Shown here: piece by piece, positions 1 through 64,000 of the stretch
Layout of the letters: every line of letters starts with the position of its first letter
Numbering within the stretch: the stretch's first letter is position 1
Assembly (NCBI GenBank): GCA_963924565.1
Contig: OZ004609.1
Coordinates: 7,502,001-7,566,000, forward strand
Source of the DNA: Ascidiella aspersa
Lineage: Eukaryota
Direction: 5' to 3'
Length of the DNA stretch: 64,000 bases
The notes under the pieces: model-generated
Told to the model about the DNA's origin: nothing
The model's database searches: none
The model's input: the letters and a program-made list of their open reading frames with translations, nothing else
Position numbers and translations under genes: made by a program

Positions 1-1203
1 TACCAAATTGGCGCAAGAGACACCAATTATTATCACTATCGTTTAGGAGGCCAAGATTAGTGTTTTTTATAATTAAACACAACACGTGTAGTTCTAAAAT
101 CTAGACTGCGTATAGCAGTAGAAAGAAATGCGTCCCTACGGTCGTGGAATAGACAAATCTCTGTGCAATATAAATATAGCAAATTAAAATAAAAACACTA
201 ATTTTTGTTTGAAGCCGTACTTTATATACCTTTTGCCCAAACGCAATTGTTGTATCTACATCGGGGTAGACTTTTAAATAAATTGTATTTAGTGCTTAGC
301 CGCAATATTTTTGTGATGTTTTTTGTTTCTTTTGTTTTCATATATCTCAATTGAAATATTTTTAGTATCAGAGCTGATATGCCCGGTGCTAAGTGATATA
401 GTATCGGCACTCGTCCGATATTCTTGTGGTATCGGTGCTAATTTAATCCAACACGATATTGCAATTTGTTTTGCGAGCAAAAGTTGTTAACAGTCAAAAA
501 AGATATTTCAAAATCGTTGTTCATCAACAACCAAGGGTAATTGGGCTTCTCAAAGCTCAAGATCACATTAACCTTGACAAAATGCCTACACACGTTTTAA
601 GTTCGCCAATTTGACTTGTTTGGCCATCGTAGCAACGTTAATCGACTGCGCTTCCGTACTTCGCCCCAAATATCGGCAATCGGAATAAAACACGAAAGAT
701 AGAGAACCCTCTATAGTCACCAAAAGTATTACAGAGCTCTTGGTAACTAACCGTGTTACCGTCTATTTGTGATTTCATACTTGAAGCAATGCACCTGGAT
801 AAACGTTAGTTTTTCGCTACAGTTTTATCTGCAGTTGTTTGTTTTAGACCTAACGAGTCTAACTGTGAAGAAAAAAATGGTTTAGTGTCAAATCACGGGC
901 TCGGGCATTTTACCACAATCTTCCCGGAAACGTTTCTGCAAATCATCGAAAAAAAACCCTGCAAAACGTGAAGAAAGGTGGCAAGAAATGCCACATAACG
1001 TTAGCACTAGTGTCATTTTCTAAAAGACGTTCAACATGCCAGTAACGTAAATTCATCGTTGGGTGACGTCATACTGCTGTGTCGTCCGAGGAAATCTATA
1101 GCTGTAAATTGACAGAAAATTTCTCCAGAGGTTTAGCAAGAGGCACAAAGCAAGGACGAAATAAGCGTCACTGCTTTCGAAAAAAATATTAACGAGAACT
1201 CAC

Positions 1204-1239
1204 CGCAATGCAAGCCAGTAGAACGATCAGGATTCTCAT
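1204..1239 (-). CDS. Copy 0, exon 1 only (signal-peptide exon MRILIVLLACIA); the rest of the gene lies left of the window
   Basis: Same as exon 1 of the other copies: ATG at 1239, GTGAGT donor after 1204, TATATAA at 1305-1311. Confidence 0.88.
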
Positions 1240-1659
1240 CTTCTGCAAGTTTTCTTCCTCTTGTCTTCGAGTGAAAGACTGAAGATGGCTTATTGGTGCG
1301 GCGATTATATAGAGTATCGCGTGGCTTTGAAGAGGTGCTGTTTTTAACAACCAAGAAAAATATTTTTGGGGCCGCTGTTGGAGCACCGGACACCTGAGAC
1401 GCAAAGCACTCTCGACAAATCGCGTCGTGGCCCTCATGCAAGCGCGTTCAGCTAACCTTCAAGTGTAGTTTCGTGCATGCCTGCCACTCTCGCCTGTCAA
1501 TCATCCTGCATCTCGTCTGTGCTGTGAGCCGTTTGTCACATTGATCAAGGGTCTAATCGCGCAGTAATTGCTCTCGGGACGCAAAATTCCGCTAGGTTTG
1601 CGACATCTGAAGTTCCACCTGACGATTGTTGAAGAGCTCTCGTCCAGAGCCGACCTATT

Positions 1660-1856
1660 CCGTGACGATCGAATCGCTGAGGTTTGTATGTTTAAGCACT
1701 ACCTGCCGATGAATCGAGAGCTCGCGCAACAATCAATTCCTCTCGTGCCGATGCAATGTTTTCAACTTGTTATGACGTTGACGATGATGTTGCTATGCCA
1801 CGTGGTGCACACATGTCAAGGGCTAACTAGGAAAATCTACCGGTAATTTTCCACTG
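1660..1856. repeat. Upstream duplicated block, proximal copy (~197 bp; in every unit)
   Basis: Direct repeat of 2331-2526 (ccgtgacgatcgaa...ggtaattttccactg), roughly 85% identical by eye. Confidence 0.93.
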
Positions 1857-1885
1857 TGGTTGGATTCCGCTGACAGTTATCCAGA

Positions 1886-2164
1886 CACTGCAAAAATGGA
1901 TGCTCTCTTAATTAGTTGATGTCTGGATCGCATTTAAGTGAAATGCAGCACTAGGCTACAAAACAATACTATGACTATCAATATCATCACTGTTTACTTT
2001 GATGTAAATCATTCAACACACTAATAAAAGGTGATGTATTTAACTTATCTTTGTTTTTGTCTCAAGCTGTGTCTAAATCAAATAATTTTGTTAATAACGC
2101 TTCAGATGTGTAAGCAAATTATATAAGACCCATTTGTTTTTTTGTCCGATTGGGTTTTACAGTG
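1886..2164. mobile_element. ~280-bp non-autonomous TIR element with CACTG...CAGTG ends (CMC/EnSpm-like MITE); in every unit
   Basis: Left end CACTGCAAAA and right end TTTTACAGTG match at 9/10 as inverted repeats. The interior is AT-rich and non-coding. The flanks GA/TA are an imperfect 2-bp TSD. Confidence 0.55.
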
Positions 2165-2330
2165 TAAATTTCCGAACATCTACATTTTTCCTTGTGTGTT
2201 TCGTAAAATGCTTGCTGCACGTTAAGCCCCAAAGCTGTGTTTTAATTGTTTCAATGTGGTTCGCTACTTCGCACCTTGCAGTAGATACATTTTATTTTAG
2301 GCACCACAATTGGCGCTGTTTTCGAATTAT

Positions 2331-2526
2331 CCGTGACGATCGAACCACTGAGGTTTGTCTGTTTTAAGCATAACCTGCCGATGAATCGAGAGCTCGGGCA
2401 GCAATCAATTGCTCTCGTGACGATGCAATGTTTTCCGGTTGTTATGACGTTGACGATGATGTTGCTATGTCACGTGGCTCACAGATGTCAAGCGCTAAAT
2501 TGGAACTTACTGGTAATTTTCCACTG
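2331..2526. repeat. Upstream duplicated block, distal copy (in every unit)
   Basis: Direct repeat of 1660-1856. Confidence 0.93.
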
Positions 2527-2996
2527 GGATGTATATCAATCAAAGCAGCACTTAGAGTGTATTCGGGTTTTGATTTACCACCTTAGCTTGCCCTGTTAAC
2601 ACGAATTTAGGCACTTTACAACTACTCCTATCTCACATATTTATGGAACATTTCTTTACGACAAACAGTTAACCTAAAGTCTTTTTAAAAACCCAGTTTA
2701 AAAACCTGGGTATGCGTGTGTATGAAGATGGAATTATCTAATTTGATAGGCGCATTATTTCGCTTTAAAAAATACATTTTAATGTTTTTAACAATAGTTT
2801 ATAAAATAAAGTGTTTTTTATCTTGTGTCGATCTTAAACGTATTGTTTAGGTATCACTAATCAGTAACCTGCACTTGATAATTTCGGGGACTTTGGCAAG
2901 TTCTGAACGTTTTAAAATAAATGTAGCAATTATTTTAGCGAAACCGGAAGAAAATACCCTGGTCTGTGTCTGAATTGGTTAGCAAGTATTCAAACA

Positions 2997-3009
2997 CGCC
3001 ACCTAGCAG
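2997..3009 (-). promoter_or_regulatory. CTCF-like motif in the intergenic spacer (in every unit)
   Basis: The minus strand reads CTGCTAGGTGGCG, compared with the CTCF core CCASYAGRKGGCR. Confidence 0.3.
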
Positions 3010-3722
3010 CACAAAGATAATTTAGCAACTGTTACATTTGGCGTTTTTGTTTAAACTTTAGTTGAAATCACTTTTCGGAAAAGCAGCTTTATGTATTGCG
3101 AAGTAGTAATGTTCTTACAACATATCTCCCTTTAAATTTTGTTTTATTCTGTATTTTCTGTTGGAGAAAACGAAATTTAAATATAGTTGTTTTTATTCAA
3201 TTTTCGAGTCATAAATAATATGACTATAGGCCTATCACTTTGCCTCCACTCCAATGCATATTGGCCAAATAGGTGTTTTAGTTTGTATTTATTAAAGGAG
3301 GAATTAAAATATTATCTTAAATGTGCATTTGTTCTGAATATGCTAAAATATATTCAAAATAAAGCGGCTACTTTTTAACATACCCGTGTATGGCAAAGAT
3401 TATTTAGATATTAGTAGGTTTTCTGCAACATATCAGATTTCATGTTGTGCTAAACGGGCTTGAAATGGTTAACTTTTGCATACGCAATAAACTCCTAGAT
3501 TCAATGTAGAGTAACTAAATCATGAAACTTCATTAGGAACATTTTGGTTTATAATTTTTGGCAGTTGAAAAATATTTGTATAATTTTAAGCGCTTAGCAT
3601 ATTTTCAGACAAAACTGCATAAACGTTATTGCTACACTTCATAAATAATATTGTTGCAAAGTTGTATTCAGGTGAAAAGTCAAACAAGGATAAGCATCGA
3701 TGAAGAATACCGCTCGATTTTT

Positions 3723-4052
3723 TGGTTGCGGGGGAGCTGGAAAGGATTGTCTGGCGAGCGGTGATATAGGCAGCTAGTTGAAGAATTTGTGGAAAGTTGC
3801 AGTTCGGGACGGGCGCAAGTGGGTCGGGCTTTGCGGTGAGGGGCAGCCAAAGGGCTTTCGGACAAATTCGGGTTTGCAAAAGGTTTATTTTGTTTCCAAA
3901 ACTGTCTGCGCAACGTTGTTCAGCAGCTAGCTAGCTAGCAGCAAGCAGTTTCACCTTAGGCTCGATTGTTACGTCATAATGCCCTGGAAGGTGGCGAGAT
4001 TCGTATGCGCTAATGCATTAGGGAAAAAGGCCGGTTCAGTATTGGGAGTTTT
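3723..4052. repeat. ~330-bp GC-richer element, copy 3' of the gene (in every unit)
   Basis: Colinear diverged match to 8748-9079. Shared cores include tttattttgt, tgcgcaacgttgttca, ttacgtca-aatgcc, aaggtggcg and gaaaaaggcc. Confidence 0.85.
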
Positions 4053-4338
4053 TTTCTTTGCGATTAGGAGCGTTTATTGGTTTTTGTTTAGTTGTTTATG
4101 TTCGACACAATAAGTCAAAATTTCAAAGTGTTAAACCAAGTTGCGCTTTATTGTTGCTAAAGGGAAAAATAGTTAGAGCTCTAGATTTTATCACATTTTA
4201 GTCGCCATCGAAAATGGGCAAGTTGTTCGAGGGTGCTAACAAACATAAAATGAATGTTGATACTCCTGTTTTATCCTATATCATTAGCAGTATTTCCTGA
4301 AATCAAACAAAACCGTCTGCCCAAAAAAGTCAACTTGA

Positions 4339-4413
4339 AACAAACACAATTTAATGTTGTTATTTTTGTTTTATTTTTCCGCAACGATGTTGGAAATCAA
4401 GTGAAGGTTTATT
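4339..4413 (-). terminator. Polyadenylation region of copy A
   Basis: AATAAA at 4413-4408 (AATAAG in copies C-F). An invariant AATAAA at 4375-4370 is followed about 20-35 nt later by a GT-rich element (ttgtgtttgtttc). Confidence 0.7.
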
Positions 4414-4479
4414 AAGTAAGCCATCACAATTCTAATTGGCACTACGTTTCCGAACATCGTCTGCTGGTTGACGGTATAC

Positions 4480-4534
4480 TCAGCAGAACCTGTAGCGACC
4501 TCCGTAGCAAGACAGGCGGTATCTGTAGGTACGG
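4480..4534 (-). CDS. Copy A exon 11 coding part (CRTYRYRLSCYGGRYRFC-stop)
   Basis: Acceptor ttttctttcAG, phase 2; TGA at 4482-4480; AATAAA downstream. Confidence 0.88.
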
Positions 4535-7500
4535 CTGAAAGAAAACAACAAGGATTAGGTACAAACCAAATATCAGCTTAAAAATTCCAAAACGGTTTGC
4601 GGTTGAATTCTATTGATATGTGTGCCGCAATTTTTCGTTAGAATGGATAGAAGACAATTAACTATATACTAAATGTAAAAAACGCTTCATAAAACGGAAT
4701 AACCTAAGATTAAAAAACAAAAAAGTTTTGCAAACCTTAACGTAACATAACGACAACATTTTCCAAATTACATTACGTAAAGGGCTAGATTCCAATTTGT
4801 TTACATGGGTGCAAAATAGTTAAGACCATAATACTCTCCATCCGAAAGAGATCGTCTTCATAGAACAGAAACACTAAACTATTGCCAATCTTATTGCAAC
4901 GGGAAAACAGCAGGAAAGGTGAAATCAATCTAATTGCAATTAAGTAAATGGCGACTTACCAGTAAGAGCGGTACTTGTAGCGGTAGGTGCAGCCGCTTGG
5001 ATAGCAGATGCTCCACTTGTAGTAGTTGCCGAAGCAGAAGCCGGGGAAGCAGTACCTGGCGATCTTGCATTTGTAACAGCACGAATAATGCTGAACCAAA
5101 GCGGGCAAGTCGGTTTGCCAGCACTCGTCGAACTTGGCAAGGATCTCTTCATCCCTGTATTTGTTCAATGCAGCGAGATATCTGGTGAGGAGTGTGGTGA
5201 CCTCATCGGGCAAGGTTTCGCCGAACATGAACTTCAGCATGCTCGTGTAACGACCAATTTGAACTTGAATGGCCTGGAAAGTGCAGTTTCCAAATAAAAA
5301 CTGGCTCGTTGAATAAAAGGCATTCGCACAGTTTTGCCCAGCGTATGGTGTAGCACTTTTATTTGCGAGTGACCAAAAAACTGAAATCAAGTCCAATGAA
5401 CGCAGAATATTTGTGCAATATTTACTTAATCAACACCGTGTAAATATAATAATACGTTAGACCCCTTATTACTCACATCGTCAACGGCCTTCTTAAGACA
5501 TTCGCGTTGTGCGTCGCGTTTTCCTTCCAACTTTGTCTGATATTCACCGATTGCCGTAGTTCTGTCAGTAAGACACGTTGAGTACTTGGTTTTGACGTCT
5601 TCGATGTAGCCTTCAAGACGCAGTTTGTAGGCGTCGCGTTTTGCGTTGAAGTCTGTCTCGGCATCGTCACGGTAACCCTTGAGCTTTTCCTCGTATTCTG
5701 TCACTTTGCCGTCAACCAAACCTTCCAATTCGCTCTTTTTAGCGTCAACCTCTGTTTGCTGCTCGGTCGTCAGCTCCTTGGAATTGTTGCTGCAAAGTCA
5801 AATAATAACAGTTTAAGCAATTTCAATTAAAAAGTAGTTGATTTTCAGATTTCTGATAACAAGTAGTTGATTTTTGTAAAACAAAGCTCAAGTGATGTTC
5901 GAACCAAAGAACGTCGGAATGGGGACACAAGCAAACTGGAATGAGTTCGAAACTTGGTGAAAGAACGATGTGCTAATGCGGCGATGAAGAAAGCAACTTA
6001 CATGCAATAGTAGTGGTTGATCAATTGGTTGACTTCCCACTCGTCACGAGCCTCGACCACTTCGCGATACTTAGTGGAGTAAGTTGCATGGATACCCTCC
6101 CACTTGAGCTTCCAAGCGTCGAACAAGCCTTGGATTTTAGTGATTGCGTCGTCCTTTGCTGTTGTCATATCCTTAACGGCATCGTCTGCTGTTGGGTTAA
6201 CTGCGTCTGTAAATAGAAGCACAAGTCAAAACAAAATTCATGGCAATATAAGTGTAAACATTGTGCTCCTAAAGAGAAGCCATGGATAGCCGACATTCAA
6301 AAAGTGGTTAAAAATCTATCAAAAGGCGACAAATCGTATTAAACGGCTTTCATGAAAAAGTTTCATAGTTCCTTTAAAAGTCAATTATTGCTTTTGTATG
6401 GCAATAAAAACGTAACTAAAAACAAGGTACAGTATAAATTATTCAAGTTTCGTTTAAAAACTAAACAGAAAGTATCGCATGGTTTACTTACCAACGTCGC
6501 AAGTCTTCAGGCCAGTGTAGCTGACTTTACGCCATCTGTAGCAGAATGGGCCGATGGAGTATGAGCGGACACAATAACTGCTCTTGAAGCAGTACCAGTT
6601 TCTCAGACTGCGACTTTAAACGAAATTAACATTGAGTGGATATTATCTACTGAATTACAACAGGTTTTTAGAAATAATTTACGTGTTTAACATTCTGGTA
6701 AGAGTTTGTCAATTGTAATAACTTTTGTGGCACTTAACCCTTTTCGTATAGGCAGGTTCATATTGACCGTATGAATATTTTGAATAGACAATATAATTAT
6801 GTAGAAAAAAGTACTAGAAATTGTGGAACACGTTTGTTGATATATTTAGTATTTTGTAAAATAGCATTGTTTTATTTATTATTGTGCGATATTCTGTTTA
6901 GTTTTGCAGAATCAAAGCACTCACCATCCATGATAGTAGCTACGCTTGTAGAATTTGAGGTAACAATTGGTGAGGAAGCATCTGTAGGCGCAAGAGTAGT
7001 ACATGACAAGCTTATCCTTATTTTCGTTCAGCTTGGTTTCGTATTCATCCGCCCAACCAGTGATCTTAGCAGTTTCGTCATCGCTGTACTTGGTAATGGC
7101 AGCTTCAATCACCTCGTCGGTCAAATGTGTTTCCGTGTCCAACTTTTCTGTAAATTGTTGCATTGCAATGACATGAGCAGTTATCGCATTGTAAGTTGCT
7201 CGACGTCCAACCTACCGTGAGCGCGTTCAAGGGAGCAACGAAGAGCCGCCTTCTTCTGTTCAAGGATTTTGTTGTGGTATTCGGTGAACTTCGTCTTGTA
7301 GTCGGTCACCTTTTGAGCCAGGGCGGACGTGTACTCACTGATCTTGGTGTTCCTTGTGTTAAGGCATTCGACGGCACTGCAACCAATATTTGACGGTTTG
7401 AATGGCATATAAAAAGGTACTGTGTTTGCTAAATTATAGCACTTGATTTGTCGAGATTAAAATCGTTTTCCACATATCTTGACGTTTACTTAACACTGTG

Positions 7501-10500
7501 ATATATTTATAAACAACTATATGGAATTGCCAGAATGTGCCAAAAAATGTCCTACGGTAATGACTACGTTATCACACATATTAAATTTAAACTTTTTAAA
7601 ATGCCAAATGCAATCGCAGTAAGATTATTGTTGCATATGTTTGGTATTTAGAATTTTTAAGTGAATAAGTATCGAAGGTTTCCAACCGTGAGACCAACTC
7701 CTTGTGGTAATCTTCAACCGCTGTTTTCTTTGCCGCAAGAGCAGTGCCATAATCGCTTTTTGCTTTTGTGACTTTACCGTCGATATCTTCGTTGTAGAGT
7801 CTTATCTTTTCATCCCTTTCGTCGCGAAGTGTTTGTTTATCCGCCTCCTCTTCTTTGGCACTGTTAGAAAGAAAAAAACATTATTACAAGGTTTTGTGAA
7901 TCTTTTTTGTGAAAAAAACAAATAAACATCAAACTGGATCTTTAACAGAAAAAGAAATTTAGCAAAAATTAATGCATCAGGCAGTTTATTGGCCGTACGA
8001 AAATTCGAGTTTGTATGTTTTTTTGTTTAAAATTTTTTAGGCTAATGTTCACCAACAAACATTTCGGACTGTCGTTTTAGCTTTTAAACCAGTGGTTCCC
8101 AAACATGTTTGGCTCGCTGCACCCAAAAAAGTCTTAAGTATTTCGCGGCACACTTTTAACAGAAAACAATAGAGTAATCTTAAAATCGCCCTTAACACAC
8201 GAACTATATGTAAAAGTCTCAAAATTATTAGTTTGTAATGGATAGTGCGTATTTAAGTGTAAAATGATTGTGTATATGCCTATTTGTAATACAAATACTT
8301 ATTACTAAATCATGAAATGTTAATATAAAGAACGTCTAATTACTCAATCAAGTATTTGTAATATGTTTCAATGTGATTCTTGAAGGCATCTTTGTAGAGG
8401 CCGGCACGCTTGTCTAAGTCGGCTTCCCAGTCGGTTTTACGCGAGTCCATCTCTCCAGTGATCCTAGTGTACTCAGTTGAAAGTTCTCCTTCCATTTCTG
8501 TTTTGACTTCGTCGACGGTTTTTTCTGCAAAACAATGGTGATTTTCAGACGGAGAAGCATTACCAAGCTAATACCCTGCATTAAAGAATAACGTTAAGCT
8601 TTTTGCATTCATAAACAGCTTCAACTTACAAGACAAACTTAACTGCTAGATTTTTGACGGTAATGAATAAATAATAAATAAAAGGGGTGGGGCACTGCTA
8701 GATTTAGCACTTGCAGATTATTGCGTCATAATTAAATAAAAACAATGTGGTTTCGAGGGGCGCAAGAGAGTGTTGCCAACAAGGGAGCGGCGAAATGTGC
8801 AGCCAACTGAACAACTCGGTGGAAATCTGTTTTTGGGCTGGATGCCGGAGGGTAATTCGTGGTGGCTATGCGAGGCCAAAGAGTTCCCGAACGAATTTAT
8901 GCGAGGCAACTTCGCAAAAGTTTTATTTTGTCTCCCAAAACCTATGCGCAACGTTGTTCAACAGCTGTCTAGCAGTAACAGTTGACCTAAAGTGCGAGTA
9001 TTACGTCACAATGCCGTGTAAGGTGGCGTGATTTTCTAGTGCTGTAGAGAAAAAGGCCAGTTTAGTAGTGAGTGTATTTCGCAAAAGAAAAAGCAGGCGA
9101 GCACTTTTTCCTTTGCGCATATGCAAGGTTGTTTCATGTTTTAAAGTTTGCATATCTTACGCAGGCTGCTTAAAGTTTAGCAAAAACTTTTAAATTTAGA
9201 GCAACACCAAAAATTATTTATTTAAACAAAATTTCTCCTTACATAAAGCAAAAATGTCTCCTCTAATCTTGTTTTAACGCTCTGCGCCTTGATTTCATTC
9301 TTATTTTTGGCGGTAATTAATTTTAGTTATTCATTGCAAAACTGTATTGTTTTTGAAAACCAGAAATTGGTGATAATCTAAGAAAGCGTCAAACCTTGCC
9401 ATCCCTCTGTCCCACAGTCGCTCTTTGGGTAGTAGCTAAGGATTTTAGTGTAGTAACTGCTCGTGCACCAGCAGCTCTTGAAGTAGACGTTAAACCTCCA
9501 GAAGGTGTAGGGAGGGTAAACGTTGAAATGGTGGGAGCAGTAGTACTTGTAGCCGTACGTATAATAATACGAACCGGCGTTGGCCGCCTGCATTAAACAA
9601 AATGCTGTGATTAGCAAAGTTTTTATTCAGGGAAATTGAAAGTTAAGGTTCCTTGAGCAAATTTATGGACTTAACCTTTACAGTTTTCAGACAAACTTTA
9701 AACAAAGTATATTTTTTATGTATTTGTTTAATCTAAACAATATTCAAAACACAACCAATTTCATTTCAAACCGGCGCTTCTCCTTACCAAGGTAAAAAAG
9801 GCAAACACGCGTGGTTGCTGATAATTTTTATTGGTTAAGCTCAATTTTAACCTCGCAGCAGCCGCAACCAGGATTCCCCGTAGTTGACAAATTCATTAGC
9901 AGGCTTCAATAGGTTGGGCTGCACACATGTTTTCTGTATTCTTAACTAAGATAACCAGTATACCATACGTAAGTAAGTTGCTGAGCACATGTGTTTAGAA
10001 AACCAAAACAGCCTTGAAGCTCTTTTTTTAATTGTTGAAAAACGTACTATACACAAATCGAAAATGGCTAATGAAAATACAACAACAAAAACAACAAGTT
10101 ACGGGTTTTGTTTGAAATATTCAGCAATTTGTTTTATGTTTTACTTGTTTTAGTGCAATACCACAGGCGTTTTGTTTTCAAAAAGAATTTTACATCAATA
10201 GAAGAAAAAAGAACTGAAGAAAAAATTACGAGTTTTAGGCGATAAAACAGTGAGAAATCATTTAAAGGAATAAACATTTAAGGGGATACACTTAAACGCG
10301 CTTTATTATTAGCAGGCTCACTTCCCATCTGTCAACTGTGGGGAATAAAGTATAAAAGTCAAACAAACAACGCGTATATTTCTACTGAATTCGCCTAGAA
10401 TTAGGCGGTATTTCCAACCACTCAACAAAATCAAAACAGTCTCAATAATGGATTGTAGATTGTTGGTAAATTTATCGGGCCTTCAACACATCTAGCCTTG

Positions 10501-12450
10501 TGTAAGGACAAAAGCTGCCTTATATAAAATTTTCAAGTGCGTAGTGGTTAAACGAGGGGTGACACATTTTTCGATGCCGATAATTGTAACAGAGAAACAT
10601 TGTTTTTTGCAAAAACTAAATTAATTTTTTTTTTGTTTTCTATTAAAAAGTCATTCAATTTTTTCCCAAAAATACAGCTTTTAGAAATACGTGGAGGGAA
10701 AATCAATTGTTTTAAAGCTAGCGACCTGAAATTTTTTTTAGTATGTTTTGTTGTTGCTAGGGTTGATTAAAATAGGCTTGCAAAAAATTGTGTCCCTCTT
10801 TTTGTTCAACTAATTACTCGCAATCATTCTCAGTGCCTTAACCAACGTCTGCTGGAACGAAAGAAAAAGCTATTATTTGATGGTTGCTTGAAATCGCGAT
10901 TTAAACATTCAAGTTTACAATGTGCCTTTATCACCTGTCGGATCCACTTTAATCTGATTTTTATGTTAAGATAGTAAATTTTACCAGGGATACCAACTAC
11001 CACAGTCGCACGTTATGCTATTATTGTTCCCTAACGTTACGACGCACAAACAGTTTTAAAGACCTTATGCGAACATTGAAAACAACAAAATTATGCCGTT
11101 GTTTTACGTCATGTTCGGGTTTTGATTTTTAAAAGCACATGAAAAATCTAAGGAATATATCAAATAAATTGAGTCGAAACTAGAAATGTTTTGGTAAAAC
11201 TAAAAGCCCGATTACCAAATTGGCGCAAGAGACACCAATTATTATCACTATCGTTTAGGAGGCCAAGATTAGTGTTTTTTATAATTAAACACAACACGTG
11301 TAGTTCTAAAATCTAGACTGCGTATAGCAGTAGAAAGAAATGCGTCCCTACGGTCGTGGAATAGACAAATCTCTGTGCAATATAAATATAGTAAATTAAA
11401 ATAAAAACACTAATTTTTGTTTGAAGCCGTACTTTATATACCTTTTGCCCAAACGCAATTCTTGTATCTACATCGGGGTAGACTTTTAAATAAATTGTAT
11501 TTAGTGCTTAGCCGCAATATTTTTGTGATGTTTTTTGTTTCTTTTGTTTTCATATATCTCAATTGAAATATTTTTAGTATCAGAGCTGATATGCCCGGTG
11601 CTAAGTGATATAGTATCGGCACTCGTCCGATATTCTTGTGGTATCGGTGCTAATTTAATCCAACACGATATTGCAATTTGTTTTGCGAGCAAAAGTTGTT
11701 AACAGTCAAAAAAGATATTTCAAAATCGTTGTTCATCAACAACCAAGGGTAATTGGGCTTCTCAAAGCGCAAGATCACATTAACCTTGACAAAATGCCTA
11801 CACACGTTTTAAGTTCGCCAATTTGACTTGTTTGGCCATCGTAGCAACGTTAATCGACTGCGCTTCCGTACTTCGCCCCAAATATCGGCAATCGGAATAA
11901 AACACGAAAGATAGAGAACCCTCTATAGTCACCAAAAGTATTACAGAGCTCTTGGCAACTAACCGTGTTACCGTCTATTTGTGATTTCATACTTGAAGCA
12001 ATGCACCTGGATAAACGTTAGTTTTTCTCTACAGTTTTATCTGCAGTTGTTTGTTTTAGACCTAACGAGTCTAACTGTGAAGAAAAAAATGGTTTAGTGT
12101 CAAATCACGGGCTCGGGCATTTTACCACAATCTTCCCGGAAACGTTTCTGCAAATCATCGAAAAAAAACCTGCAAAACGTGAAGAAAGGTGGCAAGAAAT
12201 GCCACATAACGTTAGCACTAGTGTCCTTTTCTAAAAGACGTTCAACATGGCAGTAACGTAAATTCATCGTTGGGTGACGTCATACTGCTGTGTCGTCCGA
12301 GGAAATCTATAGCTGTAAATTGACAGAAAATTTCTCCAGAGGTTTAGCAAGAGGCACAAAGCAAGGACGAAATAAGCGTCACTGCTTTCGAAAAAAATAT
12401 TAACGAGAACTCACCGCAATGCAAGCCAGTAGAACGATCAGGATTCTCAT
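4480..12450 (-). CDS. Copy A: intact 11-exon gene for a ~658-aa secreted Tyr/Cys-rich, helical-rod block protein
   Basis: Coding exons: 12450-12415, 9587-9395, 8524-8344, 7860-7687, 7376-7216, 7147-6925, 6613-6492, 6206-6002, 5789-5477, 5273-4960, 4534-4480. All introns are GT-AG with phases 0,1,2,2,1,2,1,2,0,2. The exons sum to 1977 nt, one open frame ending in TGA. The N-terminus MRILIVLLACIAAANA is a typical signal peptide. Confidence 0.92.
4960..5273 (-). CDS. Copy A exon 10 (AIQVQIGRY...TYRYKYRSY)
   Basis: Acceptor ctttccAG; donor TG|GTAAGT. Confidence 0.9.
5477..5789 (-). CDS. Copy A exon 9 (INNSKELTTEQQ...CLKKAVDD)
   Basis: Acceptor ctttgcAG; donor GAT|GTGAGT, phase 0. Confidence 0.9.
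6002..6206 (-). CDS. Copy A exon 8 (DAVNPTADDAVKDM...LINHYYC)
   Basis: Acceptor tttacAG; donor AT|GTAAGT. Confidence 0.9.
6492..6613 (-). CDS. Copy A exon 7 (CRSLRNWYCFKSSYCVRSYSIGPFCYRWRKVSYTGLKTCDV)
   Basis: Acceptor tttaaAG (an alternative in-frame CAG lies 6 nt downstream); donor G|GTAAGT. Confidence 0.85.
6925..7147 (-). CDS. Copy A exon 6 (EKLDTETHLTDEV...LVMYYSCAYRC...YYHG)
   Basis: Acceptor tttacAG; donor TG|GTGAGT. Confidence 0.9.
7216..7376 (-). CDS. Copy A exon 5 (RAVECLNTRNTKISEY...CSLERAH)
   Basis: Acceptor ttgcAG; donor G|GTAGGT; followed by a 68-nt intron. Confidence 0.88.
7687..7860 (-). CDS. Copy A exon 4 (DAKEEEADKQTLRDERDEK...YHKELVS)
   Basis: Polypyrimidine tract plus ctaacAG; donor CG|GTTGGA (phase 2), compatible with exon 5. 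Confidence 0.86.
8090..8153 (+). mobile_element. Single terminal remnant of a hAT (Buster/Charlie-type) element in intron 3
   Basis: CAGTGGTTCCCAAAC terminus followed by a cgcggcacac subterminal motif. The preceding 8-mer tttTAaac fits the nnnTAnnn target preference. No opposite TIR was found in the intron. Confidence 0.55.
8344..8524 (-). CDS. Copy A exon 3 (EKTVDEVKTEMEGELSTEY...HIETYYKYLI)
   Basis: Acceptor ttttgcAG; donor GA|GTAATT; open, charged helical frame that the ORF track misses. Confidence 0.88.
8748..9079. repeat. ~330-bp GC-richer element, copy in intron 2 (in every unit)
   Basis: Same-orientation diverged match to 3723-4052. Confidence 0.85.
9395..9587 (-). CDS. Copy A exon 2 (AANAGSYYYTYGYKYYC...DCGTEGWQ; first Tyr/Cys block)
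   Basis: Acceptor ttaatgcAG; donor G|GTTTGA (phase 1), compatible with exon 3. Confidence 0.88.
12275..12282. promoter_or_regulatory. Full CRE palindrome TGACGTCA near the 5' end of intron 1 (also 1064-1071 and the other units)
   Basis: Exact 8-bp consensus about 135 bp inside intron 1; function untested. Confidence 0.35.
12415..12450 (-). CDS. Copy A exon 1 (MRILIVLLACIA)
   Basis: ATG lies 41 nt downstream of the Inr +1. The donor is GCG|GTGAGT, phase 0. It joins exon 2 to complete the signal peptide ...AANA. Confidence 0.88.
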
Positions 12451-12487
12451 CTTCTGCAAGTTCTCTTCCTCTTGTCTTCGAGTGAAA

Positions 12488-12522
12488 GACTGAAGATGGC
12501 TTATTGGTGCGGCGATTATATA
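12488..12522 (-). promoter_or_regulatory. Core promoter of copy A: TATA box plus initiator (also upstream of the other exon-1 copies, e.g. 1277-1311)
   Basis: TATATAA at 12522-12516 and TCAGTC at 12493-12488. The A(+1) at 12491 puts the TATA start at -31, the canonical spacing. Confidence 0.85.
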
Positions 12523-15500
12523 GAGTATCGCGTGGCTTTGAAGAGGTGCTGTTTTTAACAACCAGGCAAAATATTTTGTGGCCGCTGTTGGAGCACCGGA
12601 CACCTGAGACGCAAAGCACTCTCGACAAATCGCGTCGTGGCCCTCATGCAAGCGCGTTCAGCTAACCTTCAAGTGTAGTTTCGTGCATGCCTGCCACTCT
12701 CGCCTGTCAATCATCCTGCATATCGTCTGTGCTGTGAGCCGTTTGTCACATTGATCAAGGGTCTAATCGCGCAGTAATTGCTCTCGGGACGCAAAATTCC
12801 GCTAGGTTTGCGACATCTGAAGTTCCACCTGACGATTGTTGAAGAGCTCTCGTCCAGAGCCGACCGATTCCGTGACGATCGAATCGCTGAGGTTTGTATG
12901 TTTAAGCACTACCTGCCGATGAATCGAGAGCTCGCGCAACAATCAATTCCTCTCGTGCCGATGCAATGTTTTCAACTTGTTATGACGTTGACGATGATGT
13001 TGCTATGCCACGTGGTGCACACATGTCAAGGGCTAACTAGGAAAATCTACCGGTAATTTTCCACTGTGGTTGGATTCCGCTGACAGTTATCCAGACACTG
13101 CAAAAATGGATGCTCTCTTAATTAGTTGATGTCTGGATCGCATTTAAGTGAAATGCAGCACTAGGCTACAAAACAATACTATGACTATCAATATCATCAC
13201 TGTTTACTTTGATGTAAATCATTCAACACACTAATAAAAGGTGATGTATTTAACTTATCTTTGTTTTTGTCTTAAGCTGTGTCTAAATCAAATAATTTTG
13301 TTAATAACGCTTCAGATGTGTAAGCAAATTATATAAGACCCATTTGTTTTTTTGTCCGATTGGGTTTTACAGTGTAAATTTCCGAACATCTACATTTTTC
13401 CTTGTGTGTTTCGTAAAATGCTTGCTGCACGTTAAGCCCCAAAGCTGTGTTTTAATTGTTTCAATGTGGTTCGCTACTTCGCACCTTGCAGTAGATACAT
13501 TTTATTTTAGGCACCACAATTGGCGCTGTTTTCGAATTATCCGTGACGATCGAACCACTGAGGTTTGTCTGTTTTAAGCATAACCTGCCGATGAATCGAG
13601 AGCTCGGGCAGCAATCAATTGCTCTCGTGACGATGCAATGTTTTCCGGTTGTTATGACGTTGACGATGAGGTTGCTATGTCACGTGGCTCACAGATGTCA
13701 AGCGCTAAATTGGAACTTACTGGTAATTTTCCACTGGGATGTATATCAATCAAAGCAGCACTTAGAGTGTATTCGGGTTTTGATTTACCACCTTAGCTTG
13801 CCCTGTTAACACGAATTTAGGCACTTTACAACTACTCCTATCTCACATATTTATGGAACATTTCTTTACGACAAACAGTTAACCTAAAGTCTTTTTAAAA
13901 ACCCAGTTTAAAAACCTGGGTATGCGTGTGTATGAAGATGGAATTATCTAATTTGATAGGCGCATTATTTCGCTTTAAAAAATACATTTTAATGTTTTTA
14001 ACAATAGTTTATAAAATAAAGTGTTTTTTATCTTGTGTCGATCTTAAACGTATTGTTTAGGTATCACTAATCAGTAACCTGCACTTGATAATTTCGGGGA
14101 CTTTGGCAAGTTCTGAACGTTTTAAAATAAATGTAGCAATTATTTTAGCGAAACCGGAAGAAAATACCCTGGTCTGTGTCTGAATTGGTTAGCAAGTATT
14201 CAAACACGCCACCTAGCAGCACAAAGATAATTTAGCAACTGTTACATTTGGCGTTTTTGTTTAAACTTTAGTTGAAATCACTTTTCGGAAAAGCAGCTTT
14301 ATGTATTGCGAAGTAGTAATGTTCTTACAACATATCTCCCTTTAAATTTTGTTTTATTTTGTATTTTCTGTTGGAGAAAACGAAATTTAAATATAGTTGT
14401 TTTTATTCAATTTTCGAGTCATAAATAATATGACTATAGGCCTATCACTTTGCCTCCACTCCAATGCATATCGGCCAAATAGGTGTTTTAGTTTGTATTT
14501 ATTAAAGGAGGAATTAAAATATTCTCTTAAATGTGCATTTGTTCTGAATATGCTAAATTATATTCAAAATAAAGCGGCTACTTTTTAACATACCCGTGTA
14601 TGGCAAAGATTATTTAGATATTAGTAGGTTTTCTGCAACATATCAGATTTCATGTTGTGCTAAACGGGCTTGAAATGGTTAACTTTTGCATACGCAATAA
14701 ACTCCTAGATTCAATGTAGAGTAACTAAATCAGGAAACTTCATTAGGAACATTTTGGTTTATAATTTTTGGCAGTTGAAAAATATTTGTATAATTTTAAG
14801 CGCTTAGCATATTTTCAGACAAAACTGCATAAACGTTATTGCTACACTTCATAAATAATATTGTTGCAAAGTTGTATTCAGGTGAAAAGTCAAACAAGGA
14901 TAAGCATCGATGAAGAATACCGCTCGATTTTTTGGTTGCGGGGGAGCTGGAAAGGATTGTCTGGCGAGCGGTGATATAGGCAGCTAGTTGAAGAATTTGT
15001 GGAAAGTTGCAGTTCGGGACGGGCGCAAGTGGGTCGGGCTTTGCGGTGAGGGGCAGCCAAAGGGCTTTCGGACAAATTCGGGTTTGCAAAAGGTTTATTT
15101 TGTTTCCAAAACTGTCTGCGCAACGTTGTTCAGCAGCTAGCTAGCTAGCAGCAAGCAGTTTCACCTTAGGCTCGATTGTTACGTCATAATGCCCTGGAAG
15201 GTGGCGAGATTCGTATGCGCTAATGCATTAGGGAAAAAGGCCGGTTCAGTATTGGGAGTTTTTTTCTTTGCGATTAGGAGCGTTTATTGGTTTTTGTTTA
15301 GTTGTTTATGTTCGACACAATAAGTCAAAATTTCAAAGTGTTAAAACAAGTTGCGCTTTATTGTTGCTAAAGGGAAAAATAGTTAGAGCTCTAGATTTTA
15401 TCACATTTTAGTCGCCATCGAAAATGGGCAAGTTGTTCGAGGGTGCTAACAAACATAAAATGAATGTTGATACTCCTGTTTTATCCTATATCATTAGCAG

Positions 15501-15689
15501 TATTTCCTGAAATCAAACAAAACCGTCTGCCCAAAAAAGTCAACTTGAAACAAACACAATTTAATGTTGTTATTTTTGTTTTATTTTTCCGCAACGATGT
15601 TGGAAATCAAGTGAAGGTTTATTAAGTAAGCCATCACAATTCTAATTGACACTACGTTTCCCAACATCGTCCACTGGTTGACGAGATAC

Positions 15690-18600
15690 TCAGCAGTACC
15701 TGTAGCGACCTCTGTAGCAAGACAGGCGGTATCTGTAGGTACGGCTGAAAGAAAACAACAAGGATTAGGTACAAACCAAATATCAGCTTAAAAATTCCAA
15801 ATCGCTTTGCGGTTGAATTCTATTGATATGTGTGCCGCTATTTTTCGTTAGAATGGATAAAAGACAATTAACTATATACTAAATGTAAAAAACGCTTCAT
15901 AAAACGGAATAACCTAGGATTAAAAACAAAAAAGTTTTGCAAACCTTAACATAACATAACGACAACATTTTCCAAATTACATTACGTAAAGGGCTAGATT
16001 CCAATTTGTTTACATGGGTGCAAAATAGTTAAGACCATAATATTCTCCATCCGAAAGAGATCGTCTTCATAGAACAGAAACACTAAACTATTGCCAATCT
16101 TATTGCAACGGGAAAACAGCAGGAAAGGTGAAATTAATCTAATTGCAAATAAGTAAAAGGCGACTTACCAGTAAGAGCGGTACTTGTAGCGGTAGGTGCA
16201 GCCGCTTGGATAGCAGATGCTCCACTTGTAGTAGTTGCCGAAGCAGAAGCCGGGGAAGCACCACCTGGCGATCTTGCATTTGTAACAGCACGAATAATAC
16301 TGAACCAAAGCGGGCAAGTCGGTTTGCCAGCACTCGTCGAACTTGGCAAGGATCTCGTCATCCCTGTATTTGTTCAATGCCGCGGTATATTTGGTGATGA
16401 GTGTGGTGACCTCATCGGGCAAGGTTTCGCCGAACATGAACTTCAGCATGCTCGTGTAACGACCAATTTGAACAAGAATGGCCTGGAAAGTGCAGTTTAC
16501 AAATAAAAATTAGCTCGTTGTATAAAAGGTATTCGCACAGTTTTTCTCAGCGTATGGTGTAGCACTTTTATTTGCGAGTGACCAAAAAACTGAAATCAAG
16601 TGCAGAATATTTGTGCAATATTTACTTAATCAACACCGTGTAAATATAATAATACGTTAGACCCCTTAGATTTACTCACATCGTCAACGGCCTTCTTAAG
16701 ACATTCGCGTTGTGCGTCGCGTTTTCCTTCCAACTTTGTCTGATATTCACCGATTGCCGTAGTTCTGTCAGTAAGACACGTTGAGTACTTGGTTTTGACG
16801 TCTTCGATGTAGCCTTCAAGACGCAGTTTGTAGGCGTCGCGTTTTGCGTTGAAGTCTGTCTCGGCATCATCACGGTAACCCTTGAGCTTTTCCTCGTATT
16901 CTGTCACTTTGCCGTCAACCAAACCTTCCAATTCGCTCTTTCTAGCGTCAACCGCTGTTTGCTGCTCGGTCGTCAGCTCCTTGGAATTGTTGCTGCAAAG
17001 TCAAATAATAACAGTTTAAGCAATTTCAATTAAAAAGTAGTTGATTTTCAGATTTCTGATAACAAGTAGTTGATTTTTGTAAAACAAAGCTCAAGTGATG
17101 TTCGAACCAAAGAACGTCGGAATGGGGACACAAGCAAACTGGAATGAGTTCGAAACTTGGTGAAAGAACGATGTGCTAATGCGGCGATGAAGAAAGCAAC
17201 TTACATGCAATAGTAGTGGTTGATCAATTGGTTGACTTCCCACTCGTCACGAGCCTCGACCACTTCGCGATACTTAGTGGAGTAAGTTGCATGGATACCC
17301 TCCCACTTGAGCTTCCAAGCGTCGAACAAGTCTTGGATTTTAGTGATTGCGTCGTTCTTTGCTGTTGTCATATCCTTAACGGCATCGTCTGCTGTTGGGT
17401 TAACTGCGTCTGTAAATAGAAGCACAAGTCAAAACAAAATTCATGGCAATATAAGTGTAAACATTGTGCTCCTAAAGAAAAGCCGTGGATAGACGACATT
17501 CAAAAAGTGGTTAAAAATCTATTAAAAGGCGACAAATCGTATTAAACGGCTTTCATGAAAAAGTTTCATAGTTCCTTTAAAAGTCAAATATTGCTTTTTT
17601 ATGGCAATAAAAACGTAACTAAAAACAAGGTAAAGTATAAATTATTCAAGTTTCGTTTAAAAACTAAACAGAAAGTATCGCATGGTTTACTTACCAACGT
17701 CGCAAGTCTTCAGGCCAGTGTAGCTGACTTTACGCCATCTGTAGCAGAATGGGCCGATGGAGTATGAGCGGACACAATAACTGCTCTTGAAGCAGTACCA
17801 GTTTCTCAGACTGCGACTTTAAACGAAATTAACATTGAGTGGATACTATCTACTGAATTACAACAGGTTTTTAGAAATAATTTACGTGTTTAACATTCTG
17901 GTAAGAGTTTGTCAATTGTAATAACTTTTGTGGCACTTAACCCGTTTCGTATAGGCAGGTTCATATTGACCGTATGAATATTTTGAATAGGCAATATAAT
18001 TATGTAGAAAAAGTACTAGGAATTGTGGAACACGTTTGTTGATATATTTAGTATTTTGTAAAATAGCATTGTTTTATTTGTTATTGTGCGATATTCTGTT
18101 TAGTTTTGCAGAATCAAAGCACTCACCATCCATGATAGTAGTTACGCTTGTAGAATTTGAGGTAACAATTGGTGAGGAAGCATCTGTAGGCGCAAGAGTA
18201 GTACATGACAAGCTTATCCTTATTTTCGTTCAGCTTGGTTTCGTATTCATCCGCCCAACCAGTGATCTTAGCAGTTTCGTCATCGCTGTACTTGGTAATG
18301 GCAACTTCAATCACATCGTCGGTCAAATGTGTTTCCGTGTCCAACTTTTCTGTAAATTGTTGCATTGCAATGACTCGAGCAGATATCGCATTGTAAGTTG
18401 CTCGACGTCCAACCTACCGTGAGCGCGTTCAAGGGAGCAACGAAGAGCCGCCTTCTTCTGTTCAAGGATTTTGTTGTGGTATTCGGTGAACTTCGTCTTG
18501 TAGTCGGTCACCTTTTGAGCCAGGGCGGACGTGTATTCAGTGATCTTGGTGTTCCTTGTGTTAAGGCATTCGACGGCACTGCAAACAATATTTGACGGTT

Positions 18601-21600
18601 TGAATGGCATATTAAAAGGTACTGTGTTTGCTAAATTATAGCACTTGATTTGTCAAGATTAAAATCGTTTTCCACATATCTTGACGTTTACTTAACACTG
18701 TGATATATTTATAAACAACTATATGGAATTGCAAGAATGTGCCAAAAAATGTCCTACGGTAATGACTACGTTATCACACATATTAAATTTAAACTTTTTA
18801 AAATGACAAATGCAATCGCTTTATTGTTGCATATGTTTGGTATTTAGATTTTTTAAGTGAATAAGTATTGAAGGTATCCAACCGTGAGACCAACTCCTTG
18901 TGGTAATCTCCAACCGCTGTTTTCTTTGCCGCAAGAGCAGTGCCATAATCGCTTTTTGCTTTTGTGACTTTACCGTCGATATCTTCGTTGTAGAGTCTTA
19001 TCTTTTCATCCCTTTCGTCGCGAAGTGTTTGTTTATCCGCCTCCTCTTCTTTGGCACTTTTAGAAAGAAAAAAACATTATTACAAGGTTTTGTGAATCTC
19101 TTTTGTGAAAAAAACAAATAAACATTAAACTGGATCTTTAACAGAAAAATAAATTGAGCATAAATTAATGTATCAGGCAGTTTATTGGCCGTACGAAAAT
19201 TCGAGTTTGTATGTTTTTTTGTTTAAAATTTATTAGGCTAATGTTCACCACCAACCATTTCGGACTGTCGTTTTAGCTTTTAAACCTGTGGTTCCCAAAC
19301 ATGTTTGGCTCGCTGCACACATAAAAATCTTAAGTATTTCGCGGCACACTTTTAACAGAAAACAATAGAGTAATCTTAAAATCGCCCTTAACACACGACG
19401 AACTATATGTAAAAGTCTCAAAATTATTAGTTTGTAATGGATAGTGCGTATTTAAGTGTAAAATGATTGTGTATATGCCTATTTGTAATACAAATACTTA
19501 TTACTAAATCATGAAATGTTGATATAAAGAACGTCTAATTACTCAATCAAGTATTTGTAATATGTTTCAATGTGATTCTTGAAGGCATCTTTGTAGAGGC
19601 CGGCACGCTTGTCTAAGTCGGCTTCCCAGTCGGTTTTACGCGAGTCCATCTCTCCAGTGATCCTAGTGTACTCAGTTGAAAGTTCTCCTTCCATTTCTGT
19701 TTTGACTTCTTCGACGGTTTTTTCTGCAAAACAATGGTGATTTTCAGATGGAGAAGCATTACCAAGCTAATACCCTGCATTGAAGAATAACGTTAAGCTT
19801 TTTTGCATTCATAAACAGCTTCAACTTACAAGACAAACTTAACTGCTAGACTTTTGACGGTAATGAATAAATAATAAATAAAAGGGGTGGGGCACTGCTA
19901 GATTTAGCACTTGCAGATTATTGCGTCATAATTAAATAAAAACAATGTGGTTTCGAGGGGCGCAAGAGAGTGTTGCCAACAAGGGAGCGGCGAAATGTGC
20001 AGCCAACTGAACAACTCGGTGGAAATCTGTTTTTGGGCTGGATGCCGGAGGGTAATTCGTGGTGGCTATGCGAGGCCAAAGAGTTCCCGAACGAATTTAT
20101 GCGAGGCAACTTCGCAAAAGTTTTATTTTGTCTCCCAAAACCTATGCGCAACGTTGTTCAACAGCTGTCTAGCAGTAACAGTTGACCTAAAGTGCGAGTA
20201 TTACGTCACAATGCCGTGTAAGGTGGCGTGATTTTCTAGTGCTGTAGAGAAAGGCCAGTTTAGTAGTGAGTGTATTTCGCAAAAGAAAAAGCAGGCGAGC
20301 ACTTTGCTTTTTCCTTTGCGCATATGCAAGGTTGTTTCATGTTTTAAAGTTTGCATATCTTACGCAGGCTGCTTAAAGTTTAGCAAAAACTTTTAAATTT
20401 AGAGCAACACCAAAAACAACAAGTTACGGGTTTTGTTTGAAATATTCAGCAATTTGTTTTATGTTTTACTTGTTTTAGTGCAATACCACAGGCGTTTTGT
20501 TTTCAAAAAGAATTTTACATCAATAGAAGAAAAAAGAACTGAAGAAAAAATTACGAGTTTTAGGCGATAAAACAGTGAGAAATCATTTAAAGGAATAAAC
20601 ATTTAAGGGGATACACTTAAACGCGCTTTATTATTAGCAGGCTCACTTCCCATCTGTCAACTGTGGGGAATAAAGTATAAAAGTCAAACAAACAACGCGT
20701 ATATTTCTACTGAATTCGCCTAGAATTAGGCGGTATTTCCAACAACTCAACAAAATCAAAACAGTCTCAATAATGGATTGTAGATTGTTGGTAAATTTAT
20801 CGGGCCTTCAACACATCTAGCCTTGTGTAAGGACAAAAGCTGCCTTAGATAAAATTTTCAAGTGCGTAGTGGTTAAACGAGGGGTGACACATTTTTCGAT
20901 GCCGATAATTGTAACAGAGAAACATTGTTTTTTGCAAAAACTAAATTAATTTTTTTTTTGTTTTCTATTAAAAAGTCATTCAATTTTTTCCCAAAAATAC
21001 AGCTTTTAGAAATACGTGGAGGGAAAATCAATTGTTTTAAAGCTAGCGACCTGAAAATTTTTTTAGTATGTTTTGTTGTTGCTAGGGTTGATTAAAATAG
21101 GCTTGCAAAAAATTGTGTCCCTCTTTTTGTTCAACTTATTTCTCGCAATCATTCTCAGTGCCTTAACCAACGTCTGCTGGAACGAAAGAAAAAGCTATTA
21201 TTTGATGGTTGCTTGAAATCGCGATTTAAACATTCAAGTTTACAATGTGCCTTTATCACCTGTCGGATCCACTTTAATCTGATTTTTATGTTAAGATAGT
21301 AAATTTTACCAGGGATACCAACTACCACAGTCGCACGTTATGCTATTATTGTTCCCTAACGTTACGACGCACAAACAGTTTTAAAGACCTTATGCGAACA
21401 TTGAAAACAACAAAATTATGCCGTTGTTTTACGTCATGTTCGGGTTTTGATTTTTAAAAGCACATGAAAAATCTAAGGAATATATCAAATAAATTGAGTC
21501 GAAACTTAGTGTTTTTTATAATTAAACACAACACGTGTAGTTCTAAAATCTAGACTGCGTATAGCAGTAGAAAGAAATGCGTCCCTACGGTCGTGGAATA

Positions 21601-22689
21601 GACAAATCTCTGTGCAATATAAATATAGTAAATTAAAATAAAAACACTAATTTTTGTTTGAAGCCGTACTTTATATACCTTTTGCCCAAACGCAATTCTT
21701 GTATCTACATCGGGGTAGACTTTTAAATAAATTGTATTTAGTGCTTAGCCGCAATATTTTTGTGATGTTTTTTGTTTCTTTTGTTTTCATATATCTCAAT
21801 TGAAATATTTTTAGTATCAGAGCTGATATGCCCGGTGCTAAGTGATATAGTATCGGCACTCGTCCGATATTCTTGTGGTATCGGTGCTAATTTAATCCAA
21901 CACGATATTGCAATTTGTTTTGCGAGCAAAAGTTGTTAACAGTCAAAAAAGATATTTCAAAATCGTTGTTCATCAACAACCAAGGGTAATTGGGCTTCTC
22001 AAAGCGCAAGATCACATTAACCTTGACAAAATGCCTACACACGTTTTAAGTTCGCCAATTTGACTTGTTTGGCCATCGTAGCAACGTTAATCGACTGCGC
22101 TTCCGTACTTCGCCCCAAATATCGGCAATCGGAATAAAACACGAAAGATTAGAGAACCCTCTATAGTCACCAAAAGTATTACAGAGCTCTTGGTAACTAA
22201 CCGTGTTACCGTCTATTTGTGATTTCATACTTGAAGCAATGCACCTGGATAAACGTTAGTTTTTCGCTACAGTTTTATCTGCAGTTGTTTGTTTTAGACC
22301 TAACGAGTCTAACTGTGAAGAAAAAAATGGTTTAGTGTCAAATCACGGGCTCGGGCATTTTACCACAATCTTCCCGGAAACGTTTCTGCAAATCATCGAA
22401 AAAAAAACCTGCAAAACGTGAAGAAAGGTGGCAAGAAATGCCACATAACGTTAGCACTAGTGTCCTTTTCTAAAAGACGTTCAACATGCCAGTAACGTAA
22501 ATTCATCGTTGGGTGACGTCATACTGCTGTGTCGTCCGAGGAAATCTATAGCTGTAAATTGACAGAAAATTTCTCCAGAGGTTTAGCAAGAGGCACAAAG
22601 CAAGGACGAAATAAGCGTCACTGCTTTCGAAAAAAATATTAACGGGAACTCACCGCAATGCAAGCCAGTAGAACGATCAGGATTCTCAT
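15690..22689 (-). pseudogene. Copy B: exon 2 deleted; predicted frameshifted pseudogene
   Basis: Exon 1 is at 22689-22654. Exons 3-11 are at 19723-19543, 19056-18883, 18578-18418, 18349-18127, 17816-17695, 17409-17205, 16992-16680, 16482-16169, 15744-15690. The 193-nt exon 2 is missing (junction 20411-20416). Joining exon 1 (phase 0) to exon 3 (phase 1) reaches a TAG inside exon 3. Confidence 0.85.
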
Positions 22690-25600
22690 CTTCTGCAAGT
22701 TCTCTTCCTCTTGTCTTCGAGTGAAAGACTGAAGATGGCTTATTGGTGCGGCGATTATATAGAGTATCGCGTGGCTTTGAAGAGGTGCTGTTTTTAACAA
22801 CCAGGCAAAATATTTTGTGGCCGCTGTTGGAGCACCGGACACCTGAGACGCAAAGCACTCTCGACAAATCGCGTCGTGGCCCTCATGCAAGCGCGTTCAG
22901 CTAACCTTCAAGTGTAGTTTCGTGCATGCCTGCCACTCTCGCCTGTCAATCATCCTGCATCTCGTCTGTGCTATGAGCCGTTTGTCACATTGATCAAGGG
23001 TCTAATCGCGCAGTAATTGCTCTCGGGACGCAAAATTCCGCTAGGTTTGCGACATCTGAAGTTCCACCTGACGATTGTTGAAGAGCTCTCGTCCAGAGCC
23101 GACCGATTCCGTGACGATCGAATCGCTGAGGTTTGTATGTTTAAGCACTACCTGCCGATGAATCGAGAGCTCGCGCAACAATCAATTCCTCTCGTGCCGA
23201 TGCAATGTTTTCAACTTGTTATGACGTTGACGATGATGTTGCTATGCCACGTGGTGCACACATGTCAAGGGCTAACTAGGAAAATCTACCGGTAATTTTC
23301 CACTGTGGTTGGATTCCGCTGACAGTTATCCAGACACTGCAAAAATGGATGCTCTCTTAATCATAGTTGATGTCTGGATCGCATTTAAGTGAAATGCAGC
23401 ACTAGGCTACAAAACAATACTATGACTATCAATATCAACACTGTTTACTTTGATGTAAATCATTCAACACACTAATAAAAGGTGATGTATTTAACTTATC
23501 TTTGTTTTTGTCTTAAGCTGTGTCTAAATCAAATAATTTTGTTAATAACGCTTCAGATGTGTAAGCAAATTATATAAGACCCATTTGTTTTTTTGTCCGA
23601 TTGGGTTTTACAGTGTAAATTTCCGAACATCTACATTTTTCCTTGTGTGTTTCGTAAAATGCTTGCTGCACGTTAAGCCCCAAAGCTGTGTTTTAATTGT
23701 TTCAATGTGGTTCGCTACTTCGCACCTTGCAGTAGATACATTTTATTTTAGGCACCACAATTGGCGCTGTTTTCGAATTATCCGTGACGATCGAACCACT
23801 GAGGTTTGTCTGTTTTAAGCATAACCTGCCGATGAATCGAGAGCTCGGGCAGCAATCAATTGTTCTCGTGACGATGCAATGTTTTCCGGTTGTTATGACG
23901 TTGACGATGAGGTTGCTATGTCACGTGGCTCACAGATGTCAAGCGCTAAATTGGAACTTACTGGTAATTTTCCACTGGGATGTATATCAATCAAAGCAGC
24001 ACTTAGAGTGTATTCGGGTTTTGATTTACCACCTTAGCTTGCCCTGTTAACACGAATTTAGGCACTTTACAACTACTCCTATCTCACATATTTATGGAAC
24101 ATTTCTTTACGACAAACAGTTAACCTAAAGTCTTTTTAAAAACCCAGTTTAAAAACCTGGGTATGCGTGTGTATGAAGATGGAATTATCTAATTTGATAG
24201 GCGCATTATTTCGCTTTAAAAAATACATTTTAATGTTTTTAACAATAGTTTATAAAATAAAGTGTTTTTTATCTTGTGTCGATCTTAAACGTATTGTTTA
24301 GGTATCACTAATCAGTAACCTGCACTTGATAATTTCGGGGACTTTGGCAAGTTCTGAACGTTTTAAAATAAATGTAGCAATTATTTTAGCGAAACCGGAA
24401 GAAAATACCCTGGTCTGTGTCTGAATTGGTTAGCAAGTATTCAAACACGCCACCTAGCAGCACAAAGATAATTTAGCAACTGTTACATTTGGCGTTTTTG
24501 TTTAAACTTTAGTTGAAATCACTTTTCGGAAAAGCAGCTTTATGTATTGCGAAGTAGTAATGTTCTTACAACATATCTCCCTTTAAATTTTGTTTTATTC
24601 TGTATTTTCTGTTGGAGAAAACGAAATTTAAATATAGTTGTTTTTATTCAATTTTCGAGTCATAAATAATATGACTATAGGCCTATCACTTTGCCTCCAC
24701 TCCAATGCATATTGGCCAAATAGGTGTTTTAGTTTGTATTTATTAAAGGAGGAATTAAAATATTCTCTTAAATGTGCATTTGTTCTGAATATGCTAAAAT
24801 ATATTCAAAATAAAGCGGCTACTTTTTAACATACCCGTGTATGGCAAAGATTATTTAGATATTAGTAGGTTTTCTGCAACATATCAGATTTCATGTTGTG
24901 CTAAACGGGCTTGAAATGGTTAACTTTTGCATACGCAATAAACTCCTAGATTCAATGTAGAGTAACTAAATCAGGAAACTTCATTAGGAACATTTTGGTT
25001 TATAATTTTTGGCAGTTGAAAAATATTTGTATAATTTTAAGCGCTTAGCATATTTTCAGACAAAACTGCATAAACGTTATTGCTACACTTCATAAATAAT
25101 ATTGTTGCAAAGTTGTATTCAGGTGAAAAGTCAAACAAGGATAAGCATCGATGAAGAATACCGCTCGATTTTTTGGTTGCGGGGGAGCTGGAAAGGATTG
25201 TCTGGCGAGCGGTGATATAGGCAGCTAGTTGAAGAATTTGTGGAAAGTTGCAGTTCGGGACGGGCGCAAGTGGGTCGGGCTTTGCGGTGAGGGGCAGCCA
25301 AAGGGCTTTCGGACAAATTCGGGTTTGCAAAAGGTTTATTTTGTTTCCAAAACTGTCTGCGCAACGTTGTTCAGCAGCTAGCTAGCTAGCAGCAAGCAGT
25401 TTCACCTTAGGCTCGATTGTTACGTCATAATGCCCTGGAAGGTGGCGAGATTCGTATGCGCTAATGCATTAGGGAAAAAGGCCGGTTCAGTATTGGGAGT
25501 TTTTTTCTTTGCGATTAGGAGCGTTTATTGGTTTTTGTTTAGTTGTTTATGTTCGACACAATAAGTCAAAATTTCAAAGTGTTAAAACAAGTTGCGCTTT

Positions 25601-25930
25601 ATTGTTGCTAAAGGGAAAAATAGTTAGAGCTCTAGATTTTATCACATTTTAGTCGCCATCGAAAATGGGCAAGTTGTTCGAGGGTGCTAACAAACATAAA
25701 ATGAATGTTGATACTCCTGTTTTATCCTATATCATTAGCAGTATTTCCTGAAATCAAACAAAACCGTCTGCCCAAAAAAGTCAACTTGAAACAAACACAA
25801 TTTAATGTTGTTATTTTTGTTTTATTTTTCCGCAACGATGTTGGAAATCAAGTGAAGGCTTATTAAGTAAGCCATCACAATTCTAATTGGCACTACGTTT
25901 CCGAACATCGTCCACTGGTTGACGGTATAC

Positions 25931-28900
25931 TCAGCAGAACCTGTAGCGACCTCCGTAGCAAGACAGGCGGTATCTGTAGGTACGGCTGAAAGAAAACAAC
26001 AAGGATTAGGTACAAACCAAATATCAGCTTAAAAATTCCAAAATGCTTTGCGGTTGAATTCTATTGACATGTGTGCCGCTATTTTTCGTTAGAATGGATA
26101 AAAGACAATTAACTATAAACTAAATGTAAAAAACGCTTCACAAAACGGAATAACCTAGGATTAAAAACAAAAAAGTTTTGCAAACCTTAACATAACATAA
26201 CGACAACATTTTCCAAATTACATTACGTAAAGGGCTAGATTCCAATTTGTTTACATGGGTGCAAAATAGTTAAGACCATAATATTCTCCATCCGAAAGAG
26301 ATCGTCTTCATAGAACAGAAACACTAAACTATTGCCAATCTTATTGCAACGGGAAAACAGCAGGAAAGGTGAAATTAATCTAATTGCAATTAAGTAAAAG
26401 GCGACTTACCAGTAAGAGCGGTACTTGTAGCGGTAGGTGCAGCCGCTTGGATAGCAGATGCTCCACTTGTAGTAGTTGCCGAAGCAGAAGCCGGGGAAGC
26501 ACCACCTGGCGATCTTGCATTTGTAACAGCAGGAATAATGCTGAACCAAAGCGGGCAAGTCGGTTTGCCAGCACTCGTCGAACTTGGCAAGGATCTCGTC
26601 ATCCCTGTATTTGTTCAATGCAGCGAGATAACTGGTGAGGAGTGTGGTGACCTCATCGGGCAAGGTTTCGCCGAACATGAACTTCAGCATGCTCGTGTAA
26701 CGACCAATTTGAACTTGAATGGCCTGGAAAGTGCAGTTTCCAAATAAAAACTGGCTCGTTGAATAAAAGGTATTCGCACAGTTTTGCCCAGCGTATGGTG
26801 TAGCACTTTTATTTGCGAGTGACCAAAAAACTGAAATCAAGTCCAATGAACGCAGAATATTTGTGCAATATTTACTTAATCAACACCGTGTAAATATAAT
26901 AATACGTTAGACCCCATTACTCACATCGTCAACGGCCTTCTTAAGACATTCTCGTTGTGCGTCGCGTTTTCCTTCCAACTTTGTCTGATATTCACCGATT
27001 GCCGTAGTTCTGTCAGTAAGACACGTTGAGTACTTGGTTTTGACGTCTTCGATGTAGCCTTCAAGACGCAGTTTGTAGGCGTCGCGTTTTGCGTTGAAGT
27101 CTGTCTCGGCATCGTCACGGTAACCCTTGAGCTTTTTCTCGTATTCTGTCACTTTGCCGTCAACCAAACCTTCCAATTCGCTCTTTTTAGCGTCAACCTC
27201 TGTTTGCTGCTCGGTCGTCAGCTCCTTGGAATTGTTGCTGCAAAGTCAAATAATAACAGTTTAAGCAATTTCAATTAAAAAGTAGTTGATTTTCAGATTT
27301 CTGATAACAAGTAGTTGATTTTTGTAAAACAAAGCTCAAGTGATGTTCGAACCAAAAAACGTCGGAATAGGGACACAAGCAAACTGGAATGAGTTCGAAA
27401 CTTGGTGAAAGAACGATGTGCTAATGCGGCGATGAAGAAAGCAACTTGCATGCAATAGTAGTGGTTGATCAATTGGTTGACTTCCCACTCGTCACGAGCC
27501 TCGACCACTTGGCGATACTTAGTGGAGTAAGTTGCATGGATACCCTCCCACTTGAGCTTCCAAGCGTCGAACAAGCCTTGGATTTTAGTGATTGCGTCGT
27601 CCTTTGCTGTTGTCATATCCTTAACGGCATCGTCTGCTGTTGGGTTAACTGCGTCTGTAAATAGAAGCACAAGTCAAAACAAAATTCATGGCAATATAAG
27701 TGTAAACATTGTGCTCCTAAAGAAAAGCCGTGGATAGACGACATTCAAAAAGTGGTTAAAAATCTATTAAAAGGCGACAAATCGTATTAAACGGCTTTCA
27801 TGAAAAAGTTTCATAGTTCCTTTAAAAGTCAAATATTGCTTTTTTATGGCAATAAAAACGTAACTAAAAACAAGGTAAAGTATAAATTATTCAAGTTTCG
27901 TTTAAAAACTAAACAGAAAGTATCGCATGGTTTACTTACCAACGTCGCAAGTCTTCAGGCCAGTGTAGCTGACTTTACGCCATCTGTAGCAGAATGGGCC
28001 GATGGAGTATGAGCGGACACAATAACTGCTCTTGAAGCAGTACCAGTTTCTCAGACTGCGACTTTAAACGAAATTAACATTGAGTGGATACTATCTACTG
28101 AATTACAACAGGTTTTTAGAAATAATTTACGTGTTTAACATTCTGGTAAGAGTTTGTCAATTGTAATAACTTTTGTGGCACTTAACCCGTTTCGTATAGG
28201 CAGGTTCATATTGACCGTATGAATATTTTGAATAGGCAATATAATTATGTAGAAAAAGTACTAGGAATTGTGGAACACGTTTGTTGATATATTTAGTATT
28301 TGTTAAAATAGCATTGTTTTATTTGTTATTGTGCGATATTCTGTTTAGTTTTGCAGAATCAAAGCACTCACCATCCATGATAGTAGTTACGCTTGTAGAA
28401 TTTGAGGTAACAATTGGTGAGGAAGCATCTGTAGGCGCAAGAGTAGTACATGACAAGCTTATCCTTATTTTCGTTCAGCTTGGTTTCGTATTCATCCGCC
28501 CAACCAGTGATCTTAGCAGTTTCGTCATCGCTGTACTTGGTAATGGCAGCTTCAATCACCTCGTCGGTCAAATGTGTTTCCGTGTCCAACTTTTCTGTAA
28601 ATTGTTGCATTGCAATGACTCGAGCAGTTATCGCATTGTAAGTTGATCGACGTCCAACCTACCGTGAGCGCGTTCAAGGGAGCAACGAAGAGCCGCCTTC
28701 TTCTGTTCAAGGATTTTGTTGTGGTATTCGGTGAACTTCGTCTTGTAGTCGGTCACCTTTTGAGCCAGGGCGGACGTGTATTCAGTGATCTTGGTGTTCC
28801 TTGTATTAAGGCATTCGACGGCACTGCAAACAATATTTGACGGTTTGAATGGCATATTAAAAGGTACTGTGTTTGCTAAATTATAGCACTTGATTTGTCA

Positions 28901-31900
28901 AGATTAAAATCGTTTTCCACATATCTTGACGTTTACTTAACACTGTGATATATTTATAAACAACTATATGGAATTGCAAGAATGTGCCAAAAAATGTCCT
29001 ACGGTAATGACTACGTTATCACACATATTAAATTTAAACTTTTTAAAATGCCAAATGCAATCGCAGTAAGATTATTGTTGCATATGTTTGGTATTTAGAT
29101 TTTTTAAGTGAATAAGTATTGAAGGTATCCAACCGTGAGACCAACTCCTTGTGGTAATCTTCAACCGCTGTTTTCTTTGCCGCAAGAGCAGTGCCATAAT
29201 CGCTTTTTGCTTTTGTGACTTTACCGTCGATATCTTCGTTGTAGAGTCTTATCTTTTCATCCCTTTCGTCGCGAAGTGTTTGTTTATCCGCCTCCTCTTC
29301 TTTGGCACTGTTAGAAAGAAAAAAAACATTATTACAAGGTTTTGTGAATCTCTTTTGTGAAAAAAACAAATAAACATTAAACTGGATCTTTAACAGAAAA
29401 ATAAATTGAGCATAAATTAATGTATCAGGCAGTTTATTGGCCGTACGAAAATTCGAGTTTGTATGTTTTTTTGTTTAAAATTTATTAGGCTAATGTTCAC
29501 CACCAACCATTTCGGACTGTCGTTTTAGCTTTTAAACCAGTGGTTCCCAAACATGTTTGGCTCGCTGCACACATAAAAATCTTAAGTATTTCGCGGCACA
29601 CTTTTAACAGAAAACAATAGAGTAATCTTAAAATCGCCCTTAACACACGACGAACTATATGTAAAAGTCTCAAAATTATTAGTTTGTAATGGATAGTGCG
29701 TATTTAAGTGTAAAATGATTGTGTATATGCCTATTTGTAATACAAATACTTATTACTAAATCATGAAATGTTAATATAAAGAACGTCTAATTACTCAATC
29801 AAGTATTTGTAATATGTTTCAATGTGATTCTTGAAGGCATCTTTGTAGAGGCCGGCACGCTTGTCTAAGTCGGCTTCCCAGTCGGTTTTACGCGAGTCCA
29901 TCTCTCCAGTGATCCTAGTGTACTCAGTTGAAAGTTCTCCTTCCATTTCTGTTTTGACTTCGTCGACGGTTTTTTCTGCAAAACAATGGTGATTTTCAGA
30001 CGGAGAAGCATTACCAAGCTAATACCCTGCATTAAAGAATAACGTTAAGCTTTTTGCATTCATAAACAGCTTCAACTTACAAGACAAACTTAACTGCTAG
30101 ATTTTTGACGGTAATGAATAAATAATAAATAAAAGGGGTGGGGCACTGCTAGATTTAGCACTTGCAGATTATTGCGTCATAATTAAATAAAAACAATGTG
30201 GTTTCGAGGGGCGCAAGAGAGTGTTGCCAACAAGGGAGCGGCGAAATGTGCAGCCAACTGAACAACTCGGTGGAAATCTGTTTTTGGGCTGGATGCCGGA
30301 GGGTAATTCGTGGTGGCTATGCGAGGCCAAAGAGTTCCCGAACGAATTTATGCGAGGCAACTTCGCAAAAGTTTTATTTTGTCTCCCAAAACCTATGCGC
30401 AACGTTGTTCAACAGCTGTCTAGCAGTAACAGTTGACCTAAAGTGCGAGTATTACGTCACAATGCCGTGTAAGGTGGCGTGATTTTCTAGTGCTGTAGAG
30501 AAAAAGGCCAGTTTAGTAGTGAGTGTATTTCGCAAAAGAAAAAGCAGGCGAGCACTTTTTCCTTTGCGCATATGCAAGGTTGTTTCATGTTTTAAAGTTT
30601 GCATATCTTACGCAGGCTGCTTCAAGTTTGGCAAAAACTTTTAAATTTAGAGCAACCCAAAAATTATTTATTTAAACAAAATTTCTCCTTACATAAAGCA
30701 AAAATGTCTCCTCTAATCTTGTTTTAACGCTCTGCGCCTTGATTTCATTCTTATTTTTGGCGGTAATTAATTTTAGTTATTCATTGCAAAACTGTATTGT
30801 TTTTGAAAACCAGAAATTGGTGATAATCTAAGAAAGCGTCAAACCTTGCCATCCCTCTGTCCCACAGTCGCTCTTTGGGTAGTAGCTAAGGATTTTAGTG
30901 TAGTAACTGCTCGTGCACCAGCAGCTCTTGAAGTAGACGTTAAACCTCCAGAAGGTGTAGGGAGGGTAAACGTTGAAATGGTGGGAGCAGTAGTACTTGT
31001 AGCCGTACGTATAATAATACGAACCGGCGTTGGCCGCCTGCATTAAACAAAATGCTGTGATTAGCAAAGTTTTTATTCAGGGAAATTGAAAGTTAAGGTT
31101 CCTTAAGCAAATTTATGGACTTAACCTTTACAGTTTTTAGACAAACTTCAAACAAAGTATATTTTTTATGTATTTGTTTAATCTAAACAATATTCAAAAC
31201 ACAACCAATTTCATTTCAAACCGGCGCTTCTCCTTACCAAGGTAAAAAAGGCAAACACGCGTGGTTGCTGATTATTTTTATTGGTTAAGCTCAATTTTAA
31301 CCTCGCAGCAGCCGCAACCAGGATTCCCCGTAGTTGACAAATTCATTAGCAGGCTTCAATAGGCTGGGCTGCACACATGTTTTCTGTATTCTTAACTAAG
31401 ATAACCAGTATACCATACGTAAGTAAGTTGCTGAGCACCTGTGTTTAGAAAACCAAAACAGCCTTGAAGCTCTTTTTTTAATTGTTGAAAAACGTACTAT
31501 ACACAAATCGAAAATGGCTAATGAAAATACAACAACAAAAACAACAAGTTACGGGTTTTGTTTGAAATATTCAGCAATTTGTTTTATGTTTTACTTGTTT
31601 TAGTGCAATACCACAGGCGTTTTGTTTTCAAAAAAAACTTTACAAAAATAGAAGAAAAAAGAACTGGAGAAAAACTTACGAGTTTTAGGCGATAAAACAG
31701 TGAGAAATCATTTAAAGGAATAAACATTTAAGGGGATACACTTAAACGCGCTTTATTATTAGCAGGCTCACTTCCCATCTGTCAACTGTGGGGAATAAAG
31801 TATAAAAGTCAAACAAACAACGCGTATATTTCTACTGAATTCGCCTAGAATTAGGCGGTATTTCCAACCACTCAACAAAATCAAAACAGTCTCAATAATG

Positions 31901-33900
31901 GATTGTAGATTGTTGGTAAATTTATCGGGCCTTCAACACATCTAGCCTTGTGTAAGGACAAAAGCTGCCTTATATAAAATTTTCAAGTGCGTAGTGGTTA
32001 AACGAGGGGTGACACATTTTTCGATGCCGATAATTGTAAGAGAGAAACATTGTTTTTTGCAAAAACTAAATTAATTTTTTTTTTGTTTTCTATTAAAAAG
32101 TCATTCAATTTTTTCCCAAAAATACAGTTTTAGAAATACGTGGAGGGAAAATGAATTGTTTTAAAGCTAGCGACCTGAAAATTTTTTTAGTATGTTTTGT
32201 TGTTGCTAGGGTTGATTAAAATAGGCTTGCAAAAAATTGTGTCCCTCTTTTTGTTCAACTAATTACTCGCAATCATTCTCAGTGCCTTAACCAACGTCTG
32301 CTGGAACGAAAGAAAAAGCTATTATTTGATGGTTGCTTGAAATCGCGATTTAAACATTCAAGTTTACAATGTGCTTTATCACCTGTCGGACCCACTTTAA
32401 TCTGATTTTTATGTTAAGATAGTAAATTTTACCAGGGATACCAACTACCACAGTCGCACGTTATGCTATTATTGTTCCCTAACGTTACGACGCACAAACA
32501 GTTTTAAAGACCTTATGCGAACATTGAAAACAACAAAATTATGCCGTTGTTTTACGTCATGTTCGGGTTTTGATTTTTAAAAGCACATGAAAAATCTAAG
32601 GAATATATCAAATAAATTGAGTCGAAACTAGAAATGTTTTGGTAAAACTAAAAGCCCGATTACCAAATTGGCGCAAGAGACACCAATTATTATCACTATC
32701 GTTTAGGAGGCCAAGATTAGTGTTTTTTATAATTAAACACAACACGTGTAGTTCTAAAATCTAGACTGCGTATAGCAGTAGAAAGAAATGCGTCCCTACG
32801 GTCGTGGAATAGACAAATCTCTGTGCAATATAAATATAGCAAATTAAAATAAAAACACTAATTTTTGTTTGAAGCCGTACTTTATATAACTTTTGCCCAA
32901 ACGCAATTCTTGTATCTACATCGGGGAATACTTTTAAATAAATTGTATTTAGTGCTTAGCCGCAATATTTTTGTGATGTTTTTTGTTTCTTTTGTTTTCA
33001 TATATCTCAATTGAAATATTTTTAGTATCAGAGCTGATATGCCCGGTGCTAAGTGATATAGTATCGCCACTCGTCCGATATTCTTGTGGTATCGGTGCTA
33101 ATTTAATCCAATACGATATTGCAATTTGTTTTGCGAGCAAAAGTTGTTAACAGTCAAAAAAGATATTTCAAAATCGTTGTTCATCAACAACCAAGGGTAA
33201 TTGGGCTTCTCAAAGCTCAAGATCACATTAACCTTGACAAAATGCCTACACACGTTTTAAGTTCGCCAATTTGACTTGTTTGGCCATCGTAGCAACGTTA
33301 ATCGACTGCGCTTCCGTACTTCGCCCCAAATATCGGCAATCGGAATAAAACACGAAAGATTAGAGAACCCTCTATAGTCACCAAAAGTATTACAGAGCTC
33401 TTGGTAACTAACCGTGTTACCGTCTATTTGTGATTTCATACTTGAAGCAATGCACCTGGATAAACGTTAGTTTTTCGCTACAGTTTTATCTGCAGTTGTT
33501 TGTTTTAGACCTAACGAGTCTAACTGTGAAGAAAAAAATGGTTTAGTGTCAAATCACGGGCTCGGGCATTTTACCACAATCTTCCCGGAAACGTTTCTGC
33601 AAATCATCGAAAAAAAACCCTGCAAAACGTGAAGAAAGGTGGCAAGAAATGCCACATAACGTTAGCACTAGTGTCCTTTTCTAAAAGACGTTCAACATGC
33701 CAGTAACGCAAATTCATCGTTGGGTGACGTCATACTGCTGTGTCGTCCGAGGAAATCTATAGCTGTAAATTGACAGAAAATTTCTCCAGAGGTTTAGCAA
33801 GAGGCACAAAGCAAGGACGAAATAAGCGTCACTGCTTTCGAAAAAAATATTAACGGGAACTCACCGCAATGCAAGCCAGTAAAACGATCAGGATTCTCAT
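25931..33900 (-). CDS. Copy C: 11-exon gene with the intron-8 donor changed GT>GC
   Basis: Exons: 33900-33865, 31037-30845, 29975-29795, 29307-29134, 28823-28663, 28594-28372, 28061-27940, 27654-27450, 27237-26925, 26723-26410, 25985-25931. The donor reads AT|GCAAGT at 27449-27444. Confidence 0.8.
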
Positions 33901-36900
33901 CTTCTGCAAGTTCTCTTCCTCTTGTCTTCGAGTGAAAGACTGAAGATGGCTTATTGGAGCGGCGATTATATAGAGTATCGCGTGGCTTTGAAGAGGTGCT
34001 GTTTTTAACAACCAAGAAAAATATTTTGGGGGCCGCTGTTGGAGCACCGGACACCTGAGACGCAAAGCACTCTCGACAAATCGCGTCGTGGCCCTCATGC
34101 AAGCGCGTTCAGCTAACCTTCAAGTGTAGTTTCGTGCATGCCTGCCACTCTCGCCTGTCAATCATCCTGCATCTCGTCTGTGCTGTGAGCCGTTTGTCAC
34201 ATTGATCAAGGGTCTAATCGCGCAGTAATTGCTCTCAGGACGCAAAATTCCGCTAGGTTTGCGACATCTGAAGTTCCACCTGACGATTGTTGAAGAGCTC
34301 TCGTCCAGAGCCGACCTATTCCGTGACGATCGAATCGCTGAGGTTTGTATGTTTAAGCACTACCTGCCGATGAATCGAGAGCTCGCGCAACAATCAATTC
34401 CTCTCGTGCCGATGCAATGTTTTCAACTTGTTATGACGTTGACGATGATGTTGCTATGCCACGTGGTGCACACATGTCAAGGGCTAACTAGGAAAATCTA
34501 CCGGTAATTTTCCACTGTGGTTGGATTCCGCTGACAGTTATCCAGACACTGCAAAAATGGATGCTCTCTTAATTAGTTGATGTCTGGATCGCATTTAAGT
34601 GAAATGCAGCACTAGGCTACAAAACAATACTATGACTATCAATATCATCACTGTTTACTTTGATGTAAATCATTCAACACACTAATAAAAGGTGATGTAT
34701 TTAACTTATCTTTGTTTTTGTCTCAAGCTGTGTCTAAATCAAATAATTTTGTTAATAACGCTTCAGATGTGTAAGCAAATTATATAAGACCCATTTGTTT
34801 TTTTGTCCGATTGGGTTTTACAGTGTAAATTTCCGAACATCTACATTTTTCCTTGTGTGTTTCGTAAAATGCTTGCTGCACGTTAAGCCCCAAAGCTGAG
34901 TTTTAATTGTTTCAATGTGGTTCGCTACTTCGCACCTTGCAGTAGATACATTTTATTTTAGGCACCACAATTGGCGCTGTTTTCGAATTATCCGTGACGA
35001 TCGAACCACTGAGGTTTGTCTGTTTTAAGCATAACCTGCCGATGAATCGAGAGCTCGGGCAGCAATCAATTGCTCTCGTGACGATGCAATGTTTTCCGGT
35101 TGTTATGACGTTGACGATGAGGTTGCTATGTCACGTGGCTCACAGATGTCAAGCGCTAAATTGGAACTTACTGGTAATTTTCCACTGGGATGTATATCAA
35201 TCAAAGCAGCACTTAGAGTGTATTCGGGTTTTGATTTACCACCTTAGCTTGCCCTGTTAACACGAATTTAGGCACTTTACAACTACTCCTATCTCACATA
35301 TTTATGGAACATTTCTTTACGACAAACAGTTAACCTAAAGTCTTTTTAAAAACCCAGTTTAAAAACCTGGGTATGCGTGTGTATGAAGATGGAATTATCT
35401 AATTTGATAGGCGCATTATTTCGCTTTAAAAAATACATTTTAATGTTTTTAACAATAGTTTATAAAATAAAGTGTTTTTTATCTTGTGTCGATCTCAAAC
35501 GTATTGTTTAGGTATCACTAATCAGTAACCTGCACTTGATAATTTCGGGGACTTTGGCAAGTTCTGAACGTTTTAAAATAAATGTAGCAATTATTTTAGC
35601 GAAACCGGAAGAAAATACCCTGGTATGTGTCTGAATTGGTTAGCAAGTATTCAAACACGCCACCTAGCAGCACAAAGATAATTTAGCAACTGTTACATTT
35701 GGCGTTTTTGTTTAAACTTTAGTTGAATCACTTTTCGGAAAAGCAGCTTTATGTATTGCGAAGTAGTAATGTTCTTACAACATATCTCCCTTTAAATTTT
35801 GTTTTATTCTGTATTTTCTGTTGGGGAAAACGAAATTTAAATATAGTTGTTTTTATTCAATTTTCGAGTCATAAATAATATGACTATAGGCCTATCACTT
35901 TGCCTCCACTCCAATGCATATTGGCCAAATAGGTGTTTTAGTTTGTATTTATTAAAGGAGGATTTAAAATATTCTCTTAAATGTGCATTTGTTCTGAATA
36001 TGCTAAAATATATTCAAAATAAAGCGGCTATTTTTTAACATACCCGTGTATGGCAAAGATTATTTAGATATTAGTAGGTTTTCTGCAACATATCAGATTT
36101 CATGTTGTGCTAAACGGGCTTGAAATGGTTAACTTTTGCATACGCAATAAACTCCTAGATTCAATGTAGAGTAACTAAATCATGAAACTTCATTAGGAAC
36201 ATTTTGGTTTATAATTTTTGGCAGTTGAAAAATATTTGTATAATTTTAAGCGCTTAGCATATTTTCAGACAAAACTGCATAAACGTTATTGCTACACTTC
36301 ATAAATAATATTGTTGCAAAGTTGTATTCAGGTGAAAAGTCAAACAAGGATAACCATCGATGAAGAATACCGCTCGATTTTTTGGTTGCGGGGGAGCTGG
36401 AAAGGATTGTCTGGCGAGCGGTGATATAGGCAGCTAGTTGAAGAATTTGTGGAAAGTTGCAGTTCGGGACGGGCGCAAGTGGGTCGGGCTTTGCGGTGAG
36501 GGGCAGCCAAAGGGCTTTCGGACAAATTCGGGTTTGCAAAAGGTTTATTTTGTTTCCAAAACTGTCTGCGCAACGTTGTTCAGCAGCTAGCTAGCTAGCA
36601 GCAAGCAGTTTCACCTTAGGCTCGATTGTTACGTCATAATGCCCTGGAAGGTGGCGAAATTCGTATGCGCTAATGCATTAGGGAAAAAGGCCGATTTAGT
36701 ATTGGGAGTTTTTTTCTTTGCAATTAGGAGCGTTTATTGGTTTTGTTTAGTTGTTTATGTTCGACACAATAAGTCAAAATTTCAAAGTGTTAAAACAAGT
36801 TGCGCTTTATTGTTGCTAAAGGGAAAATTAGTTAGAGCTCTAGATTTTATCACATTTTAGTCGCCATCGAAAATGGGCAAGTTGTTCGAGGGTGCTAACA

Positions 36901-37138
36901 AACATAAAATGAATGTTGATACTTCTGTTTTATCCTATATCATTAGCAGTATTTTCTGAAATCAAACAAAACCGTCTGCCCAAAAAAGTCAACTTGAAAC
37001 AAACACAATTTAATGTTGTTATTTTTGTTTTATTTTTCCGCAACGATGTTGGAAATCAAGTGAAGGCTTATTAAGTAAGCCATCACAATTCTAATTGACA
37101 CTACGTTTCCCAACATCGTCTGCTGGTTGACGGTATAC

Positions 37139-40100
37139 TCAGCAGAACCTGTAGCGACCTCCGTAGCAAGACAGGCGGTATCTGTAGGTACGGCTGAAAG
37201 AAAACAACAAGGATTAGGTACAAACCAAATATCAGCTTAAAAATTCCAAAACGCTTTGCGGTTGAATTCTATTGACATGTGTGCCGCTATTTTTCGTTAG
37301 AATGGATAAAAGACAATTAACTATATACTAAATGTAAAAAACGCTTCACAAAACGGAATAACCTAGGATTAAAAACAAAAAAGTTTTGCAAACCTTAACA
37401 TAACATAACGACAACATTTTCCAAATTACATTACGTAAAGGGCTAGATTCCAATTTGTTTACATGGGTGCAAAATAGTTAAGACCATAATATTCTCCATC
37501 CGAAAGAGATCGTCTTCATAGAACAGAAACACTAAACTATTGCCAATCTTATTGCAACGGGAAAACAGCAGGAAAGGTGAAATTAATCTAATTGCAATTA
37601 AGTAAAAGGCGACTTACCAGTAAGAGCGGTACTTGTAGCGGTAGGTGCAGCCGCTTGGATAGCAGATGCTCCACTTGTAGTAGTTGCCGAAGCAGAAGCC
37701 GGGGAAGCACCACCTGGCGATCTTGCATTTGTAACAGCACGAATAATGCTGAACCAAAGCGGGCAAGTCGGTTTGCCAGCACTCGTCGAACTTGGCAAGG
37801 ATCTCGTCATCCCTGTATTTGTTCAATGCAGCGAGATAACTTGTGAGGAGTGTGGTGACCTCATCGGGCAAGGTTTCGCCGAACATGAACTTCAGCATGC
37901 TCGTGTAACGACCAATTTGAACTTGAATGGCCTGGAAAGTGCAGTTTCCAAATAAAAACTGGCTCGTTGAATAAAAGGTATTCGCACAGTTTTGCCCAGC
38001 GTATGGTGTAGCACTTTTATTTGCGAGTGACCAAAAAACTGAAATCAAGTCCAATGAACGCAGAATATTTGTGCAATATTTACTTAATCAACACCGTGTA
38101 AATATAATAATACGTTAGACCCCTTATTACTCACATCGTCAACGGCCTTCTTAAGACATTCGCGTTGTGCGTCGCGTTTTCCTTCCAACTTTGTCTGATA
38201 TTCACCGATTGCCGTAGTTCTGTCAGTAAGACACGTTGAGTACTTGGTTTTGACGTCTTCGATGTAGCCTTCAAGACGCAGTTTGTAGGCGTCGCGTTTT
38301 GCGTTGAAGTCTGTCTCGGCATCGTCACGGTAACCCTTGAGCTTTTCCTCGTATTCTGTCACTTTGCCGTCAACCAAACCTTCCAATTCGCTCTTTTTAG
38401 CGTCAACCTCTGTTTGCTGCTCGGTCGTCAGCTCCTTGGAATTGTTGCTGCAAAGTCAAATAATAACAGTTTAAGCAATTTCAATTAAAAAGTAGTTGAT
38501 TTTCAGATTTCTGATAACAAGTAGTTGATTTTTGTAAAACAAAGCTCAAGTGATGTTCGAACCAAAAAACGTCGGAATGGGGACACAAGCAAACTGGAAT
38601 GAGTTCGAAACTTGGTGAAAGAACGATGTGCTAATGCGGCGATGAAGAAAGCAACTTACATGCAATAGTAGTGGTTGATCAATTGGTTGACTTCCCACTC
38701 GTCACGAGCCTCGACCACTTGGCGATACTTAGTGGAGTAAGTTGCATGGATACCCTCCCACTTGAGCTTCCAAGCGTCGAACAAGCCTTGGATTTTAGTG
38801 ATTGCGTCGTCCTTTGCTGTTGTCATATCCTTAACGGCATCGTCTGCTGTTGGGTTAACTGCGTCTGTAAATAGAAGCACAAGTCAAAACAAAATTCATG
38901 GCAATATAAGTGTAAACATTGTGCTCCTAAAGAAAAGCCGTGGATAGACGACATTCAAAAAGTGGTTAAAAATCTATTAAAAGGCGACAAATCGTATTAA
39001 ACGGCTTTCATGAAAAAGTTTCATAGTTCCTTTAAAAGTCAATTATTGCTTTTTTATGGCAATAAAAACGTAACTAAAAACAAGGTAAAGTATAAATTAT
39101 TCAAGTTTCGTTTGAAAACTAAACAGAAAGTATCGCATGGTTTACTTACCAACGTCGCAAGTCTTCAGGCCAGTGTAGCTGACTTTACGCCATCTGTAGC
39201 AGAATGGGCCGATGGAGTATGAGCGGACACAATAACTGCTCTTGAAGCAGTACCAGTTTCTCAGACTGCGACTTTAAACGAAATTAACATTGTGGAATAC
39301 TATCTACTGAATTACAACAGGTTTTTAGAAATAATTTACGTGTTTAACATTCTGGTAAGAGTTTGTCAATTGTAATAACTTTTGTGGCACTTAACCCGTT
39401 TCGTATAGGCAGGTTCATATTGACCGTATGAATATTTTGAATAGGCAATATAATTATGTAGAAAAAGTACTAGGAATTGTGGAACACGTTTGTTGATATA
39501 TTTAGTATTTTGTAAAATAGCATTGTTTTATTTGTTATTGTGCGATATTCTGTTTAGTTTTGCAGAATCAAAGCACTCACCATCCATGATAGTAGTTACG
39601 CTTGTAGAATTTGAGGTAACAATTGGTGAGGAAGCATCTGTAGGCGCAAGAGTAGTACATGACAAGCTTATCCTTATTTTCGTTCAGCTTGGTTTCGTAT
39701 TCATCCGCCCAACCAGTGATCTTAGCAGTTTCGTCATCGCTGTACTTGGTAATGGCAGCTTCAATCACCTCGTCGGTCAAATGTGTTTCCGTGTCCAACT
39801 TTTCTGTAAATTGTTGCATTGCAATGACTCGAGCAGTTATCGCATTGTAAGTTGCTCGACGTCCAACCTACCGTGAGCGCGTTCAAGGGAGCAACGAAGA
39901 GCCGCCTTCTTCTGTTCAAGGATTTTGTTGTGGTATTCGGTGAACTTCGTCTTGTAGTCGGTCACCTTTTGAGCCAGGGCGGACGTGTATTTAGTGATCT
40001 TGGTGTTCCTTGTGTTAAGGCATTCGACGGCACTGCAAACAATATTTGACGGTTTGAATGGCATATTAAAAGGTACTGTGTTTGCTAAATTATAGCACTT

Positions 40101-43100
40101 GATTTGTCAAGATTAAAATCGTTTTCCACATATCTTGACGTTTACTTAACACTGTGATATATTTATAAACAACTATATGGAATTGCAAGAATGTGCCAAA
40201 AAATGTCCTACGGTAATGACTACGTTATCACACATATTAAATTTGAACTTTTTAAAATGCCAAATGCAATCGCAGTAAGATTATTGTTGCATATGTTTGG
40301 TATTTAGATTTTTTAAGTGAATAAGTATTGAAGGTATCCAACCGTGAGACCAACTCCTTGTGGTAATCTTCAACCGCTGTTTTCTTTGCCGCAAGAGCAG
40401 TGCCATAATCGCTTTTTGCTTTTGTGACTTTACCGTCGATATCTTCGTTGTAGAGTCTTATCTTTTCATCCCTTTCGTCGCGAAGTGTTTGTTTATCCGC
40501 CTCCTCTTCTTTGGCACTGTTAGAAAGAAAAAAACATTATTACAAGGTTTTGTGAATCTCTTTTGTGAAAAAAACAAATAAACATTAAACTGGATATTTA
40601 ACAGAAAAATAAATTGAGCATAAATTAATGTATCAGGCAGTTTATTGGCCGTACGAAAATTCGAGTTTGTATGTTTTTTTGTTTAAAATTTATTAGGCTA
40701 ATGTTCACCACCAACCATTTCGGACTGTCGTTTTAGCTTTTAAACCAGTGGTTCCCAAACATGTTTGGCTCGCTGCACACATAAAAATCTTAAGTATTTC
40801 GCGGCACACTTTTAACAGAAAACAATAGAGTAATCTTAAAATCGCCCTTAACACACGACGAACTATATGTAAAAGTCTCAAAATTATTAGTTTGTAATGG
40901 ATAGTGCGTATTTAAGTGTAAAATGATTGTGTATATGCCTATTTGTAATACAAATACTTATTACTAAATCATGAAATGTTAATATAAAGAACGTCTAATT
41001 ACTCAATCAAGTATTTGTAATATGTTTCAATGTGATTCTTGAAGGCATCTTTGTAGAGGCCGGCACGCTTGTCTAAGTCGGCTTCCCAGTCGGTTTTACG
41101 CGAGTCCATCTCTCCAGTGATCCTAGTGTACTCAGTTGAAAGTTCTCCTTCCATTTCTGTTTTGACTTCGTCGACGGTTTTTTCTGCAAAACAATGGTGA
41201 TTTTCAGACGGAGAAGCATTACCAAGCTAATACCCTGCATTAAAGAATAACGTTAAGCTTTTTGCATTCATAAACAGCTTCAACTTACAAGACAAACTTT
41301 ACTGCTAGACTTTTGACGGTAATGAATAAATAATAAATAAAAGGGGTGGGGCACCGCTAGATTTAGCACTTGCAGATTATTGCGTCATAATTAAATAAAA
41401 ACAATGTGGTTTCGAGGGGCGCAAGAGAGTGTTGCCAACTAGGGAGCGGCGAAATGTGCAGCCAACTGAACGACTCGGTGGAAATCTGTTTTTGGGCTGG
41501 ATGCCGGAGGGTAATTCGTGGTGGCTATGCGAGGCCAAAGAGTTCCCGAACGAATTTATGCGAGGCAACTTCGCAAAAGTTTTATTTTGTCTCCCAAAAC
41601 CTATGCGCAACGTTGTTCAACAGCTGTCTAGCAGTAACAGTTGACCTAAAGTGCGAGTATTACGTCACAATGCCGTGTAAGGTGGCGTGATTTTCTAGTG
41701 CTGTAGAGAAAGGCCAGTTTAGTAGTGAGTGTATTTCGCAAAAGAAAAAGCAGGCGAGCACTTTGCTTTTTCCTTTGCGCATATGCAAGGTTGTTTCATG
41801 TTTTAAAGTTTGCATATCTTACGCAGGCTGCTTGAAGTTTAGCAAAAACTTTTAAATTTAGAGCAACACCAAAAATTATTTATTTAAACAAAATTTCTCC
41901 TTACATAAAGCAAAAATGTCTCTTCTAATCTTGTTTTAACGCTCTGCGCCTTGATTTCATTCTTATTTTTGGCGGTAATTAATTTTAGTTATTCATTGCA
42001 AAACTGTATTGTTTTTGAAAACCAGAAATTGGTGATAACTAAGAAAGCGTCAAACCTTGCCATTCCTCTGTCCCACAGTCGCTCTTTGGGTAGTAGCTAA
42101 GGATTTTAGTGTAGTAACTGCTCGTGCACCAGCAGCTCTTGAAGTAGACGTTAAACCTCCAGAAGGTGTAGGGAGGGTAAACGTTGAAATGGTGGGAGCA
42201 GTAGTACTTGTAGCCGTACGTATAATAATACGAACCGGCGTTGGCCGCCTGCATTAAACAAAATGCTGTGATTAGCAAAGTTTTTATTCAGGGAAATTGA
42301 AAGTTAAGGTTCCTTAAGCAAATTTATGGACTTAACCTTTACAGTTTTTAGACAAACTTCAAACAAAGTATATTTTTTATGTATTTGTTTAATCTAAACA
42401 ATATTCAAAACACAACCAATTTCATTTCAAACCGGCGCTTCTCCTTACCAAGGTAAAAAAGGCAAACACGCGCGGTTGCTGATTATTTTTATTGGTTAAG
42501 CTCAATTTTAACCTCGCAGCAGCCGCAACCAGGATTCCCCGTAGTTGACAAATTCATTAGCAGGCTTCAATAGGTTGTGCTGCACACATGTTTTCTGTAT
42601 TCTTAACTAAGATAACCAGTATACCATACGTAAGTAAGTTGCTGAGCACCTGTGTTTAGAAAACCAAAACAGCCTTGAAGCTCTTTTTTTAATTGTTGAA
42701 AAACGTACTATACACAAATCGAAAATGGCTAATGAAAATACAACAACAAAAACAACAAGTTACGGGTTTTGTTTGAAATATTCAGCAATTTGTTTTATGT
42801 TTTACTTGTTTTAGTGCAATACCACAGGCGTTTTGTTTTCAAAAAGAACTTTACAAAAAAAGAAGAAAAAAGAACTGGAGAAAAAATTACGAGTTTTAGG
42901 CGATAAAACAGTGAGAAATTATTTAAAGGAATAAACATTTAAGGGGATACACTTAAACGCGCTTTATTATTAGCAGGCTCACTTCCCGTCTGTCAACTGT
43001 GGGGAATAAAGTATAAAAGTCAAACAAACAACGCGTATATTTCTACTGAATTAGCCTAGAATTAGGCGGTATTTCCAACCACTCAACAAAATCAAAACAG

Positions 43101-45105
43101 TCTCAATAATGGATTGTAGATTGTTGGTAAATTTATCGGGCCTTCAACACATCTAGCCTTGTGTAAGGACAAAAGCTGCCTTATATAAAATTTTCAAGTG
43201 CGTAGTGGTTAAACGAGGGGTGACACATTTTTCGATGCCGATAATTGTAAGAGAGAAACATTGTTTTTTGCAAAAACTAAATTAATTTTTTTTTGTTTTC
43301 TGTCATTCAATTTTTTCCCAAAAATACAGCTTTTAGAAATACGTGGAGGGAAAATGAATTGTTTTAAAGCTAACGACCTGAAAATTTTTTTAGTATGTTT
43401 TGTTGTTGCTAGGGTTGATTAAAATAGGCTTGCAAAAAATTGTGCCCCTCTTTTTGTTCAACTAATTACTCGCAATCATTCTCAGTGCCTTAACCAACGT
43501 CTGCTGGAACGAAAGAAAAAGCTATTATTTGATGGTTGCTTGAAATCGCGATTTAAACATTCAAGTTTACAATGTGCCTTTATCACCTGTCGGATCCACT
43601 TTAATCTGATTTTTATGTTAAGATAGTAAATTTTACCAGGGATACCAACTACCACAGTCGCACGTTATGCTATTATTGTTCCCTAACGTTACGACGCACA
43701 AACAGTTTTAAAGACCTTATGCGAACATTGAAAACAACAAAATTATGCCGTTGTTTTACGTCATGTACGGGTTTTGATTTTTAAAAGCACATGAAAAATC
43801 TAAGGAATATATCAAATAAATTGAGTCGAAACTAGAAATGTTTTGGTAAAACTAAAAGCCCGATTACCAAATTGGCGCAAGAGACACCAATTATTATCAC
43901 TATCGTTTAGGAGGCCAAGATTAGTGTTTTTTATAATTAAACACAACACGTGTAGTTCTAAAATCTAGACTGCGTATAGCAGTAGAAAGAAATGCGTCCC
44001 TACGGTCGTGGAATAGACAAATCTCTGTGCAATATAAATATAGTAAATTAAAATAAAAACACTAATTTTTGTTTGAAGCCGTACTTTATATACCTTTTGC
44101 CCAAACGCAATTCTTGTATCTACATCGGGGTAGACTTTTAAGTAAATTGTATTTAGTGCTTAGCCGCAATATTTTTGTGATGTTTTTTGTTTCTTTTGTT
44201 TTCATATATCTCAATTGAAATATTTTTAGTATCAGAGCTGATATGCCCGGTGCTAAGTGATATAATATCGGCACTCGTCCGATATTCTTGTGGTATCGGT
44301 GCTAATTTAATCCAACACGATATTGCAATTTGTTTTGCGAGCAAAAGTTGTTAACAGTCAAAAAAGATATTTCAAAATCGTTGTTCATCAACAACCAAGG
44401 GTAATTGGGCTTCTCAAAGCTCAAGATCACATTAACCTTGACAAAATGCCTACACACGTTTTAAGTTCGCCAATTTGACTTGTTTGGCCATCGTAGCAAC
44501 GTTAATCGACTGCGCTTCCGTACTTCGCCCCAAATATCGGCAATCGGAATAAAACACGAAAGATTAGAGAACCCTCTATAGTCACCAAAAGTATTACAGA
44601 GCTCTTGGTAACTAACCGTGTTACCGTCTATTTGTGATTTCATACTTGAAGCAATGCACCTGGATAAACGTTAGTTTTTCGCTACAGTTTTATCTGCAGT
44701 TGTTTGTTTTAGACCTAACGAGTCTAACTGTGAAGAAAAAAATGGTTTAGTGTCAAATCACGGGCTCGGGCATTTTACCACAATCTTCCCGGTAACGTTT
44801 CTGCAAATCATCGAAAAAAAAACCCTGCAAAACGTGAAGAAAGGTGGCAAGAAATGCCACATAACGTTAGCACTAGTGTCCTTTTCTAAAAGACGTTCAA
44901 CATGCCAGTAACGTAAATTCATCGTTGGGTGACGTCATACTGCTGTGTCGTCCGAGGAAATCTATAGCTGTAAATTGACAGAAAATTTCTCCAGAGGTTT
45001 AGCAAGAGGCACAAAGCAAGGACGAAATAAGCGTCACTGCTTTCGAAAAAAATATTAACGAGAACTCACCGCAATGCAAGCCAGTAGAACGATCAGGATT
45101 CTCAT
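37139..45105 (-). CDS. Copy D: apparently intact 11-exon gene
   Basis: Exons: 45105-45070, 42248-42056, 41183-41003, 40516-40343, 40032-39872, 39803-39581, 39271-39150, 38864-38660, 38447-38135, 37931-37618, 37193-37139. Splice sites are retained. Confidence 0.88.
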
Positions 45106-48100
45106 CTTCTGCAAGTTCTCTTCCTCTTGTCTTCGAGTGAAAGACTGAAGATGGCTTATTGGTGCGGCGATTATATAGAGTATCGCGTGGCTTTGAAGAG
45201 GTGCTGTTTTTAACAACCAAGAAAAATATTTTTGGGGCCGCTGTTGGAGCACCGGACACCTGAGACGCAAAGCACTCTCGACAAATCGCGTCGTGGCCCT
45301 CATGCAAGCGCGTTCAGCTAACCTTCAAGTGTAGTTTCGTGCATGCCTGCCACTCTCGCCTGTCAATCATCCTGCATCTCGTCTGTGCTGTGAGCCGTTT
45401 GTCACATTGATCAAGGGTCTAATCGCGCAGTAATTGCTCTCGGGACGCAAAATTCCGCTAGGTTTGCGACATCTGAAGTTCCACCTGACGATTGTTGAAG
45501 AGCTCTCGTCCAGAGCCGACCGATTCCGTGACGATCGAATCGCTGAGGTTTGTATGTTTAAGCACTACCTGCCGATGAATCGAGAGCTCGCGCAACAATC
45601 AATTCCTCTCGTGCCGATGCAATGTTTTCAACTTGTTATGACGTTGACGATGATGTTGCTATGCCACGTGGTGCACACATGTCAAGGGCTAACTAGGAAA
45701 ATCTACCGGTAATTTTCCACTGTGGTTGGATTCCGCTGACAGTTATCCAGACACTGCAGAAATGGATGCTCTCTTAATTAGTTGATGTCTGGATCGCATT
45801 TAAGTGAAATGCAGCACTAGGCTACAAAACAATACTATGACTATCAATATCATCACTGTTTACTTTGATGTAAATCATTCAACACACTAATAAAAGGTGA
45901 TGTATTTAACTTATCTTTGTTTTTGTCTTAAGCTGTGTCTAAATCAAATAATTTTGTTAATAACGCTTCAGATGTGTAAGCAAATTATATAAGACCCATT
46001 TGTTTTTTTGTCCGATTGGGTTTTACAGTGTAAATTTCCGAACATCTACATTTTTCCTTGTGTGTTTCGTAAAATGCTTGCTGCACGTTAAGCCCCAAAG
46101 CTGTGTTTTAATTGTTTCAATGTGGTTCGCTACTTCGCACCTTGCAGTAGATACATTTTATTTTAGGCACCACAATTGGCGCTGTTTTCGAATTATCCGT
46201 GACGATCGAACCACTGAGGTTTGTCTGTTTTAAGCATAACCTGCCGATGAATCGAGAGCTCGGGCAGCAATCAATTGCTCTCGTGACGATGCAATGTTTT
46301 CCGGTTGTTATGACGTTGACGATGAGGTTGCTATGTCACGTGGCTCACAGATGTCAAGCGCTAAATTGGAACTTACTGGTAATTTTCCACTGGGATGTAT
46401 ATCAATCAAAGCAGCACTTAGAGTGTATTCGGGTTTTGATTTACCACCTTAGCTTGCCCTGTTAACACGAATTTAGGCACTTTACAACTACTCCTATCTC
46501 ACATATTTATGGAACATTTCTTTACGACAAACAGTTAACCTAAAGTCTTTTTAAAAACCCAGTTTAAAAACCTGGGTATGCGTGTGTATGAAGATGGAAT
46601 TATCTAATTTGATAGGCGCATTATTTCGCTTTAAAAAATACATTTTAATGTTTTTAACAATAGTTTATAAAATAAAGTGTTTTTTATCTTGTGTCGATCT
46701 TAAACGTATTGTTTAGGTATCACTAATCAGTAACCTGCACTTGATAATTTCGGGGACTTTGGCAAGTTCTGAACGTTTTAAAATAAATGTAGCAATTATT
46801 TTAGCGAAACCGGAAGAAAATACCCTGGTCTGTGTCTGAATTGGTTAGCAAGTATTCAAACACGCCACCTAGCAGCACAAAGATAATTTAGCAACTGTTA
46901 CATTTGGCGTTTTTGTTTAAACTTAAGTTGAAATCACTTTTGGGAAAAGCAGCTTTATGTATTGCGAAGTAGTAATGTTCTTACAACATATCTCCCTTTA
47001 AATTTTGTTTTATTCTGTATTTTCTGTTGGAGAAAACGAAATTTAAATATAGTTGTTTTTATTCAATTTTCGAGTCATAAATAATATGACTATAGGCCTA
47101 TCACTTTGCCTCCACTCCAATGCATATTGGCCAAATAGGTGTTTTAGTTTGTATTTATTAAAGGAGGAATTAAAATATTCTCTTAAATGTGCATTTGTTC
47201 TGAATATGCTAAAATATATTCAAAATAAAGCGGCTACTTTTTAACATACCCGTGTATGGCAAAGATTATTTAGATATTAGTAGGTTTTCTGCAACATATC
47301 AGATTTCATGTTGTGCTAAACGGGCTTGAAATGGTTAACTTTTGCATACGCAATAAACTCCTAGATTCAATGTAGAGTAACTAAATCAGGAAACTTCATT
47401 AGGAACATTTTGGTTTATAATTTTTGGCAGTTGAAAAATATTTGTATAATTTTAAGCGCTTAGCATATTTTCAGACAAAACTGCATAAACGTTATTGCTA
47501 CACTTCATAAATAATATTGTTGCAAAGTTGTATTCAGGTGAAAAGTCAAACAAGGATAAGCATCGATGAAGAATACCGCTCGATTTTTTGGTTGCGGGGG
47601 AGCTGGAAAGGATTGTCTGGCGAGCGGTGATATAGGCAGCTAGTTGAAGAATTTGTGGAAAGTTGCAGTTCGGGACGGGCGCAAGTGGGTCGGGCTTTGC
47701 GGTGAGGGGCAGCCAAAGGGCTTTCGGACAAATTCGGGTTTGCAAAAGGTTTATTTTGTTTCCAAAACTGTCTGCGCAACGTTGTTCAGCAGCTAGCTAG
47801 CTAGCAGCAAGCAGTTTCACCTTAGGCTCGATTGTTACGTCATAATGCCCTGGAAGGTGGCGAGATTCGTATGCGCTAATGCATTAGGGAAAAAGGCCGG
47901 TTTAGTATTGGGAGTTTTTTTCTTTGCGATTAGGAGCGTTTATTGGTTTTGTTTAGTTGTTTATGTTCGACACAATAAGTCAAAATTTCAAAGTGTTAAA
48001 ACAAGTTGCGCTTTATTGTTGCTAAAGGGAAAAATAGTTAGAGCTCTAGATTTTATCACATTTTAGTCGCCATCGGAAATGGGCAAGTTGTTCGAGGGTG

Positions 48101-48344
48101 CTAACAAACATAAAATGAATGTTGATACTTCTGTTTTATCCTATATCATTAGCAGTATTTTCTGAAATCAAACAAAACCGTCTGCCCAAAAAAGTCAACT
48201 TGAAACAAACACAATTTAATGTTGTTATTTTTGTTTTATTTTTCCGCAACGATGTTGGAAATCAAGTGAAGGCTTATTAAGTAAGCGATCACAATTCTAA
48301 TTGGCACTACGTTTCCGAACATCGTCTGCTGGTTGACGGTATAC

Positions 48345-51300
48345 TCAGCAGAACCTGTAGCGACCTCCGTAGCAAGACAGGCGGTATCTGTAGGTACGGC
48401 TGAAAGAAAACAACAAGGATTAGGTACAAACCAAATATCAGCTTAAAAATTCCAAAACGCTTTGCGGTTGAATTCTATTGACATGTGTGCCGCTATTTTT
48501 CGTTAGAATGGATAAAAGACAATTAACTATAAACTAAATGTAAAAAACGCTTCACAAAACGGAATAACCTAGGATTAAAAACAAAAAAGTTTTGCAAACC
48601 TTAACATAACATAACGACAACATTTTCCAAATTACATTACGTAAAGGGCTAGATTCCAATTTGTTTACATGGGTGCAAAATAGTTAAGACCATAATATTC
48701 TCCATCCGAAAGAGATCGTCTTCATAGAACAGAAACACTAAACTATTGCCAATCTTATTGCAACGGGAAAACAGCAGGAAAGGTGAAATTAATCTAATTG
48801 CAATTAAGTAAAAGGCGACTTACCAGTAAGAGCGGTACTTGTAGCGGTAGGTGCAGCCGCTTGGATAGCAGATGCTCCACTTGTAGTAGTTGCCGAAGCA
48901 GAAGCCGGGGAAGCACCACCTGGCGATCTTGCATTTGTAACAGCAGGAATAATGCTGAACCAAAGCGGGCAAGTCGGTTTGCCAGCACTCGTCGAACTTG
49001 GCAAGGATCTCGTCATCCCTGTATTTGTTCAATGCAGCGAGATATCTGGTGATGAGTGTGGTGGCCTCATCGGGCAAGGTTTCGCCGAACATGAACTTCA
49101 GCATGCTCGTGTAACGACCAATTTGAACTTGAATGGCCTGGAAAGTGCAGTTTCCAAATAAAAACTGGCTCGTTGAATAAAAGGTATTCGCACAGTTTTG
49201 CCCAGCGTATGGTGTAGCACTTTTATTTGCGAGTGACCAAAAAACTGAAATCAAGTCCAATGAACGCAGAATATTTGTGCAATATTTACTTAATCAACAC
49301 CGTGTAAATATAATAATACGTTAGACCCCTTAGATTTACTCACATCGTCAACGGCCTTCTTAAGACATTCGCGTTGTGCGTCGCGTTTTCCTTCCAACTT
49401 TGTCTGATATTCACCGATTGCCGTAGTTCTGTCAGTAAGACACGTTGAGTACTTGGTTTTGACGTCTTCGATGTAGCCTTCAAGACGCAGTTTGTAGGCG
49501 TCGCGTTTTGCGTTGAAGTCTGTCTCGGCATCGTCACGGTAACCCTTGAGCTTTTCCTCGTATTCTGTCACTTTGCCGTCAACCAAACCTTCCAATTCGC
49601 TCTTTTTAGCGTCAACCTCTGTTTGCTGCTCGGTCGTCAGCTCCTTGGAATTGTTGCTGCAAAGTCAAATAATAACAGTTTAAGCAATTTCAATTAAAAA
49701 GTAGTTGATTTTCAGATTTCTGATAACAAGTAGTTGATTTTTGTAAAACAAAGCTCAAGTGATGTTCGAACCAAAAAACGTCGGAATGGGGACACAAGCA
49801 AACTGGAATGAGTTCGAAACTTGGTGAAAGAACGATGTGCTAATGCGGCGATGAAGAAAGCAACTTACATGCAATAGTAGTGGTTGATCAATTGGTTGAC
49901 TTCCCACTCGTCACGAGCCTCGACCACTTGGCGATACTTAGTGGAGTAAGTTGCATGGATACCCTCCCACTTGAGCTTCCAAGCGTCGAACAAGCCTTGG
50001 ATTTTAGTGATTGCGTCGTCCTTTGCTGTTGTCATATCCTTAACGGCATCGTCTGCTGTTGGGTTAACTGCGTCTGTAAATAGAAGCACAAGTCAAAACA
50101 AAATTCATGGCAATATAAGTGTAAACATTGTGCTCCTAAAGAAAAGCCGTGGATAGACGACATTCAAAAAGTGGTTAAAAATCTATTAAAAGGCGACAAA
50201 TCGTATTAAACGGCTTTCATGAAAAAGTTTCATAGTTCCTTTAAAAGTCAAATATTGCTTTTTTATGGCAATAAAAACGTAACTAAAAACAAGGTAAAGT
50301 ATAAATTATTCAAGTTTCGTTTAAAAACTAAACAGAAAGTATCGCATGGTTTACTTACCAACGTCGCAAGTCTTCAGGCCAGTGTAGCTGACTTTACGCC
50401 ATCTGTAGCAGAATGGGCCGATGGAGTATGAGCGGACACAATAACTGCTCTTGAAGCAGTACCAGTTTCTCAGACTGCGACTTTAAACGAAATTAACATT
50501 GAGTGGATACTATCTACTGAATTACAACAGGTTTTTAGAAATAATTTACGTGTTTAACATTCTGGTAAGAGTTTGTCAATTGTAATAACTTTTGTGGCAC
50601 TTAACCCGTTTCGTATAGGCAGGTTCATATTGACCGTATGAATATTTTGAATAGGCAATATAATTATGTAGAAAAAGTACTAGGAATTGTGGAACACGTT
50701 TGTTGATATATTTAGTATTTGTTAAAATAGCATTGTTTTATTTGTTATTGTGCGATATTCTGTTTAGTTTTGCAGAATCAAAGCACTCACCATCCATGAT
50801 AGTAGTTACGCTTGTAGAATTTGAGGTAACAATTGGTGAGGAAGCATCTGTAGGCGCAAGAGTAGTACATGACAAGCTTATCCTTATTTTCGTTCAGCTT
50901 GGTTTCGTATTCATCCGCCCAACCAGTGATCTTAGCAGTTTCGTCATCGCTGTACTTGGTAATGGCAGCTTCAATCACCTCGTCGGTCAAATGTGTTTCC
51001 GTGTCCAACTTTTCTGTAAATTGTTGCATTGCAATGACTCGAGCAGTTATCGCGTTGTAAGTTGCTCGACGTCCAACCTACCGTGAGCGCGTTCAAGGGA
51101 GCAACGAAGAGCCGCCTTCTTCTGTTCAAGGATTTTGTTGTGGTATTCGGTGAACTTCGTCTTGTAGTCGGTCACCTTTTGAGCCAGGGCGGACGTGTAT
51201 TCAGTGATCTTGGTGTTCCTTGTGTTAAGGCATTCGACGGCACTGCAAACAATATTTGACGGTTTGAATGGCATATTAAAAGGTACTGTGTTTGCTAAAT

Positions 51301-54300
51301 TATAGCACTTGATTTGTCAAGATTAAAATCGTTTTCCACATATCTTGACGTTTACTTAACACTGTGATATATTTATAAACAACTATATGGAATTGCAAGA
51401 ATGTGCCAAAAAATGTCCTACGGTAATGACTACGTTATCACACATATTAAATTTAAACTTTTTAAAATGCCAAATGCAATCGCAGTAAGATTATTGTTGC
51501 ATATGTTTGGTATTTAGATTTTTTAAGTGAATAAGTATTGAAGGTATCCAACCGTGAGACCAACTCCTTGTGGTAATCTTCAACCGCTGTTTTCTTTGCC
51601 GCAAGAGCAGTGCCATAATCGCTTTTTGCTTTTGTGACTTTACCGTCGATATCTTCGTTGTAGAGTCTTATCTTTTCATCCCTTTCGTCGCGAAGTGTTT
51701 GTTTATCCGCCTCCTCTTCTTTGGCACTGTTAGAAAGAAAAAAAACATTATTACAAGGTTTTGTGAATCTCTTTTGTGAAAAAAACAAATAAACATTAAA
51801 CTGGATCTTTAACAGAAAAATAAATTGAGCATAAATTAATGTATCAGGCAGTTTATTGGCCGTACGAAAATTCGAGTTTGTATGTTTTTTTGTTTAAAAT
51901 TTATTAGGCTAATGTTCACCACCAACCATTTCGGACTGTCGTTTTAGCTTTTAAACCAGTGGTTCCCAAACATGTTTGGCTCGCTGCACACATAAAAATC
52001 TTAAGTATTTCGCGGCACACTTTTAACAGAAAACAATAGAGTAATCTTAAAATCGCCCTTAACACACGACGAACTATATGTAAAAGTCTCAAAATTATTA
52101 GTTTGTAATGGATAGTGCGTATTTAAGTGTAAAATGATTGTGTATATGCCTATTTGTAATACAAATACTTATTACTAAATCATGAAATGTTAATATAAAG
52201 AACGTCTAATTACTCAATCAAGTATTTGTAATATGTTTCAATGTGATTCTTGAAGGCATCTTTGTAGAGGCCGGCACGCTTGTCTAAGTCGGCTTCCCAG
52301 TCGGTTTTACGCGAGTCCATCTCTCCAGTGATCCTAGTGTACTCAGTTGAAAGTTCTCCTTCCATTTCTGTTTTGACTTCGTCGACGGTTTTTTCTGCAA
52401 AACAATGGTGATTTTCAGACGGAGAAGCATTACCAAGCTAATACCCTGCATTAAAGAATAACGTTAAGCTTTTTGCATTCATAAACAGCTTCAACTTACA
52501 AGACAAACTTAACTGCTAGATTTTTGACGGTAATGAATAAATAATAAATAAAAGGGGTGGGGCACTGCTAGATTTAGCACTTGCAGATTATTGCGTCATA
52601 ATTAAATAAAAACAATGTGGTTTCGAGGGGCGCAAGAGAGTATTGCCAACAAGGGAGCGGCGAAATGTGCAGCCAACTGAACAACTCGGTGGAAATCTGT
52701 TTTTGGGCTGGATGCCGGAGGGTAATTCGTGGTGGCTATGCGAGGCCAAAGAGTTCCCGAACGAATTTATGCGAGGCAACTTCGCAAAAGTTTTATTTTG
52801 TCTCCCAAAACCTATGCGCAACGTTGTTCAACAGCTGTCTAGCAGTAACAGTTGACCTAAAGTGCGAGTATTACGTCACAATGCCGTGTAAGGTGGCGTG
52901 ATTTTCTAGTGCTGTAGAGAAAGGCCAGTTTAGTAGTGAGTGTATTTCGCAAAAGAAAAAGTAGGCGAGCACTTTGCTTTTTCCTTTGCGCATATGCAAG
53001 GTTGTTTCATGTTTTGAAGTTTGCATATCATACGCAGGCTGCTTAAAGTTTAGCAAAAACTTTTAAATTTAGAGCAACACCAAAAATTATTTATTTAAAC
53101 AAAATTTCTCCTTACATAGAGCAAAAATGTCTCTTCTAATCTTGTTTTAACGCTCTGCGCCTTGATTTCATTCTTATTTTTGGCGGTAATTAATTTTAGT
53201 TATTCATTGCAAAACTGTATTGTTTTTGAAAACCAGAAATTGGTGATAATCTAAGAAAGCGTCAAACCTTGCCATCCCTCTGTCCCACAGTCGCTCTTTG
53301 GGTAGTAGCTAAGGATTTTAGTGTAGTAACTGCTCGTGCACCAGCAGCTCTTGAAGTAGACATTAAACCTCCAGAAGGTGTAGGGAGGGTAAACGTTGAA
53401 ATGGTGGGAGCAGTAGTACTTGTAGCCGTACGTATAATAATACGAACCGGCGTTGGCCGCCTGCATTAAACAAAATGCTGTGATTGGCAAAGTTTTTATT
53501 CAGGGAAATTGAAAGTTAAGGTTCCTTAAGCAAATTAATGGACTTAACCTTTACAGTTTTTAGACAAACTTCAAACAAAGTATATTTTTTTTATGTATTT
53601 GTTTAATCTAAACAATATTCAAAACACAACCAATTTCATTTCAAACCGGCGCTTCTCCTTACCAAGGTAAAAAAGGCAAACACGCGTGGTTGCTGATTAT
53701 TTTTATTGGTTAAGCTCAATTTTAACCTCGCAGCAGCCGCAACCAGGATTCCCCGTAGTTGACAAATTCATTAGCAGGCTTAAATAGGTTGGGCTGCACA
53801 CATGTTTTCTGTATTCTTAACTACGATAACCAGTATACCATACGTAAGTAAGTTGCTGAGCACCTGTGTTTAGAAAACCAAAACAGCCTTGAAGCTCTTT
53901 TTTTAATTGTTGAAAAACGTACTATACACAAATCGAAAATGGCTAATGAAAATACAACAACAAAAACAACAAGTTACGGGTTTTGTTTGAAATATTCAGC
54001 AATTTGTTTTATGTTTTACTTGTTTTAGTGCAATACCACAGGCGTTTTGTTTTCAAAAATAACTTTACAAAAATAGAAGAAAAAAGAACTGGAGAAAAAA
54101 TTACGAGTTTTAGGCGATAAAACAGTGAGAAATCATTTAAAGGAATAAACATTTAAGGGGATACACTTAAACGCGCTTTATTATTAGCAGGCTCACTTCC
54201 CATCTGTCAACTGTGGGGAATAAAGTATAAAAGTCAAACAAACAACGCGTATATTTCTACTGAATTCGCCTAGAATTAGGCGGTATTTCCAACCACTCAA

Positions 54301-56330
54301 CAAAATCAAAACAGTCTCAATAATGGATTGTAGATTGTTGGTAAATTTATCGGGCCTTCAACACATCTAGCCTTGTGTAAGGACAAAAGCTGCCTTATAT
54401 AAAATTTTCAAGTGCGTAGTGGTTAAACGAGGGGTGACACATTTTTCGATGCCGATAATTGTAACAGAGAAACATTGTTTTTTGCAAAAACTAAATTAAT
54501 TTTTTTTTTGTTTTCTATTAAAAAGTCATTCAATTTTTTCCCAAAAATACAGCTTTTAGAAATACGTGGAGGGAAAATCAATTGTTTTAAAGCTAGCGAC
54601 CTGAAAATTTTTTTAGTATGTTTTGTTGTTGCTAGGGTTGATTAAAATAGGCTTGCAAAAAATTGTGTCCCTCTTTTTGTTCAACTAATTACTCGCAATC
54701 ATTCTCAGTGCCTTAACCAACGTCTGCTGGAACGAAAGAAAAAGCTATTATTTGATGGTTGCTTGAAATCGCGATTTAAACATTCAAGTTTACAATGTGC
54801 CTTTATCACCTGTCGGATCCACTTTAATCTGATTTTTATGTTAAGATAGTAAATTTTACCAGGGATACCAACTACCACAGTCGCACGTTATGCTATTATT
54901 GTTCCCTAACGTTACGACGCACAAACAGTTTTAAAGACCTTATGCGAACATTGAAAACAACAAAATTATGCCGTTGTTTTACGTCATGTTCGGGTTTTGA
55001 TTTTTAAAAGCACATGAAAAATCTAAGGAATATATCAAATAAATTGAGTCGAAACTAGAAATGTTTTGGTAAAACTAAAAGCCCGATTACCAAATTGGCG
55101 CAAGAGACACCAATTATTATCACTATCGTTTAGGAGGCCAAGATTAGTGTTTTTTATAATTAAACACAACACGTGTAGTTCTAAAATCTAGACTGCGTAT
55201 ATAGCAGTAGAAAGAAATGCGTCCCTACGGTCGTGGAATAGACAAATCTCTGTGCAATATAAATATAGTAAATTAAAATAAAAACACTAATTTTTGTTTG
55301 AAGCCGTACTTTATAAACCTTTTGCCCAAACGCAATTCTTGTATCTACATCGGGGTAGACTTTTAAATAAATTGTATTTAGTGCTTAGCCGCAATATTTT
55401 TGTGATGTTTTTTGTTTCTTTTGTTTTCATATATCTCAATTGAAATATTTTTAGTATCAGAGCTGATATGCCCGGTGCTAAGTGATATAGTATCGGCACT
55501 CGTCCGATATTCTTGTGGTATCGGTGCTAATTTAATCCAACACGATATTGCAATTTGTTTTGCGAGCAAAAGTTGTTAACAGTCAAAAAAGATATTTCAA
55601 AATCGTTGTTCATCAACAACCAAGGGTAATTGGGCTTCTCAAAGCGCAAGATCACATTAACCTTGACAAAATGCCTACACACGTTTTAAGTTCGCCAATT
55701 TGACTTGTTTGGCCATCGTAGCAACGTTAATCGACTGCGCTTCCGTACTTCGCCCCAAATATCGGCAATCGGAATAAAACACGAAAGATTAGAGAACCCT
55801 CTATAGTCACCAAAAGTATTACAGAGCTCTTGGTAATTAACCGTGTTACCGTCTATTTGTGATTTCATACTTGAGGCAATGCACCTGGATAAACGTTAGT
55901 TTTTCGCTACAGTTTTATCTGCAGTTGTTTGTTTTAGACCTAACGAGTATAACTGTGAAGAAAAAAATGGTTTAGTGTCAAATCACGGGCTTGGGCATTT
56001 TACCACAATCTTCCCGGAAACGTTTCTGCAAATCATCGAAAAAAAAACCCTGCAAAACGTGAAGAAAGGTGGCAAGAAATGCCACATAACGTTAGCACTA
56101 GTGTCCTTTTCTAAAAGACGTTCAACATGCCAGTAACGTAAATTCATCGTTGGGTGACGTCATACTGCTGTGTCGTCCGAGGAAATCTATAGCTGTAAAT
56201 TGACAGAAAATTTCTCCAGAGGTTTAGCAAGAGGCACAAAGCAAGGACGAAATAAGCGTCACTGCTTTCGAAAAAAATATTAACGAGAACTCACCGCAAT
56301 GCAAGCCAGTAAAACGATCAGGATTCTCAT
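48345..56330 (-). CDS. Copy E: apparently intact 11-exon gene
   Basis: Exons: 56330-56295, 53460-53268, 52394-52214, 51726-51553, 51242-51082, 51013-50791, 50480-50359, 50073-49869, 49656-49344, 49137-48824, 48399-48345. Splice sites are retained. Confidence 0.88.
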
Positions 56331-59300
56331 CTTCTGCAAGTTCTCTTCCTCTTGTCTTCGAGTGAAAGACTGAAGATGGCTTATTGGAGCGGCGATTATA
56401 TAGAGTATCGCGTGGCTTTGAAGAGGTGCTGTTTTTAACAACCAAGAAAAATATTTTTGGGGCCGCTGTTGGAGCACCGGACACCTGAGACGCAAAGCAC
56501 TCTCGACAAATCGCGTCGTGGCCCTCATGCAAGCGCGTTAAGCTAACCTTCAAGTGTAGTTTCGTGCATGCCTGCCACTCTCGCCTGTCAATCATCCTGC
56601 ATCTCGTCTCTACTGCGAACGGTTTGTTACATTGATCAAGGGTCTAATCGCGCAGTAATTGCTCTCGGGACGCAAAATTCCGCTAGGTTTGCGACCTCTG
56701 AAGTTCCACCTGACGATTGTTGAAGAGCTCTCGTCCAGAGCCGACCGATTCCGTGACGATCGAATCGAAGAGGTTTGTATGTTTAAGCACTACCTGCCGA
56801 TGAATCGATAGCTCGCGCAACAATCAATTCCTCTCGTGCCGATGCAATGTTTTCAACTTGTTATGACGTTGACGATGATGTTGCTATGCCACGTGGTGCA
56901 CACATGTCAAGCGCTAACTAGGAAAATCTACCGGTAATTTTCCACTGTGGTTGGATTCCGCTGACAGTTATCCAGACACTGCAAAAATGGATGCTCTCTT
57001 AATTAGTTGATGTCTGGATCGCATTTAAGTGAAATGCAGCACTAGGCTACAAAACAATACTATGACTATCAATATCATCACTGTTTACTTTGATGTAAAT
57101 CATTCAACACACTAATAAAAGGTGATGTATTTAACTTATCTTTGTTTTTGTCTCAAGCTGTGTCTAAATCAAATAATTTTGTTAATAACGCTTCAGATGT
57201 GTAAGCAAATTATATAAGACCCATTTGTTTTTTTGTCCGATTGGGTTTTACAGTGTAAATTTCCGAACATCTACATTTTTCCTTGTGTGTTTCGTAAAAT
57301 GCTTGCTGCACGTTAAGCCCCAAAGCTGTGTTTTAATTGTTTCAATGTGGTTCGCAACAGCGCCACCTTGCAGTAGATACATTTTATTTTAGGCACAACA
57401 ATTGGCGCTGTTTTCGAATTATCCGTGACGATCGAACCACTGAGGTTTGTCTGTTTTAAGCATAACCTGCCGATGAATCGAGAGCTCGGGCAGCAATCAA
57501 TTGCTCTCGTGACGATGCAATGTTTTCCGGTTGTTATGACGTTGACGATGAGGTTGCTATGTCACGTGGCTCACAGATGTCAAGCGCTAAATTGGAACTT
57601 ACTGGTAATTTTCCACTGGGATGTATATCAATCAAAGCAGCACTTAGAGTGTATTCGGGTTTTGATTTACCACCTTAGCTTGCCCTGTTAACACGAATTT
57701 AGGCACTTTACAACTACTCCTATCTCACATATTTATGGAACATTTCTTTACGACAAACAGTTAACCTAAAGTCTTTTTAAAAACCCAGTTTAAAAACCTG
57801 GGTATGCGTGTGTATGAAGATGGAATTATCTAATTTGATAGGCGCATTATTTCACTTTAAAAAATACATTTTAATGTTTTTAACAATAGTTTATAAAATA
57901 AAGTGTTTTTTATCTTGTGTCGATCTTAAACGTATTGTTTAGGTATCACTAATCAGTAACCTGCACTTGATAATTTCGGGGACTTTGGCAAGTTCTGAAC
58001 GTTTTAAAATAAATGTAGCAATTATTTTAGCGAAACCGGAAGAAAATACCCTGGTCTGTGTTTGAATTGGTTAACAAGTACTCAAACACGCCACCTAGCA
58101 GCACAAAGATAATTTAGTAACTGTTACATTTGGCGTTTTTGTTTAAACTTTAGTTGAAATCACTTTTCGGAAAAGCAGCTTTATGTATTGGGAAGTAGTA
58201 ATGTTCTTACAACATATCTCCCTTTAAATTTTGTTTTATTCTGTATTTTCTGTTGGGGAAAACGAAATTTAAATATAGTTGTTTTTATTCAATTTTCGAG
58301 TCATAAATAATATGACTATAGGCCTATCACTTTGCCTCCACTCCAATGCATATTGGCCAAATAGGTGTTTTAGTTTGTATTTATTAAAGGAGGAATTAAA
58401 ATATTCTCTTAAATGTGCATTGGTTCTGAATATGCTAAAGTATATTCAAAATAAAGCGGCTATTTTTTAACATACCCGTGTATGGCAAAGATTATTTAGA
58501 TATTAGTAGGTTTTCTGCAACATATCAGATTTCATGTTGTGCTAAACGGGCTTGAAATGGTTAACTTTTGCATACGCAATAAACTCCTAGATTCAATGTA
58601 GAGTAACTAAATCAGGAAACTTCATTAGGAACATTTTGGTTTATAATTTTTGGCAGTTGAAAAATATTTGTATAATTTTAAGCGCTTAGCATATTTTCAG
58701 ACAAAACTGCATAAACGTTATTGCTACACTTCATAAATAATATTGTTGCAAAGTTGTATTCAGGTGAAAAGACAAACAAGGATAAGCATCGATGAAGAAT
58801 ACCGCTCGATTTTTTGGTTGCGGGGAAGCTGGAAAGGATTGTCTGGCGAGCGGTGATATAGGCAGCTAGTTGAAGAATTTGTGGAAAGTTGCAGTTCGGG
58901 ACGGGCGCAAGTGGGTCGGGCTTTGCGGTGAGGGGCAGCCAAAGGGCTTTCGGACAAATTCGGGTTTGCAAAAGGTTTATTTTGTTTCCAAAACTGTCTG
59001 CGCAACGTTGTTCAGCAGCTAGCTAGCTAGCAGCAAGCAGTTTCACCTTAGGCTCGATTGTTACGTCATAATGCCCTGGAAGGTGGCGAGATTCGTATGC
59101 GCTAATGCATTAGGGAAAAAGGCCGGTTCAGTATTGGGAGTTTTTTTCTTTGCGATTAGGAGCGTTTATTGGTTTTTGTTTAGTTGTTTATGTTCGACAC
59201 AATAAGTCAAAATTTCAAAGTGTTAAAACAAGTTGCGCTTTATTGTTGCTAAAGGGAAAAATAGTTAGAGCTCTAGATTTTATCACATTTTAGTCGCCAT

Positions 59301-59571
59301 CGAAAATGGGCAAGTTGTTCGAGGGTGCTAACAAACATAAAATGAATGTTGATACTCCTGTTTTATCCTATATCATTAGCAGTATTTCCTGAAATCAAAC
59401 AAAACCGTCTGCCCAAAAAAGTCAACTTGAAACAAACACAATTTAATGTTGTTATTTTTGTTTTATTTTTCCGCAACGATGTTGGAAATCAAGTGAAGGC
59501 TTATTAAGTAAACCATCACAATTCTAAGTGACACTACGTTTCCGAACATCGTCTGCTGGTTGACGGTATAC

Positions 59572-62500
59572 TCAGCAGAACCTGTAGCGACCTCCGTAGC
59601 AAGACAGGCGGTATCTGTAGGTACGGCTGAAAGAAAACAACAAGGATTAGGTACAAACCAAATATCAGCTTAAAAATTCCAAAACGCTTTGCGGTTGAAT
59701 TCTATTGACATGTGTGCCGCTATTTTTCGTTAGAATGGATAAAAGTCAATTAACTATATACTAAATGTAAAAAACGCTTCACAAAACGGAATAACCTAGG
59801 ATTAAAAACAAAAAAGTTTTGCAAACCTTAACATAACATAACGACAACATTTTCCAAATTACATTACGTAAAGGGCTAGATTCCAATTTGTTTACATGGG
59901 TGCAAAATAGTTAAGACCATAATATTCTCCATCCGAAAGAGATCGTCTTCATAGAACAGAAACACTAAACTATTGCCAATCTTATTGCAACGGGAAAACA
60001 GCAGGAAAGGTGAAATTAATCTAATTGCAATTAAGTAAAAGGCGACTTACCAGTAAGAGCGGTACTTGTAGCGGTAGGTGCAGCCGCTTGGATAGCAGAT
60101 GCTCCACTTGTAGTAGTTGCCGAAGCAGAAGCCGGGCAAGCACCACCTGGTGATCTTGCATTTGTAACAGCACGAATAATGCTGAACCAAAGCGGGCAAG
60201 TCGGTTTGCCAGCACTCGTCGAACTTGGCAAGGATCTCGTCATCCCTGTATTTGTTCAATGCAGCGAGATAACTGGTGAGGAGTGTGGTGACCTCATCGG
60301 GCAAGGTTTCGCCGAACATGAACTTCAGCATGCTCGTGTAACGACCAATTTGAACTTGAATGGCCTGGAAAGTGCAGTTTCCAAATAAAAACTGGCTCGT
60401 TGAATAAAAGGTATTCGCACAGTTTTGCCCAGCGTATGGTGTAGCACTTTTATTTGCGAGTGACCAAAAAACTGAAATCAAGTGCAGAATATTTGTGCAA
60501 TATTTACTTAATCAACACCGTGTAAATATAATAATACGTTAGACCCCTTAGATTTACTCACATCGTCAACGGCCTTCTTAAGACATTCGCGTTGTGCGTC
60601 GCGTTTTCCTTCCAACTTTGTCTGATATTCACCGATTGCCGTAGTTCTGTCAGTAAGACACGTTGAGTACTTGGTTTTGACGTCTTCGATGTAGCCTTCA
60701 AGACGCAGTTTGTAGGCGTCGCGTTTTGCGTTGAAGTCTGTCTCGGCATCATCACGGTAACCCTTGAGCTTTTCCTCGTATTCTGTCACTTTGCCGTCAA
60801 CCAAACCTTCCAATTCGCTCCTTTTAGCGTCAACCGCTGTTTGCTGCTCGGTCGTCAGCTCCTTGGAATTGTTGCTGCAAAGTCAAATAATAACAGTTTA
60901 AGCAATTTCAATTAAAAAGTAGTTGATTTTCAGATTTCTGATAACAAGTAGTTGATTTTTGTAAAACAAAGCTCAAGTGATGTTCGAACCAAAAAACGTC
61001 GGAATGGGGACACAAGCAAACTGGAATGAGTTCGAAACTTGGTGAAAGAACGATGTGCTAATGCGGCGATGAAGAAAGCAACTTACATGCAATAGTAGTG
61101 GTTGATCAATTGGTTGACTTCCCACTCGTCACGAGCCTCGACCACTTGGCGATACTTAGTGGAGTAAGTTGCATGGATACCCTCCCACTTGAGCTTCCAA
61201 GCGTCGAACAAGCCTTGGATTTTAGTGATTGCGTCGTCCTTTGCTGTTGTCATATCCTTAACGGCATCGTCTGCTGTTGGGTTAACTGCGTCTGTAAATA
61301 GAAGCACAAGTCAAAACAAAATTCATGGCAATATAAGTGTAAACATTGTGCTCCTAAAGAAAAGCCGTGGATAGACGACATTCAAAAAGTGGTTAAAAAT
61401 CTATTAAAAGGCGACAAATCGTATTAAACGGCTTTCATGAAAAAGTTTCATAGTTCCTTTAAAAGTCAAATATTGCTTTTTTATGGCAATAAAAACGTAA
61501 CTAAAAACAAGGTAAAGTATAAATTATTCAAGTTTCGTTTGAAAACTAAACAGAAAGTATCGCATGGTTTACTTACCAACGTCGCAAGTCTTCAGGCCAG
61601 TGTAGCTGACTTTACGCCATCTGTAGCAGAATGGGCCGATGGAGTATGAGCGGACACAATAACTGCTCTTGAAGCAGTACCAGTTTCTCAGACTGCGACT
61701 TTAAACGAAATTAACATTGAGTGGATACTATCTACTGAATTACAACAGGTTTTTAGAAATAATTTACGTGTTTAACATTCTGGTAAGAGTTTGTCAATTG
61801 TAATAACTTTTGTGGCACTTAACCCGTTTCGTATAGGCAGGTTCATATTGACCGTATGAATATTTTGAATAGGCAATATAATTATGTAGAAAAAGTACTA
61901 GGAATTGTGGAACACGTTTGTTGATATATTTAGTATTTGTTAAAATAGCATTGTTTTATTTGTTATTGTGCGATATTCTGTTTAGTTTTGCAGAATCAAA
62001 GCACTCACCATCCATGATAGTAGTTACGCTTGTAGAATTTGAGGTAACAATTGGTGAGGAAGCATCTGTAGGCGCAAGAGTAGTACATGACAAGCTTATC
62101 CTTATTTTCGTTCAGCTTGGTTTCGTATTCATCCGCCCAACCAGTGATCTTAGCAGTTTCGTCATCGCTGTACTTGGTAATGGCAGCTTCAATCACCTCG
62201 TCGGTCAAATGTGTTTCCGTGTCCAACTTTTCTGTAAATTGTTGCATTGCAATGACTCGAGCAGTTATCGCATTGTAAGTTGCTCGACGTCCAACCTACC
62301 GTGAGCGCGTTCAAGGGAGCAACGAAGAGCCGCCTTCTTCTGTTCAAGGATTTTGTTGTGGTATTCGGTGAACTTCGTCTTGTAGTCGGTCACCTTTTGA
62401 GCCAGGGCGGACGTGTATTCAGTGATCTTGGTGTTCCTTGTGTTAAGGCATTCGACGGCACTGCAAACAATATTTGACGGTTTGAATGGCATATTAAAAG

Positions 62501-63612
62501 GTACTGTGTTTGCTAAATTATAGCACTTGATTTGTCAAGATTAAAATCGTTTTCCACATATCTTGACGTTTACTTAACACTGTGATATATTTATAAACAA
62601 CTATATGGAATTGCAAGAATGTGCCAAAAAATGTCCTACGGTAATGACTACGTTATCACACATATTAAATTTAAACTTTTTAAAATGCCAAATGCAATCG
62701 CAGTAAGATTATTGTTGCATATGTTTGGTATTTAGATTTTTTAAGTGAATAAGTATTGAAGGTATCCAACCGTGAGACCAACTCCTTGTGGTAATCTTCA
62801 ACCGCTGTTTTCTTTGCCGCAAGAGCAGTGCCATAATCGCTTTTTGCTTTTGTGACTTTACCGTCGATATCTTCGTTGTAGAGTCTTATCTTTTCATCCC
62901 TTTCGTCGCGAAGTGTTTGTTTATCCGCCTCCTCTTCTTTGGCACTGTTAGAAAGAAAAAAAACATTATTACAAGGTTTTGTGAATCTCTTTTGTGAAAA
63001 AAACAAATAAACATTAAACTGGATCTTTAACAGAAAAATAAATTGAGCATAAATTAATGTATCAGGCAGTTTATTGGCCGTACGAAAATTCGAGTTTGTA
63101 TGTTTTTTTGTTTAAAATTTATTAGGCTAATGTTCACCACCAACCATTTCGGACTGTCGTTTTAGCTTTTAAACCAGTGGTTCCCAAACATGTTTGGCTC
63201 GCTGCACACATAAAAATCTTAAGTATTTCGCGGCACACTTTTAACAGAAAACAATAGAGTAATCTTAAAATCGCCCTTAACACACGACGAACTATATGTA
63301 AAAGTCTCAAAATTATTAGTTTGTAATGGATAGTGCGTATTTAAGTGTAAAATGATTGTGTATATGCCTATTTGTAATACAAATACTTATTACTAAATCA
63401 TGAAATGTTAATATAAAGAACGTCTAATTACTCAATCAAGTATTTGTAATATGTTTCAATGTGATTCTTGAAGGCATCTTTGTAGAGGCCGGCACGCTTG
63501 TCTAAGTCGGCTTCCCAGTCGGTTTTACGCGAGTCCATCTCTCCAGTGATCCTAGTGTACTCAGTTGAAAGTTCTCCTTCCATTTCTGTTTTGACTTCGT
63601 CGACGGTTTTTT
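59572..63612 (-). CDS. Copy F: exons 3-11 (exons 1-2 would lie right of the window)
   Basis: Exons: 63612-63432, 62944-62771, 62460-62300, 62231-62009, 61698-61577, 61291-61087, 60874-60562, 60364-60051, 59626-59572. Confidence 0.86.
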
Positions 63613-64000
63613 CTGCAAAACAATGGTGATTTTCAGACGGAGAAGCATTACCAAGCTAATACCCTGCATTGAAGAATAACGTTAAGCTTTTTGCATTCAT
63701 AAACAGCTTCAACTTACAAGACAAACTTAACTGCTAGATTTTTGACGGTAATGAATAAATAATAAATAAAAGGGGTGGGGCACTGCTAGATTTAGCACTT
63801 GCAGATTATTGCGTCATAATTAAATAAAAACAATGTGGTTTCGAGGGGCGCAAGAGAGTGTTGCCAACAAGGGAGCGGCGAAATGTGCAGCCAACTGAAC
63901 AACTCGGTGGAAATCTGTTTTTGGGCTGGATGCCGGAGGGTAATTCGTGGTGGCTATGCGAGGCCAAAGAGTTCCCGAACGAATTTATGCGAGGCAACTT

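Follow-up and report, generated by a model that had tools for sequence, protein, structure and literature searches.

The window, a stretch of 64,000 nucleotides of the Ascidiella aspersa genome, is occupied on its minus strand (1..64000) by a head-to-tail array of ~11.2-kb units that extends past both window edges. Each unit carries one gene of 11 exons with a predicted secreted product of 658 aa, which by its sequence is a member of the tunicate endostyle-specific (Ends) family, Ends1/2-type. The thyroid goes back to the endostyle, the organ in which chordates produce their feeding net, and Ends proteins have been named for decades; the array presents a known family in a new arrangement. Taken jointly, a tandem array of an Ends1/2-type gene, exchange between its copies, upkeep by dosage and a function in the threads of the net form the reading that we favour, with a probability of slightly below 0.6. 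Specialists would find little surprise in the layout by itself, tandem arrays of near-identical secretory genes being well known. The at least seven-fold multiplication of an Ends gene in one lineage amounts to a natural dosage experiment (copy number, expression, net output).

Self-BLAST of the window returns long plus-strand matches of 98.4-99.5% identity. Start codons lie at 1239, 12450, 22689, 33900, 45105 and 56330, spaced by 11211, 10239, 11211, 11205 and 11225 nucleotides; the single shortened unit is explained by two deletions, of 880 bp and 88 bp. The array continues beyond both window ends, and the true copy number is therefore at least seven. Self-BLAST, start-codon spacing and gene model thus confirm what a preliminary description had claimed, namely at least seven gene copies, two of them partial, in ~11.2-kb units, with one intron-containing secretory gene per unit. 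The features are:

1204..1311, minus strand: copy 0 (partial), with TATA box (1311-1305), Inr-like motif, 5' UTR and the first coding exon
1239-1204, minus strand: exon 1 of copy 0, encoding most of the signal peptide; the remaining exons fall beyond the left edge of the window
1312..4369, unstranded: intergenic spacer of ~3.1 kb, recurring in each unit, no gene detected with Pfam/Rfam
1659-1856 and 2330-2526, unstranded: two direct repeats of ~200 bp, 87% identical, 0.35-1.2 kb upstream of the TATA box
3873..4053, unstranded: dispersed repeat within the spacer, with 74% identity to 8911-9079, which lies in intron 2
4370..4479, minus strand: 3' UTR, with the poly(A) signal 105 nt past the stop codon
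4480..12450, minus strand: copy 1, intact, 658 aa, from splice signals and alignment to relatives
12450-12415, 9587-9395, 8524-8344, 7860-7687, 7376-7216 and 7147-6925, minus strand: exons 1-6 of copy 1
6613-6492, 6206-6002, 5789-5477, 5273-4960 and 4534-4480, minus strand: exons 7-11 of copy 1
12489..12522, minus strand: core promoter of copy 1, TATA box with Inr-like motif 29 nt downstream, 72 nt from TATA to start codon
1278-1311, 22728-22761, 33939-33972, 45144-45177 and 56369-56402, minus strand: the same core promoter in the other copies
15690..22689, minus strand: copy 2, pseudogene, exon 2 deleted, frameshift
20405..20416, unstranded: junction of the 880-bp deletion that removes exon 2 of copy 2, with ~6 nt of microhomology
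21500..21512, unstranded: junction of the 88-bp deletion in intron 1 of copy 2
25931..33900, minus strand: copy 3, open frame of 658 aa, intron 8 donor GC instead of GT
37139..45105, minus strand: copy 4, intact, 658 aa
48345..56330, minus strand: copy 5, intact, 658 aa
59572..64000, minus strand: copy 6 (partial), comprising exons 3-11, whose splice sites are canonical; exons 1-2 fall beyond the right edge of the window

The gene model is a prediction from splice signals and alignment to relatives. The 658-codon frame is open with canonical splice sites, the ten introns of copy 1 are all GT-AG and 68-2827 nt long, and TBLASTN of the relatives against the window marks the exons independently. 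The exon-4 donor was shifted by 12 nt, which closes a four-residue gap against all relatives. A first model with micro-exons (10328-10322 and 9817-9788), an acceptor at 9604 and a TATA box near 10525 gave an open frame, a plausible signal peptide and six copies; it was rejected for exon 12450-12415, which matched the N-termini of the relatives instead. This exon raises the BLAST score against the Ciona relative P0012 from 429 to 448 bits, aligned from residue 1, and comes with a TATA-Inr pair upstream; on the same three grounds we no longer read it as a second gene located in the spacer. Alignment starts at residue 1 with six of eight relatives. The first model had also implied that copy 4 lacks its start codon and that the TATA box of copy 2 is mutated; both supposed lesions are intronic and void. 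The two micro-exons may still be used to a minor extent.

A TATA box followed 29 nt downstream by an Inr-like motif stands upstream of all six first exons (shuffled controls: mean 0.13 matches, maximum 1 in 100 shuffles), and the poly(A) signal is found in all six copies having a 3' end. Promoter, introns and spacer recur unit by unit, as had been described. The absence of any other gene between the copies was borne out at the level of Pfam, ARAGORN and Rfam, at which a small orphan gene may remain: a Pfam search with 56 non-exonic ORFs from a single unit returned one weak match under the cut-off, ARAGORN detected no tRNA in the window, and Rfam on one unit gave one match at chance level (E 0.95). 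The ~200-bp direct repeats are candidates for a duplicated enhancer or a repeat remnant. Regarding the transposon remnants of the preliminary description, a dispersed ~180-bp repeat is present twice per unit and likely represents an old mobile-element remnant, but no transposase match was found.

BLASTP matches the array protein over nearly its full length to all eight relatives, with 23-40% identity (E 3e-153 to 8e-40). The named ones are P0015 (AB010896) and P0012 (LOC100186110) of Ciona, H2YRI4 and H2YML8 of C. savignyi and P0016 of Clavelina lepadiformis, at 32-40% identity; P0002, P0005 and P0014 are further relatives. Identity is 40% to P0012 (E 3e-153) and 36% to P0015 (E 3e-125), whose record is named 'endostyle-specific [Ciona intestinalis]' and which is tied to AB010896 by both published primers, each translating to an exact 7/7 match in P0015. 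The hydrophobic stretch of exon 1 scores 43.9 against the N-termini of the relatives (best of 300 shuffles: 23.8), and the array protein shares with the Ciona Ends1/Ends2-type proteins a signal peptide, a length of 600-660 aa, three Tyr/Cys-rich blocks, two helical halves and a period of 3.66. It is less basic (pI 7.4 vs 8.9-9.5 in the relatives) and in a 9-row tree falls in no starred set, and is thus not assigned to any named paralogue. While the Ciona paralogues P0012 and P0015 are ~42% identical, the array copies are ~99% identical and in tandem. Expression of the array gene in the endostyle would be carried over by homology only.

Of eleven matches from one search, five (P0003, P0006, P0007, P0010, P0011) were discarded because they look like helical proteins without relation to the family, three full-length ones were retained, and the short P0004, P0008 and P0009, apparent family fragments, were set aside. 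A profile search with alignment A2 found only three already known proteins among 7995 candidates, the known range being Ciona and Clavelina, and exon 10 matched none of 70 candidates when compared with longer proteins. Four supplements of PMC8462739 gave no match, and in the literature searched, whose coverage excludes the original Ends descriptions, no paper describes a tandem array of Ends genes or a function for Ends proteins.

The array product (~76 kDa) contains an internal two-fold repeat: a profile of the first half matches nine of nine second halves (E 2e-20 to 7e-9; best reversed control E 0.026). Long helices alternate with basic Tyr/Cys-rich blocks, three of which (Tyr 18-23%, Cys 7-16%) bound two helical halves; this layout, which the array protein shows, is our own reading of the alignment rather than a published definition. 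Tyrosine makes up 10% of the protein. Hydrophobicity peaks at a period of 3.65-3.68 (11/3) in all 16 segments of eight proteins, with almost no power at 3.5. The predicted structure of P0012 consists of long helices (mean pLDDT 76.6, pTM 0.36) with the Tyr/Cys blocks at low confidence. Foldseek against the PDB returned no match at E <=0.001 among the 216 listed, exon 10 reached a best score of 0.84 in the ESM Atlas (lead level only) where P0012 had no usable match, and VIA-align gave a best Z of 8.7 to generic long helices; these null searches do not make the fold new.

The 11/3 period is typical of exchangeable apolipoproteins, which likewise possess long amphipathic helices and weak profile matches. 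A different function from that of a net fibre, either an apolipoprotein-like carrier of lipids or hydrophobes or a store of iodotyrosine, is unlikely. As to the carrier, PF01442 matches one exon with 23.1 bits and two of three full-length relatives with 17.5 and 27.7 bits (the third not at all), and apolipoprotein A-I chains match weakly (best E 1e-7); the Pfam scores, however, remain far under the cut-off of 90, the match spans ~100 residues within a single helix, the helical halves contain few prolines, unlike exchangeable apolipoproteins, and the Tyr/Cys blocks have no counterpart there. The resemblance is best read as convergent. As to the store, the tyrosine content and the membership in a family of an organ that iodinates proteins (PMC13078365) agree with it. 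Against this, the ascidian hormone precursor identified so far is a protein with thyroglobulin type-1 (Tg1) domains from zones 7-9 (PMC12992692), whereas no such domain was found in nine exon translations of the array gene or in three full-length relatives. The TG-like thyroid-hormone precursor of Styela, likewise a secreted ascidian endostyle protein offering tyrosines, has 630 kDa and Tg1 domains and stems from zones 7-9 (PMC12992692), versus 76 kDa and no Tg1 match in the array protein.

A structural protein of the endostyle feeding net, as in the favoured reading, is our best guess for the function. Helices of 11/3 period would assemble, with non-heptad packing, into bundles or fibres, the Tyr/Cys blocks would serve as sticky or cross-linking nodes (disulphides, possibly dityrosine made by peroxidase), and helical rods with nodes would form a structural thread of the mucus net. 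The two-fold repeat, the 11/3 helices and the nodes lend themselves to testable biochemical predictions. Endostyle iodination is thought to be the step from which thyroid chemistry derives. It is conceivable, but quite doubtful, that Ends proteins are the fibre-forming core of the net, with nodes both cross-linked and iodinated by a thyroid-type peroxidase, and that the gene was amplified under selection for net output; if true, the array would mark the main net protein and a candidate for the ancestral bulk substrate of endostyle iodination. The feeding net is a secretion of the endostyle (PMC6109156, PMC5465252), and the literature searched contains no paper that places Ends proteins in this net.

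Substitutions between units amount to 0.47-1.28% (15 pairwise distances, six units), and near-identity extends over genes and spacers alike, with variable sites at 2.0% in the spacer, 2.4% in introns and 2.0% in coding sequence (all units). Private variants, 14-59 substitutions per unit, are clustered in four of six units (p 0.001, 0.002, 0.001, 0.03); they confirm the copy-specific variants noted before. Of the pairs of informative sites 390/703 are incompatible, and the best of all six-unit trees explains 12 of 38 sites, where ~3 doubly hit sites are expected. Compatibility does not rise significantly when the two sites lie closer together (p 0.10). Indels of several bases recur in units that are not neighbours, e.g. 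a 9-bp deletion in units 2 and 6. The units are recombinant mosaics and the copies exchange sequence, which fits unequal crossing-over or conversion and speaks against an artefact of two haplotypes.

An assembly artefact, with one or two real genes written several times by haplotype or read-error duplication, is highly improbable. Divergence at the level of alleles would agree with it, as would the homopolymer context of 13 of the 28 small indels, but variable sites (258) exceed small indels (28), the multi-base indels recur in non-adjacent units, and copy 2 has the pattern of a decaying pseudogene. The private variants of each of six distinct units make simple haplotype duplication in particular unlikely, while a diploid supplies only two versions; to this extent the earlier argument from copy-specific variants holds.

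In the favoured reading unequal crossing-over very probably multiplied the whole 11.2-kb unit, later crossing-over or gene conversion among units or alleles very probably holds the copies to ~1% and yields the mosaics, and copies are also lost by decay, as in copy 2. There exon 1 (phase 0) joins exon 3 (phase 1), with a stop after 48 codons, and 13 of 14 private codon changes are non-synonymous. With this pseudogene among five complete copies (four intact), birth-and-death therefore acts too, and the array is either young or homogenised. Concerted evolution, as proposed in the preliminary description, is supported as to exchange between copies; the single-species array alone fits recent expansion equally. 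Its term 'rDNA-like' suits the layout, since rDNA and histone repeats likewise consist of whole units with promoter and spacer, head to tail, ~99% identical and with exchange between units, but is overstated beyond it: here the repeated unit is a protein gene with 11 exons, and one copy or more is a pseudogene. Dosage arrays of secreted products are known, e.g. for salivary amylase.

Over the full set of copies (31 non-synonymous, 9 synonymous) pN/pS is 0.86; it falls to 0.50 when copy 2 is left out (p 0.09) and to 0.43 in the four intact copies (p 0.07), with p at highest 0.41 across sets; none is significantly below 1, and neutrality is therefore not rejected. Purifying selection among the copies is weakly indicated. 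No small indel among 28 falls into coding sequence (P 0.004), a test weakened because of the many indels in homopolymer context. Coding and non-coding variability do not differ over all units (p 0.41), but without unit 2 they are 1.2% and ~2% (p 0.011). Ascidian allelic polymorphism spans ~1% divergence. Neutral recent expansion, in which one duplication set off repeated unequal crossing-over and surplus copies decay while their number drifts, with no need of a dosage benefit, is therewith a serious though minority possibility: one of five complete copies is dead, selection is undetected over all units, and the ~1% distance between copies falls within that polymorphism. It accords less well with four of five copies being intact, with coding sequence free of small indels, with the greater conservation of coding sites once the dead copy is omitted, and with an amplified unit of exactly one gene plus its promoter.

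Variable sites are concentrated in exon 10, with 17 along its 314 nt versus 23 along the remaining 1663 coding nt (p 5e-5), and still 10 versus 14 without copy 2 (p 0.002); many of the variants of this exon are non-synonymous, around codons 561-612. This excess could point to copies retained for slightly different proteins with a defence or binding role in the pharynx, as immune genes are also transcribed in the endostyle (PMC5465252). Such diversification is improbable: only 3-8 of 658 residues differ between intact copies, and a conversion tract from a diverged allele gives the same local excess, patches of which also occur in non-coding DNA.

Membership in the Ends family makes bulk secretion plausible. 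The protein of the favoured reading would be a bulk secretion of the endostyle, a gland continuously spinning the feeding net, so that extra intact copies would raise output. Retention of the copies by dosage, as the preliminary description had proposed, has about even odds, and the gene may be massively expressed. The loss of exon 2 and the frameshift of copy 2 were absent from that description. GC3s is 0.60 versus an intron GC of 0.33, and two-fold codons end in C or T at 145:46, a strong codon bias, measured without a genome baseline, that fits bulk secretion.

The window consists entirely of direct repeats of ~11.2 kb, 98.4-99.5% identical to each other in self-comparison, which bears out the repeat array of the preliminary description, and has a GC content of 38%. 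Six aligned units possess 258 variable sites, with pairwise distances of 0.47-1.28%. One unit is ~970 nt shorter than the others because of two deletions of 880 bp and 88 bp. The window lacks tRNA genes and short tandem repeats. One unit was scanned with Rfam and its 56 non-exonic ORFs with Pfam, without any credible match (one Rfam match at E = 0.95, one Pfam match below the cut-off).

Every unit contains a single gene on the minus strand, modelled from signals and homology. TBLASTN with similar proteins (hereafter relatives, eight of them full-length) and the family profile indicate a signal-peptide exon at 1239-1204, corresponding to 12450-12415 in copy 1. This exon scores 43.9 against the N-termini of the relatives, the best of 300 shuffled spacers 23.8. 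It replaces the wrong 5' end of a first gene model, which had six copies. Its splicing to the phase-0 acceptor at 9587 leads to 11 exons with an open frame of 658 codons and to ten introns, all GT-AG, the first of them 2.8 kb long. All six first exons are preceded by a TATA box and, 29 nt farther on, an Inr-like motif (chance expectation 0.13), and a poly(A) signal follows 6/6 stop codons. With the revised 5' exon and these signals, the window therefore holds seven gene copies, two of them partial, the same number as counted initially.

Two repetitive features were recorded in the spacer and in intron 1:

Repeated motifs outside the exons (window positions)
1659-1856 and 2330-2526: direct repeat pair, ~200 bp, 87% identical, present in each unit upstream of its promoter
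361-440: short motif, repeated at 401 and 429, in intron 1 of copy 0

The upstream direct repeat is a candidate duplicated enhancer, and the motif at 401 and 429 resembles miniature transposon ends. A segment of intron 3, from 8090 to ~8300, starts with a motif similar to terminal repeats of the hAT/Charlie type. No partner end was found within the unit, so this element is at best a truncated remnant.

Copies 1, 3, 4 and 5 possess full open frames, 3-8 residues apart, and copies 0 and 6 are truncated by the window ends. Copy 2 is a pseudogene. The deletion of its exon 2 puts the following exons out of frame, so that a stop is reached after 48 codons, and of the 14 codon changes private to this copy 13 are non-synonymous. 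Copy 3 carries one variant splice site, which may still splice:

27449-27444, minus strand: intron 8 donor of copy 3, GT-to-GC in an otherwise consensus donor

With exon 9 as the query, 11 proteins were obtained at E ≤0.001, of which three are full-length look-alikes. A search with one full-length look-alike returned six proteins among 8000 candidates, i.e. uncharacterised proteins of Ciona savignyi and C. intestinalis, a protein of Clavelina lepadiformis, one protein without organism, and P0015, whose record is named 'endostyle-specific [Ciona intestinalis]'. The window protein (the 658-aa product of the array gene) matches 8/8 full-length relatives with 23-40% identity. Translations of both published primers of AB010896 match P0015 exactly, and the translated forward primer of AB010895 is matched at 6 of 7 residues in another relative. 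On the basis of these matches, the record name and the primers, the array gene is assigned to the Ends1/2-type family of tunicate endostyle-specific proteins, which makes a tunicate origin of the window very probable. In the tree, the window protein falls with no particular paralogue. Ends genes are said, in the original Ends papers, to be expressed in glandular zone 6.

The protein begins with a signal peptide, followed by three ~60-residue blocks with two charged halves (~220-235 residues) between them. The blocks contain 18-23% Tyr and 7-16% Cys, with acidic residues almost absent; block composition, period and half-homology were computed on an earlier gene model, differing only at the N-terminus. 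In the predicted structure of the relative P0012 (mean pLDDT 76.6, pTM 0.36) the halves are long helices, and the Tyr/Cys blocks have low confidence. All 16 segments of eight proteins (P0005, a relative with no organism given, was omitted) have their hydrophobic peak at a period of 3.65-3.68, and a heptad signal is almost nil. Second halves were matched in 9/9 cases at E-values of 2e-20 to 7e-9 (best reversed control 0.026), and profile-profile comparison of half with half reached a probability of 99.3%; judged by these profiles, the two helical halves are homologous. Apolipoproteins have the 11/3 period in common with the window protein, which accounts for weak matches to them (apolipoprotein A-I chains, best E 1e-7), but the family score of 23.1 bits lies far under the cut-off of 90, and we read the likeness as convergence. 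The predicted pI of the window protein is 7.4, compared with 8.9-9.5 in 8/8 relatives, because its helical halves are more acidic.

Between units, 390 of the 703 informative-site pairs are incompatible, which requires at least 17 recombination events. The best six-unit tree accounts for 12 of 38 sites, against an expectation of ~3 recurrent hits. Private substitutions form clusters in units 1, 2, 5 and 6, whereas units 3 and 4 show no clustering. This makes the units mosaics of the kind that unequal crossing-over or conversion among copies or alleles would produce; the drop of site compatibility with distance is not significant (p = 0.10). A two-haplotype artefact appears unlikely because there are six distinct versions of the unit, multi-base indels common to non-adjacent units and a decaying pseudogene. 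The array is young or homogenised, with exchange and birth-and-death. Multi-kb patches rich in private substitutions occur at ~6000-8300 in unit 1 and ~55900-58900 in unit 6 (35 and 23 within 2 kb), which suggests that these segments came in from an allele or copy that had diverged further.

The copies give mixed evidence for selection. All 28 small indels lie outside coding sequence (P = 0.004), but 13 of them have a homopolymer context. Coding sequence is less variable than non-coding sequence only without unit 2 (p = 0.011; all units p = 0.41). No pN/pS ratio is significant: it is 0.86 over all copies, 0.50 once copy 2 is removed, and 0.43 among the four intact copies. Codons are strongly C/G-ending (GC3s 0.60 vs. 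an intron GC of 0.33), a bias that, measured against the introns, may reflect high expression. The preliminary interpretation is borne out in part; dosage selection is plausible and unproven.

The array gene would be expressed in the endostyle and its product secreted in bulk, with a dosage benefit from extra copies; the protein may form a fibre of the feeding net, built of helices and cross-linked at Tyr/Cys nodes. The feeding net is secreted by the endostyle (PMC6109156, PMC5465252), the endostyle iodinates proteins via a thyroid-type peroxidase (PMC13078365), and the ascidian hormone precursor identified is a Tg1-domain protein, different from Ends (PMC12992692). That Ends is a cross-linked, iodinated feeding-net fibre, amplified for output, is unlikely (probability roughly 0.15). 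The gene family is known; the literature searched, mostly without subscription journals, contained no description of this arrangement, of a tandem Ends array or of a function for Ends.

Exon 10 (5273-4960 in copy 1, and equivalents) has 17 variable sites in 314 nt vs. 23 in 1,663 nt elsewhere. The excess sites are mainly non-synonymous, around codons 561-612, and could be due to a conversion tract or diversifying selection. UTRs (4370-4479 and 1240-1282) vary at 11 of 153 sites, mostly in the 3' UTR, compared with 2.0-2.4% in coding, intron and spacer sequence. Inside intron 1 (10328-10322, 9817-9788 and 9604-9588), two micro-exon-like segments with good splice signals could form an alternative open 5' end resembling a signal peptide, probably by chance. 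It is preceded by a TATA-like motif near 10525, which may be an alternative promoter.

Follow-up and report, generated by a model that had tools for sequence, protein, structure and literature searches.

The endostyle is the maker of the ascidian feeding mucus net and the evolutionary forerunner of the thyroid. To our knowledge the protein make-up of this net is still poorly defined. A family of 'endostyle-specific' ascidian proteins (CiEnds1 and relatives, the Ends family) has reportedly been named since 1998, and we know of no use of it so far except as an expression marker. Two cDNA-derived entries of Ciona intestinalis bear the source name 'endostyle-specific precursor': BAA24829.1 (O44236, NP_001099017.1, mRNA AB010895) and BAA24830.1 (O44237, NP_001107601.1, mRNA AB010896). 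BAA24829 is CiEnds1, since the CiEnds1 (AB010895.1) primers of PMC7347631 encode peptides at its residues 177 and 240 and their span of 70 aa, or 210 bp, is that of the published amplicon. The AB010896.1 primers fall on BAA24830, where they span 132 bp as published. The family is missing from the supplements of two endostyle transcriptome papers.

Judged by its sequence, the protein encoded on the minus strand at 12450..4480 of the window (the whole stretch of 64,000 nt of Ascidiella aspersa DNA analysed here) is a member of this family, of the CiEnds1/BAA24830 type. In local blastp searches the spliced model aligned end to end with ascidian proteins at ~35-40% identity and E values of about 1e-107 to 1e-153. 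The identity was 34.6% with BAA24829 (E 4e-104) and 35.8% over 631 columns with BAA24830 (E 1e-126), and the best matches were Ciona LOC100186110 and H2YRI4, with up to 39.7% over 645 columns (E 4e-153). When 1.84 billion proteins were searched by phmmer with exon 10 as query, full-length relatives of 603-670 aa came up in Ciona savignyi, Styela clava and Clavelina as well as in marine metatranscriptomes. Homologue searches that started from the family alignment or from block 2 of P0003 gave only 3 proteins each. There was no Halocynthia sequence among the matches of the protein homology searches. Apart from BAA24829 and BAA24830, the homologue database entries found are labelled uncharacterised. 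The sequence-only reading had recognised no domain in this protein; this holds for Pfam, which finds none in the window exons or in full-length homologues, but the protein does belong to a known ascidian family.

CiEnds1 and BAA24830 are, like the window protein, ~650 aa long and are colinear with it at 35-36% identity. All three have a signal peptide, an N-terminal Tyr/Cys module, two helical units and a basic tail with Tyr and Cys, and the motifs Y-x-C-x-Y-x-C and H-Y-x-C-x-Y-K-C occur in each of them. They differ in the rods, which are neutral to basic in Ciona and net acidic here (-12 and -13), an acidic charge peculiar to Ascidiella aspersa within the family members compared. They differ also in copy number, the gene being amplified here to 13 + 6 copies, unlike CiEnds1 and BAA24830. 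The same architecture is found in two uncharacterised proteins, LOC100186110 of Ciona intestinalis (XP_078492549.1) and H2YRI4 of C. savignyi. LOC104266762 is a further Ciona member. More distant kin at 27-32% identity, with strongly basic rods, are present in Styela clava (LOC120332193-5, LOC120332836-48 and others) and Clavelina lepadiformis (LOC143452698/9). In the tree the window protein groups firmly with neither CiEnds1/BAA24830 nor the uncharacterised Ciona LOC100186110 clade. Endostyle expression of the window gene is accordingly a prediction carried across paralogues.

The gene has 11 exons and all its introns, read directly from the sequence, are GT-AG. If exon 7 begins at 6613, the coding sequence is 1977 nt long and specifies 658 aa. 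The alternative model of 656 aa, which uses the second AG at 6607, was rejected; acceptor 6613 is preferred because it gives the better fit to homologues and because AG 6607 is lost in the copies of the second array. The 11-exon gene and 658-aa product proposed from the sequence are borne out by the GT-AG exons, the open frame and the end-to-end homologue alignment. As to the predicted junctions, three out of ten are present in spliced contigs of X1, one public run without tissue label whose RNA nature is a guess: 4534/4960, 5272-3/5476-7 and 7860/8344, which correspond to exons 10-11, 9-10 and 3-4. An X1 contig also continues unspliced from 4533 to 4406, past the AATAAA. The one run labelled as RNA-seq (X6) gave almost no reads on the gene, which does not imply silence, as ~6% of the run was read and its tissue is unlabelled. 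Independent runs of four studies contain the sequence. The gene is real and transcribed, and the joints in X1, the end-to-end Ciona alignment and the full frame kept in 10 of 13 array copies make the gene model more than chance. Features of the window are collected in the table.

Table. Features of the Ascidiella aspersa window; positions count from its first nucleotide.
Feature	Position	Strand	Remarks
TATA-like box CTATATAA	12516-12523	minus	66-73 nt upstream of ATG; sequence read directly, function inferred
Exon 1	12415-12450	minus	ATG and first 12 signal-peptide residues; N-terminus conserved across homologues
Exon 2	9395-9587	minus	last signal-peptide residues (probable cleavage site behind ...AANA), then Tyr/Cys/Trp block 1
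Exon 3	8344-8524	minus	rod 1, first helix; wholly covered by X1 contig, joined to exon 4
Exon 4	7687-7860	minus	rod 1; joint 7860/8344 in X1 and reading frame
Exon 5	7216-7376	minus	rod 1; carries conserved C-L-x-T-R motif
Exon 6	6925-7147	minus	rod 1, third helix, and start of block 2 (Y-x-C-x-Y-x-C motif)
Exon 7	6492-6613	minus	remainder of block 2; predicted acceptor 6613, alternative AG 6607 gives 2 residues fewer
Exon 8	6002-6206	minus	rod 2, first helix
Exon 9	5477-5789	minus	rod 2, long helix; joined to exon 10 in X1
Exon 10	4960-5273	minus	rod 2, third helix, with the greater part of block 3; varies more between array copies than any other exon
Exon 11	4480-4534	minus	end of block 3 and stop codon (4482-4480); joint 4534/4960 in X1
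AATAAA polyadenylation signal	4408-4413	minus	67-72 nt after stop
Exon 1 of an upstream copy	1204-1239	minus	
Gene copy 2	15690-22689	minus	broken, exon 2 deleted
Gene copy	25931-33900	minus	array A
Gene copy	37139-45105	minus	array A
Gene copy	48345-56330	minus	array A
Gene copy	59572 to beyond window end	minus	array A

The sequence-only reading is further corrected in that the gene forms a unit within a large tandem array. The whole window consists of ~11.2-kb units, of which about 5.7 lie inside it, all on the minus strand. On the contig this array (array A) has 13 copies, 10 intact and 3 broken, and a second array has 6 copies, five of them intact, giving about 19 copies of this paralogue; three further family clusters on three other contigs bring the clusters to five. 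Amplification recurs in the family, as many near-identical copies lie on one contig in Styela. No convincing second gene was found among the intergenic ORFs of the array unit, and an Rfam search of the unit gave no match. We considered positive selection in exon 10 but reject it, since synonymous divergence is raised there along with non-synonymous divergence and dN/dS is 0.59.

The signal peptide (residues 1-16) is predicted from a hydrophobic N-terminus ending in A-x-A which is conserved in all aligned members. It is followed by block 1 (17-76) with 14 Tyr and 4 Cys, block 2 (296-361) with 12 Tyr and 8 Cys, and block 3 (598-658) with 14 Tyr and 10 Cys, which contains the run TYRYKYRSYCRTYRYR; blocks 2 and 3 have no Asp/Glu. 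The signal peptide, the order of blocks and rods, all Tyr and Cys counts and this run were reproduced as first read when the 6613 acceptor was used, and the composition of the spliced model agrees with the description of the blocks as basic and rich in Tyr and Cys. The mature protein is ~76 kDa, with 10% Tyr and 28 Cys. Its two halves align with each other (blastp E 7e-13, hhalign probability 99.4%), and on this evidence they are the product of an ancient internal duplication of a ~290-aa unit, placed after an N-terminal basic Tyr/Cys/Trp module. According to the structural model three long helices form an elongated bundle in each unit, which closes with a basic Cys/Tyr module; this module begins with the conserved Y-x-C-x-Y-x-C motif. 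Family alignments contain invariant Y/C columns. Tyr richness is not family-wide: distant members have 1-6 Tyr per block and keep the Cys and the architecture, so that Tyr is not the conserved core of the family.

The AlphaFold2 model used is that of the closest Ciona homologue, 40% identical, and not of the Ascidiella aspersa protein itself; it has a mean pLDDT of 80, with the three blocks partly at low confidence. Helices are at 75-133, 137-243 and 250-293 and at 361-428, 435-547 and 554-596. The rods are thus predicted to be helical, as had been proposed, each consisting not of a single helix but of three long ones with approximate lengths of 60, 110 and 44 residues. If the ~110-residue helix is straight, the helical unit would be roughly 16 nm long. 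There is no solved structural relative for any family member. Foldseek against the PDB gave no match below E = 1, a protein atlas search gave no usable match, and the best hit of the VIA wide structure search (Z 10.2) was a designed three-helix bundle, within the range of any long-helix model. A gel-forming mucin or vWF-like endostyle protein of the CiVWFL type was also considered and rejected, as Pfam finds no VWD, C8 or TIL domain.

On the most probable reading, which we consider somewhat better than even, gland cells of the endostyle would secrete the protein in bulk and release it into the pharyngeal feeding mucus (net or food cord). Within the mucus its helical units would serve as spacers, and disulfide or aromatic contacts would form at the Cys/Tyr modules. 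That the protein may be part of a secreted mesh agrees with the endostyle being the maker of the feeding net, and many near-identical tandem copies are as expected for a bulk product. Tyr/Lys/Arg-rich marine adhesive and structural proteins such as mussel foot proteins are likewise secreted bulk products with basic aromatic-rich segments; they have no sequence relation to the window protein, which is predicted to be mostly ordered helix. The sequence-only reading suggested by a similar analogy that the protein may polymerise via disulfides, cation-pi contacts, dityrosine or DOPA. This idea is limited by Tyr richness and acidic rods not being shared throughout the family, and assembly by charge complementarity between acidic rods and basic blocks was rejected, as it is not a family feature. 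A bolder version we hold to be unlikely: Ends proteins would be the filament-forming 'sticker-rod' subunit of the chordate feeding net, in which disulfide exchange, together with dityrosine or iodotyrosine made by peroxidase, would link the basic Cys/Tyr modules of successive subunits end to end; in the endostyle they would moreover serve as the bulk exocrine iodoprotein.

It is scarcely credible that the array arose by misassembly, or that its copies are dead and without function. Copies are 99-100% identical over long stretches and 3 of 13 are broken, but they differ at scattered sites and by indels. In the 10 intact copies of array A all 11 exons are present, with splice sites and reading frame preserved, and nine different proteins are encoded; dN/dS among array copies is about 0.4-0.6 and thus below 1, and both the spliced transcript-like contigs and the runs of four studies speak for a real locus. 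A secreted structural or adhesive protein acting outside the endostyle, for example in the tunic, the adhesive papillae, the egg coat or the gut lining, with expression diverged from that of CiEnds1, is quite improbable. The size of the family here (five clusters), the tree and the missing tissue label of the spliced contigs would allow for it, but the sole members with reported expression are named endostyle-specific, and architecture and signal peptide are conserved throughout the family.

The family name, together with Tyr residues concentrated in exposed basic blocks, would also suit a main role as iodination substrate, that is as a Tyr-rich exocrine iodoprotein which is iodinated by the endostyle peroxidase, swallowed and digested to iodotyrosines or thyroid hormone ('proto-thyroglobulin'), the more so as iodotyrosines and T4 are formed in ascidian endostyles in the absence of a thyroglobulin gene (review PMC13078365). 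We regard this as decidedly improbable: a functional thyroid-hormone precursor of Styela clava has already been identified as another protein, of 630 kDa, with Tg1 domains, in zones 7-9 (PMC12992692), the Ends family has neither Tg1 nor any other Pfam domain, and Tyr is poorly kept in its distant members. A thyroglobulin-like hormone precursor was rejected likewise, there being no Tg1 domain by Pfam in exons or homologues and a length of only 658 aa. Incidental iodination may occur. Still less probable is an apolipoprotein-like amphipathic-helix protein, which would bind lipid or hydrophobic particles on opening of its helical bundles, so as to capture particles in the mucus or transport lipid, without forming a load-bearing polymer. 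Several diverged members do match Pfam Apolipoprotein A1/A4/E (PF01442), namely exon 9 (6.6e-5, 23 bits), Styela P0005 (1.2e-4) and the metatranscriptome protein P0013 (2.6e-10, 40.8 bits over 167 profile positions, the family maximum), and the family profile matches ApoA-I chains in the PDB at 4e-5. All these PF01442 matches are far below the gathering cut-off of 90 bits, and membership was rejected on this ground; moreover long helices rich in Lys, Glu, Ala and Leu often give such matches, the hydrophobic periodicity of the rods is no higher than in shuffled controls and the structure searches yield only generic long-helix bundles. The likeness to the exchangeable apolipoproteins (ApoA-I, A-IV, E), with their long amphipathic helices in elongated bundles, is an analogy at most; these lack the Cys/Tyr modules, and no 11/22-mer periodicity emerged from the rods here.

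What is added here to the Ends family is a checked gene model from another ascidian species, its architecture of two units with three helices and a Cys/Tyr module each, its heavy amplification, this paralogue being present in about 19 copies and four further clusters being known, the second array among them, and its relatives in marine metatranscriptomes. If the sticker-rod and iodoprotein reading were true, it would link the assembly of the feeding net to the origin of thyroid iodine chemistry. The Ends family is not a new kind of protein; it becomes a concrete candidate component of the feeding net.

In this region of AT-rich eukaryotic DNA, the minus strand carries short patches of coding sequence. 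A model assembled by listing AG and GT sites and following frame continuity is composed of eleven exons, with GT-AG introns throughout (see the table). For exon 7 two acceptors were considered. The one at 6613, giving a product of 658 amino acids, was preferred to 6607 (656 amino acids) because it is the first AG past a pyrimidine-rich tract, because a two-residue gap against all homologues vanishes, because blastp scores rise over those of the 656-residue model and because the copies of the second array keep the 6613 AG and have lost the 6607 AG. This model returns every number of the sequence-only reading, which had described an 11-exon gene for a secreted protein of three basic Tyr/Cys-rich blocks joined by charged helical rods: 14 Tyr and 4 Cys in block 1, 12 Tyr and 8 Cys in block 2, 14 Tyr and 10 Cys in block 3, no acidic residues in blocks 2 and 3, and the quoted aromatic/basic run. 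The observation is correct in detail. The mature protein (about 76 kDa, pI about 7.4) has 28 Cys and one N-glycosylation sequon.

Features of the gene (window positions) and of the family loci in the genome (contig positions)
Feature	Position	Strand	Basis or content
Exon 1	12450-12415	-	AG/GT sites and frame
Exon 2	9587-9395	-	AG/GT sites and frame
Exon 3	8524-8344	-	AG/GT sites and frame; X1 contig spans first to last base
Exon 4	7860-7687	-	AG/GT sites and frame
Exon 5	7376-7216	-	AG/GT sites and frame
Exon 6	7147-6925	-	AG/GT sites and frame
Exon 7	6613 (or 6607)-6492	-	AG/GT sites and frame
Exon 8	6206-6002	-	AG/GT sites and frame
Exon 9	5789-5477	-	AG/GT sites and frame
Exon 10	5273-4960	-	AG/GT sites and frame
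Exon 11	4534-4480	-	AG/GT sites and frame
TATA-like box	66-73 nt upstream of ATG	-	
AATAAA	67-72 nt downstream of stop	-	
Array A	C3, 7.473-7.614 Mb		13 units
Array B	C3, 8.07-8.18 Mb		five full copies plus an inverted fragment
Family cluster	C7, 25.10-25.16 Mb		profile search of genome
Family cluster	C4, 6.08-6.15 Mb		profile search of genome
Family cluster	C1, 3.765 Mb		profile search of genome

Splice joints were sought in public runs containing DNA of the window. Contigs of run X1, whose type was guessed to be RNA, carry the joints 4534/4960, 5272-3/5476-7 and 7860/8344, all with GT..AG ends on the minus strand and corresponding to the predicted exon 10-11, 9-10 and 3-4 junctions; a separate X1 contig is unspliced from exon 11 until just beyond the AATAAA. 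The predicted splicing is borne out for these three junctions, and the other seven are therefore placed only by homology, reading frame and splice consensus. Runs X2 and X4, which are DNA-like, contain the unspliced form. X6, the sole run labelled RNA-seq, gave almost no reads on the gene, which carries little weight as 6% of the run was read and its tissue is not given. Within intron 3, a short element (8117-8293) stands at roughly tenfold the contig depth of the adjoining sequence in X2, draws partial X6 reads with unrelated flanks, and is probably a dispersed repeat.

Pfam scans of the single exons gave no match above threshold, in agreement with the earlier failure to recognise a standard domain. 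When exon 10 was searched with phmmer against 1.84 billion representatives, 16 proteins matched; one of these (P0001) is a spurious repeat match, and the remainder include full-length proteins of 603-670 amino acids matched at their C-termini. Cluster look-ups identified relatives from Ciona savignyi, Ciona intestinalis, Styela clava and Clavelina lepadiformis, and more distant ones from marine metatranscriptomes only. The latter (P0013, P0016, P0008 and P0015; 22-24% identity, same architecture, few Tyr) may derive from pelagic tunicates. Two Ciona entries, BAA24829.1 and BAA24830.1, are cDNA-derived and named endostyle-specific precursor. The qPCR amplicons published for the two genes (PMC7347631) measure 210 bp with the CiEnds1 (AB010895.1) primers and 132 bp with those for AB010896.1. 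When translated, the CiEnds1 primers fall at residues 177 and 240 of BAA24829, a span of 70 amino acids or 210 bp, and those for AB010896.1 lie in BAA24830 at 132 bp, both as published. In local blastp the spliced model aligns end to end with all fetched proteins, continuously over every exon junction, with 35-40% identity to Ciona members (E 1e-107 to 1e-153). A maximum-likelihood tree groups it with the Ciona clades (support 81/96), and does not separate the CiEnds1 group from the uncharacterised LOC100186110 group as the nearer to it. The earlier impression of a protein without recognisable family is hence superseded: the gene is a new member of a known ascidian family, as yet biochemically uncharacterised, and extends it to a new species.

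The full window is a tandem array with a unit of about 11.2 kb, whose copies are 99-100% identical along long stretches, located at C3:7502001-7566000 in the 308.6-Mb assembly. Ten of the 13 copies in array A have all exons and splice sites and an unbroken frame, and between them code for nine distinct proteins; the other three are broken. Copy 2 (15690-22689) has lost exon 2 by a deletion of 866 bp that corresponds to 9214-10079 of copy 1 (junction near 20405-20416, with about 12 nt of overlap), and a transcript joining exon 1 directly to exon 3 would be out of frame; this copy also has the most amino-acid changes (of its codon differences relative to copy 1, 19 are non-synonymous and 3 synonymous). 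Another broken copy has an 11-nt deletion within exon 6 and the third a truncated exon 2. Copy 3 has a GC donor instead of GT after exon 8 (27448-27449), its frame being otherwise intact. The further clusters, array B included, are in some cases in both orientations, with apparently shorter introns, and the genome probably holds about 40 genes of the family. Styela likewise carries many copies on a single contig. Between gene copies, the spacer contains two related ORF-like stretches (12778-13056 and 13543-13809) with a common peptide-like run, ...NRELAQQSIPLV..., probably a duplicated mobile-element fragment.

Pairwise comparison gives a dN/dS of 0.55 for copies within array A and of 0.41 across arrays A and B. 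The gene is maintained in many copies, with mild purifying selection. Among the copies exon 10 has diverged most, with 7.3% segregating sites against 0-3% elsewhere. Positive selection on this exon is disfavoured: its divergence is 4-6 times that of other exons at synonymous and non-synonymous sites alike, which suggests patchy gene conversion.

Homology between the two halves of the protein (77-361 and 362-658) is seen both in blastp (E 7e-13) and in profile-profile comparison (probability 99.4%, E 5e-21), which confirms an old internal duplication. AlphaFold2, run on the closest homologue (Ciona P0049) with a 14-sequence family alignment, gave a model of mean pLDDT 80 with three long helices in each half (59, 107 and 44 residues; 68, 113 and 43 residues). 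Confidence is moderate in block 1 and in part of block 2, a short hairpin being predicted at the Y-x-C-x-Y-x-C motif, and low in block 3. Structure searches found nothing beyond generic long-helix bundles. Several members show weak similarity to exchangeable apolipoproteins, far under the Pfam cut-off, and this is treated as amphipathic-helix resemblance, not family membership. The blocks are basic and Cys-rich in the whole family; high Tyr content is found in the ascidian members and not in the distant metatranscriptome group, and net acidic rods are peculiar to A. aspersa.

The protein is secreted, and the founders of its family are named for endostyle-specific expression. The genes of these founders were reportedly isolated by Ogasawara and Satoh in 1998 in a differential screen of endostyle cDNA, and are said to mark protein-secreting zones. 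Iodination as the role of such a protein loses weight because a Tg1-domain thyroid-hormone precursor has been identified in zones 7-9 of Styela (PMC12992692); a mucus protein rich in Tyr may still be iodinated incidentally. The putative structural reading, of sticky blocks joined by rods, is reasonable: the product would be released in bulk into the feeding mucus, where the helical units may serve as spacers and the Cys/Tyr modules as points of contact or cross-linking.
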